The notes under the pieces: model-generated
The model's input: only the letters and a program-made list of their open reading frames with translations
What the model was told of the DNA's origin: nothing
Databases searched by the model: none
Shown: positions 1 through 64,000 of the stretch, one piece after another
Layout: the number at the start of each line of letters is the position of its first letter
Numbering within the stretch: the stretch's first letter is position 1
Source of the DNA: a virus
Length of the DNA: 64,000 nucleotides
Strand: one strand, 5' to 3'
Virus record (IMG/VR): IMGVR_UViG_3300031521_000030
Span: 33,129-97,128 of that record
Program-made: the position numbers and the translations under genes

Positions 1-2
1 GG

Positions 3-227
3 CGCATCCGGGTCTGCGGGACATGCAAGCATTTGAGGCGGGCGTATCCGGGGGCGGCCAATGGGTTGTGCCACCATGCCAACGGGGGCTTCGCAATACC
101 GGCCCTGACCGAGCACAAGGCATGCTGGGAAAGCCATGATGCTTCCGATGTTGGCCCGTCCCCAAAACCACTGCAACAAGTTGCACTAAAACTCAAACCG
201 AAGGGCCGTGTCATTGACATGGGTTAG
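3..227 (+). CDS. 5'-truncated Cys-rich hypothetical protein with C-terminal KPKGRVIDMG
   Basis: Frame is open from the window edge (RIRVCGTCKH...GLC...C); Cys pattern resembles the next ORF. Confidence 0.6.
   Translation, partial: RIRVCGTCKHLRRAYPGAANGLCHHANGGFAIPALTEHKACWESHDASDVGPSPKPLQQVALKLKPKGRVIDMG
171..186. repeat. 16-bp palindrome copy 1 (CTGCAACAAGTTGCAC), in CDS
   Basis: Read directly. Confidence 0.9.
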
Positions 228-230
228 CAA

Positions 231-809
231 ATGGAAGTATTCATCCGAGAGGTTGATGGGAGGCAGCATTATTGCACCGTCGTTGACAATAAATACCCGG
301 CGGCGGTTGAGGCATTAGAGGATGTCCACAATGATCTGTCCCGGCGGGGGCTTCAACACAAGTGGATCAAGGAGAGTGACCCAATAAATGGAGTGACCCT
401 CCTCATGGTGCCCCTGCAAACCAAACGCCCTCTATCCCTTGCCAATCTAACCGGCCCGGCCCCAACCCAAACGCCAACCCGCCCAAATGGGGAGCGGTTT
501 AAATGCGCCACCTGCACTTGGTGGAGTTTCTCCTCCCGCGATAATGAGGGGTATGCAACCTGCCGGAGCCCTCATGCCAAGCAAACCGTTGTCCCCAACT
601 TGAGGGGGGACCCGGAGCGCGGGTTGGATGTTGGCATGCAATACCACGCCCTCGGCGATTGCCTTGCAACCTTGCCAATCGCGGGGTGCTCCCATTGGGT
701 GCTGGATGCGGGGGCAATGTTTGGCCCGGCCACCAATAACAACGCGGTCCAGCCCTTGGCAAAGACAACCAAGCCCAAACCAAAGGGGCGCATCATCGAC
801 ATGAGCTAA
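231..809 (+). CDS. hypothetical protein with CxxC Zn-binding-like domain, ends KPKGRIIDMS
   Basis: 192-aa ORF; CATC..C..C motif; tightly packed with neighbours. Confidence 0.7.
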   Translation: MEVFIREVDGRQHYCTVVDNKYPAAVEALEDVHNDLSRRGLQHKWIKESDPINGVTLLMVPLQTKRPLSLANLTGPAPTQTPTRPNGERFKCATCTWWSFSSRDNEGYATCRSPHAKQTVVPNLRGDPERGLDVGMQYHALGDCLATLPIAGCSHWVLDAGAMFGPATNNNAVQPLAKTTKPKPKGRIIDMS

Positions 810-1069
810 TGCAAGCACGCCTTACATCCGGCAACACGGGCGACGTTTGGTTGGTCCTTGTGCCCGACAACCGGGAGGAGTCGGACGTTGACCTTGGCAA
901 CATGGCCGTGCGCTTTATCCGCGATGGGGTTGACCACCAAATCATAGACGATGGGTTGTATGGGCAAATCGCGGTGCGGCTGGCCTTTAAACCAACAACA
1001 ACCCCGACCACCCAACCGGCTGGCCCCCTATTAGACGCGCCAAGGGTTCGTCTGCTGGACATGGGCTAG
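809..1069 (+). CDS. hypothetical protein, ends PRVRLLDMG
   Basis: TAATG overlap; PT-rich linker like the previous ORF. Confidence 0.65.
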   Translation: MQARLTSGNTGDVWLVLVPDNREESDVDLGNMAVRFIRDGVDHQIIDDGLYGQIAVRLAFKPTTTPTTQPAGPLLDAPRVRLLDMG

Positions 1070-1195
1070 GGAATAGCATATCACTCCCCCCATTATGAAC
1101 GCGCCAGCCAACAACCCCGCCAAAACCGAACTTGCAACCCTCTGCCGCATCGCCGAGGTAGCCCTTGCCACCCTTGCATATTTGTTAGAAACAAG

Positions 1196-1230
1196 TTGCC
1201 AATGATTCGGTTAAGGGTTAGGTGTCAGGC
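1196..1230 (+). promoter_or_regulatory. early promoter/operator (TTGCCA-N17-TAGGTG), leaderless
   Basis: TTGCCAATGATTCGGTTAA motif; ATG 35 nt after the first base of the -35. Confidence 0.75.
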
Positions 1231-1509
1231 ATGCAAGCAACCGCAACCCACCAACCGAAGGCCAAAACCAACAAGCAACTCGTCGCCGAATATAAGGCGT
1301 TGAAGAAGGCATACTTTGCCATTGGCAACAGCCGGGAAAACATAGCCAATGTCCGCCGGGCGGTTGGGGAAGCCGGGGCCAAGGATGATTACAAATGGGC
1401 CAAACGCATGGAGGAACTCTGGGTTCAAGAAGCCAATGGTTATACTCGCCGTCTTGCAATTGTTTCCCTCCTAACCGCAAAGGGCATCAACATTTACGAA
1501 CTCGTCTAA
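1231..1509 (+). CDS. hypothetical protein
   Basis: ATG at the predicted +1 of the promoter. Confidence 0.65.
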   Translation: MQATATHQPKAKTNKQLVAEYKALKKAYFAIGNSRENIANVRRAVGEAGAKDDYKWAKRMEELWVQEANGYTRRLAIVSLLTAKGINIYELV

Positions 1510-1510
1510 T

Positions 1511-1720
1511 ATGCCAACCCCAAGCAAAGCCCTGCCCTTTATAGGGGACGCCCGCTCGCTAATGGCAACCGCCGACCTTTGCACAACTAGCAAGCAGCAA
1601 GCCAGCAACCTTTATGCGCAAGCGGCCCGCATCCTTCGCGCCATCCCGAGCGCCGACCTAACCCCCCATGAATGGGTGCAGGTTGTTAGCCTTTGGGAAG
1701 AATGTGATGCCGCTATTTGA
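1511..1720 (+). CDS. hypothetical protein
   Basis: Operon packing. Confidence 0.55.
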   Translation: MPTPSKALPFIGDARSLMATADLCTTSKQQASNLYAQAARILRAIPSADLTPHEWVQVVSLWEECDAAI

Positions 1721-1973
1721 TCTTATGGCCGCCAACAAAGTCAAAGCCAAGGTGCCCAACAACAGGCACACCACTCTCAAGGATGTTAATGCCATCCTCG
1801 GCCAAAAGATGCCGGGCGTGCTCCTCTATAAAGGCAAGGGCTACTTCTACTTCGCGGGGGAGGGCGCTGATTTCTGGCCCGAGACGATAGTTATAACAAC
1901 CCGCCTCGGCATCATGTCCCCATGGTCTTGGTATAAGGAGGCCCTGCGGCTTTCAACGTCCCACCAACCATGA
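1707..1973 (+). CDS. hypothetical protein
   Basis: Operon packing; LYKGKGYFYF motif resembles ORF 2629. Confidence 0.55.
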   Translation: MPLFDLMAANKVKAKVPNNRHTTLKDVNAILGQKMPGVLLYKGKGYFYFAGEGADFWPETIVITTRLGIMSPWSWYKEALRLSTSHQP

Positions 1974-2185
1974 CCCTCACCAACCACCAACGGCAAGTCG
2001 TGGACCAACTCAAAGGGTGGGACCAAACCCGTCGCCCTATTATGACGGGCATCGCATTGCACCGCATCCTTGGGTGGCCGGTGCAAACCCTCCAACGCAC
2101 CATCCGTGAACTTGAGGGCAAGGGGCTCGCCTATTACCGGGGCGGTTGCATCCATTGGCAACCATGGCAACTCCACCCCCTTTGA
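1970..2185 (+). CDS. putative winged-helix DNA-binding protein
   Basis: LTNHQRQVV...ALHRILGWPVQTLQRTIRELEGKGL pattern; ATGA overlap. Confidence 0.55.
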   Translation: MTLTNHQRQVVDQLKGWDQTRRPIMTGIALHRILGWPVQTLQRTIRELEGKGLAYYRGGCIHWQPWQLHPL

Positions 2186-2213
2186 GGTTTCTGCAACTCA
2201 TTGCAGATTCATA

Positions 2214-2248
2214 TTGCCAATGATTCGGTTAAGCATTAGCTTCACGGC
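2214..2248 (+). promoter_or_regulatory. early promoter/operator (TTGCCA-N17-TAGCTT), leaderless
   Basis: Motif copy; ATG at 2249. Confidence 0.75.
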
Positions 2249-2395
2249 ATGCAAGCAAACAACAAGCCAGCCGCCAAGAAGAACACCGCCAAGGTTACGC
2301 CCTTTGAAAAAGCAATCGGGACCATGTGCTACCCAACCCGCCGGGCCGCCAAGCCCGTTGCTCGCTCCTTTGGCCGCCAGTCCTACGTTGACTAA
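2249..2395 (+). CDS. 48-aa basic hypothetical protein (not in ORF track)
   Basis: MQANNKPAAKK...SYVD, starting exactly at the promoter +1. Confidence 0.55.
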   Translation: MQANNKPAAKKNTAKVTPFEKAIGTMCYPTRRAAKPVARSFGRQSYVD

Positions 2396-2435
2396 ACCCA
2401 ACCGGGGGCCAAAAGCCCCCAACCCTTTTCCCATT

Positions 2436-2627
2436 ATGGCAACCAAAGCCCCCCGCCTCTCCAAAGCCCACCGCCGGGCGCACCGCTACCTTGCCAACAA
2501 TGGCTACGGGGCCGATGCGGTGGCCGAGTTGGACAAGCTCATTGCGCGGGATGTCCTTGAATGGGATGCGTTGTCCCGCGTGGCCGACCTCATCCCCGAG
2601 GATGCGCAATGGGAAGTCTGCGATTAG
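2436..2627 (+). CDS. hypothetical protein
   Basis: MATKAPRL... internal start of ORF 2070. Confidence 0.55.
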   Translation: MATKAPRLSKAHRRAHRYLANNGYGADAVAELDKLIARDVLEWDALSRVADLIPEDAQWEVCD

Positions 2628-2628
2628 C

Positions 2629-2919
2629 ATGGCCATGACAAAGCAACGCATCAATCGCGCCATCAAGCACCTCAACTTGGAAATCCAAGGCAACCGGCGG
2701 GATGGTTATTTCTACTTCACCGACCTAACAACCGGGGCGCAAGTTGGGGAGAGCATTATGGTTTGCTACCTCAACCAGCAACCATTGGAGCGGTGGGTCC
2801 AAGATGCAACCTCGGCCAATGCAACCCGCGAGCCCTCCAAGGATGATGGCAAGTGTTGGGAGGATGTCATGGGCTTCCCCTTGCCTACCTACCCGGACGA
2901 TCAATCCTTCCCCCTTTAG
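2629..2919 (+). CDS. hypothetical protein
   Basis: MAMTKQRIN...; operon packing. Confidence 0.6.
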   Translation: MAMTKQRINRAIKHLNLEIQGNRRDGYFYFTDLTTGAQVGESIMVCYLNQQPLERWVQDATSANATREPSKDDGKCWEDVMGFPLPTYPDDQSFPL

Positions 2920-2922
2920 GTG

Positions 2923-2938
2923 GTGCAACTTGTTGCAG
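2923..2938. repeat. 16-bp palindrome copy 2
   Basis: GTGCAACTTGTTGCAG, intergenic. Confidence 0.9.
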
Positions 2939-2945
2939 AAACCTG

Positions 2946-2980
2946 TTGCCAATGATTCGGTTAAGGGTTAGGTGTTGTGC
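2946..2980 (+). promoter_or_regulatory. early promoter/operator, leaderless
   Basis: Near-identical to the copy at 1196; ATG at 2981. Confidence 0.75.
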
Positions 2981-3187
2981 ATGCAAGAAACCACACTCAG
3001 CAAAACCCAAAAGCAAGCCCTTCTGATCTTCGGGGGGAAGGCCCCGGCGGACTCCCTGCAAAGCAATCACTTCCTGAACGGTTTTTCCGCCCTGATTCGC
3101 AAAGGGTTTGCCCGGCAAGAATACGTGGGTATGAGTGTGAAATCCGAACTGACCGAAGCCGGGAAAGCGTTGCTCGCCTCCCTCTAA
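2981..3187 (+). CDS. small winged-helix-like protein
   Basis: LSKTQKQAL...SALIRKGF...ELTEAGKALL. Confidence 0.55.
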   Translation: MQETTLSKTQKQALLIFGGKAPADSLQSNHFLNGFSALIRKGFARQEYVGMSVKSELTEAGKALLASL

Positions 3188-3238
3188 TAAACCCAACCGG
3201 GGGCTGGCCAACGGCCCCCCAACCCAAACGCTAAAGCT

Positions 3239-3547
3239 ATGCCAAACGAACCACGCCTCCTCATGCCACCCCCACACGCGGACAACCCCTACAAGCGGGT
3301 TGCTGCTATGCTGCGGGGCCTTGCCGCCAGCGCCAAAGCGCACGGGCTAACCATTGCCCTCAATATCCCAACCACCCCGCCGGTTGACTTCCCCCCACTT
3401 AACATTGGCGGGGGCAAAGCATTCACCTCCCCAATGATGGTGGTGCTAAAGAACCGCAGGGACCCCTTGGCACGGTTGGGTGGCCTCATTGAGCATCCAA
3501 TCACCTATTCCTTCCAAATAACCAAAGCCAGCAAACTCAAACCATAA
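3239..3547 (+). CDS. hypothetical protein
   Basis: ORF, operon packing. Confidence 0.5.
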   Translation: MPNEPRLLMPPPHADNPYKRVAAMLRGLAASAKAHGLTIALNIPTTPPVDFPPLNIGGGKAFTSPMMVVLKNRRDPLARLGGLIEHPITYSFQITKASKLKP

Positions 3548-3550
3548 GCC

Positions 3551-3967
3551 ATGAAGATCATAATTAGCCCCTCGCGCAAAAAGCCTCTCCGGTTAGCCCC
3601 GGCCAAGCCAACCCCGGACCCCGTTGCATGGCAAGCGAGGCGGGCGATGCGGTTCCTTGCAACCCATCCCCATACATTCATCATGCCGGTGAACTTGCAG
3701 TTGAATATGGGTTGGGATGAATCCATGCGGGTGGGGGCCATTGACTACCTCATTAAGAACGAGGGCATGCGGCTCGCTAGGACGGGCTGGTTGCATTGGA
3801 CACAGGATGACCTCATCTCCCTCCTTTGCTCATTTGACCACTCCGCTATTGAACGGGGCTTCCTCGCCGAAACCATAACCGTTGACCGCCGGACCTTGAT
3901 GGAGATTATGTCCGACTCATCGGCGGGCATCATGGAACGCCTCATTAACCTCATCGAACCCGCCTAA
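3551..3967 (+). CDS. hypothetical protein
   Basis: ORF, operon packing. Confidence 0.6.
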   Translation: MKIIISPSRKKPLRLAPAKPTPDPVAWQARRAMRFLATHPHTFIMPVNLQLNMGWDESMRVGAIDYLIKNEGMRLARTGWLHWTQDDLISLLCSFDHSAIERGFLAETITVDRRTLMEIMSDSSAGIMERLINLIEPA

Positions 3968-3969
3968 CC

Positions 3970-4506
3970 ATGCACACCGAAACCGTTTGCACCACGTTGC
4001 CCAACCTTGACCCCGTTAAGGCCATCAGGGCCATCCACCAAGCATACCTGCAACTTGTTGCACTAAACGAGGCCAGCATGGGGCAACCCGCAACCGGGCA
4101 CTTTGACAACCAGCCCTCTATCAAGGCCCTTGCCGAATGTTTGCATGATGCCGGGCACCCCGCCTTTGCCGAAGCCCGCATCCCAAACCGGGACTATATC
4201 CTCCAACGCATCCTCACCCATTGCGCCAAGCATAGCAGCCCAATTTCCGGGCGGGGGACAACCAGCTTGCCCATATTGGCGGTGGCCCTCAATAGTTCGG
4301 TCGCCGCATTGCAAGCCCCCGTGGACCTGTTGGTTGCGGCCCATGTCTTTGACTATATCACCGACCTCATCATTTGCTGGGATAAGGAATCCCTTGCCTA
4401 TGACATCCCCCGCGTGTTTGCCCCATCCAAGAAGCCAGCGCAAGCCCAACCCCCCGCAACCGGGGGAACTCATGCTTGTTCGGCTGGGCAAGGATGGCTG
4501 GGTTGA
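3970..4506 (+). CDS. hypothetical protein
   Basis: ORF, operon packing. Confidence 0.6.
   Translation: MHTETVCTTLPNLDPVKAIRAIHQAYLQLVALNEASMGQPATGHFDNQPSIKALAECLHDAGHPAFAEARIPNRDYILQRILTHCAKHSSPISGRGTTSLPILAVALNSSVAALQAPVDLLVAAHVFDYITDLIICWDKESLAYDIPRVFAPSKKPAQAQPPATGGTHACSAGQGWLG
4048..4063. repeat. 16-bp palindrome copy 3, in CDS
   Basis: CTGCAACTTGTTGCAC. Confidence 0.9.
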
Positions 4507-4750
4507 TATGGTCATCCCCACCCATAGCTCTTTGTGGCGCGGGGGGAAGGCAATCTCCCTGCCTATTGTGGAACTGAATGGCCGCCGGGGCCTTTGGTGG
4601 CTTGTTATGCCCGTGCGCTTTATGCGGGCACTAAAAGATGGGCTGCATTTGCCCAATGATGCTGTATCCATTCCGGCTTGCCAAATGTCCGTCCGTCGCC
4701 CGGCGGGTTGGCCAAGGGAAGGCCATGACATCCAATTCCACCTCCTTTAG
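4472..4750 (+). CDS. hypothetical protein
   Basis: MLVRLGKDGW... internal start of ORF 4103. Confidence 0.45.
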   Translation: MLVRLGKDGWVDMVIPTHSSLWRGGKAISLPIVELNGRRGLWWLVMPVRFMRALKDGLHLPNDAVSIPACQMSVRRPAGWPREGHDIQFHLL

Positions 4751-4765
4751 TGCAACATGTTGCAG
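4750..4765. repeat. 16-bp palindrome copy 4
   Basis: GTGCAACATGTTGCAG at a gene junction. Confidence 0.9.
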
Positions 4766-5059
4766 CAACATAACATCCACCAACACCGGCACATCACGGA
4801 CCCCGAGGAAGCGTTGGAGCACCTGCGGCTTGCCGGGCGGCTGACCAACCGGGGCGGGCACTATTTCAACCATGGCCAGATGCCCTACGCTTGGAGCATA
4901 ACCCACGCAACGATGGAGGTGTTGGTGGTGCGTGGGGTTGCCAAGGCGGTAATGAGTTGCCGGGGCGGGGCCATATACGTGGTGGCCTACATCCCAACCG
5001 GGAAGCTAATGCGGAAGATTGAAATGAATCCTGTTGCCAATGACATAGTTAAACCATAG
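4757..5059 (+). CDS. hypothetical protein
   Basis: ORF; RKIEM near the C-terminus. Confidence 0.5.
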   Translation: MLQQHNIHQHRHITDPEEALEHLRLAGRLTNRGGHYFNHGQMPYAWSITHATMEVLVVRGVAKAVMSCRGGAIYVVAYIPTGKLMRKIEMNPVANDIVKP

Positions 5060-5068
5060 GTTCACCCC
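5034..5068 (+). promoter_or_regulatory. early promoter/operator (TTGCCA-N17-TAGGTT), leaderless
   Basis: TTGCCAATGACATAGTTAA; ATG at 5069. Confidence 0.75.
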
Positions 5069-5311
5069 ATGGCCACGATTACAGCGACAAACCCATTAGA
5101 CGAAACCGGCGAAACCGAACTCGAAGTTGAGTTTGAATACTACCCCGGCAGGGTTAGCCACGACATAGAGCAACCCGATGACCCCGAGGAGTTGGAAGTC
5201 TTGGGGGTCCGGGACGCAACCGGGGCTGACATTTCCGGCCAACTCAACGACCGGGAACTCAAGGAACTCAAAGCCGCATGCTGGGCCGAGGTTCGCAAAT
5301 CCAAAAACTAA
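5069..5311 (+). CDS. acidic small phage protein
   Basis: ELEVEFEYYPG...PDDPEELEV; starts at promoter +1. Confidence 0.7.
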   Translation: MATITATNPLDETGETELEVEFEYYPGRVSHDIEQPDDPEELEVLGVRDATGADISGQLNDRELKELKAACWAEVRKSKN

Positions 5312-5315
5312 GACC

Positions 5316-5684
5316 ATGCCAAAGACCAAGTCAACCGGAGACACCCTCGAAACCCTGTTTAACATTTCAAGGCTCGTCCTCCTATGCAACCAGCGGGGCA
5401 TCCCGCCTTTCCTAAAGCATAGGGCAACGGAGGCAATCCGGGACATCGCGGGGGAGGCCAAGCTAAAGGAGATCGAGGAAATTGCAGCAGCCATGCAAAT
5501 GGACAATGTGGAGGCCAGCGCAGCCCCAACCGGCCACCTCGGCAAGCGGTTGAAAGCGTTGGAGGATCGGGTGCAGGAACTCGAAAACAAAGCCGATGAC
5601 CACGATGAACGCCTTGACAGTGTGGGCCGGGACATCCAAGCCATTGAGCGCAACGTGGAATCAATAGGAAGGGAGAACGCATAA
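5316..5684 (+). CDS. coiled-coil hypothetical protein
   Basis: MPKTK start; heptad C-terminal half. Confidence 0.6.
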   Translation: MPKTKSTGDTLETLFNISRLVLLCNQRGIPPFLKHRATEAIRDIAGEAKLKEIEEIAAAMQMDNVEASAAPTGHLGKRLKALEDRVQELENKADDHDERLDSVGRDIQAIERNVESIGRENA

Positions 5685-5824
5685 TGCCAAAATTCACTTG
5701 CCCGTTCGGTAAAGGATGGGCCTACGTCACCGTCACAATGCGTTGTATGGGCGGGGTGCAAGTGCAGCACCGTCTATGGCGCAACACCAAAACCAAGGAA
5801 CTCCGCTGGGAGACTCTCTAAGCC

Positions 5825-6166
5825 ATGAAAGCAACAATCAAAAACCTCTGGGCCTTCCTAGCCCGCCCGCTCGTATTCCGCCCGGCCATCAACCAAGCAA
5901 CCATCGCGGGGCTCTTTGTTGGGACCCCCGACAAGCCCTTGGACCTCCATTGCGCGGAGGTTAAGAACCTTCCCCCCGAGTTGTTCAAGGGTTGGCGGCC
6001 TTTGTGCATCCCCTTGGAGCAGCTACGGCGCGATGCCCGCTACCTCGCCAAGATCAAGAACAGCGCGATTGTTTATGGCACCTCCTTCCCGACCTTGCCC
6101 AAATCGGTTCGCAACCGCCGGGCGCAACAACGCGAGGCGCAAGCCGGTCGGAGGTTGTTCGCATGA
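5825..6166 (+). CDS. hypothetical protein
   Basis: ORF. Confidence 0.55.
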   Translation: MKATIKNLWAFLARPLVFRPAINQATIAGLFVGTPDKPLDLHCAEVKNLPPELFKGWRPLCIPLEQLRRDARYLAKIKNSAIVYGTSFPTLPKSVRNRRAQQREAQAGRRLFA

Positions 6167-6546
6167 AGCTCCAAAGCATTGTTTTCAGGCCGGTGGCCGA
6201 GGTTTACTTCACCATGCCAGAGATTGCCTTGATGACCCTTTGCAGCCGACGCCATTATGACGCCCATTGCAAGGAGGCAAGCAAGCACGGTGGATTCTTG
6301 TATGGGATGCGCAATGCCAGCGGGGCGGTTCGCAATTATGTCCATACGTTGACATGGGGCCAACTGGACACCCTTGCGAAGATCATGGAGGTAGGCAGCC
6401 ACTTCCCTTGCCCCCACCAAGCCAGCCGGGCCTTTGCCCTTGGCCTATTTATCCACTCGGCCATGCGCCAACTCATTGAGGCAACACCCCCGGCGGTCCA
6501 GATAGCCCGCACGCTTCTAAACCCAAGGGATAAGGAGGGCCGGTAA
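6163..6546 (+). CDS. hypothetical protein
   Basis: ATGA overlap, MKLQSIVF start. Confidence 0.55.
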   Translation: MKLQSIVFRPVAEVYFTMPEIALMTLCSRRHYDAHCKEASKHGGFLYGMRNASGAVRNYVHTLTWGQLDTLAKIMEVGSHFPCPHQASRAFALGLFIHSAMRQLIEATPPAVQIARTLLNPRDKEGR

Positions 6547-6899
6547 TGCTTTCCTCCTTCCTCTGCCGTCCAACCTCGCACAAGGACATCTTTTATATCC
6601 GGGGGCTGCCCATTGCCCGGTCGTTTTATTGCCCCAACCCAAACCCCCGGCGGGAGAACAACCCGTTGCATGCCCCCTTCTATCGCCACCTCGCCCGCTA
6701 TAAGATCAACCACCGCCGACCATGACCGAACAACAAAAGCAAACCCTCGCTGAACTCCGCGCTGCGGGGTATGCGGTTATCACATTCTCCCCCGGCGAAC
6801 TATGTGGGGCAACCCCCACCGACATTGAGGCCCAGCTTGTCAAGGATGGCAATGAGTTGCTCGACCGGATTTATGGTGGAGGCGAACGGGACTAAATCG

Positions 6900-6915
6900 C
6901 TGCAACTTGTTGCAG
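6900..6915. repeat. 16-bp palindrome copy 5
   Basis: CTGCAACTTGTTGCAG, intergenic. Confidence 0.9.
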
Positions 6916-6929
6916 AACGAAAATAGCTG

Positions 6930-6964
6930 TTGCCAATGACATAGTTAAGCGTTAGGTTCACGGC
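6930..6964 (+). promoter_or_regulatory. early promoter/operator (TTGCCA-N17-TAGGTT), leaderless
   Basis: ATG at 6965. Confidence 0.75.
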
Positions 6965-7204
6965 ATGCAACAAGCCGAATTTGAAGCGATCAAAACCGAA
7001 GCCTACAGCCGCTTCGCCGACGCAACCGTTCGGATGGGCGAGGATGAGATCATCCACGTTTACCTCTTCCCGACCGGGGTGTTTGAATCCCGCTCCAACC
7101 CACTCTCAACCATGACCACCTCGGAGACATTCTTCGGCGACAACGACCAAGACGGGGTGGCCGAACTATACCGCGACCTAATCGCCCGCCGGGCGGCCAA
7201 ATAA
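6965..7204 (+). CDS. hypothetical protein
   Basis: Starts at promoter +1. Confidence 0.65.
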   Translation: MQQAEFEAIKTEAYSRFADATVRMGEDEIIHVYLFPTGVFESRSNPLSTMTTSETFFGDNDQDGVAELYRDLIARRAAK

Positions 7205-7205
7205 T

Positions 7206-8354
7206 ATGAGCGAAGATCAATGCCCAACCGGGGGGCCAAACCCGGACAAGCCAAAGATTGCCATGATGGGTGTTACGACCGGGCGCATTAGTTGCTCGGC
7301 GGGGCTAAACTTCTCCAACATCCCCCGCGAACTGTTTGGCCCCCCGGCCCGCCAAATCTTCATCCCAGACCCGCAGCCGGTCATCATTGAATGTGACCTT
7401 GCCAACATTGGCCCGGACCCGGTGCGGTTGACCGCAACCCTTGCAAGCAACACCGAGGACGCCTTGGAGTTAATGCGGGCGGCGGTGCTCCGGGGGGAGG
7501 AGGAAGATATGAGCGCCGACATGTTGAAGTGGGAGAGGGGGGAGAGGTTGGCCTATATTGCCTTGGTCGCCCAACAAGACCGGGACGAGGCCGCCGACAG
7601 GGAGTTGGCGCTTAGAACCGGCAACGATGTCCTCCGGGAAGGCTACGCCTATGCGTGGGTCCTTTATGGGTTTGGCACTAGCCTTTGGGGCAGCCTTGCT
7701 ATTAGCCCCTCGTTTGTCAACTTTGCCAAGTGGCCCCGCTCCGAGGAGGGGGAGGAGGTTGACCATTGGCTCCCCTTTGAATGTGACAACCAAGGGGGCA
7801 ACGGGCTGGACACAACATGGGTTGAGGGTTTCTACCGTGAGGAGGTGGCGCGACAGATCATGGGCCATGCCAACATCGCCCCCAACCAACGCATCCTCTA
7901 CCGGGTTGACCCCCCGGTTTATACCACCGACTATTGGGGCGAGGGTGATGCGGAGTATGATTGGCGCGAGGTTGGCCGGGTTAAAGTATCCGCCCGCGCA
8001 ACCAAGTGGCGGTGGGTTGAGTTTGACCGGGACAATAAGCGCATCAAGCGCATCCGGGCGCATAACAGGCGCATCCTCCAACGCAAGGTCCTCACCGAGC
8101 TTGATAAGCTCCACATCATTTATTCCCACCGTTGCGACACGGGTTGCATGGGGCCGGTGACAAGCCGCACGGCCCGCCTATGCAGCAACGCCCGGCACTT
8201 GGGGCAGCATAGTTACACGGACCTTTGCAGCGTGACCATCCATGCCAACTGCAACTTCGACCTCCTCAAGAAGAACCTCGCCCGCAAGGCCCACGCCCAA
8301 TACCCGCACATCTCAAGGGTGTTGGTTGAGGGTCTGCATGGCCGCTATTACTAA
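7206..8354 (+). CDS. hypothetical protein with N-terminal family-A DNA polymerase-like fragment
   Basis: TTGRISCS..NFSNIPR...RQIFIPD..VIIECDLANI resembles PolA TGRLSS.PNLQNIP...R..F......ADYSQIE. Confidence 0.6.
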   Translation: MSEDQCPTGGPNPDKPKIAMMGVTTGRISCSAGLNFSNIPRELFGPPARQIFIPDPQPVIIECDLANIGPDPVRLTATLASNTEDALELMRAAVLRGEEEDMSADMLKWERGERLAYIALVAQQDRDEAADRELALRTGNDVLREGYAYAWVLYGFGTSLWGSLAISPSFVNFAKWPRSEEGEEVDHWLPFECDNQGGNGLDTTWVEGFYREEVARQIMGHANIAPNQRILYRVDPPVYTTDYWGEGDAEYDWREVGRVKVSARATKWRWVEFDRDNKRIKRIRAHNRRILQRKVLTELDKLHIIYSHRCDTGCMGPVTSRTARLCSNARHLGQHSYTDLCSVTIHANCNFDLLKKNLARKAHAQYPHISRVLVEGLHGRYY

Positions 8355-8357
8355 ACC

Positions 8358-8540
8358 ATGGCCCGGCCCACCAAATGGTGCGGAACGTGCAAGGGCAACA
8401 AGCCCCTCGCCGACTTCACCAAAGACAAAACGAGCAAGGATGGGCTCGCCCGACATTGCAAAGGTTGCCTCAATAAACGCCAAAACAAACTCCGCCAACG
8501 CCACCGAACACACTCCGGCTTTGGCACCTATGCCCCATGA
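8358..8540 (+). CDS. stand-alone Zn finger (endonuclease VII-type N-terminal domain)
   Basis: KWCGTCKGNKPLADF.K....DGL..HCKGC. Confidence 0.6.
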   Translation: MARPTKWCGTCKGNKPLADFTKDKTSKDGLARHCKGCLNKRQNKLRQRHRTHSGFGTYAP

Positions 8541-8731
8541 CATTATCAGCATACAACCAGATGGAGGATGGCATACTAGCCAACCTCCAAGAACGAGCCT
8601 ACAACGGTGACAATGGGGCGGCGGCCACCGCCCTCGCCCACATCGTTAATGCCAAACGCCAAATCGGCGACTGGCAAATAGCCAAGGACAAGGAGAAGCG
8701 GAAAGCCGCAAGGGATGGAGGTGTTGAATGA
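8537..8731 (+). CDS. hypothetical protein
   Basis: ATGA overlaps. Confidence 0.55.
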   Translation: MTLSAYNQMEDGILANLQERAYNGDNGAAATALAHIVNAKRQIGDWQIAKDKEKRKAARDGGVE

Positions 8732-8931
8732 TCCTTCGCAACCGGGACGGCCATTGGATAGGCAAGGTCAGCGGGTTGGGGACGGACATTTGCTCCATCA
8801 ACATGGAGTCCGACATCCTCAAGGCCGAGGACTTCACCGAGGAGCAAGCCAAGTTCCTTGAGCGGATTGAACGGGAAAAATATGACTGGTTCATTGCAAG
8901 GCCCGTTCTTTTTAGGAAGGGGGCCAGATGA
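8728..8931 (+). CDS. hypothetical protein
   Basis: ATGA overlaps. Confidence 0.55.
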   Translation: MILRNRDGHWIGKVSGLGTDICSINMESDILKAEDFTEEQAKFLERIEREKYDWFIARPVLFRKGAR

Positions 8932-9395
8932 TCTTTACCCCCGAGCAATCAGCGGCAGCCCTCAACGCCTCCGTCGCCCGGCAAGAGGCGGGGAATTTTG
9001 AGGTTTACACGCACCTCTTCGATATGGGGAGCCATGAAGTAACATGGGACATCCATGGCATCAAGCACACCATGGCCCGCCGGGCGGCCCTGCACCCCGA
9101 GCGCATGGTTGACCTTCCCCCGGCTGCGGTTGCCATGTTTTACGGCATGCGGACGGAATGGGATGACGGCGACCACCTCTACGCCATGGGCGTGGACCTT
9201 GCCAATCCAATCATCATCATCGACCACCCCAGCAATGGCCGCCGGTTTGCCGAGCCCGGCTTCCCCCCGTTCCTCATCATTGATGGTTGGCACCGCATTA
9301 TCCGGGCCTTTGGGGAGGGGAAAGGGTTGCGGGGTTTCATTTTAACAGAGGAGGAAGAAAGGTTGCATAGGCGGCAGGATGTCATCATGGTATAG
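8928..9395 (+). CDS. ParB/Srx-like N-terminal domain protein
   Basis: LANPIIII...FLIIDGWHRIIRA matches the ParB-N GxxR motif. Confidence 0.65.
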   Translation: MIFTPEQSAAALNASVARQEAGNFEVYTHLFDMGSHEVTWDIHGIKHTMARRAALHPERMVDLPPAAVAMFYGMRTEWDDGDHLYAMGVDLANPIIIIDHPSNGRRFAEPGFPPFLIIDGWHRIIRAFGEGKGLRGFILTEEEERLHRRQDVIMV

Positions 9396-9417
9396 GCCAA
9401 ACGAATTTTGCATAGGG

Positions 9418-9450
9418 AGGGCACTTGGGGAAACCTGAGTGTCCTTTTTT
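9418..9450 (+). terminator. intrinsic terminator
   Basis: AGGGCACTTGGG/CCTGAGTGTCCT stem plus T-run. Confidence 0.7.
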
Positions 9451-9451
9451 G

Positions 9452-9480
9452 TTGCCAATTATACGGTTAAGCATTAACGT
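9452..9480 (+). promoter_or_regulatory. promoter/operator (TTGCCA-N17-TAACGT)
   Basis: TTGCCAATTATACGGTTAA. Confidence 0.7.
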
Positions 9481-9525
9481 GGCCTTCTATGCGAACCATC
9501 TATAAACTGCGGGGGGCCTTTTAAC

Positions 9526-9930
9526 ATGGACGGATACGATGAGGAGGAGCAATCCATCACCATGGCCAGTGTCCTGCTCGATATGGCACGGAGGGGGTTG
9601 CCTTGCCAATCCATGGTCCTCACGCCAAACGTGGAAACCGGGCGGGAGATGTTTACCACCATCTTCCTGCTTGGCCCTGATGCGTTGAAGCGGGCGGGGG
9701 CCTTCCTCCCCTTGTTCATGCACTACCAACAACCCCCCGGCAAATTCATGCTGCAACTCGCGGCAAGCGACCCCATCATATTCATCTGCGAGTGGATGAG
9801 GGAAACCCGCCACCCGTGGTCCAAGGTTGTAACCATCTTTGGGGGCACGCCGTTCATCCACCTGTCCTTCTATGGGGAGTCCATTGCCAAGGAAGCCCTT
9901 GGTATCTTCGCAAACATTGTGGAGCTTTGA
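9526..9930 (+). CDS. hypothetical protein
   Basis: ORF. Confidence 0.55.
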   Translation: MDGYDEEEQSITMASVLLDMARRGLPCQSMVLTPNVETGREMFTTIFLLGPDALKRAGAFLPLFMHYQQPPGKFMLQLAASDPIIFICEWMRETRHPWSKVVTIFGGTPFIHLSFYGESIAKEALGIFANIVEL

Positions 9931-9939
9931 TGAAATCCC

Positions 9940-9968
9940 TTGCCAATTAGTCGGTTAAACCCTATCCA
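9940..9968 (+). promoter_or_regulatory. promoter/operator copy
   Basis: TTGCCAATTAGTCGGTTAA. Confidence 0.65.
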
Positions 9969-9977
9969 TTCGTAATG

Positions 9978-9993
9978 CTGCAACAAGTTGCAG
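9978..9993. repeat. 16-bp palindrome copy 6
   Basis: CTGCAACAAGTTGCAG, intergenic. Confidence 0.9.
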
Positions 9994-10020
9994 TAAACTA
10001 AAAACCAAAGGCCAACAACC

Positions 10021-10275
10021 ATGACCGCCACAATCCAAGACATCACAGACCACCTTGAAAACAAAGTGGAGACACTAACCCCAAACGACACCGTTGTGCT
10101 TACCGCGTTGCGGAAGTTTGAGCCGGACCATTTGGCGTGCATCCGGGAGTTGCCGGGCGGCAAGCTGGAAATCCTCACCATGCCGCCAACCAAACAAAAT
10201 ATCAGGCAAGCGGACTTGTGGGCTATGGCTTTCGGGTCTGTGCTGGGTATGCCCTATACGCCCCAACCCCTATGA
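10021..10275 (+). CDS. hypothetical protein
   Basis: ORF. Confidence 0.6.
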   Translation: MTATIQDITDHLENKVETLTPNDTVVLTALRKFEPDHLACIRELPGGKLEILTMPPTKQNIRQADLWAMAFGSVLGMPYTPQPL

Positions 10276-10610
10276 GTGAACTTCCCGCCGTAACCGTTGT
10301 GGCGCGGACAAGGAGCCGGGTTGAGCCAACCCCCGTCCCCGTCGTTGCCGTCCCAACCGTTGCCGTCCGCGTCCGAACCCGACCGGCACCCCCGGTGGTT
10401 GCCCGCATTACCAACAAGCCCCGCAAACTTGGGGACCCCCGCAAGCCATTGTGGGAGATTTGGGGAAGGCCCCCCGGCAAGACCGGCCCGGTTATGTATT
10501 GCGCGGAATACCATGCCGACACCGAAGCCGGGGTTAGGGCGCTGTGGGTCAACAACTTTGTCGATCAAGATTATGAAATTCTATCCCTCTGCCTTGCCAA
10601 ATCCAAATGA
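10272..10610 (+). CDS. hypothetical protein with V/P/R-rich N-terminus
   Basis: ATGA overlap, MSELPAV start. Confidence 0.55.
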   Translation: MSELPAVTVVARTRSRVEPTPVPVVAVPTVAVRVRTRPAPPVVARITNKPRKLGDPRKPLWEIWGRPPGKTGPVMYCAEYHADTEAGVRALWVNNFVDQDYEILSLCLAKSK

Positions 10611-11173
10611 GCCAACCTATGCCCTTTGATGCCCAAAAAGCCGTCCTTGATATGGCGGAAGCAATCTTCGAGGCATCCTACCCCGAAATCCCAAAGCACA
10701 AGGGATGCGTCTTTTGGGCGTCCGCCATGGCCCAATCACTCACAACCTTTGGCGTGCAAGCCCGACTTTGCGCGGGGTCCGCCCAATGGTTGTTCCGGCC
10801 CCTGCCACCGGGCGATGGCCCCAATGCCTTCTCCTACGTGTTTGATACGAAGGAGGCATTCGCCCAACTTGAGCGGGGGATGCTCCCCGAGATGCACGCA
10901 TGGGTTATCCTTGGGACCGAGCATAGGGACTCGTCGAAGGTCACCATCGTTGATGCAAGCAGCAAATACCAACCGCAACAAGCCAAGGAGATGTGCGGTT
11001 ACGATTGGCACCCGGACTACATGCCACCGGCTTGGCTTTGGATGACTTTGCCGGAGATGGCCAAACAAGAGCAGGTCCTCTATATGCCGGACATGACTGC
11101 CACAACTATGGTCCGAGGCTTCCTTCAATCCTACCACCTCAGAAAATATGGCAAGTCTCCCAGCATTTATTGA
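10607..11173 (+). CDS. putative transglutaminase/papain-like Cys-His-Asp enzyme
   Basis: GCVFWASA...EMHAWVIL...IVDAS triad spacing. Confidence 0.55.
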   Translation: MSQPMPFDAQKAVLDMAEAIFEASYPEIPKHKGCVFWASAMAQSLTTFGVQARLCAGSAQWLFRPLPPGDGPNAFSYVFDTKEAFAQLERGMLPEMHAWVILGTEHRDSSKVTIVDASSKYQPQQAKEMCGYDWHPDYMPPAWLWMTLPEMAKQEQVLYMPDMTATTMVRGFLQSYHLRKYGKSPSIY

Positions 11174-12161
11174 ATTGACCCGGACGGTCCTCTATAACCG
11201 CCAACCCGGCCACGATAAGGTTTATGTCGTTGCCCTGATGGCAAGCACGGTTATCCACCAAGGGGAGCCCCGAGCCTTCACGGTGCAATGCTCCAACGGT
11301 CGCCGGAGCGTCTATGATGCGGGCAACGAGTTGACGGGGGCCAAAATCCAAGCGTTCCCCGTTGGGTGGGCCGGGGGCCAAGGGGCCTTCCGGGAGGCGG
11401 TGGGATTCTTCGATAGGACGATCAATGACAAGGTTCTGACAAAGCAATACACAGCCCGCCCCGATGGCCTAACCCCAATGATGCCCCTCGCATGCGATGC
11501 GGGCTTGTGGCGGTTTGTAGCTTTGGACGACCCCCTCTATGGTGCCACCCTATTCAATGCGGTCTGCCTCAAGATCATTGCAACCGTCCGGCAGATGAAC
11601 ACGGAGCGCATTGCCGCCCAAACCGCCCTTGATGATCCCATGAACGAGGCGGGGCTTGTGACCGGCAACGAAAACCATGACGTAAATTGCTCATGCGCCC
11701 AATGCCGACTCATCCATCAGTTCTCCCATTGGGACAAGGATGATAGGAAGGTGCTGCCAACCTCACCCCATAACGTCCCCAACCGGGAGCAACTGGCCGA
11801 AATCCAACGGGCCACCCGCCTTGCTGAAATCCTCAAAGAAGCGGCAGAGCCCTTGCTAAACAAGCCGGGCATGTCACGTGCCCGCCTGTTGCAGTTGACC
11901 CAAGAGGTCCGGGACATGGTTGAGCGCCCCACCCGCCTACGCAACTTCCTCCTCCCCTTGCAATTGTTTGTGGAGGACCGGGGCTTGGAAGCAAGCATCC
12001 CCTTGCTGCGGGTTTTCGATGAGGCCCTGACCAAATATATGTCGGGGAACTCCGATTGGGCGGTCATGCCCGAGGCGGTCATGCGGGCCGAGGCTATGGA
12101 GATCATCCGGGTCCATAGGAACCCGGCCATGTTCCCCCGCAAAAGGATGATTGAGATGTGA
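11148..12161 (+). CDS. WGR-like domain protein, ends PRKRMIEM
   Basis: HDKVYVV...VQCSNGRRS...A..FF...I.DK..KQY. Confidence 0.6.
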   Translation: MASLPAFIELTRTVLYNRQPGHDKVYVVALMASTVIHQGEPRAFTVQCSNGRRSVYDAGNELTGAKIQAFPVGWAGGQGAFREAVGFFDRTINDKVLTKQYTARPDGLTPMMPLACDAGLWRFVALDDPLYGATLFNAVCLKIIATVRQMNTERIAAQTALDDPMNEAGLVTGNENHDVNCSCAQCRLIHQFSHWDKDDRKVLPTSPHNVPNREQLAEIQRATRLAEILKEAAEPLLNKPGMSRARLLQLTQEVRDMVERPTRLRNFLLPLQLFVEDRGLEASIPLLRVFDEALTKYMSGNSDWAVMPEAVMRAEAMEIIRVHRNPAMFPRKRMIEM

Positions 12162-12166
12162 GGGTT

Positions 12167-12185
12167 TCCCCAATGAGTCGGTTAA
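12167..12185 (+). promoter_or_regulatory. operator-like copy lacking an intact -35
   Basis: TCCCCAATGAGTCGGTTAA. Confidence 0.5.
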
Positions 12186-12233
12186 AGAAAAGCCGGTTGT
12201 AGGGGAAAAACGGGTGATGGGGTAAGAAACTCC

Positions 12234-12262
12234 TTGCCAATTAGTCGGTTAAACCATAAAGC
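12234..12262 (+). promoter_or_regulatory. promoter/operator copy
   Basis: TTGCCAATTAGTCGGTTAA. Confidence 0.65.
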
Positions 12263-12281
12263 ATCAGGTAGTTACAAACTT

Positions 12282-12689
12282 ATGCCATACCGAATCCTCC
12301 ACCTCTCAACCGGCACAAAGCTCCCCGTAGAGCCCACCGAGTTGGGGGCGCAATCCGCCGCTACGGCGTTCCTGCAAAAGCAACTCGAAAGTTCCCTCCG
12401 GGGCCGGGCTCTACTTTCCAACCTCAAAAACAAGCGCGTCTCATGGGCCTACGCCAAACGCTTCATCCTTGTTGAGAGGATCAAAGCGGGGTGGGTCCAA
12501 ACCCGCAACGGGCGCATCGTCCCGGACATGCGGGACCTCTCCGACGCCGACGACTGCCTCCTATTTGTGGTAGGGGACAACAACCGCCACCTCGGCACCT
12601 ATGACACAACCGAGGAAGCATTCATCGACGCCAAGAATTTCAAGTCCTACGACGCCAGCCGCGTTTCCAAGTTTCTTATCATCCCATGA
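12282..12689 (+). CDS. hypothetical protein
   Basis: MPYRILH start downstream of the promoter. Confidence 0.55.
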   Translation: MPYRILHLSTGTKLPVEPTELGAQSAATAFLQKQLESSLRGRALLSNLKNKRVSWAYAKRFILVERIKAGWVQTRNGRIVPDMRDLSDADDCLLFVVGDNNRHLGTYDTTEEAFIDAKNFKSYDASRVSKFLIIP

Positions 12690-12934
12690 ACCAACCAGCA
12701 TATATCATCAAAGTTGCCCCCAAGGGGGAAGCCACGCACACCATTGACACCCTCAACCCTCGGGTCCGGGGTGAACGCAAATGGGAGCCCCAACGCTACC
12801 TCAATGTCAACGGGGAGGTGGGCCAAGCCGGGCTGCAATCCTTTGCAATTGTCAACGGGTTGGCAAGCGGGCGGGACTTTGAACGCAGCCGGGTCCGCAT
12901 CGCCCCCATCGTTTCCCGCCCGAGGGCCTACTAA
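12686..12934 (+). CDS. hypothetical protein
   Basis: ATGA overlap. Confidence 0.5.
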   Translation: MNQPAYIIKVAPKGEATHTIDTLNPRVRGERKWEPQRYLNVNGEVGQAGLQSFAIVNGLASGRDFERSRVRIAPIVSRPRAY

Positions 12935-13042
12935 ATGAGGGCACCAAAACCAACCGCGTGGGAATGGGCCAAGGAGATCACCGGGGCAATTTGCTTTTTC
13001 ATCTTCCTTGCCGCCTTCCTGTTTGCGATGTGCGCCCTATGA
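12935..13042 (+). CDS. 35-aa single-TM peptide (not in ORF track)
   Basis: MRAPKPTAWEWAKEITGAICFFIFLAAFLFAMCAL fills the gap exactly. Confidence 0.45.
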   Translation: MRAPKPTAWEWAKEITGAICFFIFLAAFLFAMCAL

Positions 13043-13434
13043 ATCCCGCAACAACCAGCTTCCCCCCGGTGGGGCTTGATTGTGCCGATTGTGGTCAACC
13101 CCAATACCAAACCCCGAGTGGCCCATGCTGCATCAATGGGCACGGCGGGGCCGATGGGATTCCCCATGGACCCCAAACCCCGAAGGATAATGCCGCCCAA
13201 CTCAGCGACCTTGAAATGGATGCCATGATTGAGGCCGTCTATTGGCGCTGGCGCTTATGGGGGGCCGCCGAGGTGCTAGAGGGCAATGCGGAAAGTATCC
13301 CCATGCAGTTCACAACCTTGGAGCCTATCATCGAGAAGACCCTTGATGCTTTGCGGCTTGACCTTGGCCCGGTAGAACGCGCCCGGTTCGTGCATAAGCT
13401 CCAAGTCCGAGCCCTCTTTAACTCCCCCGTCTAA
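13039..13434 (+). CDS. hypothetical protein with small Zn ribbon
   Basis: CADCGQPQYQTPSGPCCINGH. Confidence 0.55.
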   Translation: MNPATTSFPPVGLDCADCGQPQYQTPSGPCCINGHGGADGIPHGPQTPKDNAAQLSDLEMDAMIEAVYWRWRLWGAAEVLEGNAESIPMQFTTLEPIIEKTLDALRLDLGPVERARFVHKLQVRALFNSPV

Positions 13435-13709
13435 TGCTCACCCAACGCGACAAGTGGCTTGTCTTTGGCCTTGGCATCAAAACCCTCAAGGGCGGGATGC
13501 GATCCTATGAGGTGACCCAAGACATAGTGCCCGCCCCCACCAAGGAGGAGGCATTGGAGAGAACCTTTGATGCCCGCAGCAAGGAATACCCGGAGTTCAT
13601 TCTCCAAGACGCCGAGTTGCTCATTGATACCATGTGGACCCAGCGCAAACTTTATGATGAAAAAGTCGAAGTAACCGAGCACCGCTTTGCAACCCGAACA
13701 CAATGCTAA
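13434..13709 (+). CDS. hypothetical protein
   Basis: TAATG overlap. Confidence 0.55.
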   Translation: MLTQRDKWLVFGLGIKTLKGGMRSYEVTQDIVPAPTKEEALERTFDARSKEYPEFILQDAELLIDTMWTQRKLYDEKVEVTEHRFATRTQC

Positions 13710-13713
13710 CCCG

Positions 13714-13729
13714 CTGCAACTTGTTGCAG
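13714..13729. repeat. 16-bp palindrome copy 7
   Basis: CTGCAACTTGTTGCAG, intergenic. Confidence 0.9.
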
Positions 13730-13748
13730 TAAAAACCAACGCCAACTC

Positions 13749-14276
13749 ATGCAGATATTCATTCCCGACATCGGAACCCAACTCCAACTCATCCAGTCAT
13801 GGGCCTTTGTAATCCATCTGGAAAGGCGCAACGCCCCTCTCCTCCTAGCCAGCGGCCTAAGCAAGTTCATCACCCTTGGGTCCGTCCCCGGCTACGATGA
13901 GGACTCCCGCAAGCAACGCGAGGGACAAATCCAAACCACCGGGGACGGTTGGTATAGCCACCATCCGGTTTCCTTCCGGGGCCGGTGCATGTCAAAGCAA
14001 TCCCACGCCCATTATTTCAGTCTCGAAACCACGGCGCTGGAACTCATTGCACTCCCCAAAGGTGCCGTTCTAACGGTTGACCGCATTTATATCCGGCGGG
14101 GGATGTCGGCATACTCCTCGATTTCCTTCCGCATTGCAAAAGGCACCATGAGCACCATTGCCCATGCAACGGGAACCGAGCCCTTTGCCTCCAAGAAGGT
14201 GGTTCGGTTTTGGGCAAAGCTCGCCGATGTCAATACCATGCAAGCCATTGCGCTTTCAGAATGGGAGGCCAAATGA
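13749..14276 (+). CDS. conserved phage hypothetical protein
   Basis: LPKGAVLTVDRIYIRRG..YSSISF...RFWAKLADVN pattern recalled from large-phage proteins. Confidence 0.65.
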   Translation: MQIFIPDIGTQLQLIQSWAFVIHLERRNAPLLLASGLSKFITLGSVPGYDEDSRKQREGQIQTTGDGWYSHHPVSFRGRCMSKQSHAHYFSLETTALELIALPKGAVLTVDRIYIRRGMSAYSSISFRIAKGTMSTIAHATGTEPFASKKVVRFWAKLADVNTMQAIALSEWEAK

Positions 14277-15607
14277 GCCTCGGCATTAACCCCCTCCAAA
14301 TAACCCTCGAAGAGATGGGTGTCACAGCCAGCCAATTCACCCACCACACCCCCGCGCATGGGGCCGGGCATGTCAATCGGGTCATCTATTTGTCCCTCCT
14401 CCTCTGCAAGACGATGGGTTGGCCGGAGCTTATGCCCGCTGCATGGGCCGCTGCCTATATCCATGACCTCTCCCGCCGGGGCGATGGCCCCGACCCGGAC
14501 CATGGGATGCGGGCGGTTGAGGAGCAAATTATCCGGCACCTCACCCTCTTTCGCAAAGTGGGGGTCCGGCGGGAGGACTACTTTGACATTAGCGAGGCGG
14601 TTTCACTCCATTGCACCAAGGCGGAAGGGGATAACCGGATTCTGCGAATCCTCAAGGATGCCGATGCCCTTGACCGCGTGCGCTTCGACGCCCCCGATGC
14701 CTTGGACCCTAAGATGCTTCGGCTAGAGCACTCGCCCTACTTTGTGCAGCAAGCCCGCCGGTTGTTCGTGGAAACCCACACCGAAAATGGGGACCAACAG
14801 TTTCCAGCGGTTTGGGATAAGGCGGTGCTTGAGTTCAACCCCCACATCGGGTTGGCCGCCACCATGCCGGACGAATGGGATGAAGAGGAAACCCCGGCCA
14901 ACCGGGCGATGCGGAGGGCGTTGCAAGGCCAATATGGTAGCCGCATCATCCCCCATTTGATGAGCGCACCTCTTTGGCTTTTGGTTGAGCAATGGTTTGA
15001 CGCCGTGCCCGGCCTATGCAACCACTTCCCCAAGGTCCCCGAACTTCTCGCGTCCATGCCGGACCCATTGGCCAACCATGCCTACACCTTCATGCGTGAG
15101 GAGAGCTATGTAAAGTTCCTCCAAGATGGGCAATTCCAGTCCCTTTGGGAACTCCGGGCCAACGCATGGCATTCCTGCTACAATGACTTCCCCAAGGATG
15201 GCCGGGCGTTTACCGAGCGGAGGTTATACGGGGAAAAGGCATTGCATCTCACCTGCGGGGTTTTGCTGGACCCCAACAATTTGGAAGCAATGTCTGAAAA
15301 GTCCACCGCCCTTGCCCGCATGTATGGCACCCGGCGGATTGAGTGGGATGATTCCGTCCTCAAGGGGGCAACCTTTACCCTCGGGGATAGCCAGAGCAAT
15401 GCGTCCGTCATGCCTTACTCCCATAGCAACCTGCAAAAGGTAATGACCCTGCGGTTGGTCATGCAGATGGCCGTAACCAAGGGCTTGGACTATAAGCGGC
15501 TGGAAGGTTGGCACCCCTACCTCATGCCCCTCAACTTTATTGAAACCCAAATCCACGCCCGCCTAACCCCCGGCGACGTAGCCGATTCCACCCTCCTCCA
15601 TGGTTAG
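14273..15607 (+). CDS. HD-domain phosphohydrolase fused to DUF3626-like domain
   Basis: HGAGHVNRV...YIHDLSR..D...HG...LKDADALDRVRF; C-terminal ATFTLGDS...FIETQIHA. Confidence 0.7.
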   Translation: MSLGINPLQITLEEMGVTASQFTHHTPAHGAGHVNRVIYLSLLLCKTMGWPELMPAAWAAAYIHDLSRRGDGPDPDHGMRAVEEQIIRHLTLFRKVGVRREDYFDISEAVSLHCTKAEGDNRILRILKDADALDRVRFDAPDALDPKMLRLEHSPYFVQQARRLFVETHTENGDQQFPAVWDKAVLEFNPHIGLAATMPDEWDEEETPANRAMRRALQGQYGSRIIPHLMSAPLWLLVEQWFDAVPGLCNHFPKVPELLASMPDPLANHAYTFMREESYVKFLQDGQFQSLWELRANAWHSCYNDFPKDGRAFTERRLYGEKALHLTCGVLLDPNNLEAMSEKSTALARMYGTRRIEWDDSVLKGATFTLGDSQSNASVMPYSHSNLQKVMTLRLVMQMAVTKGLDYKRLEGWHPYLMPLNFIETQIHARLTPGDVADSTLLHG

Positions 15608-15610
15608 TCC

Positions 15611-15639
15611 TTGCCAATGACAGGGTTAAGGCCCATTCT
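15611..15639 (+). promoter_or_regulatory. promoter/operator copy
   Basis: TTGCCAATGACAGGGTTAA, N17, CATTCT. Confidence 0.65.
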
Positions 15640-15667
15640 CCAAAAACAACAAAAACCAACCGCCAAC

Positions 15668-16240
15668 ATGAACGAAACAACCGCAAAACCAAACGCAATC
15701 TTCCGGGGCATCAAGCACGCATTTCCCCTCCGGGATGTGACTATCATCAACCAGTTCCCCGAGCACTTCAATGTCTATGCCAACATCGTAGGGCAAGAGG
15801 GCCGGGGGGCCATTATCCTTGGGTTGGAGGAAGGTGCCCGCCTCCACGCCGAATGGGAAGCCTTCCGGGGTGCCAATGACCTGCCCCCAATGGTTGACCT
15901 TGAAATGGAAACCATGCTCGGGATAGTCATGGCCGAGCGGGACGAGTTCGCCGCCGAGCTTGCCCACGGGCACAACTGCCCCGTCTACCAAGAGGGCTCC
16001 CCAAGCAATGGGATGTGCTCTTGCACCCCCGCCGGGAAGGAAGAAGCCACCCAAATCCGCCGGGAAGCATACGACGCCCTAACCCGCCTCCACCTTTCGG
16101 CCCCGGTTGATGTCGCCGCAACCACCAACAACTCAGTCCGGGCCTACCTTGATTTCCTGCAAAGCCAAGTCGTCGCACAAGTCCGACTCCGCGTTGCCGC
16201 CGAGGAAGCCCTCGCAGCTATTAAATCCACCACACCATGA
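15668..16240 (+). CDS. hypothetical protein
   Basis: MNETTAK start. Confidence 0.6.
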   Translation: MNETTAKPNAIFRGIKHAFPLRDVTIINQFPEHFNVYANIVGQEGRGAIILGLEEGARLHAEWEAFRGANDLPPMVDLEMETMLGIVMAERDEFAAELAHGHNCPVYQEGSPSNGMCSCTPAGKEEATQIRREAYDALTRLHLSAPVDVAATTNNSVRAYLDFLQSQVVAQVRLRVAAEEALAAIKSTTP

Positions 16241-16704
16241 ACCCACCCATCGTCCTCAACGCCACAGTTTTTAACCCAAACACCCCGGAGAAAGTCCGGG
16301 ACATCATTGCGGGCAACATTGACTCATCTGCCCGCTTCCGGGTTGACTTTGGCGACCCCGCCACCGGATTTGGCGCGGGGGCAACCCATGGCAATGAGGG
16401 TTACTTCGCTCGCATTGGGGACGGTATGCCCGCGCTCCGGGCAACCAAGACGGCGGCCCCTCGGGGCATCATGGCCTCCCAAATCTTGGCCATCTGGTCA
16501 TCCGGGGGCAAGTTGCTGTTCCAAGTTGCGGGCTACCAACCCCGCTATGACTATGAGCGTTCAGTGATCCGCACCCGCAACCACAACCATGTTGTCCAAG
16601 CGTGGGACATCGTTGAGGGGAAGATGGTCGGCGTAGGAACCTACGCGGATAAAGGGCAAGCAATTCGCTGGCTTACCCGGATGAAGAAATTCAAATCGGA
16701 ATAA
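16237..16704 (+). CDS. hypothetical phage protein
   Basis: TPEKV...RFRVDFGDPATG; ATGA overlap. Confidence 0.6.
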   Translation: MNPPIVLNATVFNPNTPEKVRDIIAGNIDSSARFRVDFGDPATGFGAGATHGNEGYFARIGDGMPALRATKTAAPRGIMASQILAIWSSGGKLLFQVAGYQPRYDYERSVIRTRNHNHVVQAWDIVEGKMVGVGTYADKGQAIRWLTRMKKFKSE

Positions 16705-16808
16705 GGCAGAAACGGGAGCGATGGGGCCAACAATCCATCGCCCCCGCCCTGTGAGCGAGCACGAACGACGCCAACGTATCGCTCCCCCCCGGCAACCACA
16801 AGTTCAAA

Positions 16809-16824
16809 CTGCAACAAGTTGCAG
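16809..16824. repeat. 16-bp palindrome copy 8
   Basis: CTGCAACAAGTTGCAG upstream of thyA. Confidence 0.9.
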
Positions 16825-16844
16825 CGCAACAACCAAAAGCAAGC

Positions 16845-17648
16845 ATGAAACAATACCACGACCTACTCAAGTTGGTCCTCGACCAAGGCAAATTCAAGCC
16901 CGATAGAACGGGCACCGGAACCTACTCAGTCTTCGGGGCGCAAGCCCGGTTCGACCTAAGCCATGGGTTCCCCCTCCTAACCACCAAAAAGCTGCACCTC
17001 AAATCAATCATCCACGAACTGCTTTGGTTCTTGGCCGGGGAAACCAACGTGCGCTCCCTCCAAAAAGAGGGGGTCCATATTTGGGACGCATGGGCCGACC
17101 CGGATGGTGAGCTTGGTCCCGTCTATGGGAAGCAATGGCGTAGCTGGACCTACGAGGGTGGCAACATTGACCAAATCGCGGGTGTGATTTCGGAGATCAA
17201 GCGCAACCCGGACTCCCGCCGGTTGCTAGTCTCCGCGTGGAACCCGGCAGAGGTGGACGAGATGAAGCTCCCCCCATGCCACCTCCTCTTCCAATTTTAT
17301 GTCTGCAACGGGCGTCTATCCTGCCAGCTTTACCAGCGCAGCGCGGACCTCTTCCTTGGCGTGCCTTTCAACATTGCATCGTATGCCTTGTTGACCATGA
17401 TGATTGCTAAGGTTACCGGCTTGATCCCCGGCGATTTCGTCCACACGTTTGGGGACCTACATCTCTATGCCAACCACATGGAACAAGCCAAGGAACAACT
17501 CGCCCGCGAGGTGCGACCCTTGCCCCTCATGGCAATCAATTACCCGCTGAGTTGGGCCACCAAATCCATAGACGACTTCGTTTATGAGGACTTCACCCTC
17601 CTTGGCTATAACCCGCACCCCTCAATCAAAGCCCCCATCGCAATCTGA
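16845..17648 (+). CDS. thyA: thymidylate synthase
   Basis: [50 protein letters not shown]. Confidence 0.97.
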
Positions 17649-17652
17649 TTTT

Positions 17653-18180
17653 ATGGCACTCAAATTCAAAGTAGGCGAAGTGGTAACCAAGCAAGGCGGG
17701 GACTATTCCTTTGCCGGGCCGGTGGTTGCCGCCTTCCATAAAGCATCCGGGGCCGACCGTTATGTTGTCGAAGATGACCGGGGCATCCTCCACATCTTTG
17801 GGCCGAGCAACCTTGTGCTTGCCCCCCTCCAACCCACAGGGGAACCGGCCACGGCCCAGCCCCCTATCCTTGACATTTACCGGCGGGTTTGGGACCGGCT
17901 CTCCGATGCCCAAAGGCAAGGAACCCTGCATGCAATGCGCACATGGTCCCCAAGGGAGTTTGAAGCCCTTGACGCCGAGCTTAAAAGCCGGGAAGGTGTC
18001 CGCACGGAAAACCCGTTCATGGTAACCAGCATGGTATGGGCGGGCGGCATGCCGCCAACAGTAACCGGCCCCATCCACAAGATTGTTTGCCAAGCCGGAT
18101 GCACGTATAGCAGGGGCATTAACCAACCCGTCCCCCGCCTATGCACCCATTGTGGCAAACCGGAGGGGACAAAGGCATGA
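17653..18180 (+). CDS. hypothetical protein (SH3-like N-terminus, C-terminal Zn ribbon)
   Basis: KFKVGEVVTKQGGDYSFAG...RYVVE; CTHCGK. Confidence 0.55.
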   Translation: MALKFKVGEVVTKQGGDYSFAGPVVAAFHKASGADRYVVEDDRGILHIFGPSNLVLAPLQPTGEPATAQPPILDIYRRVWDRLSDAQRQGTLHAMRTWSPREFEALDAELKSREGVRTENPFMVTSMVWAGGMPPTVTGPIHKIVCQAGCTYSRGINQPVPRLCTHCGKPEGTKA

Positions 18181-18479
18181 AGCCAACCAAAAAGCCAGTC
18201 AAGAAGGCCAACGACAAGCACTACCGTTTTTACTACCGGGGCTTGAGGATTGACCCATACCGCATCATGCGGATTTACCGCAACATCCGGGACCCTGAGC
18301 ATCAGCATGCCGTCAAAAAGTTGCTGCGGGCCGGGGAGTCGGATGCCAAAGGTTTGGAGCAGGACATTGATGAGGTGATTATGTCCCTCAACTGCTGGAA
18401 GAAAAACTTGGCCGAGGATGCCAAGGATGCGGCGCGGGCCGCCCGGTTGGCCAAACCAAAGACCCAAGCAGCGGCATGA
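18177..18479 (+). CDS. conserved phage protein (DUF3310-like)
   Basis: IDPYRI...DPEHQHAVKKLLRAG...QDIDEVI. Confidence 0.65.
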   Translation: MKPTKKPVKKANDKHYRFYYRGLRIDPYRIMRIYRNIRDPEHQHAVKKLLRAGESDAKGLEQDIDEVIMSLNCWKKNLAEDAKDAARAARLAKPKTQAAA

Positions 18480-19669
18480 GCGAAGCACCCGACGACTCCG
18501 ACGACATTGTTGCCCACACCGATGGGTCCGGCAACACCACCTCATCCCATGCGGGCTGGGCCTTTAACATTGTCCACGCGGGCCGCATCATTTGCCGCTT
18601 CGGCTTCCGGGCCGGGGCAAGCAATAACGAGGCGGAACTCACGGCGGTTGTCCGGGTGCTTCAATTCGTCCGGCCCTCCAAACACCCGCTTGTCATCTAC
18701 ACCGACAGCGAATACGTGCGGGGGGCCGCCAACGAGTGGTGCGACAATTGGGAGCGCCAAGGTTGGATGACAGGGACGGGCAAGCCGGTGAGCAACGTGG
18801 AACTCATGCAGGAAATGATGAAGCTCCTTCGCTGGCAACGATCCTTCCGGCGGGTTACCATCCATTGGGTGCGCGGCCATGATGGCAACAAGCACAACGA
18901 GATGGCCGATGCCGTCGCTAAGTCAGCCCGTCTATCGCAGACGACCAATTGGCTTGTGCCAACGCACCTCCCCGCATGGGCTAACCCGGTTCTCATGCAA
19001 CAGGCCAACCCAACCATCAAAGCCATTACAGCAAGGGTGAGGCGTCGTATCGGGCCGCCCCCGGAGCCCAATGCAAGGGAGACAATCATCTCTCCCTGCG
19101 GCAAATACCGCTACATCCTTTGGCGGGAATGGGACCCGAGCAAACCCCATGCGGTCTTCGTGGGCCTCAACCCTTCGACGGCAGACGGGGAAAAGGACGA
19201 TGCCACCATTAGACGGTGCGTGGCCTTCGCCAAGCGGTGGGGCTACGGTGCGCTTTGCATGGTCAACCTCTTTGCCTTCCGGGCAACCCTCCCCGGCCAC
19301 ATGCTCGCGGCAGAGGAGCCCATTGGGTTGGACAACGACAAGTGGTTGCTCCAAGCGGTTGAGGGCGCGGGCGTTGTGGTTGCCGCTTGGGGGCCGCCGG
19401 GCGTCCACATGAAGCGGGACCGGGCAGTTATGCAGTTGCTAGAGGGCAAGCTATCCTCCCTCCAACTTAGCAAGCACGGATTCCCCGGCCACCCCCTCTA
19501 CCTAAAGGCTGACCTCACCCCGGTCCCCTTTAACCCGCTGCAACAAGTTGCAGAGAATTGCCCCAATTGCGGTGCCCAATCCATAGGGGGCATCTGCCAA
19601 AACTACGGGTGCGAGGGTGATTTCCATGGAAGGAACACCATTGGCGGGGCAAGCGTCCTTTCTGTTTGA
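18476..19669 (+). CDS. RNase HI fused to DUF1643 domain
   Basis: TDGS, NNEAEL, YTDSEY, WVRGH.G..HNEMAD; then CGKYRY.LWREWD, GLNPSTAD..DD.TIRRC, NLFAFRAT, AAWG, HPLY. Confidence 0.85.
   Translation: MSEAPDDSDDIVAHTDGSGNTTSSHAGWAFNIVHAGRIICRFGFRAGASNNEAELTAVVRVLQFVRPSKHPLVIYTDSEYVRGAANEWCDNWERQGWMTGTGKPVSNVELMQEMMKLLRWQRSFRRVTIHWVRGHDGNKHNEMADAVAKSARLSQTTNWLVPTHLPAWANPVLMQQANPTIKAITARVRRRIGPPPEPNARETIISPCGKYRYILWREWDPSKPHAVFVGLNPSTADGEKDDATIRRCVAFAKRWGYGALCMVNLFAFRATLPGHMLAAEEPIGLDNDKWLLQAVEGAGVVVAAWGPPGVHMKRDRAVMQLLEGKLSSLQLSKHGFPGHPLYLKADLTPVPFNPLQQVAENCPNCGAQSIGGICQNYGCEGDFHGRNTIGGASVLSV
19538..19553. repeat. 16-bp palindrome copy 9, in CDS
   Basis: CTGCAACAAGTTGCAG. Confidence 0.9.
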
Positions 19670-19695
19670 CGGGGACTCTGCCGGTGGATTAGGGT
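19666..19695 (+). promoter_or_regulatory. putative sigma70-type promoter of the head operon
   Basis: TTGACG-N18-TAGGGT, ending 9 nt before the portal ATG. Confidence 0.45.
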
Positions 19696-19704
19696 TGGCG
19701 TCCT

Positions 19705-21348
19705 ATGAGTGAAGCGCCAGCCCCGACCCAAACCCTCACCCACAAATCTACCGCTCGGGTAATCTCCCGAGGGACCTATGATGGGGAATATGGCACCGTC
19801 CTCAAAGCGATGTCCGAATATGCCACCCGGCAAATGGAGGACCCGTTCAAGGATACCTACATTAGCGGGACCGGCCCCGGCAGCGGCTTTGGCATCATTG
19901 CCCCGCCCTACAACCTTTATGAGCTAACCCGGCTCGTTACCCTCTCCAACTGCCTCGGCCAATGTATCGCGGCCATGGCAACCAACATCGAAGGCTTCGG
20001 CTACACGTTGGAGTATATTGGGGCGGAAGGCGCTCAAGAAAGCCCGGTGGCACTAGCTGAGAAGCAGCGCATTGATGATCTCTTTGCCCAACCGAATGGC
20101 GATTATGACTTCACCACTCTGCGCAAGAGGGTGCGGACGGATTTTGAAACCGTAGGCGATGGCTACTTTGAATGCGGGCGGGATGAAAAAGGCAACATTT
20201 CCTTCATCTACCATGTCCCCTCCCAAACCATCCGGCTCACCAAAAAGGAACCGGAGTTCACCACCATTTCCAAGTGGCTCAACCGGGGTGGCAAACTCAC
20301 CGAGGTCAAGATTAAGAAGCGGCTTCGGCGGTTTGTCCAGTTGGTTGGTGCCAAGCGCGTCTATTTCAAAGAGTTTGGCGACCCCCGCGTAATTAGCTCG
20401 GAGACGGGTGAGGTATGCAATGGCCTCCCGCCGGACCAACAAGCCACGGAAATCCTTTGGCTATCCCGCTACGTGACCGGGGAGACATACGGCTTGCCCC
20501 GCCATATCAACAACCTGCCCGCTATCCTTGGCTCCCGCGAAAGCGAGATGACCAATTTGCGGTTCTTTGAGGACAATGCAATCCCCGCGATGGCGGTGTT
20601 GGTTAGCGGCGGCTACTTGACGGAGGAATCCGTAACGGCCATCGAAGGTGCCTTCAATATGAAGGGCCGGGAATCCATGAACCGCGTGCTTGTCTTGGAG
20701 GCCCAAAATAACCAAGACGCCAGCGTTGTGGAGGGTCAAAGCCCCGTCCCGAAGATGGAATTGAAACCCCTAACCGCCGACCGTCAAGGGGATGCACTCT
20801 TCCAAGAATATGACTCCAACAACCAAGCAAAAGTCCGGGGCAGTTTTCGCCTCCCACAAATCTTGGTTGGGCGCTCCGATGACTATAACCGCGCAACCGC
20901 CGAGGCCGCATTAGACACCGCCGAGCAACAGGTGTTCGGGCCGGAGCGCAACGAGGTGGATAATGCCATCAACCAGAAGCTCCTTTTGTTTGAGGGGAAG
21001 CCAACGGTGTTCTGGCGGTTCCGCTCAAACCCCGCCCGCTTGGTTGCCAACGATGTCAAATTGGCCAGCATTGAGAAACTCGACAAAGCCGGGGCCATGA
21101 CCCCCAACCTTGCCATCGAAATGTCCAACGAGATGTTCGATAGGCACACTGAGAAGATCAAGGAACCGTGGGGCGATATGCCCTTCGCATTCATCACGGC
21201 GCTCATTGCAGCGGGCAAGCTCAAACCAAAGGGCCTTCCTAGCCCGGAGGAACTCGCGGGGAGTCTCTCCTCGTCAACAATGGAGGTGCCACCCGCCCCC
21301 GTTGAGCCCGCAGCCAAACCAGCAAAAAAGCCAAAGCCAGCCAAATAA
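19705..21348 (+). CDS. portal protein (PBSX family)
   Basis: GDGYFEC.RD, FKEFGDPR, YGLPR, FFEDNAIP, FRLPQILVG..DYNRATA. Confidence 0.9.
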   Translation: MSEAPAPTQTLTHKSTARVISRGTYDGEYGTVLKAMSEYATRQMEDPFKDTYISGTGPGSGFGIIAPPYNLYELTRLVTLSNCLGQCIAAMATNIEGFGYTLEYIGAEGAQESPVALAEKQRIDDLFAQPNGDYDFTTLRKRVRTDFETVGDGYFECGRDEKGNISFIYHVPSQTIRLTKKEPEFTTISKWLNRGGKLTEVKIKKRLRRFVQLVGAKRVYFKEFGDPRVISSETGEVCNGLPPDQQATEILWLSRYVTGETYGLPRHINNLPAILGSRESEMTNLRFFEDNAIPAMAVLVSGGYLTEESVTAIEGAFNMKGRESMNRVLVLEAQNNQDASVVEGQSPVPKMELKPLTADRQGDALFQEYDSNNQAKVRGSFRLPQILVGRSDDYNRATAEAALDTAEQQVFGPERNEVDNAINQKLLLFEGKPTVFWRFRSNPARLVANDVKLASIEKLDKAGAMTPNLAIEMSNEMFDRHTEKIKEPWGDMPFAFITALIAAGKLKPKGLPSPEELAGSLSSSTMEVPPAPVEPAAKPAKKPKPAK

Positions 21349-21349
21349 C

Positions 21350-22297
21350 ATGACCGCCAAACAACTCGCTCCCTACCTCGACCGGGTTAGCAAGGTGGAA
21401 CTCCCGCCTACAACGTGCGGTTGTGCCCATTGCATGAAGGCGGCCAAGCAACCCGGTGGGGAAACCGTCCCCAAGGATGACCATTTCATCAAGGAGGAGC
21501 TTGCCCTTGCCGCCTTATTGCTGGCCTTGTGGGAAGCCGCTGTGGCTTCGACGGGCATTGAAGCGACCATCAAGGCTGCCGGGGCTACGCGCAACGTCAA
21601 CGTGATTGACACCACATTGGAAAACGCCGACGAGGACATGGCCAAGGCAACCTTCACCGATGAGGGTAAAAAGGAATCGGAGGATACCCTCCACAAGTCC
21701 TTTATGGTTGGCTTCCTATTGGCCGGGGCCGCTGCCGCTGCTGCCGCTCGCATGGCCGCCTCCATTAAGCGCACCCTCTTTGGCTACAACTCTCAGGTCG
21801 GCTATTGGACCAACCATTACTTCGCCCGCATCGCGCACCCGGCTCTTATGGAGGCCGTGCTTGCCGATGGGGTTAGCATCACCGGCACAAATGATTTGGA
21901 GGCCGTGCTAGAGGCGGTCATGGCGAGGGTTATCAAAGGCACCGAGGTTTATTGGCGCATCGTGGCCAACCAAACAATGAGCCGGGCGCACCATTATGGC
22001 ATCCTTCGCGGGGCGCAAGAGCAAGGGAAGCTGGGCTACCGCCTTGTGGCCGTTATTGATCTTCGCACCACCGACCTTTGCCGAGGGTTAGACGGGAAGG
22101 AGTTTTGGGTTGCCGATGCCATTGAGCATCTGGAACGGGTTGCAGAAACCGACCCCGCCGACATCGGCAAGGTTGCCCCATGGGTCAAGTGGGATGATGT
22201 AAAGGGCAAGTCGAACGCTGAGTTGTCATCCTTGGGGGTGCTTTGCCCTCCCTTCCATAGTTTTTGTCGGACGACGCTTGTAGCGTTCTCGACTTGA
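21350..22297 (+). CDS. minor head/head morphogenesis protein (SPP1 gp7/Mu gpF-like)
   Basis: AVIDLRTTDLCRGLDGK and PPFHSFCRT motifs. Confidence 0.85.
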   Translation: MTAKQLAPYLDRVSKVELPPTTCGCAHCMKAAKQPGGETVPKDDHFIKEELALAALLLALWEAAVASTGIEATIKAAGATRNVNVIDTTLENADEDMAKATFTDEGKKESEDTLHKSFMVGFLLAGAAAAAAARMAASIKRTLFGYNSQVGYWTNHYFARIAHPALMEAVLADGVSITGTNDLEAVLEAVMARVIKGTEVYWRIVANQTMSRAHHYGILRGAQEQGKLGYRLVAVIDLRTTDLCRGLDGKEFWVADAIEHLERVAETDPADIGKVAPWVKWDDVKGKSNAELSSLGVLCPPFHSFCRTTLVAFST

Positions 22298-22329
22298 CAA
22301 CATGGATGGGGTAGGGCATTATTTGCCGC

Positions 22330-23013
22330 ATGTTCAAACTACCCCTTCGCCGTAGGAAAAAGCTCTGTGGAAGACACTCCCTTGTTGATTTGGCTGATTT
22401 GGGTATAATCCTCAATACGGCTACAAATTGGGCTCTGTCTGACCATGGTTACGCCGTGGCCACAATAGGGACCCGCATGCTTTACCTGCACCGTCTATTG
22501 ATGGGGGACATCGTTGAGGGAAAACAGGTTGACCACATCAATGGGGACAAGCTGGACAACCGCCGGGAGAATCTTCGGGTATGCACGGCAAGGGAAAACC
22601 AAGCCAACACGGCCAAGCAAGCCCGCCCAACCTACTCAAAGTTCAAGGGGGTTTGCCAATCGGCGGGCCATTGGCGGGCATATATTGCAACATCGGATAA
22701 GCAGACCCACCTTGGCAGCTTTGCAACCGAAGGGGAGGCGGCCTATGCCTACAACCTTGCTGCCATAGAACGCTTCGGAGCATTTGCAAAATTAAACGAT
22801 GTTCCCGAGGTTCCTCTCAACCGCCTCGACAATAGGCAACCGGGGGCAACCGGCTTCAAAGGGGTAAAGGCACGCACAAATGGGACGTTCATTGCGCGTG
22901 CTAAAGTTAAGGGCAAGGAGGTTCATATTGGGACATTCCCAACCGCAGAGGGGGCAAGCAGAGCCCGCGCCCGCTACATTGGCCGGACAACATTGGTCCC
23001 CTTCACAACCTAA
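22330..23013 (+). CDS. HNH homing endonuclease with two AP2 domains
   Basis: LHRLLM...VDHINGDKLDNRRENLR; SKFKGV..WRA...HLGSF...AA.AYN; own promoter TTGACA-N17-CATTAT at 22294-22322. Confidence 0.9.
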   Translation: MFKLPLRRRKKLCGRHSLVDLADLGIILNTATNWALSDHGYAVATIGTRMLYLHRLLMGDIVEGKQVDHINGDKLDNRRENLRVCTARENQANTAKQARPTYSKFKGVCQSAGHWRAYIATSDKQTHLGSFATEGEAAYAYNLAAIERFGAFAKLNDVPEVPLNRLDNRQPGATGFKGVKARTNGTFIARAKVKGKEVHIGTFPTAEGASRARARYIGRTTLVPFTT

Positions 23014-23016
23014 TCT

Positions 23017-23032
23017 CTGCAACAAGTTGCAG
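23017..23032. repeat. 16-bp palindrome copy 10
   Basis: CTGCAACAAGTTGCAG, intergenic. Confidence 0.9.
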
Positions 23033-23074
23033 TTTTGACTTGCCGTGGATTGTGACCATGAGATGAGTCCGTCC

Positions 23075-23608
23075 ATGTTCCGTGTTTGCAAAACCGACGA
23101 CGACCAGCAGATTGCCCCCATCGTGGGGCACCCCAATTATTTTGTGGGCTCTGATGGTCGCGTCTATTCCTGTGCCCCACTGAATGGCCGGGGAGCACCT
23201 CTCCCCTTCTCAAGCAAACGAGAGCTACTCATCCAGCACACCCCCAAGGGTTATTGCACCATAATGGTTGACCGGAAGACTGTGGCGGTCCATTCCCTTG
23301 TTCTTAACCACTTCGTTGGGTCCCCTAAAGAGGGCCAACAATGCCGCCACTTGAATGGCAACAAGGACGATAATGCCATGGGGAATCTTGCATGGGGCTC
23401 CGGGCTGGATCAGCACAATGACCGCGTGCGGCATGGGACAGCACTCATGGGAGTTAGGCACCCCCAAGCAGTTCTGGACCAGATCAAAGTTTGCCTTGTT
23501 CGTCGCCTTCGTGCTCGGAAGTGGTCCCTTCGGGAAATTGCAAAGGCCCTTGGGGTAAGCACTACTCCTATTCGCCATGTTTTCAACGGGGGGTATGCCC
23601 ATGTTTAA
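23075..23608 (+). CDS. NUMOD4-HNH homing endonuclease carrying the original protease N-terminus
   Basis: YFVGSDGRVYS; VHSLVLNHFVG...CRHLNGNKDDN...NLAWG; C-terminal HTH. Confidence 0.88.
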   Translation: MFRVCKTDDDQQIAPIVGHPNYFVGSDGRVYSCAPLNGRGAPLPFSSKRELLIQHTPKGYCTIMVDRKTVAVHSLVLNHFVGSPKEGQQCRHLNGNKDDNAMGNLAWGSGLDQHNDRVRHGTALMGVRHPQAVLDQIKVCLVRRLRARKWSLREIAKALGVSTTPIRHVFNGGYAHV

Positions 23609-24158
23609 GGTCTGCAAAATGGATGACGATCAGCAAATCGTCGAAGGCGAAGTCTATGCCCCCAATACTCTCGACACCCATGGCGAGATGATGACGGCGG
23701 ATGCGGTGGAGACTATTTGCCACCGCTTCATGCAAATCCACTCCCTCAAGGAGACGATTGATACGCAGCACAACAATCTTCCCGCCGAATGCTACCCCAT
23801 TGAATCCTTCATTGCCCGCAAAGGCGACCCGGACTATACCGAGGGCGCATGGGTGCTGGCCGTTAAGGTAGAGGACCCAACTTTGTGGGCCTCCGTTAAA
23901 AAGGGGGAACTCAATGGCTTCTCCTTCGAGGCATACGTGAGCAAGCAGCAAGCGATTGTCGAGTTGCAGGTTTTCCCCCAGAGCATAGGGGAAACGGAGG
24001 AGGCCGAGGGCCATGCTCACTTCTTCATTGCCGAGTTGAATGCCGATGGGAAAGTTGTTTCCGGGCGCACAAGCGAGGCCGCCGGACACTCCCACATGAT
24101 AACCAAGGGCACCGCCACGTTGGAAAGTGCTGGACATGCCCATCGTTTTGTCGTCTAA
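23601..24158 (+). CDS. prohead protease (XkdF-like)
   Basis: GEVYAP..LDTHGE, IDTQH, IESFIA, GAWVL, GELNGFSFE. Confidence 0.88.
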   Translation: MFKVCKMDDDQQIVEGEVYAPNTLDTHGEMMTADAVETICHRFMQIHSLKETIDTQHNNLPAECYPIESFIARKGDPDYTEGAWVLAVKVEDPTLWASVKKGELNGFSFEAYVSKQQAIVELQVFPQSIGETEEAEGHAHFFIAELNADGKVVSGRTSEAAGHSHMITKGTATLESAGHAHRFVV

Positions 24159-24165
24159 CAAGATT

Positions 24166-25626
24166 ATGACTCGCAACCCCATCACCGTCCAAAAGGTCGT
24201 CACCCTTCTATCCGACGCGCATCCAACTTTCGTCTCTCTTGTTGGGCATGGGGCTAATCAGACCCCTTTCAAGTCCGTCAAGGTAGCCGAGCTTCCACAA
24301 ACTCAACCCATTGCAGACACCACTATGAGCAAACCCGCCGAACCCGTTACCAAGGGCGCAGTCGGGGCACCGCCAGCCGGAACCGAGATCAATAAGATCG
24401 TGTTCGCGGGTGAGCAGTTCCCGACCGATGCCGCCGTCACTACCTACCTTACCGCCAAGGGTTATTCCAACTTCGCCGTCGAGGCCGTGGATAGCAGCTT
24501 CGTGGTAAAGGCCATGGACGAAAACGCATTTGAATCCATCACGCCAATTGCGGCTACGGATGCGGGTGTTACCTTTTTTGTCGGTAAACTGGCCGCCGGG
24601 GCCGATCCCATTGCCACAGCCGTTATTGCCGCCCCCGTGGTTGCAACCAAGGCCGAGGTTCCCGTTGTCGTTGTCGCCCGCGAGCGCACGAAGGTTAGCA
24701 AGGCCGAGGTTCGCCGCAACCAGTTCAAGGTTACCAAAGCCGACGAAACCCCGGACCAACTCGTCCAGAAGTATTGCGACTATTATTGCTGCTGCGGGCC
24801 GGAGGTTGGGGAGCTAACGCTTGCCGACGCCATCGCCGATGTCAATTGCGGTCTGCCAGTTGGGTATTGGGATGTCAATGATGCCTTCCGCCAAGCCCTC
24901 CGCAACCGCATCCTCACCGGGGACGTTGCTGGCATTGCTGCCCTTGCAACTCAATTTGGTGAAATACTTGTCAAACTCTGCAACATCTGTTCCACTACCA
25001 CCATGAAATCCGAAGACAACCAAGCCGCTATCGACGCACTCCTCCCGAGCCGCAAGGACTTCGGAACGCAGGTGCCCAAAGTTGTAGCCATCCCCGCCGG
25101 GACAACTGACCCAATCATTGCGCAGCCCGGCACCATCCCGGCAACCCCCGGCACGATTGCCCTGCCAACCGGCGGCAACACCCTGCCCGTTATTAGCCAA
25201 CCCGGAACCATTCCGGCGGTTGTAGCTGGCGCGGTTGTAGTCCCCGGCGGTGCGGGCTCCCCGGCGGAACCCTTGGCCCAACCCGGAACTCTTCCCGCCG
25301 TGCCCGGTGCGGTAACTTTGCCAACCGGCACCGTGCCCGTTGTGCCCTCCGACCTTGGCTCCCTAGCCACGGCGATGACCACTTTGCAGAATACGCTGAA
25401 CACCCTCATCCAAGGGCAAACATCCCTCGCAACCAAAAGCGACATTTCGGAAGTTTCCGAGAAGGTCACCAAGGCAGAGGGCCGCTTGACCGTGATTGAA
25501 GAGGTCCGGCAGATTCGCAAGAGCGCGGACTCCGACGACGCTACCGTCAACGGGGGCGCTGGCAGCCCTGCGGGGGAAGCCCCGAAGTTGACCAAGACTC
25601 AGAAAAACATTCTTGGCATCCAGTAA
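24166..25626 (+). CDS. probable scaffold protein with QPGT(I/L)PA repeats
   Basis: Lies between protease and MCP; FVSLV..GANQTPF N-terminal motif; low complexity. Confidence 0.7.
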   Translation: MTRNPITVQKVVTLLSDAHPTFVSLVGHGANQTPFKSVKVAELPQTQPIADTTMSKPAEPVTKGAVGAPPAGTEINKIVFAGEQFPTDAAVTTYLTAKGYSNFAVEAVDSSFVVKAMDENAFESITPIAATDAGVTFFVGKLAAGADPIATAVIAAPVVATKAEVPVVVVARERTKVSKAEVRRNQFKVTKADETPDQLVQKYCDYYCCCGPEVGELTLADAIADVNCGLPVGYWDVNDAFRQALRNRILTGDVAGIAALATQFGEILVKLCNICSTTTMKSEDNQAAIDALLPSRKDFGTQVPKVVAIPAGTTDPIIAQPGTIPATPGTIALPTGGNTLPVISQPGTIPAVVAGAVVVPGGAGSPAEPLAQPGTLPAVPGAVTLPTGTVPVVPSDLGSLATAMTTLQNTLNTLIQGQTSLATKSDISEVSEKVTKAEGRLTVIEEVRQIRKSADSDDATVNGGAGSPAGEAPKLTKTQKNILGIQ

Positions 25627-25695
25627 GGCGAACCCAAAGGAAAACCAAAACCCTCGCAAGAGGTAACGCAAACCAAAACTAACCCAGCAAATAAT

Positions 25696-26613
25696 ATGTC
25701 TCAGGAACTCATTCAACGTGCGGATTTGGTCTTGGCGAACCTGCAAACCAACGGCGGTATCCTTAACCCGGAACAAGCCGACCGTTTCATTCAGGTCCTC
25801 GTCGATGAACCCACCATCCTCAATGTCGCTCGCACCGTCACCATGGCGGGGCCAACGATGGAACTCAACAAGATCGGCTTCGGTTCGCGCATCATGCGTG
25901 CTGCCGTTGAAAACACCCGCCTTGCGGCTGCTGATCGCGTTAAGCCAACCACAAGCAAGGTTTCCCTCGCCACGAAGGAAGTCATCGCTGAAATCCTTCT
26001 GCCTTACGCGGTGTTGGAAGACAACATCGAAAAGGGCAATCTGGAAAACACCATCCTCACCCTGATCGCTAAGCGTGCGGCCACCGACTTCGAAGAGTTG
26101 GTTATCCTCGGCGACCAGTCGCTTGCAGGGACCGACCCTTACCTTGGGTTGCTGGACGGCGTTGTGAAGCGCATCACGGCCCATGAGGTCGATGCACTCA
26201 CCACCGGCATTTCGGCCAACACCTTCAACAACGCCCTCAAGGCGCTGCCGAAGAAATACCGCCGGAACAAAAACCTGCTCAAGTTCCTCTTGGGTTCGGA
26301 CGCCGAACAGGATTGGCGCAACAAGATCGCTGCCCGGCAGACCATTCTTGGTGATAGCACCTTGGTTGGCTCCGCTCCAAGCACGGTCCACGGCGTTGGC
26401 ATTCTGCCCGCAGCCCTGATGCCTGATGGCGTTGGTATCCTTACCAACCCGCAGAACATCATCATCGGTATCCAGCGGAATTTCCGCTTGGAGTCCTTCC
26501 GCATGATCGGCGAGCGCCAGTATCAAATCGTTCTGACCGCCCGCGTGGATGTCCAGATCGAGGAGACGGATGCCGCCGTCAAGATCGTCAACTTCGAGGA
26601 CATCGAAGCGTAA
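25696..26613 (+). CDS. major capsid protein (HK97 fold, XkdG-like)
   Basis: NGGILNPEQADRFI, LEDNIEK, DFEELVILGD, ILTNPQN, EETDAAV. Confidence 0.92.
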   Translation: MSQELIQRADLVLANLQTNGGILNPEQADRFIQVLVDEPTILNVARTVTMAGPTMELNKIGFGSRIMRAAVENTRLAAADRVKPTTSKVSLATKEVIAEILLPYAVLEDNIEKGNLENTILTLIAKRAATDFEELVILGDQSLAGTDPYLGLLDGVVKRITAHEVDALTTGISANTFNNALKALPKKYRRNKNLLKFLLGSDAEQDWRNKIAARQTILGDSTLVGSAPSTVHGVGILPAALMPDGVGILTNPQNIIIGIQRNFRLESFRMIGERQYQIVLTARVDVQIEETDAAVKIVNFEDIEA

Positions 26614-26698
26614 GCCATAGGGCAAGACCACTCATGCCCCTTCCCTTTAACCGGGGGAGGGGCCTTCAACCAAAGCAGCACGCAACTCATTTATTTTT

Positions 26699-26983
26699 AT
26701 GGCCGAAGACATTGCATCCACCGACGAAACCCCCGCCCCCAAAGTGGCTGGGCTCACCGCAACCCTCGTCTACGGGGAAACCTACTACCTTGGTAACAAA
26801 CGCTTCGAGGTCAAAAAGCCCGTATCCGTTACCGAAGCAGAGGCCGCAGCCCTCAAGCCGAAGGTTGTCTCGCGCACCATCATTGATGGGGACAAGCGGG
26901 ACTCCATTGACACCCCTCGCTTCAAAATCGAAGGGTCTGCCCCGGCGGCCCCTCGCGCACGCGCCCCTCGCGCAACCGCCTAA
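26699..26983 (+). CDS. YqbF-like capsid-adjacent protein
   Basis: LVYGETYY...RFE...PVSVTE. Confidence 0.55.
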   Translation: MAEDIASTDETPAPKVAGLTATLVYGETYYLGNKRFEVKKPVSVTEAEAAALKPKVVSRTIIDGDKRDSIDTPRFKIEGSAPAAPRARAPRATA

Positions 26984-26986
26984 TCG

Positions 26987-27002
26987 CTGCAACTTGTTGC
27001 AC
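26987..27002. repeat. 16-bp palindrome copy 11
   Basis: CTGCAACTTGTTGCAC, intergenic. Confidence 0.9.
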
Positions 27003-27014
27003 CACTCATAACCT

Positions 27015-27704
27015 ATGCGTTCCCGTATTATTACCCCACCGGCCTCCGAGCCCATAACGCTCGATGAGGCGAAGGAGTATTTGCGGGTTACGCATGGGCA
27101 TGAGGACGCGACCATTACCCGGCAAATCCGGGCGGCCCGCGTGGCTTGCGAGCACCAAGCGCGTATGTCCTTTGTCACCCAAACGTGGGAGACTTCCTAT
27201 ACCATTCCCAAAGCGGTTATCCGCCCTCTATTGATGCCCTCAAGCATCTCCGACCCCGATGGTGTTTTGGGTGGTTTGCGGGTTATGCACAAGCCCGCTG
27301 CATCCGTTGTGAGCGTCTCGGCACTATGCCGGGGCAAGGCCCCAACGGTTGTCCCGGACACCGAGTATGTCCTTGACCTTGGGACGCAGAGGATCGAATG
27401 GGCTAACCGGCAAAACCTCTGCCAAGGTTATTTGAATGGCAACGACATTGTGCTTGCCCAATATGTTACGGGCTATTCGGTGGAGGACTTGAACCTCATC
27501 CACCCAAGCATCGTCGAGGCCATCTATATCGTTCTCAGCAACTTGTATGAGAACAAGGGCCTAAGCAGCCAAGTCTTGCCTCCAACGGCAATCGAACTTC
27601 TGGCCCCTTATTGGACCTCACCAACTTTCGACAAAACCCCAACCCCGGAGCAACCCTCTTATGAAATTTGGTCGCAAGGTCGTTGGTTTGACCAGTCGCA
27701 ATAG
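27015..27704 (+). CDS. head-tail connector (HK97 gp6-like)
   Basis: EPITLDEAKEYLRV...ED..I...I.AAR; AI...LYEN. Confidence 0.85.
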   Translation: MRSRIITPPASEPITLDEAKEYLRVTHGHEDATITRQIRAARVACEHQARMSFVTQTWETSYTIPKAVIRPLLMPSSISDPDGVLGGLRVMHKPAASVVSVSALCRGKAPTVVPDTEYVLDLGTQRIEWANRQNLCQGYLNGNDIVLAQYVTGYSVEDLNLIHPSIVEAIYIVLSNLYENKGLSSQVLPPTAIELLAPYWTSPTFDKTPTPEQPSYEIWSQGRWFDQSQ

Positions 27705-28155
27705 TTACGAGAATGTTTCCGCTGGGGAACTTCGTAACCCAATCGTGCTACTCAAGTCCGAGCGCACGCCCGACGATAGCACGGCATTCATCCAAACCCT
27801 CACGCCCTACCACCCCGCATGGGCCAAGATCGTGGAGGCCGAGGAGTCCCGAGATAAAGGGGAGAATGAGGACAACAAAACCGCATTCAACTTCATCATT
27901 CGCAACCCCCGGTTCGGGGTAGACTCCGGCTCCTTTGTGAGTTGGGGCGACCGGCTTTTCCGGGTTAGCAAGACCAAGCAGTTGGGCCGGGAGTTGGAGT
28001 TCCTCCGCATCAAGGCATTCGAGCATGGTAACACATCCGGCCCGGCCTTCGGGCTTGGGGCAATCCAACACCCGGACGGTTCCCTTATTGCCCAAACCGA
28101 GCCTACCAATGATGGCTCAACCACTTCACCTTTCTGGCCGCCGGAGGAGGACTAA
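27661..28155 (+). CDS. head-closure/adaptor protein (SPP1 gp16-like)
   Basis: AGELRNPIVL...WAKI...FIIR; start uncertain. Confidence 0.7.
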   Translation: MKFGRKVVGLTSRNSYENVSAGELRNPIVLLKSERTPDDSTAFIQTLTPYHPAWAKIVEAEESRDKGENEDNKTAFNFIIRNPRFGVDSGSFVSWGDRLFRVSKTKQLGRELEFLRIKAFEHGNTSGPAFGLGAIQHPDGSLIAQTEPTNDGSTTSPFWPPEED

Positions 28156-28158
28156 GCC

Positions 28159-28611
28159 ATGGCCGCCGGGGACATTGCAACGCTTGATGAATCCCGCTAC
28201 GTGCGGGCTGGATTCTTGCGGGCCTACCTCCTTTCCGAAATGCGGCGGGTAACCCGGTCTAATGCTGAGCATATCCGCAACCACATGAAGGCGAACATGC
28301 AAGCCCCCAAGCATGGCCACACTTACATCCGGGCGGGCGGGCGCAAGCATGTCGCTTCGGCACCGGGGGAAGCCCCCGCAATAGACACCGGGAACCTTTT
28401 CAACTCATTGAAGATTGAATATGGAAGCGGGGCCGGATACCCTACGGGGGCCTTTGCGCATATTGGGACTTCCACAACCGGCTACGCGGGGTTCCTCGAA
28501 GGGGGCACAAGCAAGATGGCAAAGAGGCCGTTCGCTGACCCTGCGCGGGCTGCATTCCAAGCTCGGTTCATCAATGACATCCGGCGGGCCATTAGCCACA
28601 CACTTTCCTAA
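28159..28611 (+). CDS. neck protein (HK97 gp10-like)
   Basis: ASAPGEAPAIDTGNL..S; YAGFLEGGTSKMAKRPF. Confidence 0.85.
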   Translation: MAAGDIATLDESRYVRAGFLRAYLLSEMRRVTRSNAEHIRNHMKANMQAPKHGHTYIRAGGRKHVASAPGEAPAIDTGNLFNSLKIEYGSGAGYPTGAFAHIGTSTTGYAGFLEGGTSKMAKRPFADPARAAFQARFINDIRRAISHTLS

Positions 28612-28613
28612 CC

Positions 28614-29435
28614 ATGATCTCCCTTTCCGAAATCGTTAAGCGCGTCCGGGTAACCTGCCCATCCTTTGCCCGCCGGGTTGGGGGGACGGCTGAGTTCTCC
28701 GAAGCATCAAAGGACGAGACTTCCGACCTTCCTTTGCCGCATGCTTTTGTGATTCCCATGTTTGGTGAGGACATGGGCCAACTTTCCCCCAACCCGGAGG
28801 TGGCATCCGAAAAGGTCAAAGAGTTCTACGCAGTTGTCGTTTGCATTGATAACCGGGTGAACCGGGCGGGGGCGGTCGGCCTATCCAAACTTGATCCCTT
28901 GGAGCAACTGGTTGCCATCCAAAAGGAACTCCGCAAAGCGTTCATCGGTTGGCGCATGGTCCCCCAATATGACCCCGTTCGGTATTCGCGGGATGCCCAC
29001 CTTGGCATGGACAACAAGAGGATGTGGCACCAATGGGAGTGGTCCATGCAAGCTATTGAGCAACCTGATGCCACCGATGCAAGTTATGCCGAAGTCTCCG
29101 ATTTCGTTAATGAGTTGTCCAGTGATAGCATGCCTTTGAGTGGACCAAGCAATGGGCTCAGAACCATCCATGTCAATGGCAGCGAAACCGGGGCAACCGG
29201 CGGGTCCAGCTACGATGATCTTTGGCCACAAACGGACCCACCAACTGAACCATCCGAGGAGGCGTTGGTTGCCGCCCGGTTGCGTGCCGACTTCTCTCTC
29301 CCCGTTTCCCTATTGGACCCAGCGCCCCCTAGCCCCGAAGAAATTGGGGGGGCCATCACCAAGGCACCGGACTATGTTTCACCCGATGAGGCGGGCCGCC
29401 TGATTGTTGATTCCAAGGAGGGGGCCACGGTATGA
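28614..29435 (+). CDS. tail terminator/completion protein
   Basis: Position; FARRVGG.AEF, LPHAFVIP, LRKAFIGW. Confidence 0.65.
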   Translation: MISLSEIVKRVRVTCPSFARRVGGTAEFSEASKDETSDLPLPHAFVIPMFGEDMGQLSPNPEVASEKVKEFYAVVVCIDNRVNRAGAVGLSKLDPLEQLVAIQKELRKAFIGWRMVPQYDPVRYSRDAHLGMDNKRMWHQWEWSMQAIEQPDATDASYAEVSDFVNELSSDSMPLSGPSNGLRTIHVNGSETGATGGSSYDDLWPQTDPPTEPSEEALVAARLRADFSLPVSLLDPAPPSPEEIGGAITKAPDYVSPDEAGRLIVDSKEGATV

Positions 29436-30391
29436 GTTCCGGGCGTGGCCAAGCAAACGTGGGGGGAACCCAGCACACCAAATGGGACACCGCCGAACTG
29501 GCCTCCCGGATAGAGAACCTTATCCGCGTGGGCCGCATCCATGAGGTTGACTACACGGCCAAAAAGGCTCGGGTAATCTTTGGCAAGGAAGGGGAGTCAA
29601 CCGCCTTTGTCACGGACTGGCTTTCGTGGGCATCCTTGCGGGCGGGCAACAACCGGAAGTGGTCCCCACCGGAAAAGGGCGAGCAATATGCTGTCTTTGC
29701 CCCAAGTGGCCATCTGGAGAATGGGTTTGTCGGGCTGGCTATTGGCAGCGGCAACTACCCGCTCCTTGCCGACTCCCCGGACTATGAGATGGAGGACTTC
29801 CGAAAGGATATGGACTCCGAACAAGATGGTTATTACGAATACAACCGGGCAACCGGGGTGCGTCGTTGGGTCCTCAAAGCCGGGGGTTGCTACCGTTGGG
29901 AGGTTGGAGCAGATGCAAATATCATCATGGATGGCACCCATATCCAACTCCGGGTGGGGGAAACCCAATTGGTGGTTACCAAAGATGGTATCAACCTCCA
30001 TGTCCAAGGCACGGCAACCGAGTTGAAACTCTCCAAAGATTCCATTGTGGCCCACGTTGCCAATGCCGGGGTGCTTCAAATCCTCAAGGACAAGGTGGTT
30101 GCTGCCGTCAATGGGGCTAGTTTGCTCCGCATAACCGCACAGCGGGTTGTAGCGGCGGTGGCGGGGGCAATCATGGACCTTGGCCAAAGCAAGGCAACGC
30201 TCTCCGGGGGGGCAAGCTCCTTGGAACTAGCAACCACCGCAACCCTTACCACCCCATCCTTCTCCGGCATGCAAGGCGGGGCAACCGTGGCCTCCGAGCA
30301 AGAACAAGCACCGGCAGCCGAAACCCCGCACGAAACCTTGGTCGCACCGGAGCCCCCAAAAGGCGGGGCACCCTATCGGCCATCCAAGTAG
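29432..30391 (+). CDS. baseplate spike (P2 gpV-like)
   Basis: ENLIRVGRI.EVD, TDWLSW...RAG..R.WSPPE.GEQ. Confidence 0.88.
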   Translation: MSSGRGQANVGGTQHTKWDTAELASRIENLIRVGRIHEVDYTAKKARVIFGKEGESTAFVTDWLSWASLRAGNNRKWSPPEKGEQYAVFAPSGHLENGFVGLAIGSGNYPLLADSPDYEMEDFRKDMDSEQDGYYEYNRATGVRRWVLKAGGCYRWEVGADANIIMDGTHIQLRVGETQLVVTKDGINLHVQGTATELKLSKDSIVAHVANAGVLQILKDKVVAAVNGASLLRITAQRVVAAVAGAIMDLGQSKATLSGGASSLELATTATLTTPSFSGMQGGATVASEQEQAPAAETPHETLVAPEPPKGGAPYRPSK

Positions 30392-30406
30392 TGCAACAAG
30401 TTGCAG
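30391..30406. repeat. 16-bp palindrome copy 12
   Basis: GTGCAACAAGTTGCAG, intergenic. Confidence 0.9.
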
Positions 30407-30410
30407 CATT

Positions 30411-30674
30411 ATGGGAGCCATTGTTGTAAATGCTGATGTGGCCGGGGGACCCATTATTGCCATAGGGCAGATGTGGATGACCCTTGGCGGGCGGAATGTT
30501 GCCGTCCTTGGCGACCCCGTTACCGGGCATGGTATGTATCAGCATGCAGCGCCAACCATGGTGCAGGGTTCACCATGGTTCGCCATCAATGGCAAGCCGG
30601 TTGTGCGGCAAGGGGATAGTGCAAGTTGTGGGGACACCGCAACCGCATCCCAAACAACGTGGACGATTCCTTGA
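30411..30674 (+). CDS. PAAR-like spike tip protein
   Basis: GDPVTGHG...H; INGKPVVRQGDSASCG. Confidence 0.85.
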   Translation: MGAIVVNADVAGGPIIAIGQMWMTLGGRNVAVLGDPVTGHGMYQHAAPTMVQGSPWFAINGKPVVRQGDSASCGDTATASQTTWTIP

Positions 30675-30708
30675 CCCCCTCCATCCCCTACGATATAAAC
30701 GAACTCGT

Positions 30709-31119
30709 ATGCCACTGATTGCCCCATTAGAAGGTAGCTCAATCCAACCCACATCCCTGATGAATAGGGTGACAGGGCAACGGATGACGGACTTTGAGCA
30801 TTTGCAGCAGAGCATCATTGATTTGCTCACCACCCCATTGGGCTCCCGTTGCGAGCAGCGCGACTATGGTTGTGGGCTTTTCCAGATGGTTGACCATAAC
30901 ATTGACAAGGCATTCGTCATGTGGGCCTACGTTACCATTGCGGAGGCCATAGGGAAGTGGGAGCCCCGGATCATCCTTACCAAAATCACACTGGATGCCA
31001 CGCAATGGCGGGACGGCATCCTCCTTCTTGACCTTTATGGGTTGTATCTGATCCAAGGCAACGCCATCCGAATTTCCAACCTTTACCTCGACTTCTACGG
31101 AAGCGCCCAGCCGCAATGA
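30709..31119 (+). CDS. baseplate gpW/gp25-like protein
   Basis: HLQQSIIDLLTTPLGSR...RDYGC; WEPRI. Confidence 0.88.
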   Translation: MPLIAPLEGSSIQPTSLMNRVTGQRMTDFEHLQQSIIDLLTTPLGSRCEQRDYGCGLFQMVDHNIDKAFVMWAYVTIAEAIGKWEPRIILTKITLDATQWRDGILLLDLYGLYLIQGNAIRISNLYLDFYGSAQPQ

Positions 31120-32258
31120 GCACGTTACTAACACCTCTGGACCTCTCGCTTCTGCCAACCCCGGACATCATTGAGATGCCTTTGTTTTCGGCTGTCTATG
31201 ACGACACGGTTGCCCAATTCCAAGCATTAGACCCAGCCTACACCATGCTCCTTGTCACCGATCCAGTGGTCAAGTTGATGCAGGGATTTGCCTACCGCGA
31301 AATGATCCTCCGGGAGCGGGGCAATGAACTCTTCCGGCAGGAACTCCTTGCCTATGCAACCGGCACGAACCTTGACCATGCTGCCTCGGCCAAAGGGTTG
31401 GTCCGGCGGGTGGGGGAAACCGATGAAGCCCTCCGCTACCGCATCCAACAACGCAACTGCGCGGCAAGCAATGCGGGTGGGGCAGACCATTACAGGTTTT
31501 GGGCCATGGCCGCAGATGCCCGAGTGATAGATGCCGCCGTCTATTCCCCGGACCTCCCCGGTGGGTTTGGGACCGGCGGGCAAGTTTGCATCGCCATCCT
31601 CTCAAGCGAAGAGAACCTTGTGCCATCCCCGGCGGTGTTGGATGCCGTCAAAACATTGGTCGGGCGGGCGGACGTTCGCATGCTCAACGATCAAGTCCAA
31701 GTCATCGCTGCCTCCCCCCTCTTCATTGATGCCACGTTTGCCATTAAGTTGGTTCCGGGCGCTCCCTATTCGGTTTACCTTGGCATGACTCAAACCCTCG
31801 CTTCGGCATTCGCCCCGGTGCAAGCCCTCGGGCGCGATGTAACCCGCTCATGGCTCATGGGCTCCCTTCATGTTGCCGGGGTGCATAGTGTTGAAGGCGG
31901 GCCGCTGGCCGACATCATTGTTGCCCCGGATTGTTACCCAATCCTTCGGAGCATCTCTTTCACGTTTGCCGGTTATAGCGACACGGAAGGGTTTGGCGTT
32001 GTGGAGACATTGGAGCAAAAGGCCCGGCGGGAAGCGATGGAGGTCTACCGCACCTACGCCATTGCCAACCATAGGACGCACCCCCAAATCACGTTGGACT
32101 TGTCGGCTACCGACCGGGCCGGGGTTATTACCCCCACCACGGTCACGTTTGCCAAATACCTCAACCTTGTCGGTATCACGGATGCCGCCGGGGACTACCT
32201 GCCCAGCGATGAGATTTGCTACCTCATTTGGGTTGAAATCTCCAAGAGCTACATCTAA
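31116..32258 (+). CDS. baseplate gpJ-like protein
   Basis: DLSLLPTPDIIE, AYREMILR, LAYATGTNLD, ETDEALR.R. Confidence 0.9.
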   Translation: MSTLLTPLDLSLLPTPDIIEMPLFSAVYDDTVAQFQALDPAYTMLLVTDPVVKLMQGFAYREMILRERGNELFRQELLAYATGTNLDHAASAKGLVRRVGETDEALRYRIQQRNCAASNAGGADHYRFWAMAADARVIDAAVYSPDLPGGFGTGGQVCIAILSSEENLVPSPAVLDAVKTLVGRADVRMLNDQVQVIAASPLFIDATFAIKLVPGAPYSVYLGMTQTLASAFAPVQALGRDVTRSWLMGSLHVAGVHSVEGGPLADIIVAPDCYPILRSISFTFAGYSDTEGFGVVETLEQKARREAMEVYRTYAIANHRTHPQITLDLSATDRAGVITPTTVTFAKYLNLVGITDAAGDYLPSDEICYLIWVEISKSYI

Positions 32259-32261
32259 GCC

Positions 32262-33185
32262 ATGGCACGCACCGGCACCGATTCACTCGTCAACATCCTG
32301 CCCCACAACTCCACAAAGTTGGAGCGGGATGTCTTGCGCGTTGCCCCATTCGACAACGTGTTGGAGCCCGCCTTTGTGGCCATAACCGGCGGGCGCGGGA
32401 ACCTTGTTGGGACGCCCCGACACGCCTTTGGCTCGGAGTTCGTAGCCCCCGCCAATGATTACACCCTCACAGACCTTTTGGGGAATGTGGCCCCTTGGCT
32501 TTGCATCGAATATGGTGTTGACCAGTTCGCGGAGTTCCTCCCGGACCCAATAGAGCGCCTTGCCAAAGGGTTGACCTTGCAGGGCCTCATAGGCACCCCG
32601 GCGGGGATGGCCTTGGCTATGGAGTTGCTCGGGTTGGCGGTTACTATTGTTGAGGAGGATGCCCCCACAATCCATTTCCCGGAGTATCAGATTCGGCTTG
32701 ATGCCATCCCGGTGGATACCTTAGCGGGCATCCAACGCATCCTTCGGCTTGCCCGCATTATGCAACCCGTCCGTAGCCGGTTGCGTCGTCTAATTTGTGG
32801 GTGGGACCAACCCCGCCTCCTACTAGACAACTCCCCTTTTGGTAGTCTTCTATCCGATTACTCCGGCCTCTACTTGGACAAGGTTATGCCCCCGGCCCCC
32901 GGCCAAAGGACTGACCTTCGCATATCATTCGCCCGGCACCGTGCAACTTGTTGCAGCGGCGTGGTGGTTCTGGCCGCCCATGAATACCACAAGGACAACT
33001 TGCACCAAACACGCATCTTGCCAAAGGGTTGGCCTTTGATGGATGGGGATTATTTGCGCAACTTCTACGACCCAGCCGATACGGCCAGTGGTGGATATAA
33101 GAGCCGGGTGGACTTCCTATTTGCCGAGGACAGCAACGGGGAGGTCATCGTGGACAACCTCGGGGTGCCAATAGCCACAACCTAA
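32262..33185 (+). CDS. baseplate gpI-like protein
   Basis: ILPHNSTKLE, PWL..EYG, GTPAG, PVRSRL. Confidence 0.75.
   Translation: MARTGTDSLVNILPHNSTKLERDVLRVAPFDNVLEPAFVAITGGRGNLVGTPRHAFGSEFVAPANDYTLTDLLGNVAPWLCIEYGVDQFAEFLPDPIERLAKGLTLQGLIGTPAGMALAMELLGLAVTIVEEDAPTIHFPEYQIRLDAIPVDTLAGIQRILRLARIMQPVRSRLRRLICGWDQPRLLLDNSPFGSLLSDYSGLYLDKVMPPAPGQRTDLRISFARHRATCCSGVVVLAAHEYHKDNLHQTRILPKGWPLMDGDYLRNFYDPADTASGGYKSRVDFLFAEDSNGEVIVDNLGVPIATT
32941..32956. repeat. 16-bp palindrome copy 13, in CDS
   Basis: GTGCAACTTGTTGCAG. Confidence 0.9.
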
Positions 33186-33241
33186 AGAAGCTGGACACCA
33201 ATCTACCAAAGTGATTTCATTCTCCCAACCACCCGCATCCC

Positions 33242-36070
33242 ATGCCCAAACCTATTGACGATTACCCATTGGCAGACCCCTTAACAGGGGTAGAAAATAT
33301 CATTCATAATCAGGGGGGAATCACCAAGAGGATGACCCCGGAGCAGTTGAAAAACTATGTGCTGACACCCTCCCCATCCGTGCTAACTAAGAGTGTGCCT
33401 AATCGCTTAGTGGCAGATCACACAGGATGGAAACTCGGGGATGTTATCCACCAACTCGGGGTAGCGGGGACTGTTGCCCGGACTATCCTTTACCCTCACG
33501 CACCAGCACCCGCCTCCGTATTGGTGGTTGTATTTACATGTAGTGCAATAGGGGATGGTAGTGATGGTGGTTATATGGGTGATCATTTCGACTGTTCGTG
33601 GAACACCCCGGATTATAACTACTCGGGTAATATTGGCTTTGATCTTTACGGACCACTTACAGCGGTGGAGGTAGCGGGGCAGCTTGCATCACAAATGCAG
33701 AGTAACTTTAATGCTACCGTCACAGACAACGGTAATGGGACAGTGACGTTTACTGGACCCGTTGAAGGTGACTTAGCTTTTAGTGCCTATTCCTACAATG
33801 GGTCAGTCAATTACAGCACTTCCGGGGGTGCCTCTGCCGACACTACTGCGGGGGTTACTGCTACTATTCACCCGTTAGGATCACAGAGCGTTGTAACTAC
33901 CATTATGTTCCCTGTTGGAAAGACGGCAGAGGAATGTTCAATTCTTTTTGCAACTGGGATCAACTTAGCTGCACCTTTCGTCAACGCTGTTGCAACTGGT
34001 TGCACCGTTTCGGTTACGTGGAAAACTAGCGGGGTAGTTGTGGGAACTGGGATTGACATTGTTTGCCTTGGACTCGACCCTCTCATCGTTGAATACATCG
34101 GGGATTTCGTGAATGGTTCGGAGACAGTATCGCCGGGATACTTTAGCATTCTGGATGTAAGCAAACTCGGCGCGGTCGGGGGTTATAGTTTGCTCACCGA
34201 ACCCGAGTATGTTGTGAAGTATACTGACTTCGTTGCCACGGCAGCAGGGTCGCCCTATCGTGTAGACACCTCCCCCGGCCCGGTAAGTGTAACGATTGAC
34301 CCACTACTTCGGGATGGGGAGTTTATTGACTTCGTGGACGCAATGGGAACGTGGGGTGCAAAACCTGTAACCTTCCTTCGCGGGGGCTTTACGTTGGAGG
34401 GGGCACCGGCTAACTACGTTGACTCTGTGCAGGGTGCAAGCATTCGACTTCTCAATGTTGGGGGTGCTGTGGGGATTCGCCTTATTGAGATTGGTGTTCC
34501 TCCTAACAACATTTTACCTCCCTCGGTGGTGGGGTCGAATGTAGGGGTTCCTTTGGTAGCTAACCCCGGCGTATGGACCGGCTCACCAACTTCCTACACC
34601 TACAAGTGGCAGTCACAAAATGGTGGGGTGTGGAGTGATATTGTGGGTGCAACAGCTTCGACGTATGTGGCAGACATCGCCCTATTACACAAATGCGTGC
34701 GGGTGATCATCGCAGCAAAGAATGCTAGTGGCTTGAGTGTTACTTCGACCAGTGGGCCAAGTGCTCATCTTACTGCTGTCCCTTTCCCTTCTGGGGCGAT
34801 TGCTTACTGGAAACTGGAAGAGGCCAGTGGAGTCCGTGTGGATGCTACTGGGCACGGATATAACCTTACAGATACCAATGGTCCTATGACATCGGCGGGC
34901 AAGATAGGGAGTGGTGCAACTTTTTCCAAGAGCAATACTAGCTCCCTAGGTATTATGGACGATGGGGATGTTTTTAACTTCCAATCTACGGTTAGTAAAA
35001 CTTTTGTCTTTTGGGTTAATTTTGCTCCTAATGCTGGGGATACTATCATAGGGAAGCATTGTTGGGACACTGGGGCTGATGAATGGTGGCTTGGCGATCC
35101 TGGCTACAACGGTCATTTGTGCATCTACCTATCCGGGGGCACGGTGGTTCAGTCATCATTTATAAGTGCCGATAATAACTGGCACTTTGTTGTCCTTAAA
35201 TGGGACCACACAACCGGCACAGCTTCTATTTCGGTGGATCGGGAGATTCCTGTTTTTGAGGGTGGTCTAAGTCCCGCAGAATACACCAACTCTCTATTCT
35301 CGTTGGGGGCATCTATTAACACCTCTTTTGACGGAACACTGGATGAGGTGGGCGTATGGAGTAGAGTCTTGACCGATGCTGAAATTAACATGCTCTACAA
35401 CAACGGGGCAGGGATGACTTACCCTACGGTGCAGGTAGCTGCCCACCCCGCTGATGATGCTGTTGCTTATTGGAAGCTCAATGAAACCACAGGTGTTCGT
35501 GCAGATACTATGGGTGGCTTGGGACTTACTGATCGTAATACTACCCCTAGTGTGGCTGGCATTCTAGGCAATGCAGCCTCCTTTAATTACAGTCAACGAT
35601 TAGACGGGGCTATTGCTGGTTCTGCATTATGGACGGGTGCCACGGTATCCGGGTGGTTGAAAACAACGGCGGGCCATGCTTCCAGCTATAACCAGTTCAT
35701 CGGAAATTGGGGTGCAGATTCACAGTTAAGTGGGCCTTCGTGGGTTTTTCAGATTAGTAATGCTGGAAAGTTTGCTGCCTCTTTTGGTGGGTCTACTATC
35801 GGGGATAACGTAGCTTTCCCGGTTGCAACTTGGACCTTCTTTTGTGTGCGTTGGAATGGCACTCAATTACTAGGGAGGATTGGAAACCGTGACCTTACTC
35901 CCTTGGGGACAACCTACCCTCCAGTTATGGAGATGTTCGCCCTTGGTGGTGGATACAACGGGGAGTATGGGCTTTATGGTGCTCTGGATGAGGTAGGAAT
36001 CTGGAACCGTTGCCTTACAGACGCAGAGGTAACAAAACTCTACAACGGTGGTGCGGGATTAGCTTTCTAA
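33242..36070 (+). CDS. tail fibre/receptor-binding protein with Ig-like and two LamG (ConA-like) domains
   Basis: Duplicated AYWKL.E..G.R.D and LDEVG.W.R.LTDAE...LYN.GAG; more AT-rich than its flanks. Confidence 0.8.
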   Translation: MPKPIDDYPLADPLTGVENIIHNQGGITKRMTPEQLKNYVLTPSPSVLTKSVPNRLVADHTGWKLGDVIHQLGVAGTVARTILYPHAPAPASVLVVVFTCSAIGDGSDGGYMGDHFDCSWNTPDYNYSGNIGFDLYGPLTAVEVAGQLASQMQSNFNATVTDNGNGTVTFTGPVEGDLAFSAYSYNGSVNYSTSGGASADTTAGVTATIHPLGSQSVVTTIMFPVGKTAEECSILFATGINLAAPFVNAVATGCTVSVTWKTSGVVVGTGIDIVCLGLDPLIVEYIGDFVNGSETVSPGYFSILDVSKLGAVGGYSLLTEPEYVVKYTDFVATAAGSPYRVDTSPGPVSVTIDPLLRDGEFIDFVDAMGTWGAKPVTFLRGGFTLEGAPANYVDSVQGASIRLLNVGGAVGIRLIEIGVPPNNILPPSVVGSNVGVPLVANPGVWTGSPTSYTYKWQSQNGGVWSDIVGATASTYVADIALLHKCVRVIIAAKNASGLSVTSTSGPSAHLTAVPFPSGAIAYWKLEEASGVRVDATGHGYNLTDTNGPMTSAGKIGSGATFSKSNTSSLGIMDDGDVFNFQSTVSKTFVFWVNFAPNAGDTIIGKHCWDTGADEWWLGDPGYNGHLCIYLSGGTVVQSSFISADNNWHFVVLKWDHTTGTASISVDREIPVFEGGLSPAEYTNSLFSLGASINTSFDGTLDEVGVWSRVLTDAEINMLYNNGAGMTYPTVQVAAHPADDAVAYWKLNETTGVRADTMGGLGLTDRNTTPSVAGILGNAASFNYSQRLDGAIAGSALWTGATVSGWLKTTAGHASSYNQFIGNWGADSQLSGPSWVFQISNAGKFAASFGGSTIGDNVAFPVATWTFFCVRWNGTQLLGRIGNRDLTPLGTTYPPVMEMFALGGGYNGEYGLYGALDEVGIWNRCLTDAEVTKLYNGGAGLAF

Positions 36071-36076
36071 GATATT

Positions 36077-36625
36077 ATGAACATTACACAAATAAATGCA
36101 GCCGTTGACGCGGCTTTCATTGCTACAAGTGCCCTCGAAACCCCGATCATGGTTGCTTCGGCACCCTTGGATACCAACTGCACAATCCGCACGGATGTCT
36201 ACGAGGGACCACAGGGTAAAGGGTTCGTTGTCACAGCAATCCTCGACCTGACCTTTTGCAAGGTTGTCCATAGCCGCCAAAGTGGGCCAGAGACTTTCCG
36301 TGAGCGGGCTTTCCCGACACTCGAAGTTTTAGCACCCCTTATGCAGACCGGCTTTGACAACGCGGTTAATGCCGGGTTTGCCGATTCCGACCTTAATGTT
36401 ACCGTGGGAATTACTGAGGGGGATAGGGTGCAATTCGATGCCCTCTATTCACACCTTCTCCGTAAAGGGGCACCGGATGGCTTTGTGCTTACCCTCGCCA
36501 CCATTGACAGGATTCCCTTCGAAGTTACGGTTGTGGAGTTCAAGGGGTTGCTCGTTCGGGCTGGTGACTACTATGCCGGGTTGTGGGTCACCAAGCTGCA
36601 ACAGGATGCACTCATTCGGCAGTAA
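36077..36625 (+). CDS. tail fibre-associated protein
   Basis: Position; YEGPQGKGFV. Confidence 0.55.
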   Translation: MNITQINAAVDAAFIATSALETPIMVASAPLDTNCTIRTDVYEGPQGKGFVVTAILDLTFCKVVHSRQSGPETFRERAFPTLEVLAPLMQTGFDNAVNAGFADSDLNVTVGITEGDRVQFDALYSHLLRKGAPDGFVLTLATIDRIPFEVTVVEFKGLLVRAGDYYAGLWVTKLQQDALIRQ

Positions 36626-36631
36626 CTAAGT

Positions 36632-37078
36632 ATGAAACCGGGGTTCTATGGTGACCTTGATGTTCGCTGGCTAACCGTTAGCGAACTCAAGAGCCGTGGG
36701 CTCGACCCAGAGAAAAGCTGCGCAGTTCTGCTTGCCTCCTTCTATTACCAAACGGAAGGGGGTTTGCTTATCACGGTGCCCGTTGGCTATATCACTGACT
36801 TCGCCAGCGTCCCCCGCATTTTTTGGAGCATCTTTCCTCCCTTCGACCCCTACTATGGTGCCCCCGCTGTTATCCATGACTTCGGCTACTCGACACAAGG
36901 CACCTTCCTTTGTGGCGCTTCGTTCAATAGGGCAGCCGTGGATCGCCTATTCCTTGATGCTATGGTTGTCCAAGACACCGAGCGTTGGCGGCGGGATGTT
37001 ATTTACCGAGCCGTTCGGCTATTCGGGGGATCAACTTGGAGCGCCAAGCATACCCGAGCCAAAGACTGGCTGACATAA
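36632..37078 (+). CDS. DUF1353 family protein
   Basis: VPVGYITDFASVPR, AVIHD, F..AM, YRAVRLFG. Confidence 0.85.
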   Translation: MKPGFYGDLDVRWLTVSELKSRGLDPEKSCAVLLASFYYQTEGGLLITVPVGYITDFASVPRIFWSIFPPFDPYYGAPAVIHDFGYSTQGTFLCGASFNRAAVDRLFLDAMVVQDTERWRRDVIYRAVRLFGGSTWSAKHTRAKDWLT

Positions 37079-37080
37079 AA

Positions 37081-37096
37081 CTGCAACTTGTTGCAG
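37081..37096. repeat. 16-bp palindrome copy 14
   Basis: CTGCAACTTGTTGCAG, intergenic. Confidence 0.9.
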
Positions 37097-37145
37097 CGGC
37101 TCTTTATCCTTTACGCAACCAACACCCTTACGATACCTTCCGACC

Positions 37146-37844
37146 ATGAGCAATGTTCTACTTTCCAATGCCGGGCGTGCCTTCATTGCGAGCACAGTCC
37201 AACAAGCCGACCTCTTCCTTGCATGGGGCTCCGGCCTAACCGCGTGGGATACCACCCAAACGGGCACCGGCACCTTCGGAGTGGATGAGCGCATCAGTGT
37301 GGGTCACCCCCATCTTGACCAATTTGTAGTCACTAGCGGGGCAACAACTTTTGTGCTGGATGTTGACTACTCAGTGGACCAACCCAATGGGGCTCTCATT
37401 CGCATTGTGACGGGGACCATTGCCCCTGCGGCCTCGGTTGCCTTCTCATACCGCATCCAACCCCCTCCCGTCCTGCCAACGGCCACCGGCCTGACCTCTG
37501 AGATTGGTCGCCACCCCATATTCAACAAACAGTTTGTCATCCCAAGTTCGGTAGGGGAGATTGTGGTTGGCGGGGTTGCCTATTCCCTATCCTTGACCCC
37601 TACCAATTTTTTAATGGTTGAGGTAGCCTTCCCAACGGATGCAGAATCCTCAGCGATCATCCGGGAAGCCGGTGTGTTCCTGGGGGGCACGGTTGCAAGC
37701 GGTGGGAGTATCCCCGCTGGGCAGCTTTACTTTCCCTTAGCGCAAGTCCTCACCCCCGGCATTCTTTTGCTCTCCGAAAACTTTGAAAATATCCAGCGCA
37801 CCCCGTTAAGCCGGGAAGTGTTCACCTACGTCCTTACCTTCTAA
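37146..37844 (+). CDS. baseplate/tail structural protein
   Basis: LAWGSG...W, L.SEIGR, IREAGVF; precedes DUF4815. Confidence 0.65.
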   Translation: MSNVLLSNAGRAFIASTVQQADLFLAWGSGLTAWDTTQTGTGTFGVDERISVGHPHLDQFVVTSGATTFVLDVDYSVDQPNGALIRIVTGTIAPAASVAFSYRIQPPPVLPTATGLTSEIGRHPIFNKQFVIPSSVGEIVVGGVAYSLSLTPTNFLMVEVAFPTDAESSAIIREAGVFLGGTVASGGSIPAGQLYFPLAQVLTPGILLLSENFENIQRTPLSREVFTYVLTF

Positions 37845-37850
37845 TTGACT

Positions 37851-39881
37851 ATGACGACATCAACCCGCTTCCCCGACGCTTACAACCGCGCATTGCCTAA
37901 TGACCGCATTGAGGAACTTATCTTCCGTGCGGGCCGTGGTTTGCAATCCGCCGAACTGAATGAGTTGCAAACCTACTTCCGGGCGCGGCATGACAACCTC
38001 GCCAACGCCTTGTTCAAAGACGGGGATATTGTTTCCGGGGCCGATTGTGTAATCCTGCCAAATGGGGACCTGACCGGCACCGCAACGCTCACCGAAGGTA
38101 AGGTATTCCTCCGGGGCCAAGTTTACTCCATCCCCGGTGAGGACCTAACCTTCCCAACCGATCAAAAGGTTTTTGTCGGCATCCGGCTCAAGCGCATCGA
38201 ATTGGATGAGGTGGATGACCCTTCCTATCGGGACCCGGCGGCGGGCGCTCGCGGCTATGGTGAACCCGGTGCGGCCCGCGCAAAGATTGAATTTTATTGG
38301 GGCTGGAAGTCGGACGATGGCAACTCAGATGTTCGTGCGGATTGGGAGTTCTACTCCATCTATGAGGTGGACCATGGCGTGCTAATCATCAAGGCGGGTA
38401 AGGCGGTTGCCGACCCATACTTGGACCTAATGGCCCGCTATGACCGGGAGGCCAATGGCAACTACGTTGTCAGCGGTTTGCTTGTCACCTTCGTTAAGGA
38501 TGCCAACAGCAAATACTACCTCAACATCTCCGAGGGCTCGGCGGACGTTCGTGGCTACAAACTAGAGCGGCGAACTGGCACAGGCATGGCCATCGACAAG
38601 GTGGCTGATGCGCGGGCATCCGGTTCTGAACCTCAAACATTCACCGATGATGGCAGCGGCTCCGGCTACATTCTAACCAACAACGCCCCCATCGCGTCCA
38701 TCACCCAAATCACGGGAACCCGGTCCAAAACCGAAACTATCACGCACGGTATCCTTAGCTCTGCCGATGCCCTTTCGCATACCACGGTCGTCCAAATCAT
38801 CGGTATTATTTCTGCAACCGGCACCCCCCACACCTTCATCCCGGTTACTGATTTCAAGCTAACGCAGGGCAAAGTTGATTGGTCCCCCGCCGGGGCCGAG
38901 CCCGCGCAGGGCGATAGCTACACCGTGGAATACCAATATCTGGATGACACCATTGTTGCTGATACCATCGGCGGCAACTTCGTTGTCCTCTCCGGGCTGG
39001 TCCCCAACACATCGGTCATCCTTGAATATAACTACATGCTCCCTCGCGTGGACTTGGTGGTTATGGATGACAAGGGGGAACTCACAATCATGCGCGGGGT
39101 TAGCCAACTTCGCAACCCTTCCTCGCCTATCCCGGCGGGCAACCAGATTGCGCTTGCAACGGTCACCCACGATTGGGTAAACAACCCCATTGTCCGCAAC
39201 GTTTCCATCCGGGCTATCCCGATGAACGAGATCGAAACGATGCGCCAAAACATCAACAACCTCTACGACCTCATGGCGCAAGAGATGCTCCGGCATCAGG
39301 CCAGTGAATCGGACCCAACAAGCAAGCTGGATGTTTTTGTGGACCCCTTCCTTGGGGATGAACTCCGGGATGATGGGCGCACCCAATCGGCGGCAATTGT
39401 GAACGGTCAATTGATGCTGCCTATCCCGGTAACGGCGGAATCGCCCAGCAATGTTGCAATGACCTCGGTGGCCCAAACCCTTGACTTCACTTTGGAAATC
39501 GCGGTGCAGCAGCCCAACAAGACGGCGGGGATGAAGATCAATCCCTACCAAGCATTTGAGCCCATCCCGGCCCGTATCACATTGACCCCCGCCTTGGATG
39601 TTTGGACCGACCAAGCATACGTGAGCCTCTCACCCATCACATCAAGCATGCTCGTCGGTGCCTTTGCTCACTCGGGCAGCCGCCCCGATGGTCGCTTTGT
39701 CCAGTTGGGGAATACTTGGGGCATGCAATCTGTCTCCGTCCAGAGTGATTACAACACCTACTCCAATTCCGTGGCCGAGCAGTTCATTCGCCAGCGCCCC
39801 GTTGCGTTCCAGATCGAAGGGTTTGGGCCGGGCGAGACACTCATTAAAGTTACCTTTGACGGGGTTATCGTAACCCCATAA
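37851..39881 (+). CDS. DUF4815-type baseplate/tail protein, N-terminal part
   Basis: LQSAELNELQ, LFKDGD.V.G, EPGAAR, YDREANGNYVV.G, FVDPF..D..RD. Confidence 0.8.
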   Translation: MTTSTRFPDAYNRALPNDRIEELIFRAGRGLQSAELNELQTYFRARHDNLANALFKDGDIVSGADCVILPNGDLTGTATLTEGKVFLRGQVYSIPGEDLTFPTDQKVFVGIRLKRIELDEVDDPSYRDPAAGARGYGEPGAARAKIEFYWGWKSDDGNSDVRADWEFYSIYEVDHGVLIIKAGKAVADPYLDLMARYDREANGNYVVSGLLVTFVKDANSKYYLNISEGSADVRGYKLERRTGTGMAIDKVADARASGSEPQTFTDDGSGSGYILTNNAPIASITQITGTRSKTETITHGILSSADALSHTTVVQIIGIISATGTPHTFIPVTDFKLTQGKVDWSPAGAEPAQGDSYTVEYQYLDDTIVADTIGGNFVVLSGLVPNTSVILEYNYMLPRVDLVVMDDKGELTIMRGVSQLRNPSSPIPAGNQIALATVTHDWVNNPIVRNVSIRAIPMNEIETMRQNINNLYDLMAQEMLRHQASESDPTSKLDVFVDPFLGDELRDDGRTQSAAIVNGQLMLPIPVTAESPSNVAMTSVAQTLDFTLEIAVQQPNKTAGMKINPYQAFEPIPARITLTPALDVWTDQAYVSLSPITSSMLVGAFAHSGSRPDGRFVQLGNTWGMQSVSVQSDYNTYSNSVAEQFIRQRPVAFQIEGFGPGETLIKVTFDGVIVTP

Positions 39882-39895
39882 CATCACCCACAGAT

Positions 39896-41182
39896 ATGTC
39901 ACTCCAAGCAAACCAAAGCGGCAGTATTACCGGCTCATTCAATATCCCTGCCAAAGTTCCCTCGGGGGTCAAGCAGGTGTTCTTTCAAGGCTCCGGGGGG
40001 ACTGTGGGCTTTGGCGTCTATACCGCGCAGGGCACTCTTGTCACCAACTTTTCCCAACTTGTCCAAACCACCGTGGTTCGGCGTTGGGACCCATTGGCCC
40101 AAACATTTACGCTCCCCGAGGCCCGCATGATTGGTGCCGTGGATATTAAGTTCACAACCTTTGGGGATAGGGCCAAACCCGTGTTTATCCAACTGCGGGA
40201 GACTGAGGTTGGCATCCCCAATCAAACCATTCTAGGGGAGGCCGTCATTGATATGGCCACGGCGGTTGCCAACGTGTGGACCCGCGCAAACTTCCCCCTG
40301 CCTATCCCGGTGGATATGAACAAGGAGTATGCCATCGTTGTCCTTACGGATGATGGCAACCACTCCCTCGCTATTGCCAAGCTCGGCGGTTACGTCCAAG
40401 CGGGTGACGGTGACCATGAGGGGTGGATGACCGCCCAGCCTTACCAGATTGGTGCGCTGTTGGCGTCCAGCAACGCAAGCACTTGGACACCCATGAATGA
40501 AGCCGACATGGCTTTCCGGTTGCTGGCTTGCAAGTTTGGCCCGGTCAATAAAACGGTTCAGCTAGGCAGCGTGGATTGTTCCGCCGGGGCCACCGACCTC
40601 CAAATCCAATCCATTGTTCGTCGCACCTCCGGGGACACCGAAGCAACATTCACCATGACGGATTCGGCAACGAACCAGATGTATCAGGCCGCCGAGTTGA
40701 CCCCGGTGCAGTTGCCCGACCGCATTGCCAGCCAAGTGGTTGTCCGGGCGGAATTGGAGGGGTCTGAGAAGATGTCCCCTATTGTTTATCCGGGGACCCA
40801 ACTGATTGTCGGCAATGCCAACAATTCTGCGGAGTATATCACTCGGGCAATCAAGGCATCCACCGCCTTCCATATTGCCTTGACCTTCCAAGTTTATAAG
40901 CCGGGCACAAGCACTATCATCCCAAAGGTTGAGGTGCAGCGGGTTACCGAGGGGGCTGATGTAATTGTTGACGGGGTTTACCAATACGATGTCCTTGCCC
41001 TTACCCTTGATACTCGCGTTCCCGTTGGGGATGGCTGGTATGAGGAGAAGTGGCTTGGCGGGGTTGCTGCCCCTAACCTTCGGGGTGTGGGACTCGACCG
41101 GGAAACCCGCATTGTTATCTCCCTTTCCGGGAGTGCAAAATTCCGCCCCCTTGCCCGCCAACTCCGGGCAATCATCCACTAA
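39896..41182 (+). CDS. DUF4815-associated tail protein, C-terminal part
   Basis: G.FNIPA.VP.G.K.V, DPLAQTF, QPYQIG.LL.SSNASTWT. Confidence 0.75.
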   Translation: MSLQANQSGSITGSFNIPAKVPSGVKQVFFQGSGGTVGFGVYTAQGTLVTNFSQLVQTTVVRRWDPLAQTFTLPEARMIGAVDIKFTTFGDRAKPVFIQLRETEVGIPNQTILGEAVIDMATAVANVWTRANFPLPIPVDMNKEYAIVVLTDDGNHSLAIAKLGGYVQAGDGDHEGWMTAQPYQIGALLASSNASTWTPMNEADMAFRLLACKFGPVNKTVQLGSVDCSAGATDLQIQSIVRRTSGDTEATFTMTDSATNQMYQAAELTPVQLPDRIASQVVVRAELEGSEKMSPIVYPGTQLIVGNANNSAEYITRAIKASTAFHIALTFQVYKPGTSTIIPKVEVQRVTEGADVIVDGVYQYDVLALTLDTRVPVGDGWYEEKWLGGVAAPNLRGVGLDRETRIVISLSGSAKFRPLARQLRAIIH

Positions 41183-41183
41183 A

Positions 41184-41199
41184 CTGCAACAAGTTGCAC
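41184..41199. repeat. 16-bp palindrome copy 15
   Basis: CTGCAACAAGTTGCAC, intergenic. Confidence 0.9.
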
Positions 41200-41203
41200 C
41201 ACC

Positions 41204-41701
41204 ATGGCCCAGCAAATAGCGCAAACCGAAAAGCAATATCTCACATCCGAACGGGATGTTGTGGACCGCTCCAAGAAATGCACTTGCTGTAAAGTATGGA
41301 AGCCTCGAACTTCGTTCTGCAAAAATAGGGCGAAGTTTGATGGGCTCTCCGGGGAGTGCCGTGAGTGTAGCAAGGCAAGGGTGTCTGCATGGCAAAAAGA
41401 TAATCCCGCGCTAGTCACCGCAAGGAGCATCAAGTGGAATAAGGAGCACCCAGAACGTAGGAAAAGCACACGCCTACATTCCCGTTATGAAATTACCTTA
41501 GACCAGTTCAACTGGCTACTGGCTTCTCAAGGTGGTGGGTGTGCTATTTGCTCCCAAGTGGCCCCTAAAATGGTGGTAGACCATGACCACATCACAGAAA
41601 AGGTGCGCGGCATTTTGTGTCACTCTTGCAACATTGCCATCGGACACTTTCGGGATAATACTCTGCTTTTAACTAAAGCAATTGCCTACCTACAAAAATG
41701 A
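41204..41701 (+). CDS. endonuclease VII-type homing endonuclease carrying the original tail-X N-terminus
   Basis: QGGGCAIC, VDHDH.T.KVRGILCHSCN..IGHFRD; N-terminal Zn finger. Confidence 0.9.
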   Translation: MAQQIAQTEKQYLTSERDVVDRSKKCTCCKVWKPRTSFCKNRAKFDGLSGECRECSKARVSAWQKDNPALVTARSIKWNKEHPERRKSTRLHSRYEITLDQFNWLLASQGGGCAICSQVAPKMVVDHDHITEKVRGILCHSCNIAIGHFRDNTLLLTKAIAYLQK

Positions 41702-42420
41702 CCATTATTGCCCAAACTGAGAAGCAGTATCTTACCAGCGAACGGGATGTCATAGATAGGGTGTGCTGGGACTTTTATGGATCAACGCAAGGGACCGCCG
41801 AGGCCGTTTATAGGCGCAACACATTCCTGTCCCGCTATCCCGCCGTCTTGCCCCCCGGTTTGGTTATCACCCTGCCGGTGGTGAGCTTGACGGCCCTTCG
41901 CCAAGTGCGGGAGTTGTGGGATTATGGCACCGTCAAGAAGTCGGATGCGGGCCGGGTTGCAGCGACGGTTGACAACCGCCTATCCGCCGCACAAAGCGCG
42001 TTGAACCATTACCGGGCAACCAAGTATTCTCTGCCCGCCTCCGAGGTTGTGGACGATGTAAAGGAACTGACCGAGGCCGAATGGTTGGGCGTCTATTACA
42101 AGACGGCCTCCGGCACTTGGAAACAGGCCCGCATGCACAAGAGCAACCTTCAATTCGAGGGCGATGCGGATAACCTTTCCGTGCGGGTCCAATCCTTGGA
42201 GGAGAGCCTAACCCGGTTCAACCTCATGGAGTTTGTCCCCGCCGGGGCCGCCCGGTTGGAGGTCCAAGATAGCGTCGTTCGCATGGTGTTCGACCGCTCC
42301 AAATTTGCAATGTCCGATGCGGAACTTGAGCAGGTCCTCCGGCCAATGTTCCCGCAATACACGCTTGAAACCTGCCAAGGCGACGTTCAGGTTATTGGCC
42401 CGATTCCCCGCCGGTTCTAA
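41698..42420 (+). CDS. tail protein X (P2 gpX-like) with C-terminal extension
   Basis: D.IDRVCWDFYG...EAV...N.....LPPGLVITLP...ELWD. Confidence 0.8.
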   Translation: MTIIAQTEKQYLTSERDVIDRVCWDFYGSTQGTAEAVYRRNTFLSRYPAVLPPGLVITLPVVSLTALRQVRELWDYGTVKKSDAGRVAATVDNRLSAAQSALNHYRATKYSLPASEVVDDVKELTEAEWLGVYYKTASGTWKQARMHKSNLQFEGDADNLSVRVQSLEESLTRFNLMEFVPAGAARLEVQDSVVRMVFDRSKFAMSDAELEQVLRPMFPQYTLETCQGDVQVIGPIPRRF

Positions 42421-42423
42421 GCT

Positions 42424-44388
42424 ATGAACTCTGGCTCCACCGCTCGTCTTATCCAGCCGGACAGCAAAGGCGTTTGCTGCGGTTGCCGCCCCGATTGGTC
42501 TGATTGTTACACGGTTCGCCCCTTTGACCCCTTCGACTTTATGTTGGTCGAGGTGCGTTGGGATGGGGACGGCGGGCAAGACTTGGATACCCGAATGTTC
42601 CTTGCCGATGCCGGGCATAAGGCGACCAACGCTCTCGAAGATTCCAAACGCACCATCGGTTGGTGCAAGGAGGACTCCGTTGGGGCCGATAGCAACCCCC
42701 TCATCATTTGGGGCTGCGATAACATGGGGACGGGGGCCGAGGCGATGTTGGTTATGCTCTGCAACTTGCGGGGCCAGCAACCCACCCCCAAGCCAATCAC
42801 CATCGACCTATCCGCCTTCTGGTATGGCAAGCGGGCCTCCGGGGATATTACCATCCGCATCCGAACCTACGCGAGTGATTGGGCATCGGGGTCCGGGCTC
42901 AAACCGGCCAACCTTCGCTACTACAACCCCCGGCTGGTTGAGGATATTCTCTTCATCGGCAATATCTTCGATGAGAGCCAAAGCTGCGGGGCGGGTGAGT
43001 TCCTCGGGTTTTTCCAATACCAACCCACAACCGGGCAAACAACTTTCGCAAGCAACCGCTGCGAGCTAAAAAGCCACGTCGTTGCAATCTGCGGCCTGAA
43101 CGACCCCGAGGGGGTTTCGGCCACTGTCACCGCAACCTACAACAACATAGGTTACGGGGCCGGTTGTGGGCCGGGATGGCATCTTTATGGATCATTAACC
43201 GCCCACGTCGCGGGGGACTTCCTATTGCCATCCTACGACAATAGCGAGGCAACCGGGCTCTCTAATGTTGGGGATATGGTTTGCAACCTGCACCATAACA
43301 ACTGCCGTCTATCCCTTGGCGTCTCGGCCTTTGTAAGCACCGAGTCGGCTTGTGCCTTGGCCGTCCGCCTATCGGCTGCGGTTGTCCCGGCGGCGGTTGG
43401 TGGCAAGCTGCTCTGCGGGGTTGAGGGGCCGGAATGCGCGGGCATGCTTTCACTGGATAAAGTCCTCAACCTCGACAACAACGCGGACCTCTTCGCGGGG
43501 CACCATCTTTATGAGGTCGTGGATGACTACGGTGGCACTTGGTCCTTCGACATCGTGCTTACCCCAATAGGCGGGGACGGGCATGATCGCTCGACCGACC
43601 TCTCCGTTGCCAACCAGTTCACCGCCGAGCATGGTTGGCAGTTCCTTGCCGGATGCGTCGGGCGCACCGGGGTCACCGTGGATATTCTCGACCCCTCGCA
43701 CACGGCTTGCCGCTTCCCCTCGGAAGGCCCCACCGGCATGGGCTTCCTTGTCCGGGTATCCCTTGTGCTTGGCATCAAGTCCCCCGCCGTGGACATCTCT
43801 GTAACCTTTGCTGGGCAAACCATTGTCATCCCCAAAGTCCGCTCTGGCTACACCGGGAGCTTGGCCTTTTCTGCAAGCGTATCCGCAACGGATACCCTCA
43901 CGGCAACCGTAACGGTGGTGGTTCTTGACCAAACATTTACCGGAACCGATAGTTGGACGCTACCCGCGTGCTATTGCCCTGAATGTGATTGCCCGCCGAG
44001 CAACGAGGGCCGCGATTCCCGGTGCGAGGCTTGCCCGGAATGCCCACACTTTTATTGCACTCCGGGGGTCTACGTCCTAACAAGCACACGAACCTGCACC
44101 GTAACAGGGCCATACGGCTGCAATGGTGCCTATGATTGTGCCGGGCTTGGTGAGACTCTGGATATGAGTGAGTTCACCGCCTCCGGTTGGGCAGGGTCTT
44201 GCAACCGCACACGAGGATGGACTCTGAAAGATGCCACCTACCCGGTGTGGGGTAGTGACGAGGGCTATCCAATACTGGCGGGGTCCGTAAGCTCGGGTGG
44301 CACATTGGAGGGACTCCCTTCTAGCTGGACGGACGGTAGCGGCCTCTGCTACGCATGCACACCAACACTACGACTCACCGTTTACTAA
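42424..44388 (+). CDS. large Cys-rich putative virion protein
   Basis: W.G..GQDLDT...WG.DN.G.G.E; many Cys; lies within the tail module. Confidence 0.65.
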   Translation: MNSGSTARLIQPDSKGVCCGCRPDWSDCYTVRPFDPFDFMLVEVRWDGDGGQDLDTRMFLADAGHKATNALEDSKRTIGWCKEDSVGADSNPLIIWGCDNMGTGAEAMLVMLCNLRGQQPTPKPITIDLSAFWYGKRASGDITIRIRTYASDWASGSGLKPANLRYYNPRLVEDILFIGNIFDESQSCGAGEFLGFFQYQPTTGQTTFASNRCELKSHVVAICGLNDPEGVSATVTATYNNIGYGAGCGPGWHLYGSLTAHVAGDFLLPSYDNSEATGLSNVGDMVCNLHHNNCRLSLGVSAFVSTESACALAVRLSAAVVPAAVGGKLLCGVEGPECAGMLSLDKVLNLDNNADLFAGHHLYEVVDDYGGTWSFDIVLTPIGGDGHDRSTDLSVANQFTAEHGWQFLAGCVGRTGVTVDILDPSHTACRFPSEGPTGMGFLVRVSLVLGIKSPAVDISVTFAGQTIVIPKVRSGYTGSLAFSASVSATDTLTATVTVVVLDQTFTGTDSWTLPACYCPECDCPPSNEGRDSRCEACPECPHFYCTPGVYVLTSTRTCTVTGPYGCNGAYDCAGLGETLDMSEFTASGWAGSCNRTRGWTLKDATYPVWGSDEGYPILAGSVSSGGTLEGLPSSWTDGSGLCYACTPTLRLTVY

Positions 44389-45071
44389 TGAACCTCCGAA
44401 CTATCCAAGATATGCACATGCCCTTCCTCTTTGAGAAGGGGGGCACGGTTGCAATGTTGTCGGGCCTCCATTGTGAGTTCGTGGCGAGTGAGGGCTGGCG
44501 CACCATTCTGTTCCCTGATGCCTTGCAAGGGGACTTCACCGATGTAGTTTGGCCCCACCCCGAAGCCATGGAGTGCTCGCCTATTATGGTCGGGGATAGG
44601 ATGCAGATAATTTGCACCATTGGCACCGATAGGAAGGTGATGGCTTCGGATTCCTGCCTCATTCTGCCCCCATGGGCTTCGGGCCACTTCGGTTGGTATG
44701 CCCCGGACATCTCTGTATGGTCCGTCTTTGGCCCCGAAGGGGAACCGATGATCGGTTGGGAGGTAGCCGGGCAACCATTGCAGACCCTCGGCTTTGGGCT
44801 AACCAAAGCATACCGCATCTACCGGGTTGTGCCGGTGACCGACCGCCCCCTCCATGCGTTGGTAACCCTGCTTGCCAACCAGAGGGACTACCATACTTTT
44901 CTTGTCTCCTTAGATGATGACCCGAAGGTGCATGAACTGCTCATAGACGGCGGGCCGGTTTATAAATCATCCCTGCTTGGCGGCCTATGCGCCCACGCCA
45001 TACTCACCGGGAGCACTCGGGAGGTTTGCATCTCGGATTCCTACTCCTTGGAGCCCCTTGCCCTGCCATGA
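44388..45071 (+). CDS. hypothetical protein
   Basis: TAATG overlap. Confidence 0.55.
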   Translation: MNLRTIQDMHMPFLFEKGGTVAMLSGLHCEFVASEGWRTILFPDALQGDFTDVVWPHPEAMECSPIMVGDRMQIICTIGTDRKVMASDSCLILPPWASGHFGWYAPDISVWSVFGPEGEPMIGWEVAGQPLQTLGFGLTKAYRIYRVVPVTDRPLHALVTLLANQRDYHTFLVSLDDDPKVHELLIDGGPVYKSSLLGGLCAHAILTGSTREVCISDSYSLEPLALP

Positions 45072-45502
45072 GAGAACGCCTAATTAGCAACGGTAAACTG
45101 GTTGTCGATTTGATAGACGGCCAACCCGCCGCCATGCTCCCAACCGCCCCCCGCAAAACAACCGCTGCTGATGTCCGCCGGTTCATAAGCACGGTGGCAA
45201 GGGCGGCCATGACCCTCCAACCGTTGGAGTCTCAAGGGGAGGCCAACCGCCGGGCGCATATTTGTGCAACCTGCCCGCTTAACGTCCCCATTGAGGGGTG
45301 CGAGGTTTGCAAATCTGCTCTGCGCAAGGTCAGTGAATACATAGGCGACCGTAAGGTTGACGACTGCAACTTGTTGCAGGGATGCGGGGTTTGCGGCTGC
45401 GAATTGCGTTTGGCCGTATGGGTCAACCTCCGCGCACAGCAAGAAGCCATGGACCTTCCCACCAATGCCCTCTTCCCGAACCACTGTTGGAAGAAGAGGT
45501 GA
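45068..45502 (+). CDS. Cys-rich small protein
   Basis: RAHICATCP..GCEVC..GCGVCGC...P.HCW. Confidence 0.6.
   Translation: MRERLISNGKLVVDLIDGQPAAMLPTAPRKTTAADVRRFISTVARAAMTLQPLESQGEANRRAHICATCPLNVPIEGCEVCKSALRKVSEYIGDRKVDDCNLLQGCGVCGCELRLAVWVNLRAQQEAMDLPTNALFPNHCWKKR
45364..45379. repeat. 16-bp palindrome copy 16, in CDS
   Basis: CTGCAACTTGTTGCAG. Confidence 0.9.
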
Positions 45503-45578
45503 CCTCTCTTTTTGATTGCAAGCAAAAACCTAGCTGATATTTTCAAGCCTAACCTCTACAAAACCGAAGACACCACCT

Positions 45579-47138
45579 ATGAGCCTACAATTCCTTCACG
45601 GGGTCGATACCATTGAGGTAAACGACGAAACGCGGGTCATCCGCACCGCTAAATCCTCCGTAATCGGCATTGTCGGCACGGCAGGACAAGGCCCCATCAA
45701 CACGGCCACCCTCCTCACTGGTTCGACCCGTGCGGCAACCTCCACGTTCGGCCCGCTGCGGGACAACGGGTTTACCATTCCCCAAGCCCTTGATTCCTTT
45801 TTCAAGCAGGGCGACAATAGCGGGGCAACGGTGGTGGTCATCAATGTCTGCGACCCGGCGGTTCATAATGCCGACGAGGTTGATGATGTGGTCACTTTCG
45901 GCGTGGGCAACACGGCCAAACTCTCCCGGCAACACATCAGCATGGTTGCTCTGGATGCGGCTATTAGCGGCCCCGTAACGGCGACTGTGGCCGGTGCATT
46001 GCCCACCTTGCCCGTTGGTTGCACGGACATCGTTCTAACCACGGTAGCCGGGGCACCCGTCCTAGCCGCTGCGGTTGTGCTGGGGGGCAAGTATATCCTC
46101 AGTTATTCGGCAACCCTTATCGAAGGGGCAGACTTCACAGTTGATGTATCCAATGGGGTGCTCACCCGCCCGGTTGATGGTTCCTCCATCATCCCCAAGG
46201 CAACGGTGTCCGCAAGCTACACCTACGTTGATGCGTCTGCCGTAACCGAATCGGACATCATCGGCATGGTTGACGAGTTGGGCAACACCTCGGGTATCAA
46301 GGCGCTCTATGGTGCCAAGGCCAAGGTTTTTGTCCAGCCCCGCATTTTGCTGGCCCCCAAGTTCACTGGCACGAAACCAACCCTCGTTACCCGCAATGCG
46401 GTGGTAACCGAGTTGGAAGTTGCAGCCCTCAAACTCGGCGGCATCTACTGCGCGGATTGCCCGGACACCTCCAAGGAGGCAGCGGTTGCCCATCGCTCCG
46501 ACTTCGGCGGGTTGGGTTACTTCCATTACCCTGATTTCCTCACGCTCTCCCCGGAAGGCGATGGCACCTACACAACCCTCCTCGCTTCGGTCATCTTGGC
46601 CGGTGTCATGGCTGCGGTTGATCGGTCGGCCACCGAGGGCTTCCATGTTAGCCCATCCAACCACACCATCAACGGCGTGCTCGGGCTGACCAAGGATGTC
46701 GATTTCAACATCAACGATTCTGAAACCGCTGCCAATTACCTCAACGCGAACTTCGTTGCAACGTCCATCCACGTTGACAACTTTCTGCTTTGGGGCAACC
46801 GGCTCGCCAACGGGGAGTTCATCAACCGTCGCCGGACAGCGCAGATGGTCAACGAGTCTATCCTCTATGCCCATCTGTGGGCGGTGGATCGCAACATTGG
46901 CAAGGGCTACGTGGAGCAGGTTGTCAATGGCGTTAAGGAATACCTCCGGCAGTTGAAAAACCGGGAGGTCATCCTTGGGGGCACCGCATGGGCGGACAAG
47001 GAAATCAACACCCCTTCGGTTATTGGCAACGGGGAACTGTTCATCGACTATGATTTCGGTGGCCCAACCCCGGCGGAACACATCCACTTCCGGGCGCACC
47101 TCACGGACAAATATGTGGCGGCCATCTTCGACATCTAA
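45579..47138 (+). CDS. contractile tail sheath (P2 FI-like)
   Basis: FLHGVDTIE, VIGIVGTA, PRILLAP, SPSN, LWGNR, PAEHI.F. Confidence 0.93.
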   Translation: MSLQFLHGVDTIEVNDETRVIRTAKSSVIGIVGTAGQGPINTATLLTGSTRAATSTFGPLRDNGFTIPQALDSFFKQGDNSGATVVVINVCDPAVHNADEVDDVVTFGVGNTAKLSRQHISMVALDAAISGPVTATVAGALPTLPVGCTDIVLTTVAGAPVLAAAVVLGGKYILSYSATLIEGADFTVDVSNGVLTRPVDGSSIIPKATVSASYTYVDASAVTESDIIGMVDELGNTSGIKALYGAKAKVFVQPRILLAPKFTGTKPTLVTRNAVVTELEVAALKLGGIYCADCPDTSKEAAVAHRSDFGGLGYFHYPDFLTLSPEGDGTYTTLLASVILAGVMAAVDRSATEGFHVSPSNHTINGVLGLTKDVDFNINDSETAANYLNANFVATSIHVDNFLLWGNRLANGEFINRRRTAQMVNESILYAHLWAVDRNIGKGYVEQVVNGVKEYLRQLKNREVILGGTAWADKEINTPSVIGNGELFIDYDFGGPTPAEHIHFRAHLTDKYVAAIFDI

Positions 47139-47175
47139 CCAACCGCCCAACGCAACCCAAATCTGACTTACCTAT

Positions 47176-47685
47176 ATGGCTGCTCAAATTCCAAAAATCA
47201 TCCGAAACTTCAACATCATGGTCGATGGTGTGGGTTGTGCTGGCCTCTGCGATGAGGTCGAACTCCCCGCCCTGACCATCAAGACCGACGACCACCGGGG
47301 CGCGGGCATGGACATCCCCATTGAGATGGACATGGGCATGGAGAAACTCACCATGAAAATGACCTTCGCCGAGCATCTGCAATCGGTTTACCGCCAATTT
47401 GGCCTCATCAATGGCAATGCCGTGGGTGTCACCTTCCGGGCGGCTAAGACCGATGGACAGACGGCAGAGGGCATTGAGGTTGTGGCTCGGGGCTCCTATA
47501 AGGAGATTCCCGGTGCCAAGGTCAAGGCGGGGGATAAATCCCTGCTAGAAGCCACCCTCAACCTGCGCTACTACCGCCTGACTATCGCGGGGCAAGTCCT
47601 CATCGAGATTGATGCGGAGGCCGGTATCCGTATCATCGACGGTGTGGACCAACTGCAAGCCGTCCGCGACCTCATCAGCATCTAA
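47176..47685 (+). CDS. tail tube (P2 FII-like)
   Basis: EVELPAL, RGAGMD...DMGMEKL, YYRL...IEID...IDGVDQL. Confidence 0.92.
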   Translation: MAAQIPKIIRNFNIMVDGVGCAGLCDEVELPALTIKTDDHRGAGMDIPIEMDMGMEKLTMKMTFAEHLQSVYRQFGLINGNAVGVTFRAAKTDGQTAEGIEVVARGSYKEIPGAKVKAGDKSLLEATLNLRYYRLTIAGQVLIEIDAEAGIRIIDGVDQLQAVRDLISI

Positions 47686-47734
47686 GCCGACTGAGAAATC
47701 CAATTGTTGCAGGTTGCACCGGGCCATAAATCCG

Positions 47735-47750
47735 GTGCAACTTGTTGCAG
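47735..47750. repeat. 16-bp palindrome copy 17, overlapping a larger hairpin (CAGGTTGCACCGG...CCGGTGCAACTTG)
   Basis: GTGCAACTTGTTGCAG. Confidence 0.9.
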
Positions 47751-47775
47751 TTTAACCCAAAACGAGCACACGAAT

Positions 47776-48123
47776 ATGAGCGAAACAACATCGGCCCCCG
47801 AGGCCCCAAGCGCACGCAACCGCAGCAAAGCAACAACCATCCCCGCAACCGTGGACCCCATGGCAAGCGAGGCGGTGGTTAAGCTGGCCTTCCCTATCAA
47901 AGTGGCGGGCACCCTAACCTCTGAACTCACCGTCCGCCGTCCCAAGTTAAAGGACCGGCTGAATGTCTCCCTTAGCACCGAGATGACCGCCGACCAGCAA
48001 GAGGCGCTTATCATCGCCAACACGGCGGGGCTTTCCTTGGATGAACTCGAACAACTTGACCTCTCCGACTTCAACCGGGTGCAGGGGGTATTTCAGGTTT
48101 TTCTAAGTGCTCGTCCAAGCTAA
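47776..48123 (+). CDS. tail assembly chaperone (gpE-like)
   Basis: L.FPI...ELTVRRPK.KD...LEQLDLSDF. Confidence 0.85.
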   Translation: MSETTSAPEAPSARNRSKATTIPATVDPMASEAVVKLAFPIKVAGTLTSELTVRRPKLKDRLNVSLSTEMTADQQEALIIANTAGLSLDELEQLDLSDFNRVQGVFQVFLSARPS

Positions 48124-48254
48124 TCAGGCGAATGGTGCTCCTCCTAACCGAAAACCGGGGAGGGCTTGAGCACTTCCTTGAGATGGACGAGCAAACATTC
48201 CTTGCATGGTGGGAAGATTGGCAGGACATCATGCGTGCAAGACATAAAAACTAA
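48096..48254 (+). CDS. -1 frameshift extension of the tail chaperone (gpE+E'-like)
   Basis: G GTT TTT slippery site 48096-48102; -1 frame open to 48254, encoding LEHFLEMDEQTFLAWW. Confidence 0.7.
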   Translation, partial: GFSKCSSKLIRRMVLLLTENRGGLEHFLEMDEQTFLAWWEDWQDIMRARHKN

Positions 48255-48356
48255 CTGACAAGGGCATACCTTTCGCCATAGACTGCCCGGCAATACTCGC
48301 TATGAATCAAACGTATGGGATGGAGTTTTAACCGACTTCATCCCATTATGTTTTCC

Positions 48357-49049
48357 ATGATCATCTACAAGGCAACCAACCTACTCAACGGTCGGGTGTA
48401 TGTTGGCCAAACCATAGGGACACTGGCCCAACGCAAGGGGCAGCATTACAAACAGGCCCGGTATGCAGCAAAGCGGGGGGCACGCCGTTCTGCATTCGCT
48501 AAGGCCCTTCTGGCTTCCCCTGTGGCCGCCTTTGCTTGGGAGGTGGTCGCAACCGCTGGTAACCAGAAGGATTTGGATGCCTTGGAGGACCAGTTTATAA
48601 CCAAGTTTGATTCCATGGTTGAGGGGTCGGGCTACAACCACCGCCGGGGTGGCAATGGCGGTAAAGCATCACCCACGGCAATAGCCAACATGCGTGCAGC
48701 CAAAGTAGGGAAGTGCCCCACTATGGCAACCAGAGACAAACTAAGCAGGGCCAAGAAGCGGCTCCGGGGAAGTCGCCTAAGTATGCGAGCTATGGCCGAA
48801 ATTCGTAGCAACCCTTTAGGACTCTCCCAAACGCAACTTGCTCGAAAACTTGGGGTTGATCCCTCCTACGTGAGCATTCTGCAACGCGGGGTTAAACCCA
48901 AACTTTGCATTTCCCAAGAGCTTAGAGATCGGATAGAGTTCGGCTATGTCAAGCAAAACCCCGAATGCCTAACCCAAGCCCAACTGGCTAAAAAATTCCA
49001 AACGAATACGACCGTGATTAGTTGGATACAGCGCGAGAGGATTATTTAA
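48357..49049 (+). CDS. GIY-YIG homing endonuclease with NUMOD3-like and HTH C-terminus
   Basis: IIYKATNLLNGRVYVGQT...R..QH...E..FI...GYN...GG. Confidence 0.9.
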   Translation: MIIYKATNLLNGRVYVGQTIGTLAQRKGQHYKQARYAAKRGARRSAFAKALLASPVAAFAWEVVATAGNQKDLDALEDQFITKFDSMVEGSGYNHRRGGNGGKASPTAIANMRAAKVGKCPTMATRDKLSRAKKRLRGSRLSMRAMAEIRSNPLGLSQTQLARKLGVDPSYVSILQRGVKPKLCISQELRDRIEFGYVKQNPECLTQAQLAKKFQTNTTVISWIQRERII

Positions 49050-49050
49050 A

Positions 49051-51465
49051 ATGCAACAATCAGTCGTCGTTACAATTGGAGCGGTGCTGTCGGGCAGCTT
49101 GCTATCCGGCTTCACCAATGCAGATAAGAAGGTTTCCCTTCTGCGCGGAAACGTGCGTGGGCTCAACAAGGAGCTTCAAACCCTTGCCCGCATATCCAAC
49201 ACTCTCAGCAGTTCGTTTAACCACATTGCGGGCGTCTTAACGGGCGTCAACAAGGTTATGACCCGAACCACGGCCAACATTGGCCATTCGGCAAGGGCAA
49301 ACGACCAACTTGTTTCCGCCAATAGCAGGGTGGCCAAAAGCTACCGGAACCTCACCGATCAGGTCAACACCTACAACCGGGCATCCTCCCGGCGTCCTCC
49401 TATCCCAACCTTCCCCGGCGGGGGCAATGGGCGGCCCGGCATGGGCGGTGGTGGGGGCATGGGTGGTAATGGTGGGCTCGCACAAGCGGCCAACGGTTTG
49501 GGCCTCACCGCCATTGGGATGGGCGGCCTTTATATGGTTGGCGGGGGCCTCATGTCCGCTGCTCAGTTTGAGCAAGCGCAAACCCGCGTAAGGGTCCAGA
49601 ACATGAGGCCGGATGGTTCCTACGATCCCGACCTTCCCGCCCTCAAAAAGCAGCAGATTCGATTGGGCAACCAACTCCCCGGCTCCACCGAAGATTTTGT
49701 CAACATGGATTACACCTTGCGGGCCATGGGGTTCACCCTCAAGGACCTCATCGGTGGCATTAGTGAATCCACGGCTAACCTTGCCGTAGTGACCGGGGAG
49801 AATCCTGAGAATATGGCCCGTCTTCTTGGCTCCGGGGTCAATGCTTTCTCCATGTCCGGCAAGCCGATCACGGCAGCCGAAACCCCGGAGTTGGCCGACT
49901 TTGCCCAAAAGATGAACTTTGGTGCGGGTGTAACCCCCGAGGCATTGATGACCTCCATCAACCGGGCGGTGGGCCACGGTGCCTTGAAAACGGGCAACTA
50001 CAAGGGGATAGAGGGCTTTAAGGACTTGTCCTTTATGATGGCCCCTCTATTGAAGGCCAACCCCGGTTCCCATGAGTTGGTCGGCTCCAACGTGGGCCGG
50101 TTGCTCTCCGGTATTACCAATAAGGAGAAGATCGGCAATGCCAATGCGGACGTTCCGGGGGCAAACCTTAACTTCTTTTCCGGGGGCAAGGTTAAGGACG
50201 GGGTGGCCTTGGTCAAGGAGTTGCAAAAGTTGGTCAAGCTCCCCCTTGAAAAGAGGGCGGCATGGTTGGAAAAAGCGTTTGGCATGGGCACCGATTCAGG
50301 TTTTGCCGAACAACTTGGGAACCTTGGCCCGGATGCGTGGGCTAAAGTCAGGGACCAGATTCTTGAGCAAGCCAGCATTCACAAGAAGATGGCCCCTATC
50401 TTGGATACCTTTGCTAACCGGGTGGAGACTCTCGGAAGCAACATGGGCAACCTTGTCAAGACGGGGTTTACCCCCTTGATGGATACCTTGAAACCTACGG
50501 TGGTTAAATTGGGCCAATGGGTTGGCAAGGTGGAGTCGTTCTCCGAAAGTCATAAAAACCTTTCCCTTGCTGCAACCACAGCGGTAACCGCTCTCTTTGC
50601 CCTCGCCGCTGCCGCCGGGGTTGCGGCCATGGCCACGGTCGCCAAAAACAGTTTGCTAGGCAAAGCGTTCGCGGCCTCCAAGTTCAACCCCCTCAATGTC
50701 GCAAAGGGTGGCATCAATATGGTGAGGGGTGGGGCCGAGGTGGCCAAGGCGGGGGCAACCGGACTCATCGGTTTGGTGGGGGGCAAATTGGCCGAGAAGA
50801 AGGCTGCCGCCGAAGCCACCAAGTATGCCTCCGCATCTGCCTTTAAGATCAGCGCATCTGCCGCCGAGAAAGCAGCGGGCAAGGGAGGCGCTCTATTGGC
50901 CGAGCGCATTGCCGCGAAAGATGGGCTGGCTATTGCCGCAAAAGTTGGGGCGAAAGGCATGGGCAAAGCATGGGCCAAGCGCATCCCTATTTTAAGCCTC
51001 CTCCTTGGCCTCGGCTTTGGTGCTCAACGGGCGTGGGGCGGCGACTTTAAGGGGGCAGGATTGGAAGTGGCCAGCGGGGCCTTGTCAACTGCCGCCCCCT
51101 TTGTGGGTGCAACCGGCGTGGGCGCTCCCGCTGGCATTGGCATGTATGCTGGCTCTCTGGCTATTGATGCCGGGCTCATTGCTCGGGACATTAGCAAGGC
51201 CCGCGACGATGCCGCCAAACTTGCCGACGACCCCCAGCTTGCCAAGATAGCGGCACAGGTTGATGACATGGCCACTAAAGGGGGTCCGGGTGGTGGTGGC
51301 CCAACCACAACAACCATCAATGCTCCTATCACCATTCATGCGGCCCCCGGTCAAGCCCCGGAGATGATTGCCCGCGCAACCGTGGACCGGCTCAATGCGG
51401 TGAAGCGGGAAGAGGAGCGTGCCCAGCGCGAACTTTATGACAACCATGGGGTGGGGACCCCGTAA
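49051..51465 (+). CDS. tail tape measure protein
   Basis: Position; LGNQLPGSTEDF; Ala/Gly-rich; INAPITIHAAPGQ C-terminus. Confidence 0.85.
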   Translation: MQQSVVVTIGAVLSGSLLSGFTNADKKVSLLRGNVRGLNKELQTLARISNTLSSSFNHIAGVLTGVNKVMTRTTANIGHSARANDQLVSANSRVAKSYRNLTDQVNTYNRASSRRPPIPTFPGGGNGRPGMGGGGGMGGNGGLAQAANGLGLTAIGMGGLYMVGGGLMSAAQFEQAQTRVRVQNMRPDGSYDPDLPALKKQQIRLGNQLPGSTEDFVNMDYTLRAMGFTLKDLIGGISESTANLAVVTGENPENMARLLGSGVNAFSMSGKPITAAETPELADFAQKMNFGAGVTPEALMTSINRAVGHGALKTGNYKGIEGFKDLSFMMAPLLKANPGSHELVGSNVGRLLSGITNKEKIGNANADVPGANLNFFSGGKVKDGVALVKELQKLVKLPLEKRAAWLEKAFGMGTDSGFAEQLGNLGPDAWAKVRDQILEQASIHKKMAPILDTFANRVETLGSNMGNLVKTGFTPLMDTLKPTVVKLGQWVGKVESFSESHKNLSLAATTAVTALFALAAAAGVAAMATVAKNSLLGKAFAASKFNPLNVAKGGINMVRGGAEVAKAGATGLIGLVGGKLAEKKAAAEATKYASASAFKISASAAEKAAGKGGALLAERIAAKDGLAIAAKVGAKGMGKAWAKRIPILSLLLGLGFGAQRAWGGDFKGAGLEVASGALSTAAPFVGATGVGAPAGIGMYAGSLAIDAGLIARDISKARDDAAKLADDPQLAKIAAQVDDMATKGGPGGGGPTTTTINAPITIHAAPGQAPEMIARATVDRLNAVKREEERAQRELYDNHGVGTP

Positions 51466-51470
51466 ACTTT

Positions 51471-51962
51471 ATGGCTCAATATCTATACGCTCTTGGCCCA
51501 ATTATGTTCAACACGGACAAGCCCCTTACGGCCTTGGACCGCGATGATGAGTATCGTTGGGCAGAAATTGGTGTGCTCCAAAAGCGGCCCGGCCAGCAAT
51601 GGATTGGCCCCGGCACAAGCACAATGGCTTTCCAAGGGACCATCTTTGCCGCTTACCAAACCTATGGGGGAACCAAGGCGGTAGGCATCCGGCAAATTGA
51701 AGAGATGCGGGCAATAGCCGAGCAAGGCAACCCCCTCGTCTTGGTGGATGGGACGGGGAAGGTGTATGGCCGATGGGTCATTAAGCATATCCGGGAGCAT
51801 GCGGAATCCTTGCTATCCAACGGGGCACCCCGCAAGCAAGAGTTCACACTTACCATTGCCCGGTATGGGGAGAGCACCACCATTAGCCAAGAGGCAATCA
51901 ACAAGGATAATTCCAATGCCATTGAGGTTCCCCGCATGGCCTCGGGCACCGCCTACGCATAA
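51471..51962 (+). CDS. tail protein gpU-like
   Basis: YRWAE...QWIGPG, PLVLVDGTGKVYGRWVI, G.PRKQEFTL. Confidence 0.88.
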   Translation: MAQYLYALGPIMFNTDKPLTALDRDDEYRWAEIGVLQKRPGQQWIGPGTSTMAFQGTIFAAYQTYGGTKAVGIRQIEEMRAIAEQGNPLVLVDGTGKVYGRWVIKHIREHAESLLSNGAPRKQEFTLTIARYGESTTISQEAINKDNSNAIEVPRMASGTAYA

Positions 51963-51978
51963 CTGCAACAAGTTGCAC
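51963..51978. repeat. 16-bp palindrome copy 18
   Basis: CTGCAACAAGTTGCAC, intergenic. Confidence 0.9.
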
Positions 51979-51983
51979 AAAGC

Positions 51984-53126
51984 ATGAAGCCAACATTCAA
52001 AATCACGGTAAGCAGCCCGGAAGGCGGGAACACCCAAGATATTACGGGGGCCATTGAAGAACGGCTCATTGAGGTATCCGTCCATGACCAGATTGGCATG
52101 CGGAACGACCGCCTGACCATCCATATTGATGACCGGGTTACTTTGGACGGGGGCCTCATTACCCTACCCCAAAAGGGATTCATATTTGATGTGGAGATGG
52201 GCTACATCCCGTCCGCCGGGCATGATAATCCCTATGACGGGACCGAATCCCTTGGCACCTTCGTCCTTGATGAGATGGAGTTGGAGAAGAGTGAGCGGGG
52301 CCGGACGGTTGCCATCACCGGGCATGGTTTGGACATGACCGCAAATAAGCTCAAGGAGCAGCACACCACGGCTTTTATGTTCACAACGCTTGGCAAGGTT
52401 GTGGATGCCGTTTGCAAGAAGTCAGGCATGGATGCCATTGTGGACCTCGGGCGCAAGGAGGTTCCCATTGCTCGGGCATACCAGATTTGTGAGAGTGACA
52501 TCTTTTTCCTTGTGCGGTTGGGCAAGCAATATGGTTGCACGGTCAAGGTCCAAGAGGGCAAGGTTTACTTCGCCCCGCAGGACACCATTGATGAGTTGCA
52601 GGACTTGGTTAAGGAGGACATCACCATTGATGAGACGGATACCACCGGCTTCCATTATTTGACCCAAGGGGCGGGGAAATTCTCCTCGGTCACCGCCCGA
52701 TACTTTGACTATGATTCGGCAGATGGCAGCGGCTATTCCACGGTCACCGTTGATGCCCCAACCGAAGAGGGGGATAAAAGCGATGGGCCGGTTGCCGAGT
52801 TGCAACGCCTCTACGCCAATTCAACGGAGGCAAGCGAGGCAGCGCAGACCCGCATTGATATTCTTGCCCGTTCCTTGGATACTTTCTCCTTCAACTGCTA
52901 TGGCAACCCCCTCCTCCTATCCGGGGGGACGTTGGACCTAACGGGTTTTCGCCCGGAGATTCCAACCGAGTGGAAAATTGTCAAAGTTGTGCATAGTTTT
53001 ACCTCCGGGGGATACCTCTGCGATGTGGACTGTGAATTGCCTAAATCGGGATACAAACATCGTAAAAGGACCAAAAAAGTTCGACTTGGGACCAAGCCCC
53101 TGTCTACCATACCCCGAGCCAAGTAA
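51984..53126 (+). CDS. baseplate hub (P2 gpD-like)
   Basis: DITG.I.ERLI...D.L.I.IDD, Q..ESD..FL.RL, GFRPEI..W....H. Confidence 0.88.
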   Translation: MKPTFKITVSSPEGGNTQDITGAIEERLIEVSVHDQIGMRNDRLTIHIDDRVTLDGGLITLPQKGFIFDVEMGYIPSAGHDNPYDGTESLGTFVLDEMELEKSERGRTVAITGHGLDMTANKLKEQHTTAFMFTTLGKVVDAVCKKSGMDAIVDLGRKEVPIARAYQICESDIFFLVRLGKQYGCTVKVQEGKVYFAPQDTIDELQDLVKEDITIDETDTTGFHYLTQGAGKFSSVTARYFDYDSADGSGYSTVTVDAPTEEGDKSDGPVAELQRLYANSTEASEAAQTRIDILARSLDTFSFNCYGNPLLLSGGTLDLTGFRPEIPTEWKIVKVVHSFTSGGYLCDVDCELPKSGYKHRKRTKKVRLGTKPLSTIPRAK

Positions 53127-53132
53127 TCCAAT

Positions 53133-53732
53133 ATGAGCGCACCACGGACTACACCTACAAAGCAACACCAATCCATGGACAAACAAGAAACCCCGACAAC
53201 GCAGCGCGTGGCCGTGCTAGAGCGCCAGTTTCAGGATTTTGCGGCAAACGTAACCACGTTTATCCAAAGCCAGCAAGCCGAGAACCAACGCCTTTACAAT
53301 GCCATCGGGGATAGCGGCAAGCAGTTGTTCAGCGCATTTGAAAAGTTACAGGGGGAGTTGTCCTCGCGGGGAAAGGTAACCGGGCAGTTTGTCCTTTCCC
53401 TGATTGCGGTTGGGGTTTCATTGTTGGTTGGCACATGTGGGTTTGTCCGGGCGTATGTGGCGGGGCAAGTTGAGCCGGTCAAAGCGGAGATGGTTCAAAA
53501 CTTCACCCACCTCATGCAGATAACGGAGGGGAACCTCCTCAAGATCAAAGAGGTTGAAGTTGCGGGCACCACCAACCGGCTGGCCATAACGGCCCACACG
53601 GCAGCCGATGAAGCCACAAAGCAATCCTCCGAGCGGGAGCTTACAAGGCTCCGCAAGGATGTGGATGATGCCCGCGATTATGAGATTTCATCCCTGCGGG
53701 CCTTCCGGGACAAAACCATCAAAACCCCATGA
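53133..53732 (+). CDS. single-TM coiled-coil protein of the lysis cassette
   Basis: Central hydrophobic segment FVLSLIAVGVSLLVGTCGFV. Confidence 0.6.
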   Translation: MSAPRTTPTKQHQSMDKQETPTTQRVAVLERQFQDFAANVTTFIQSQQAENQRLYNAIGDSGKQLFSAFEKLQGELSSRGKVTGQFVLSLIAVGVSLLVGTCGFVRAYVAGQVEPVKAEMVQNFTHLMQITEGNLLKIKEVEVAGTTNRLAITAHTAADEATKQSSERELTRLRKDVDDARDYEISSLRAFRDKTIKTP

Positions 53733-54313
53733 AGAACCTTTTAGTTTTGGGCCTTGCCCTAACCCTTCTATCGGGCTGTGCCACTCGCCAGCCTTTGACC
53801 TCTGCCCGGCAAGTTGTTTCTATTGCCCCGCAGACCGCCCCGGTTAAACAAGCCGTGGCCAAAACCCGCGCAACGGTTGCCAAGGCTGCCACGGCTGCCC
53901 AGCAAGCCACGCAACGGGCCGATGAGGTTCAGACCATGGCCCAGCATATTGCCACCGTGGGGGTCATTGCCAATAGCGAGGAAGCCACCGCCATGGTTGC
54001 CAAGGCCGCCGAGGTTAAAGTCCAGTTATCCGATGTTACCGGGCAACTGCAACAAGCGCAGGTGGATATTGCCGAGAGTGAATCCCAAGTTGCCGTCCTA
54101 ACCTCCCAAGTCGATCAGCAAAGCAGGGAGCTTGTCCAAAGTGTGGCTGCCATCAACCAGTCCGTGGCCAATAGGGCGGCAGTTGAAAAGACCGCCATCC
54201 TTGAGGCCGATGCCGCCACACGTTGGCGCAAGGTTGCCACCGGGCTTGGCGTCCTATCCTTAACCCTTGGCGCGGGGCTTTACATTGCCATGAAATCCAA
54301 GCTACCCTTTTAG
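53729..54313 (+). CDS. putative unimolecular spanin
   Basis: Lipobox LLSG-C at the N-terminus, heptad body, C-terminal TM VATGLGVLSLTLGAGLYIAM. Confidence 0.6.
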   Translation: MKNLLVLGLALTLLSGCATRQPLTSARQVVSIAPQTAPVKQAVAKTRATVAKAATAAQQATQRADEVQTMAQHIATVGVIANSEEATAMVAKAAEVKVQLSDVTGQLQQAQVDIAESESQVAVLTSQVDQQSRELVQSVAAINQSVANRAAVEKTAILEADAATRWRKVATGLGVLSLTLGAGLYIAMKSKLPF

Positions 54314-54316
54314 CTT

Positions 54317-54640
54317 ATGAATATTCCAATCCTATCGTTCCTCAAACGCTACTGGCTGCTCTTGGTCATGTTGGCGCTCGCCCTTGTCCTTTGCCTAACC
54401 GACCTCCCGTTCAAACTTGCGGGCATGTTCGTGTTCCTCCCCGCTCGCGGGTTGGGGGCAATCATCGTCGCCCTGCTCATTCGGCATCTGTTCTTCCGGC
54501 AAACGCTGGAACTCGATGTTGATAACGGGGATTTCGTTACATGGTGGAAAGCATTGGCCCCAAGGGACCGCGTGTTTGCCAACCTCGCCATCATGGCCGT
54601 TCTATTCCTTGGCCTCTGCCATATAGCCGCATCCCTTTGA
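54317..54640 (+). CDS. putative holin (3 TM)
   Basis: Three hydrophobic segments; immediately before the endolysin. Confidence 0.6.
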   Translation: MNIPILSFLKRYWLLLVMLALALVLCLTDLPFKLAGMFVFLPARGLGAIIVALLIRHLFFRQTLELDVDNGDFVTWWKALAPRDRVFANLAIMAVLFLGLCHIAASL

Positions 54641-54641
54641 T

Positions 54642-55307
54642 ATGCACAACCCCACCCGCAATACCCGGCTCGCCTTTATGACCGTCCTGCTTGGGGTGCT
54701 TATCCTCCTCACCGCCTTCGTTGGCCACGCGGGCGTCCCGGACCAAGCAGCCCGGTGGGATTCGGCCAAGGTTCGCCATGAGAACCAGTCCAGCATAGAC
54801 AAGTCCCTTTGGCTTTATGGGCGCATCCATGGCCGGTATGAGGCCATTACCGCCCTGCGTAGCAATGGTGCCCCGGCGATTGTCCTCTTCTGCCTCCACC
54901 AAAGGGAGTCGGATGGGAGCTTTGCCCGGCATCCACATGAGGGGAGCCCTTTGATGCACCGCACCCGAGACGTTCCGAAGGGCCGGTTGCCAAGCCCGAA
55001 CCCCCCCTATTCATGGGAGCAATCCGCCGAGGATGCCTACTATGTCTGCGACCACTTGGATTTGGTGCCATGGCACAAGCTCCCGGCAGCCCTGCAAGCC
55101 ATAGAGGCGTTCAATGGCACCGGCTACCAACGCTACCACCCGGACGTGCCCTCGCCCTACCTATGGGCCGGGACAACGGTTTACCTCCGGGGCAAGTATG
55201 TTGAGGATGGCCGGTTTGATCGCTTCGCGGTTGATAAGCAAGTTGGTGCCGCCGCCATCTTGAAACGGGCCGCCGAGCGGGGCATTGCCCTGCCTTGGGA
55301 CCCATAA
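54642..55307 (+). CDS. endolysin, lysozyme-like (COG5526-type) with N-terminal signal/TM
   Basis: HQRES, G.PL..RT..VPKGR, WEQSA.DA, E.FNG.GY, PSPYLWAGT..Y..GKYV.DG. Confidence 0.85.
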   Translation: MHNPTRNTRLAFMTVLLGVLILLTAFVGHAGVPDQAARWDSAKVRHENQSSIDKSLWLYGRIHGRYEAITALRSNGAPAIVLFCLHQRESDGSFARHPHEGSPLMHRTRDVPKGRLPSPNPPYSWEQSAEDAYYVCDHLDLVPWHKLPAALQAIEAFNGTGYQRYHPDVPSPYLWAGTTVYLRGKYVEDGRFDRFAVDKQVGAAAILKRAAERGIALPWDP

Positions 55308-55380
55308 CTTTCCTACGGGGACTAGGAACCTGTGCCGGGGGCTTCGCTACCCTCCCGGCATGGGGCTCCCTTTGAGTTCG

Positions 55381-55396
55381 CTGCAACTTGTTGCAC
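55381..55396. repeat. 16-bp palindrome copy 19
   Basis: CTGCAACTTGTTGCAC, intergenic. Confidence 0.9.
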
Positions 55397-55421
55397 CGGA
55401 CTCTTTTTTTGTGCAAAGTCC

Positions 55422-55450
55422 TTGCCAATTATTCGGTTAAACCCCATATT
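55422..55450 (+). promoter_or_regulatory. promoter/operator copy upstream of the AAA ATPase
   Basis: TTGCCAATTATTCGGTTAA, N17, CATATT. Confidence 0.7.
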
Positions 55451-55486
55451 GAAACCCGCCCAAAGATAAAAGGGGCAACAACACAA

Positions 55487-57166
55487 ATGAGAACCATTGC
55501 AGCACAGCCAACAGCACAGTCCAACTCCACACTTCCACGAAGCAAAGGGCGGTTTATTTCCAGCTTTGACATTCTGGCCAGCGCGGGCGTTGGGGTAGTT
55601 TTAACCCATGCAAGGGAGCCACACCGCGTATGCGAGGCCCTCCGCGAATGGGCGTTTATGAAGGAGCGGTCTTACCGCGAATGGGATTGCGTCCGGGGCT
55701 GGTCGCTCTATACTGACAACCCCAATGACAAACCCAAGTCGGAGAAGATCGTGGAAGCCACATCTGCCCTGCTCCGCATCAATGATGTTCCGGGGGAGGG
55801 GAAAGAGGCGTGGCGCGAGGGTGTTTTTGTGATGCAGTATCCCCATTGGGTGCTTCCCAAGTCGCCGGTTTTCATCCAATGCCTCAAATCCTATGTTCGG
55901 GATTTCAGCGAAACCAAGCAGCGGCTCGTTTTGGTTGTGCCGGAGGGGTTCCAACTCCCGAAGGAGCTTGAGAATGACATCGTAATGATGGACTTGGACC
56001 TCCCAAGCCGCACCGAACTTTCCGACATCTACCGCCGGATTGCCGACGCATCCTTTGGCGATAACCAAATGCAAAAAGAGCTTTTCCCTCCGGGCGAAGT
56101 TGAGAGCATTATTTCCATCGGCTCCGGTATGACCGAGATGGAGTTTGAGACGGCGGTGGGTCGGGCCATGGTTTCCAATAAGGCAACCTTCCCCAACATC
56201 CCCCTCCAAGATTTCTGCCGGGTTGTCCGGGAGAGCAAGACGGAGGTTGTTCGCCGCTCCGAGGTTTTGGAGTTGATGAGCGCGGGCCGGATGGAAGATG
56301 TTGGTGGTTTGGACATCCTCAAAGGTTGGGTGGCCAAGCGGCGGGTTTGCTTTTCCAAGGACGCCAAGGCGTTCGGCGTTGATAAGCCAAAGGGCATCGC
56401 GCTGATTGGGCCTCCCGGAACCGGCAAGAGTGTTTCAGCAAAGGCCATTGCCGCTCTATTGGGCATCCCGCTCATTCGTTTTGACGTTGGCAAGGTCTTC
56501 AATTCCTTGGTCGGCGAATCGGAAAGCCGCGTGCGCTCGGCCCTTAAACTTATGGAAGCGATGAGCCCATGCGTGGCCTTCGTGGATGAGGTTGACAAGG
56601 CGGGCATTGATCCTCGCAAGGGCGGGGGTGATAGCGGGGTTGGTCAGCGCGTTATGGGCGCTCTATTGACCTTCATGCAAGAAAGCCAAGCGGACATCTT
56701 TTGGATTATGACTGCCAACCGGGTGGACTCCCTGCCCCCCGAGATGCTCCGCAAGGGCCGCCTCGACGAAGTGTTTGCGGTCTTGCCCCCTAACAACATC
56801 GAACGGCTGGAAGTGCTCCGCATCCACCTCCGCAACCGCAAGCAGGACCCGGATGCCATAACGGACCTCGCATTGGCCGTGGATGCCAGCAACGGGTTTG
56901 TGAGCGCCGAGTTGGAGGCAGCGGTTAAGGAGGCCATCGTGGATTCTTACCATGCCAATTGTTCGGCGGTGACCGGGGCCGCTATTGCCACGCACCTCTT
57001 TAACATGAAGCCCCTAAGCGTTGCCTTCCCCGAGGATTTCGAGAAGATGCGGGCATGGGCCGAGGCTAATGCCAAACCGGCAAGCAGCCCGAGCGCCGAG
57101 CAAGCATCCCGCCCCCGCGAGCGCAGCCGGGCCGGGACGGGTGGCCGCAAGGTTGAACTCAACTAA
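55487..57166 (+). CDS. Ycf46-like AAA+ ATPase
   Basis: VGGLDILKGW, GPPGTGKS, LVGESES, FVDEVDK, TANRV.SLPPE.LRKGRLDE; degenerate first AAA domain. Confidence 0.9.
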   Translation: MRTIAAQPTAQSNSTLPRSKGRFISSFDILASAGVGVVLTHAREPHRVCEALREWAFMKERSYREWDCVRGWSLYTDNPNDKPKSEKIVEATSALLRINDVPGEGKEAWREGVFVMQYPHWVLPKSPVFIQCLKSYVRDFSETKQRLVLVVPEGFQLPKELENDIVMMDLDLPSRTELSDIYRRIADASFGDNQMQKELFPPGEVESIISIGSGMTEMEFETAVGRAMVSNKATFPNIPLQDFCRVVRESKTEVVRRSEVLELMSAGRMEDVGGLDILKGWVAKRRVCFSKDAKAFGVDKPKGIALIGPPGTGKSVSAKAIAALLGIPLIRFDVGKVFNSLVGESESRVRSALKLMEAMSPCVAFVDEVDKAGIDPRKGGGDSGVGQRVMGALLTFMQESQADIFWIMTANRVDSLPPEMLRKGRLDEVFAVLPPNNIERLEVLRIHLRNRKQDPDAITDLALAVDASNGFVSAELEAAVKEAIVDSYHANCSAVTGAAIATHLFNMKPLSVAFPEDFEKMRAWAEANAKPASSPSAEQASRPRERSRAGTGGRKVELN

Positions 57167-57178
57167 GGAGACATTACC

Positions 57179-57820
57179 ATGGGCGTTGCAATCAAAGTCA
57201 CAACCGGAAATGAGACGGTCGCACAAGCCACCGCCAAGGTTCACGTTTTCCACAGCCCCAACCGCGAGGAATGGGGCATGAAGGAAACTTACCTCTCGGC
57301 GGTTGCCCGGACCAACCCGGAGATCGTCCGCAAGATTGGGAGCCCCACGCAAATGGACGCCGTGGTTGGCTACATCTCGGAGATCGGGGGCAAGTGGTCT
57401 ACCCAAACCTTTGAGATGCGGGATGGGGAAATCCTCAAGGTATTTGCATCCAAAAAGGAGCGGTGGAACGAGGTCATCAAGACGGCTTGTGTGTTCCTCC
57501 AAATCCGCCCGGATGCCGCCTTCCGGGTTATGCGGGTCAAGCTGCTCAATATCAGCGGTCGGACCCGGATGCCCTTTGCGGAGATCGCTGGCCGGTTTGA
57601 CATTATCTCCCTCAACGATGCCATCGGTTTGGGTTGCACGGTCATGCCACAATTCTACGGCCTATTTACCCCCGCCATGGCAACCGGCCTCTTTGAGTTT
57701 GAGGTCCGGGAACCGGAGATCAAAGCAAAGGTCATCGTGGAGCAAAAAATCATCCACTCCGAAACCGGGGAGCGCCGAGTGTTCCAAGCCCCGCGCAAGG
57801 GCCGATCAATCGAAATGTAG
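57179..57820 (+). CDS. hypothetical protein, ends PRKGRSIEM
   Basis: AAGGAG SD; coupled to the AAA gene. Confidence 0.7.
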   Translation: MGVAIKVTTGNETVAQATAKVHVFHSPNREEWGMKETYLSAVARTNPEIVRKIGSPTQMDAVVGYISEIGGKWSTQTFEMRDGEILKVFASKKERWNEVIKTACVFLQIRPDAAFRVMRVKLLNISGRTRMPFAEIAGRFDIISLNDAIGLGCTVMPQFYGLFTPAMATGLFEFEVREPEIKAKVIVEQKIIHSETGERRVFQAPRKGRSIEM

Positions 57821-57876
57821 TCCAACCCGGCGGGGTTCAATCCCCCGCCAAAAAAACTCTCATTTGTCTGTTGCCT

Positions 57877-57895
57877 TTAACCGAACCATTGGCAA
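57877..57895 (-). promoter_or_regulatory. inverted operator copy
   Basis: Reverse complement reads TTGCCAATGGTTCGGTTAA. Confidence 0.65.
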
Positions 57896-57950
57896 TCATA
57901 CCCACGTTAAAACGATTTTCAAACCTTAAAAGAAAGAAGAGGATACTACC

Positions 57951-58457
57951 ATCAGCCACACCACTTCCGTAAAGACGGTCCCAATCAAAAGCCGCTCCGC
58001 ATTGCAAGCGGCGGTCAATGAACTGCAACTCAAGGGGGTCAAATGCTCCCTCCTAACGGATGCCAAACCCCGCATGTATTACAAGGACCAGATGCAGCGG
58101 CATCTTGGCCAAGCCAGTGAGGTTTGCCCGCTGGTCCTCCACCTCGATGATTGCGCTTATGATGTTGCTTTCATCCAAGCCGAGGATGGGGCACTAACTC
58201 CGGTCTTCGACGATTGGGTGCCAAGCTCCGGCGGCAAGGCCATCAAAGCGGTGCTTGGGGCCGCCTACAAAGGCAAGGTCGAGCATTGGTCCGGCAACCG
58301 GGCCGAAACCGAGCAAACCCTCCACAGCATTGGACGGCTCTTGCAGGGTTATAGCAAATACACGGCCATTGAGTCGGCCACCGCCGATGGCTTTATCATT
58401 GAAAGCTGCACCGAAGACGAGTTGGGCAACATCCAACTTCGCCTCACCAACTGCTAG
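57951..58457 (+). CDS. DUF1257-like protein with probable ATC start
   Basis: (I/M)SHTTSVKT..I.S..AL..A...L; YDVAF...DG....FDDW; L.Q.Y; G.I.L. Confidence 0.7.
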   Translation: MSHTTSVKTVPIKSRSALQAAVNELQLKGVKCSLLTDAKPRMYYKDQMQRHLGQASEVCPLVLHLDDCAYDVAFIQAEDGALTPVFDDWVPSSGGKAIKAVLGAAYKGKVEHWSGNRAETEQTLHSIGRLLQGYSKYTAIESATADGFIIESCTEDELGNIQLRLTNC

Positions 58458-58468
58458 GAGGAAACATT

Positions 58469-58516
58469 ATGAACGACCGAGCAATTCTCATTACGATTGA
58501 CAAGGCAACACCATGA
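58469..58516 (+). pseudogene. displaced original 5' end of the DUF2997 gene (MNDRAILITIDKATP*)
   Basis: AGGAGG SD; matches the N-terminus of 58997; ATGA-coupled to the HNH gene. Confidence 0.7.
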
Positions 58517-58992
58517 AGACCCCGGCGAACCTTGCACAGTCCTTTTGGCCAAGGGTGGCCACCGAGGCCCCTGATAAATGTTGGGCTTGGCTCGGCCAGT
58601 TAAATGATCGTGGGTATGGCGTTACCCAAGTTGGTGGTCGCCTTGGCCTCAACACCCGAGCAAGCCGCATTGGCTTTGCCTTATGGCATGGGGTTACCCT
58701 TGAAACCATAGAGGGCCTTGAGGTTTGCCACACCTGTGACAACCCAAAATGCGTAAACCCTAACCACCTATTCATTGGCACCCACGCGGATAATGTTGCT
58801 GATATGGTAGCAAAAGGAAGGCAAGCACGGGGTATCAAGAATGGTTCAGCTAAACTTACTTGGCCCCTTGCCCGAGAGATTCGGGCGTTGCACAAAACGG
58901 GGGTATATAAACAAAAGCAGTTGTGCCAACGCTTTGGTATAACGCAAGGAACCCTTAACCCACTACTCAACCAAAAAACTTGGAAGGAATAA
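58513..58992 (+). CDS. HNH homing endonuclease
   Basis: CWAWLG....GYG, VCHTCDNPKCVNPNHLFIGTHADNVADM..KGR. Confidence 0.9.
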   Translation: MKTPANLAQSFWPRVATEAPDKCWAWLGQLNDRGYGVTQVGGRLGLNTRASRIGFALWHGVTLETIEGLEVCHTCDNPKCVNPNHLFIGTHADNVADMVAKGRQARGIKNGSAKLTWPLAREIRALHKTGVYKQKQLCQRFGITQGTLNPLLNQKTWKE

Positions 58993-58996
58993 ATAT

Positions 58997-59200
58997 ATGC
59001 AAGATCAGCGTTCTATACTCGTAACCATAGATAGTGTCGGAAGACCGAAAATTGAGGCCATTGGCTTTACCGGGGGCACCTGCAAGGAGGCAACCAAGAA
59101 CCTGCTGGCCGCCTTTGGCGGGGCCGGGGAAACGGTTGAAAAGCCCGAGATGGGCTATATTGAAATCGAAGGCGAGCAGCACGAACATTTGACGATGTAA
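58997..59200 (+). CDS. DUF2997 family protein
   Basis: I.VTID..G...IEAIGFTG..CKEAT..L. Confidence 0.75.
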   Translation: MQDQRSILVTIDSVGRPKIEAIGFTGGTCKEATKNLLAAFGGAGETVEKPEMGYIEIEGEQHEHLTM

Positions 59201-59206
59201 CCCTTT

Positions 59207-59293
59207 GCGGGCGGGGCATTGAGGGCACTCCCTAAGAATGGGGTAAAGAGCAGGAATCGACCCCTGCCGGTGAGCGACCTGAACCCCGTCCGC
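59207..59293. ncRNA. candidate structured RNA/regulatory element
   Basis: 10-bp closing stem GCGGGCGGGG/CCCCGTCCGC enclosing GCAGG/CCTGC and CCC/GGG hairpins. Confidence 0.35.
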
Positions 59294-59302
59294 CCTTTTC
59301 CT

Positions 59303-59647
59303 ATGAACCAACTCATTACAATCCGACCGGACGGCTCCATTACCGGCCTTGATTTCAAGCGGGCGGGCTTGGACCTCCGCAAGCTAGGCAAGGCCCAAAC
59401 GGAGCGCGTCTCCGAGGTTACCTTTGCCGAGGAGCGGCAGCAATGGTTGGTGCAATATGTTGCACTACCCGGTATGCAAGGCAACATGACCCTCTTCAAC
59501 GTCGCCCAAAGCAAGGCCGACCTTTCCAAGTTGACCTACTTCATAGGGGCACCCGCCAACACGCTTTACTTCCCCGACTATGAGGACGCGGTTGCCGCCG
59601 AGGTTGCGGTTATCCAAGGGCTGCGGGAACAGGGACTTTGCCTCTAA
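59303..59647 (+). CDS. conserved protein of the AAA/DUF1257/DUF2997 cluster
   Basis: ITIRPDGSI.GL...LDL..LG....ERVSEV.F....W...F..YE.AVAAEV. Confidence 0.65.
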   Translation: MNQLITIRPDGSITGLDFKRAGLDLRKLGKAQTERVSEVTFAEERQQWLVQYVALPGMQGNMTLFNVAQSKADLSKLTYFIGAPANTLYFPDYEDAVAAEVAVIQGLREQGLCL

Positions 59648-60102
59648 TGGCCATGCAACCACCGCCGGATGCCTCTAAGAGTCTCCCTCTATTGTGGAGG
59701 GGGTTGAAGTTGTCCCAAGGCATCTGCCATCTGGACGACCAACCCGCCGTAATTAGTTGCCGGAAGTGGCAGGGACAAACCTTCCCAAAGTTCGGCTCCA
59801 TTGCCATGGTTCGGCAGTTGGATGTTGGCCCCAAGCGCATCAAAATCCGGCGGGAGATAAGCATCCGGGTGTCCGACTTTGACCATTGGGCAACCACGAA
59901 GCAGACGGCGGTTTTGGTTAAGCTCCACTCCTTGCCCCAATACTTTGAACTGCGGTTATGCACCCCGGCAAGCATAGCCTTGCTTTGTGATATAGAGAAG
60001 CGGGACGACGCCGAATACCTCTTGGCACTATCCGGTTTCCAGTTCCCCTTCTTCACTTGGAATAATATGGCCCCCCAATTCCCCGAGCATGCCCCCAACT
60101 AG
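59638..60102 (+). CDS. hypothetical protein
   Basis: ORF; start uncertain. Confidence 0.5.
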   Translation: MPLMAMQPPPDASKSLPLLWRGLKLSQGICHLDDQPAVISCRKWQGQTFPKFGSIAMVRQLDVGPKRIKIRREISIRVSDFDHWATTKQTAVLVKLHSLPQYFELRLCTPASIALLCDIEKRDDAEYLLALSGFQFPFFTWNNMAPQFPEHAPN

Positions 60103-61411
60103 CAAAATCCTTCCCTCCGATTACTGCCACATCGGGAGGCAACTGAACCGGGCATTATTCCCCTTGCTGGACCTGCATGAGCGGGCCGTGGTTCAATTCG
60201 TTTTTGATCGGACCATCGGTTGGGGAAAGCTCTTTGAAACCCTATCGGCCAACAACATCGTGGATGGCATGGTCAGCAAGCAGGGGACTTGGATTGCATC
60301 GCCCACCCCCATGTCGCTCCGCAAGGCATATACAACGCTCCGGTGCCTTGTGGCCAATGAAATCCTCCTAACCACCATTGGCTCCTTTGGCAAATATGGA
60401 GCCCCGGCCTATGGCCTCAACATCGACCCTGACACTCTTATGCTCCGCTTACCTAAAAATGCAATCAAACGGGACCCCGCCCTCCGGGCCAAGAAGGAGG
60501 AAACTGCAACAAGTTGCAGGGAATTAAGCCGAAATTACACGGTGACCCCTAGCACGCCGTGCCAGTCCCCCCTAGCACACGGTGCCACCCCCCCTAGCAC
60601 GCCGTGCCAGTCAGAAGATGAAGGGAAGAAAATAGGAACTGAATTAAAAAGGGAGCCGGGAGAGGAACCCGGCAGCGCAAAGGAGCGAGTAGAAGCAAAG
60701 GCCCATGAGTCCTCCTTGAAAACTCACTCCCTATTGCACAAGAAGGTGGTGGATGCCATGACCAAGGCACGGCCCAGCGGGGCCGAGGTTCAGGGGATAT
60801 GGAATGCCGCTCTAGCCGAGACATTCCCTAATGCCGATGTAATGGTCTGGACCAAGAAGGAGATTGTGCGGGTCAACCAGTTTTGTCGGCGTTACGGTAA
60901 TGGAATCCATAAAATGACCTTCGGGGCTTTTATTGATTGGGCAGTTAGGTCGTGGCGTTACGTTTTGGAGTCTAAGTTCCGCCGCATGGCAAGCCGGGAG
61001 GAGTTCCCCGTTATGCGGTTCCTCATTGCGTTTGAGGCCACCTTCCTTGGGGTTGCCAACCGTTGGGACGAATTGGCCAAGGAGGTGGTGATGCCGTCGC
61101 GGGATAGAGCCATTAAACACCTTGTGGAAGGCCGTATGCCCCTTAACATCGCCGAGCAAGAGGTTGACGCCCGTTCCGGGGTAACCAACGACCTGCGCAA
61201 GAATCAAAAGGTCCTTGCAGACATCAAGGTTGCAACCCTCAACTTTGAGCGCACCCGCCAACGGGAAGAGAATTTGGCACTCGCCCGGAAAGGGTTTGTC
61301 AAGGCCCCAACCCCACCGCCAACCAAGCTCCGCAAGCCGGAAGAAATTGCTGCTGAGTTTGCCTCGATAGAACCGGGCTTTGGCCCTTATATTTCCCCGG
61401 AGCACCGTTAA
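60089..61411 (+). CDS. replication initiator (lambda O-like N-terminus)
   Basis: E..VVQFVFDRTIGWGK; internal iterons; upstream of loader and helicase. Confidence 0.7.
   Translation: MPPTSKILPSDYCHIGRQLNRALFPLLDLHERAVVQFVFDRTIGWGKLFETLSANNIVDGMVSKQGTWIASPTPMSLRKAYTTLRCLVANEILLTTIGSFGKYGAPAYGLNIDPDTLMLRLPKNAIKRDPALRAKKEETATSCRELSRNYTVTPSTPCQSPLAHGATPPSTPCQSEDEGKKIGTELKREPGEEPGSAKERVEAKAHESSLKTHSLLHKKVVDAMTKARPSGAEVQGIWNAALAETFPNADVMVWTKKEIVRVNQFCRRYGNGIHKMTFGAFIDWAVRSWRYVLESKFRRMASREEFPVMRFLIAFEATFLGVANRWDELAKEVVMPSRDRAIKHLVEGRMPLNIAEQEVDARSGVTNDLRKNQKVLADIKVATLNFERTRQREENLALARKGFVKAPTPPPTKLRKPEEIAAEFASIEPGFGPYISPEHR
60504..60519. repeat. 16-bp palindrome copy 20, in CDS
   Basis: CTGCAACAAGTTGCAG. 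Confidence 0.9.
60546..60612. repeat. three 22-bp iterons, putative replication origin
   Basis: CCCCTAGCACGCCGTGCCAGTC at 60546 and 60591, variant at 60569; A-rich tract follows. Confidence 0.75.
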
Positions 61412-61433
61412 TAGTTTCCCCCTCCTTTCCAAA

Positions 61434-61979
61434 ATGACAGACCAACAACAAAATCAGAAGGCAATGTTTGAAGCGGGCATCGACCGCGATTGCTATGACC
61501 GCAACATAGGCTTCGGCCCCCTCGGTGAAGGAGGCAAAACCGCCTACAACTGGTTAATGACTCAGGCATCGCAGGACATAACGGATGGCAAGGGCGTGGC
61601 GGTTGTGGGGAAGAATGCAAACGCTTACCTTGGGTTCCACCTCATTGCGCGGGGCTTGCTCCTTGGGTTCCACCAAAACGTCCGCGTCCTATCCATGCCC
61701 CGCCTCGTTGACTTCCTCGAAGCCAAGGAAGCCTACGAAGCCCTCGCCGAGCTTGATTGCCTCTTTATTGAGGGATTCTACTCCGACCATTACAAAACCG
61801 GCCCAGCGCCCTACAACAACGAGAAGATTTCGCAGTTGGAATGGTTGTTCCAATGGTTCACCAAAAAGGGTGGCCGGTTGTTCCTCCTAACCACGGACCC
61901 CCTGATAAACTGCCATTGGTGGACCCCCTTATTTATTGCCCGGTTGCAGCGGAAAACTATGGAGATCACCGTTTTATGA
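61434..61979 (+). CDS. degenerate DnaC/IstB-like helicase loader
   Basis: Position; GVAVVG (no GKT), LDCLFIEGF, LFLLTT. Confidence 0.5.
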   Translation: MTDQQQNQKAMFEAGIDRDCYDRNIGFGPLGEGGKTAYNWLMTQASQDITDGKGVAVVGKNANAYLGFHLIARGLLLGFHQNVRVLSMPRLVDFLEAKEAYEALAELDCLFIEGFYSDHYKTGPAPYNNEKISQLEWLFQWFTKKGGRLFLLTTDPLINCHWWTPLFIARLQRKTMEITVL

Positions 61980-63256
61980 GCCTCATCCACCAACTATTGC
62001 GGGCGGGGATTATGGCGGGCTCGCCCTCTATTTTCCGGGACATTGCAGCCCCACAGGTTTTGGAGGAGGAGGCAGCCGTTTGGACCTTTGCCCAAAACCA
62101 TTACCGACAATACGGGGTCCTCCCCACGGTTGAAACGCTTGGGGCCAATGGGCACCAAATGCAGTTGGCCTTGGAAACCCCGGCCTATTATGTCAACGAG
62201 ATTCGGAAGCGGTTTGCCTACCAACAGATTAGCGAGCGGCACCCCAACCTCACAAACGCGATGCGCAACTACCAACCGGAGGTCGCCTTGGCAACCATCC
62301 GGGAGATGCTCGCGGCGGTTGGACACTCGCTAAACCCCAACTCCGTTTCCAATCTCAACCAGCAACTCGGGCTCGTTTTGGAGGACTTTGATTATGCGAG
62401 GGAGCACCCCGGTTTGCGGGGAATCCCGCTCGGTTGGGACACCCTTGACCATGCAACCCTCGGAGCGCAGCCGGGCGACTTGATTGTCATTGCCGGGCGG
62501 CCAAGCATGGGTAAGTCATACCTCTTGCTCAAGGCGGCCCGAGCGGCATGGCTGGCGGGGCATAGCATAGCCTTCGTTTCAATGGAGATGAGCTTGATGC
62601 AAATTGCCCGGCGGTGGATTGCCATGGAAACCGGCATCAACCCTCGATTCATCCAGCAAGGCGCTCTATCACCGTGGGCGGAAAGCACCCTGCGGCACAA
62701 GGTTTCGGCCATATTAGAGGGCTCCGCACCATGCCACTTCCTAGCGGGGGACATGGAAAAGAACATCGCGGGGATTGAGGCGATGGTGGAGGAAACCAAC
62801 CCGAGCGCGATTTACATTGATGCGGCCTACCTCCTTTCCCCAAGCATCCGGGCCGGGGGCGGTTATGTTGCCAAGTGGGAGCAAATCTCCATGGTCATCA
62901 AGGAGTTGAAGCAGTTGGCCGTCAAATGGAACCGGCCAATCATCATTACGGTTCAGTTCAACCGCAACCTCAAAAGCAACGCAACCCGCGAGCTTGACAT
63001 GGGCGACATCGGCGGGTCCGATAGCATCCCGCAGGATTCGAGCGTGGTTATTGGCGCAAAGCGGGGGCCAAGCCCGCACCAAAACGTCCAGCGCATCCTT
63101 GAGATTATGAAAAACCGCGAAGGCGAAACCAAATCCTTCGCTTGCAACTTCCAATTTACCCCGATGGATTTCAACGAGATTCCCTATGTTGAGCCAATAG
63201 AAGGGGCGGCCCCCCAAGGACCAACCGATGTGAGTTGGATGGGCGGGAATACATAA
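61976..63256 (+). CDS. dnaB: DnaB-like replicative helicase
   Basis: GDLIVIAGRPSMGKS, VSMEMS, YIDAAYL, LKQLA, QFNR, SDSIPQDS, KNREG. Confidence 0.92.
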   Translation: MSLIHQLLRAGIMAGSPSIFRDIAAPQVLEEEAAVWTFAQNHYRQYGVLPTVETLGANGHQMQLALETPAYYVNEIRKRFAYQQISERHPNLTNAMRNYQPEVALATIREMLAAVGHSLNPNSVSNLNQQLGLVLEDFDYAREHPGLRGIPLGWDTLDHATLGAQPGDLIVIAGRPSMGKSYLLLKAARAAWLAGHSIAFVSMEMSLMQIARRWIAMETGINPRFIQQGALSPWAESTLRHKVSAILEGSAPCHFLAGDMEKNIAGIEAMVEETNPSAIYIDAAYLLSPSIRAGGGYVAKWEQISMVIKELKQLAVKWNRPIIITVQFNRNLKSNATRELDMGDIGGSDSIPQDSSVVIGAKRGPSPHQNVQRILEIMKNREGETKSFACNFQFTPMDFNEIPYVEPIEGAAPQGPTDVSWMGGNT

Positions 63257-63300
63257 GGTTATTTATTGCCCACTATGCAACATTCCATTACCCTTCCGGC

Positions 63301-63807
63301 ATGAGTAAACCTGCGATTGCCGAGTTAGACCGCTTTCTACAAAAAGCGGGGCCACAACCAGAGGACACTATGGCTTGCTGGGAATGGCAAGGTAGGAGGT
63401 CCTCAAAAGGTTATGGCCAGTTTGTTAGTGCAACCGGACTATCAGAAAGGGCGCACAGAGCCAGCTTTCGCCTATTTATAGGCCCACTTCCAAAAGGGCT
63501 GCATATTCTCCATTCCTGTGACAACCCTTGCTGTGTGAACCCAAAGCACCTTCACCTTGGGACGGATGCCGAAAATATGAAGGAGAGGGATGCCCGAGGG
63601 AGGGGATGTTTTCCCGGTAATCCCCGTCACCCACAGACAAAATTAACCTACGACCAAGTTGCCGCCATACGATCTACCTATGCCGCCGGTCGGGCGTCGG
63701 GCAGGAAATACGGTCTGCTTGCCGAACTAGGACGCCAATATGGCATCAACCGATCATCCGTCCTTGCAATAGTGCAGAGAGGCACTTGGAAAGAGAACAA
63801 CCACTAA
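63301..63807 (+). CDS. HNH homing endonuclease
   Basis: CWEWQG....GYG, AHRASF, LHSCDNPCCVNPKHL.LGT..EN; leaderless promoter TTGCCC-N17-TACCCT at 63266-63294. Confidence 0.9.
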   Translation: MSKPAIAELDRFLQKAGPQPEDTMACWEWQGRRSSKGYGQFVSATGLSERAHRASFRLFIGPLPKGLHILHSCDNPCCVNPKHLHLGTDAENMKERDARGRGCFPGNPRHPQTKLTYDQVAAIRSTYAAGRASGRKYGLLAELGRQYGINRSSVLAIVQRGTWKENNH

Positions 63808-63818
63808 ACCAGCAACCT

Positions 63819-64000
63819 ATGAGCACAACCGAGCTTCCAAAATCAGTCACCGATAATCTCAACATCATGGGCAGCCCTCTCGCCGAGGTCGTTGTTGTCT
63901 GCGATACGCCCCCCGCCAACGTGTGGGAGGCGGGCCAAGTCATGTCCGGCCAAGCCAGTCAACTCTTCGGGCGTTATGCCGAGGCCAGCGGGTTCACAAA
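63819..64000 (+). CDS. 3'-truncated uracil-DNA glycosylase family 4-like domain, possibly the N-terminus of an SPO1-type DNA polymerase
   Basis: GSPLAEVVVVCDTP......GQVMSGQASQLF. Confidence 0.5.
   Translation, partial: MSTTELPKSVTDNLNIMGSPLAEVVVVCDTPPANVWEAGQVMSGQASQLFGRYAEASGFT

Follow-up and report, generated by a model that had tools for sequence, protein, structure and literature searches.

How can a phage gene stay whole when a homing endonuclease gene lies inside its coding end? The question is raised by the final 64 kb of a 97,128-bp phage genome (hereafter the window), where four conserved phage genes each hold a homing endonuclease gene within the outermost 9-22 codons of their 5' or 3' end. 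At all four sites a second, differently spelled copy of the end codons lies across the insert, which keeps the interrupted gene whole. An earlier note on this DNA had claimed that four nucleases of different architecture are each flanked by two versions of the end of the neighboring gene, and the duplications were found at all four of the positions it gave. We number the sites as case 1 (MuF end, HNH-AP2 nuclease), case 2 (protease start, NUMOD4-HNH), case 3 (Tail-X start, Endonuclease_7) and case 4 (DUF2997 start, HNH). Pfam assigns HNH_3 to the ORFs opening at 22330, 23045 and 58513 and Endonuclease_7 to that at 41204, and intact catalytic motifs (DHINGD..N, HLNGN..N, DHDH..CN and CHTCDN..H..N) are seen across the four nuclease ORFs.

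The two copies differ in their attachment. One, the stub, is read within the nuclease ORF in cases 1-3 and is coupled to it by an ATGA overlap in case 4, while the other, the restoring copy, completes the host gene, in agreement with the fusion or coupling of the old end that had been proposed. Three of the insertions lie at 5' ends (cases 2-4) and one at a 3' end (case 1). In cases 2-4 no more than 0-8 nt separate the host gene's new start from the nuclease stop, and translation of the host gene is therefore probably dependent on coupling.

Table 1. Features of the four sites, in window coordinates; "old" and "restoring" follow the reading preferred in the text.
Feature	Position	Strand	Details
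MuF-like head morphogenesis gene	21347..22297	+	Pfam Phage_Mu_F; 3' end is the restoring copy RTTLVAFST* (22268-22297)
HNH_3 + AP2-type homing endonuclease gene	22330..23013	+	Pfam HNH_3, E 3e-12; GC3 0.58
Displaced (old) MuF end RTTLVPFTT*	22984-23013	+	Last 9 codons and stop of the HNH-AP2 gene
Native island between two nuclease bodies	22984..23113	+	Old MuF end and stop, 61-nt spacer and old protease start (23075-23113), contiguous
NUMOD4-HNH homing endonuclease gene	23075..23608	+	Pfam HNH_3 and HTH; begins at old protease ATG; first 13 codons are the protease start
Prohead protease (XkdF type)	23601..24158	+	Pfam Peptidase_S78_2, E 1e-23; restarts from restoring copy MFKVCKMDDDQQI
Palindrome TGCAACAAGTTGCA	41185..41198	.	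3 nt past stop of upstream gene, 5 nt ahead of old Tail-X start (now that of the nuclease)
Endonuclease_7-family gene fused to first 22 Tail-X codons (41204-41269)	41204..41701	+	Pfam Endonuclease_7, E 4e-22, residues 89-165
Tail-X (LysM-like) domain tail gene	41698..42420	+	Pfam Phage_tail_X, residues 13-65; restoring copy 41698-41760
15-codon DUF2997 stub MNDRAILITIDKATP*	58469..58516	+	Native position, 11 nt past DUF1257-like stop; AGGAGG ribosome-binding site
HNH (His-Me finger) homing endonuclease gene	58513..58992	+	Pfam HNH_3 and zf-His_Me_endon; GC3 0.50
DUF2997 gene	58997..59200	+	Pfam DUF2997, residues 7-51; restoring copy MQDQRSILVTID (58997-59032)

In case 1 the MuF gene ends ...FCRTTLVAFST* and the HNH-AP2 gene ends ...IGRTTLVPFTT* (asterisks denote stops), with 7/9 residues identical and 11/30 nt different. 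The C-terminal MuF motif PPFHSFCRTTL aligns with the MuF ends of relatives. A homologue of the HNH-AP2 nuclease in one relative (L012), likewise located in the MuF/protease gap, ends ...ARANFLPPT* and lacks the RTTLVPFTT tail. A sigma-70-like site ahead of the HNH-AP2 gene (22294-22322) was considered and set aside, being a lone consensus match at chance frequency.

Case 2 pairs the NUMOD4-HNH start MFRVCKTDDDQQI (23075-23113) with the protease restart at 23601-23639; 11/13 residues are identical and 11/39 nt differ, and proteases of relatives begin MFHRVCKTDDARQIV, MFRVCKIDADRQIV and similar. A public gene call for the nuclease also begins at 23075, and the next Met lies at about residue 73 of the ORF opened at 23045. 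Its TAA stop (23606-23608) arises from the TTT AAG spelling within the new protease start. A NUMOD4 paralogue begins just ahead of the GH motif. The spacer of the island between the two nuclease bodies holds the palindrome of this genome (23018-23031), which lies 1-6 nt past a stop at 8 of its 27 genomic copies, this one among them.

In case 3 the paired starts are MAQQIAQTEKQYLTSERDVVDR for the Endonuclease_7 gene (41204-41269) and MTIIAQTEKQYLTSERDVIDR for the Tail-X gene, which restarts through an ATGA overlap with the nuclease stop; 17/18 residues are identical and 15/54 nt differ. Most of the best phage Endonuclease_7 homologues among the matches listed align only from residue 23-26 on. 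No full-length relative of the Tail-X gene was found in a set of 5.8 billion proteins. T7-like phages have Endonuclease_7 homologues between gp13 and gp14, where the annotation gives them as intergenic genes of their own. The protein of the present phage could double as its junction resolvase.

In case 4 the TGA of the stub overlaps the HNH ATG at 58513, and full-length homologues of this nuclease carry HNH endonuclease annotation. The DUF2997 restart at 58997 reads MQDQRSILVTIDSVG, and DUF2997 proteins of relatives open MKQQIKVHID and MMKQIKVTID. In Agrobacterium phage JP1 the DUF2997 start lies 10 nt past the upstream stop, and a GGAAAC spacer is common to JP1 and the window.

As a control for chance, the termini of the 142 ORFs of the genome were compared in 9730 non-adjacent pairs. 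Cases 3 and 2 score 87 and 62 against a control maximum of 52. Case 1 scores 34, a value attained by 9/9730 control pairs, and case 4 scores 32, attained by 56/9730, and rests mainly on position and family homology. A fifth look-alike (195-227 / 777-809) was rejected as a C-terminal tag, R-[VIL]-[IL]-D-M-[GS]*, ending three consecutive non-nuclease genes (33-1069); the two of these genes that were scanned (231-809 and 809-1069) have no nuclease domain.

The copies had been described as near-identical in protein with many synonymous differences, and the counts bear this out. Both copies evolved under protein constraint: identical residues number 43 of 51, yet 28 of 41 degenerate codons are spelled differently. 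Repeat length ranges over 27-66 nt and nucleotide identity over 62-72%, with longest identical runs of 3-12 nt. Independent codon choice would give 23.5 +/- 3.1 differing degenerate codons, and selection for recoding beyond synonymous saturation was not detected, the excess over random choice being only z about 1.5. For the apparent recoding, a donor allele that diverged with selection as the filter is a simpler reading than any active process.

Which copy is old and which imported was judged from composition and from position. The nuclease genes are unlike the host genome in composition, with GC3 of 0.50-0.58 (0.515 for Endonuclease_7) against 0.67 +/- 0.05 and rare codons of 9-19% against 6% overall. 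Rare codons number 10/55 in the restoring copies and 3/59 in the stubs (p 0.04); the first codons of genes are in general somewhat enriched in them (11.7% vs 6% overall). Codons are atypical in the nucleases and restoring copies, the protease copy excepted, and genome-typical in the stubs. The earlier note had called the restoring copies rich in AT-rich codons, which holds for three of them (ATA, AGG, GTA, ACT, TCT, AGT) and fails for the protease copy, which has no atypical codons. The atypical tract extends 16-40 codons into the DUF2997 and Tail-X genes: DUF2997 has 8 rare codons in its first 16 and 0 in the remaining 47 (p 2e-5), Tail-X has 6 in its first 40 and 5 in the other 200 (p 0.004), and MuF has 3 in its last 20 codons and 9 in the other 296.

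Position points the same way. The native upstream spacer still precedes all three 5' stubs, and it contains the palindrome in cases 2 and 3; the 3' stub of case 1 precedes the native stop and palindrome-bearing spacer, and the case 4 stub retains its ribosome-binding site. The gene-end pieces are also foreign to the nuclease families, as judged from the Endonuclease_7 relatives, the L012 HNH-AP2 homologue and the NUMOD4 paralogue. Composition and the location of the palindrome together support the assignment of the stub as old and the restoring copy as new.

In relatives, at 40-58% protein identity, three of the four junctions are found uninterrupted. The comparison covers MuF/protease and DUF1257/DUF2997, with distant comparators throughout. 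MuF and protease lie 50-163 nt apart, uninterrupted, in 21 of 42 loci of relatives, a range that includes the 61-nt spacer of the island; the two genes abut in HJ05, and in JP1 and RHph_I4 DUF1257 is followed directly by DUF2997. No nuclease-free allele of the phage's own lineage was found. A DNA search of the phage collection for close relatives gave two short matches only, single-protein pattern scans of viral contigs gave two distant loci or none, and the relatives reached by profile scans of metagenome, genome and viral contigs had no more than 69% protein identity; the contig of the closest one (L004) breaks off at the protease start. The members of public clusters are either this phage itself or near-identical strains, which carry its alleles and differ by only a few residues.

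The MuF site is a homing hotspot: in two relatives (L036 and L038) MuF carries inteins between PPxHxx and C-R, one codon from the duplication boundary of the present phage. In the present phage the arrangement seems free of both introns and inteins, as had been proposed: no Rfam family reaches its gathering score anywhere in the 64-kb window, no Hint domain occurs in the four nuclease ORFs, and protein splicing is ruled out by stop codons between host gene and nuclease, at least in cases 1 and 4.

Taken together, we consider it probable (roughly 80%) that each case is a free-standing homing endonuclease cassette, made up of a nuclease ORF and a gene-end copy that stems from a diverged donor phage. 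The proposal that such enzymes invade gene ends and bring a replacement end agrees with the anatomy and with the comparative data. The nuclease would cut the conserved end of its target gene, and repair templated by a donor genome, through homology on the gene-body side, would copy in both the nuclease gene and the gene end that the donor carries. The other side would be joined illegitimately, and for that reason the resident end would persist as a stub. Being near-saturated at synonymous sites, the imported end may no longer match the nuclease recognition site, and stub and imported end, given their low identity and short identical runs, may be too unlike to recombine and delete the insert.

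The opposite polarity, in which the nuclease landed in an intergenic spacer bringing the gene end of a previous host as its stub, and the gene-completing copy is the resident, seems to us improbable. The nuclease-free comparators are all distant relatives, the protease restoring copy has genome-typical codons, and the L012 homologue is cleanly intergenic, all of which would leave room for such an origin. It accords poorly with stub codons typical of the genome and restoring-copy codons like those of the nucleases, with palindrome copies just downstream of the old MuF stop and just upstream of the old Tail-X start, with a mini-ORF placed after the DUF1257-like stop as in JP1, and with the contiguity of old MuF end, spacer and old protease start. 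Still less credible is a local duplication at insertion, by target-site duplication or slippage, with divergence in place. Direct repeats flanking an inserted gene do look transposon-like, but the repeats vary in length and are too diverged, transposase and terminal inverted repeats are absent (no transposase domain occurs in the four nuclease ORFs), and 28 synonymous codon changes against 8 residue changes are unexpected under free decay of one copy. Synonymous sites are saturated, yet the public strain variants differ by few residues.

Two further explanations we regard as very unlikely indeed. Phage structural genes do carry introns, and the inteins of relatives at the same MuF codon invite the idea that the nuclease genes lie in elements removed by RNA or protein splicing, with the duplicated ends incidental; against this stand the missing Rfam and Hint matches, the in-frame stops that part host gene from nuclease ORF at every site, and the completeness of every host gene with no splicing at all. 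An origin by chance, or as a terminal peptide with a shared function like the tag at 33-1069, would draw on the frequency of 7-of-9 peptide matches in random frames (44 in the window) and on that tag being genuine. It is opposed by cases 2 and 3 scoring above all 9730 control pairs, by the anchoring of all four repeats at gene termini beside nucleases, and by the repeated peptides belonging to the protease, Tail-X, DUF2997 and MuF folds, with no evident role in a nuclease.

Whether the imported-end cassette is a general device is more doubtful. We offer only tentatively the idea that phage homing endonucleases commonly cut and bring a spare end without splicing, that maximal synonymous divergence gives both immunity and protection from repeat-mediated loss, and that takeover of a 5' end, after which the essential gene restarts by coupling to the nuclease ORF, makes expression of that gene depend on retention of the nuclease. 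The design is not obligatory: of the six nuclease genes in the genome, those at window 63235-63807 and genome 11516-12037 lack a duplicated gene end. Flanking peptide repeats were likewise absent at the four further distinct nuclease genes found in the loci retrieved for comparison.

The arrangement would give selfish nucleases a route into essential phage coding genes without intron or intein. It would account for mis-called starts next to annotated HNH genes and for the odd extensions that HNH genes show at the N- or C-terminus, and the imported tracts of 16-40 codons past the duplication would be pieces of structural genes moved between phages by these elements. Each case flags a probable recognition site (stub plus gene body), pairing new site-specific nucleases with candidate targets; if the design is indeed common, the stub/body junction would reveal the cleavage target of each enzyme straight from sequence. 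At the MuF motif PPxHxxCR, with a free-standing nuclease in the present phage and inteins in relatives, two invasion strategies can be compared at one site.

The layout is already documented in fungal mitochondria, where mobile endonuclease ORFs (mORFs) form 'gene hybrids' in atp6 of Allomyces macrogynus and in atp6, atp9, cox2 and nad3 of Glomus (PMC3630166). There an endonuclease ORF with a foreign copy of a gene end is inserted in the end of the gene and the native end is displaced behind it; the gene ends are near-identical in protein and 64-81% identical in DNA, several cases occur in one genome, and in Allomyces identity of the native end with a sister species lacking the homing endonuclease gene (HEG) was shown (PMC3630166). 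The phage nuclease ORFs are similarly flanked by two gene-end copies, one completing the gene (four sites), which are conserved in protein and diverged in DNA (62-72%). The mORF enzymes, in contrast, are LAGLIDADG or GIY-YIG and sit at C-termini only, whereas those of the phage are HNH/His-Me and Endonuclease_7, with three of four at 5' ends; there the start of the gene passes to the nuclease, and the gene begins anew through an overlap or close coupling. In the literature searched, with partial coverage, we found no phage description of duplicated gene ends around nucleases.

Among phage systems, the T4-type Seg and Mob enzymes are free-standing homing endonucleases that home without introns, cleaving the HEG-less allele, with repair that co-converts the flanks. 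Their genes also adjoin conserved genes, but descriptions place them between genes or have them divide one gene into two cistrons, with no duplicated gene end. Bonocora et al. in 2011 reportedly described MobA together with the 50-nt bypass insert of T4 gene 60; there too a nuclease travels with a change in the target gene that keeps it functional and is thought to protect from cleavage, although that protection is a ribosome-bypassed insert and in the present phage it would be a second gene end in a different spelling. Inteins are translated as part of the host protein and then spliced out. Intein-borne homing endonucleases target the same kind of conserved codons, as the MuF inteins of L036 and L038 illustrate, but the present phage, with its stop codons and spare gene ends, has no need of splicing.

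The earlier note had described four nuclease genes, each flanked by two versions of the end of a neighbouring gene, and a peptide-repeat scan together with direct sequence reading confirmed all four cases. Both the nuclease and the host-gene families were confirmed by Pfam. At every site the old copy, or stub, is either fused to the nuclease or coupled to it through an ATGA overlap, and at the three 5' sites the host gene restarts by overlap with the nuclease stop or after a 4-nt gap. The NUMOD4-HNH stop TAA (23606-23608) arises from TTT AAG, codons 2-3 of the new protease copy, which read TTC CGT in the old one; the case 4 mini-ORF begins 11 nt past the stop of a DUF1257-like gene. No intron model in Rfam matched the 64-kb window and Pfam detected no Hint domain in the four nuclease ORFs, in line with the proposed intron-free, intein-free mode of insertion. 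The genome has two further HNH nuclease genes, which are paralogues of those at 58513 and 23075; one is at window 63235-63807 and the other, outside the window, at genome 11516-12037. Both lie between genes, without a duplicated gene end, and the former directly precedes the UDG-like start of a gene that runs across the contig end.

Coordinates of the four nuclease sites and of the second repeated intergenic element (window numbering)
Feature	Coordinates	Strand	Remarks
MuF-like head gene, case 1	21347-22297	+	C-terminus FCRTTLVAFST, then stop
HNH_3/AP2 gene, case 1	22330-23013	+	C-terminus IGRTTLVPFTT, then stop; 32 nt 3' of MuF gene
NUMOD4-HNH gene, case 2	start 23075	+	N-terminus MFRVCKTDDDQQI; 61-nt spacer after HNH_3/AP2 gene
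XkdF-type protease, case 2	new start 23601	+	N-terminus MFKVCKMDDDQQI
Endonuclease_7 gene, case 3	41204-41701	+	N-terminus MAQQIAQTEKQYLTSERDVVDR
Tail-X-domain gene, case 3	start 41698	+	N-terminus MTIIAQTEKQYLTSERDVIDR; ATG overlaps nuclease TGA
15-codon ORF (stub), case 4	58469-58516	+	MNDRAILITIDKATP, then stop; behind AGGAGG site
HNH gene, case 4	58513-58992	+	ATG overlapped by mini-ORF TGA
DUF2997 gene, case 4	start 58997	+	N-terminus MQDQRSILVTIDSVG; 4 nt 3' of HNH stop
Second intergenic element	1187-1220, 2202-2235, 2934-2970, 5027-5055, 6923-6950, 9929-9960, 12223-12255		

Comparison with homologues indicates that the repeated pieces belong to the ends of the host genes and not to the nucleases. 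Relatives of the protease begin with MFHRVCKTDDARQIV, MFRVCKIDADRQIV or MFKVKKVDNDRQI, MuF relatives terminate in PPFHGLCRTTLELIAGY, PPLHPNCRSTIQFL and similar sequences directly before the stop, the DUF2997 proteins of phages JP1 and RHph_I4 start with MKQQIKVHID and MMKQIKVTID, respectively, and in the product of the 41698 gene the Pfam Tail-X domain spans residues 13-65. On the nuclease side, alignment of most Endonuclease_7 homologues among the best matches listed begins no earlier than residue 23-26 of the 41204 protein, the HNH-AP2 homologue of related locus L012 (40% identical) stops at ...ARANFLPPT where the window protein continues into IGRTTLVPFTT, and the genome's NUMOD4-HNH paralogue starts only five residues ahead of the GH motif. 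As the next Met in the 23075 and 41204 ORFs does not occur before about residue 73 and 122, respectively, the borrowed start is obligatory; a public gene call also starts at 23075. By eye, a small Cys-rich ORF (8358-8540, CGTCKGNKPLADF...CKGC) is similar to the zinc-finger-like N-terminal part of the 41204 nuclease; it could be the remnant of a nuclease or a module that binds DNA.

Arbitrary frames often give peptide matches of 7/9 residues (44 across the window), so identity alone is weak as proof. Chance was assessed on the termini of the genome's 142 large ORFs, taking the 40 N-terminal and 25 C-terminal residues of each and comparing them all against all, with 9730 non-adjacent pairs as the control. 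Cases 3 and 2 scored 87 and 62 against a top control score of 52, which came from two paralogous nucleases. The case 1 score of 34 was equalled or exceeded in 9 control pairs and the case 4 score of 32 in 56, and case 4 is supported mainly by position and homology. A fifth look-alike at ORF 231-809 (KPKGRVIDMG against KPKGRIIDMS, each before the stop) was rejected, since none of its three genes is a nuclease and the next gene ends in RVRLLDMG. The RVIDMG-type motif is limited to three consecutive genes (ends 195-227, 777-809 and 1037-1069), whose shared ending, K/R-x-R-[VIL]-[IL]-D-M-[GS] before the stop, is a common C-terminal tag and not a nuclease-linked duplication. The ORFs ending at 227 and 809 have the same Cys pattern and may be paralogues; elsewhere, gene 57179-57820, adjoining an AAA ATPase, ends in RKGRSIEM (57794-57820).

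The two copies were said to be nearly identical in protein while differing at many synonymous positions, and this is what we find. The four pairs agree in 43 of 51 aligned residues and differ in 8, and the codons differ at 28 of the 41 identical degenerate residues. Independent draws from genome usage would give 23.5 +/- 3.1, and the protease here differs at only 47% of such codons from that of related locus L004, at 69% protein identity; the synonymous sites are thus saturated. Nucleotide identity between copies is 62-72%, with longest identical runs of 3-12 nt. Free decay of one redundant copy is disfavoured, as saturation accompanied by only 8 residue changes is not its expected outcome and indicates instead that each copy evolved in its own lineage as a functional gene end. 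Codon differences exceed the random expectation only slightly (z about 1.5), and selection for recoding beyond random codon choice is at most possible.

The assignment of one copy as old and the other as new is supported on four counts that agree: nuclease composition, copy composition, the extent of the atypical tracts and native context. The nucleases and three of the restoring ends are foreign-like in composition. GC3 is 0.50-0.58 in all six nuclease genes against 0.67 +/- 0.05 in 103 other ORFs, rare codons make up 9-19% of the former against 6%, and they are more frequent in restoring copies (10/55) than in stubs (3/59; Fisher p 0.04). They cluster at the restoring end of the DUF2997 gene (8 in the first 16 codons, 0 in the remaining 47; p 2e-5), the Tail-X gene (6 in the first 40, 5 in the other 200; p 0.004) and the MuF gene (3 in the last 20, 9 in the other 296; p 0.03); the same test found no enrichment at the restoring end of the protease. 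Because first codons of genes are generally rich in rare codons (11.7%), these tracts are support rather than proof.

The stubs keep their native context. The palindrome TGCAAC(AA/TT)GTTGCA occurs in 27 copies in the genome, mostly intergenic and at 8 sites 1-6 nt past a stop. One copy (23018-23031) lies 5 nt past the old MuF stop and 43 nt ahead of the old protease ATG, and another (41185-41198) 5 nt ahead of the old Tail-X ATG. This placement marks 22984-23113, comprising the old MuF end, spacer and old protease start, as a contiguous native island between two nuclease bodies; deleting 22268-22983 and 23114-23639 would restore a MuF/61 nt/protease junction like that of relatives. The 14-nt palindrome ranges over 172-60518 in the window (a further copy is at 51964-51977), is about 40 times commoner than chance (47 strand-wise matches with up to 2 mismatches, 0.66 expected) and often lies 5-50 nt ahead of the next start; it may act as an operator, a processing signal or a terminator. 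A second repeated intergenic element (GTTGCCAAT...GGTTAAG.GTTAGGT), which gives identical peptides in all frames, sometimes sits just 3' of the palindrome; it resembles a promoter and is located in the region of the early genes.

The source is a single contig of 97,128 bp, of which the window forms bases 33129-97128, with a G+C content of about 57% and every gene of the window on the + strand. The contig's last bases repeat its first (window 63870-64000, genome 1-130; the same 42-residue translation at either end), consistent with a phage genome that is circularly assembled or terminally redundant. A DNA search of a phage collection gave no match to any phage record beyond two short hits; the nearest named phages by protein similarity are Aeromonas phage HJ05, Stenotrophomonas DLP_3/DLP_5, Agrobacterium JP1, Rhizobium L338C/RHph_I4 and Rhodobacter RcZahn, whose prohead proteases are 40-50% identical.

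Relatives show uninterrupted layouts at three of the four junctions. Profile scans yielded 119 related loci, 42 with both MuF and protease; the gap between these is 50-163 nt in 21 and holds some insert in the other 21, and in HJ05 the two genes abut. Likewise, DUF1257 is followed by DUF2997 without a nuclease in JP1 and RHph_I4 (gaps of 10 and 54 nt), and GGAAAC is common to the JP1 spacer and the 11-nt spacer before the window mini-ORF. These comparators are distant (40-58% identity) and document the ancestral layout rather than this lineage's own empty allele. For the Tail-X site, protein-pattern scans of viral contigs and a 5.8-billion protein set gave no comparator.

With inserts in half of the 42 relatives, the MuF/protease junction is a general insertion hotspot. 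An HNH-AP2 homologue occupies it in one contig only (L012, the same as L111), where it is cleanly intergenic. In other relatives a DUF6527 gene fills the gap (L060:3503-3895, L076:3470-3883). Two relatives carry inteins in MuF itself, Hint_2 (L038:20-1669) and Intein_splicing (L036:3783-6749), with junctions PPPYHFR/C...THN/CRTDTIPL and PPFHPN/C...THN/CRCGIVFI (slash, junction; each before the stop). Both lie directly before the Cys of a conserved PPxHxxCR (PPxHxxC-R(S/T)T), leaving a C-extein of 8 residues, and the window MuF duplication starts one codon past this site (FC/RTTLV). That inteins and a free-standing nuclease share these conserved codons supports the site as a nuclease target.

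Architecture and probable origin, as read from sequence, support an interpretation of the four sites as homing cassettes. The nuclease would cut the conserved end of its target gene, and repair would copy the nuclease with the donor's gene end through gene-body homology, co-converting 16-40 codons; illegitimate joining on the far side would leave the stub behind. The diverged restoring end may shield the genome from its own nuclease, and divergence may also block deletion of the insert by inter-repeat recombination. At 5' sites, the signals of the target gene would drive expression of the nuclease, and translation of the target would become coupled to that of the nuclease.

The Seg/Mob endonucleases of phages and the MobA/gene 60 cassette are functionally akin to these elements and are not known to carry a duplicated gene end. 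The phage nucleases described in PMC10448857, PMC2248197 and PMC3706429 are intergenic or intronic, not in a duplicated-end layout, and in the literature searched, with partial coverage, we found no phage report of duplicated gene ends around nucleases. The closest described system is the mobile endonuclease ORF of fungal mitochondria, which inserts with a foreign C-terminus and leaves the native end behind, in atp6 of Allomyces and in atp6, atp9, cox2 and nad3 of a Glomus species, with paired ends 91-100% identical in protein and 64-81% in DNA (PMC3630166). The present cases have the same design, a nuclease gene flanked by two copies of one gene end that are conserved in protein and diverged in DNA; here, however, the host is a phage, the enzymes are HNH/His-Me and Endonuclease_7, and three of the four insertions lie at 5' ends, where the nuclease captures the start and the host gene has a coupled restart.
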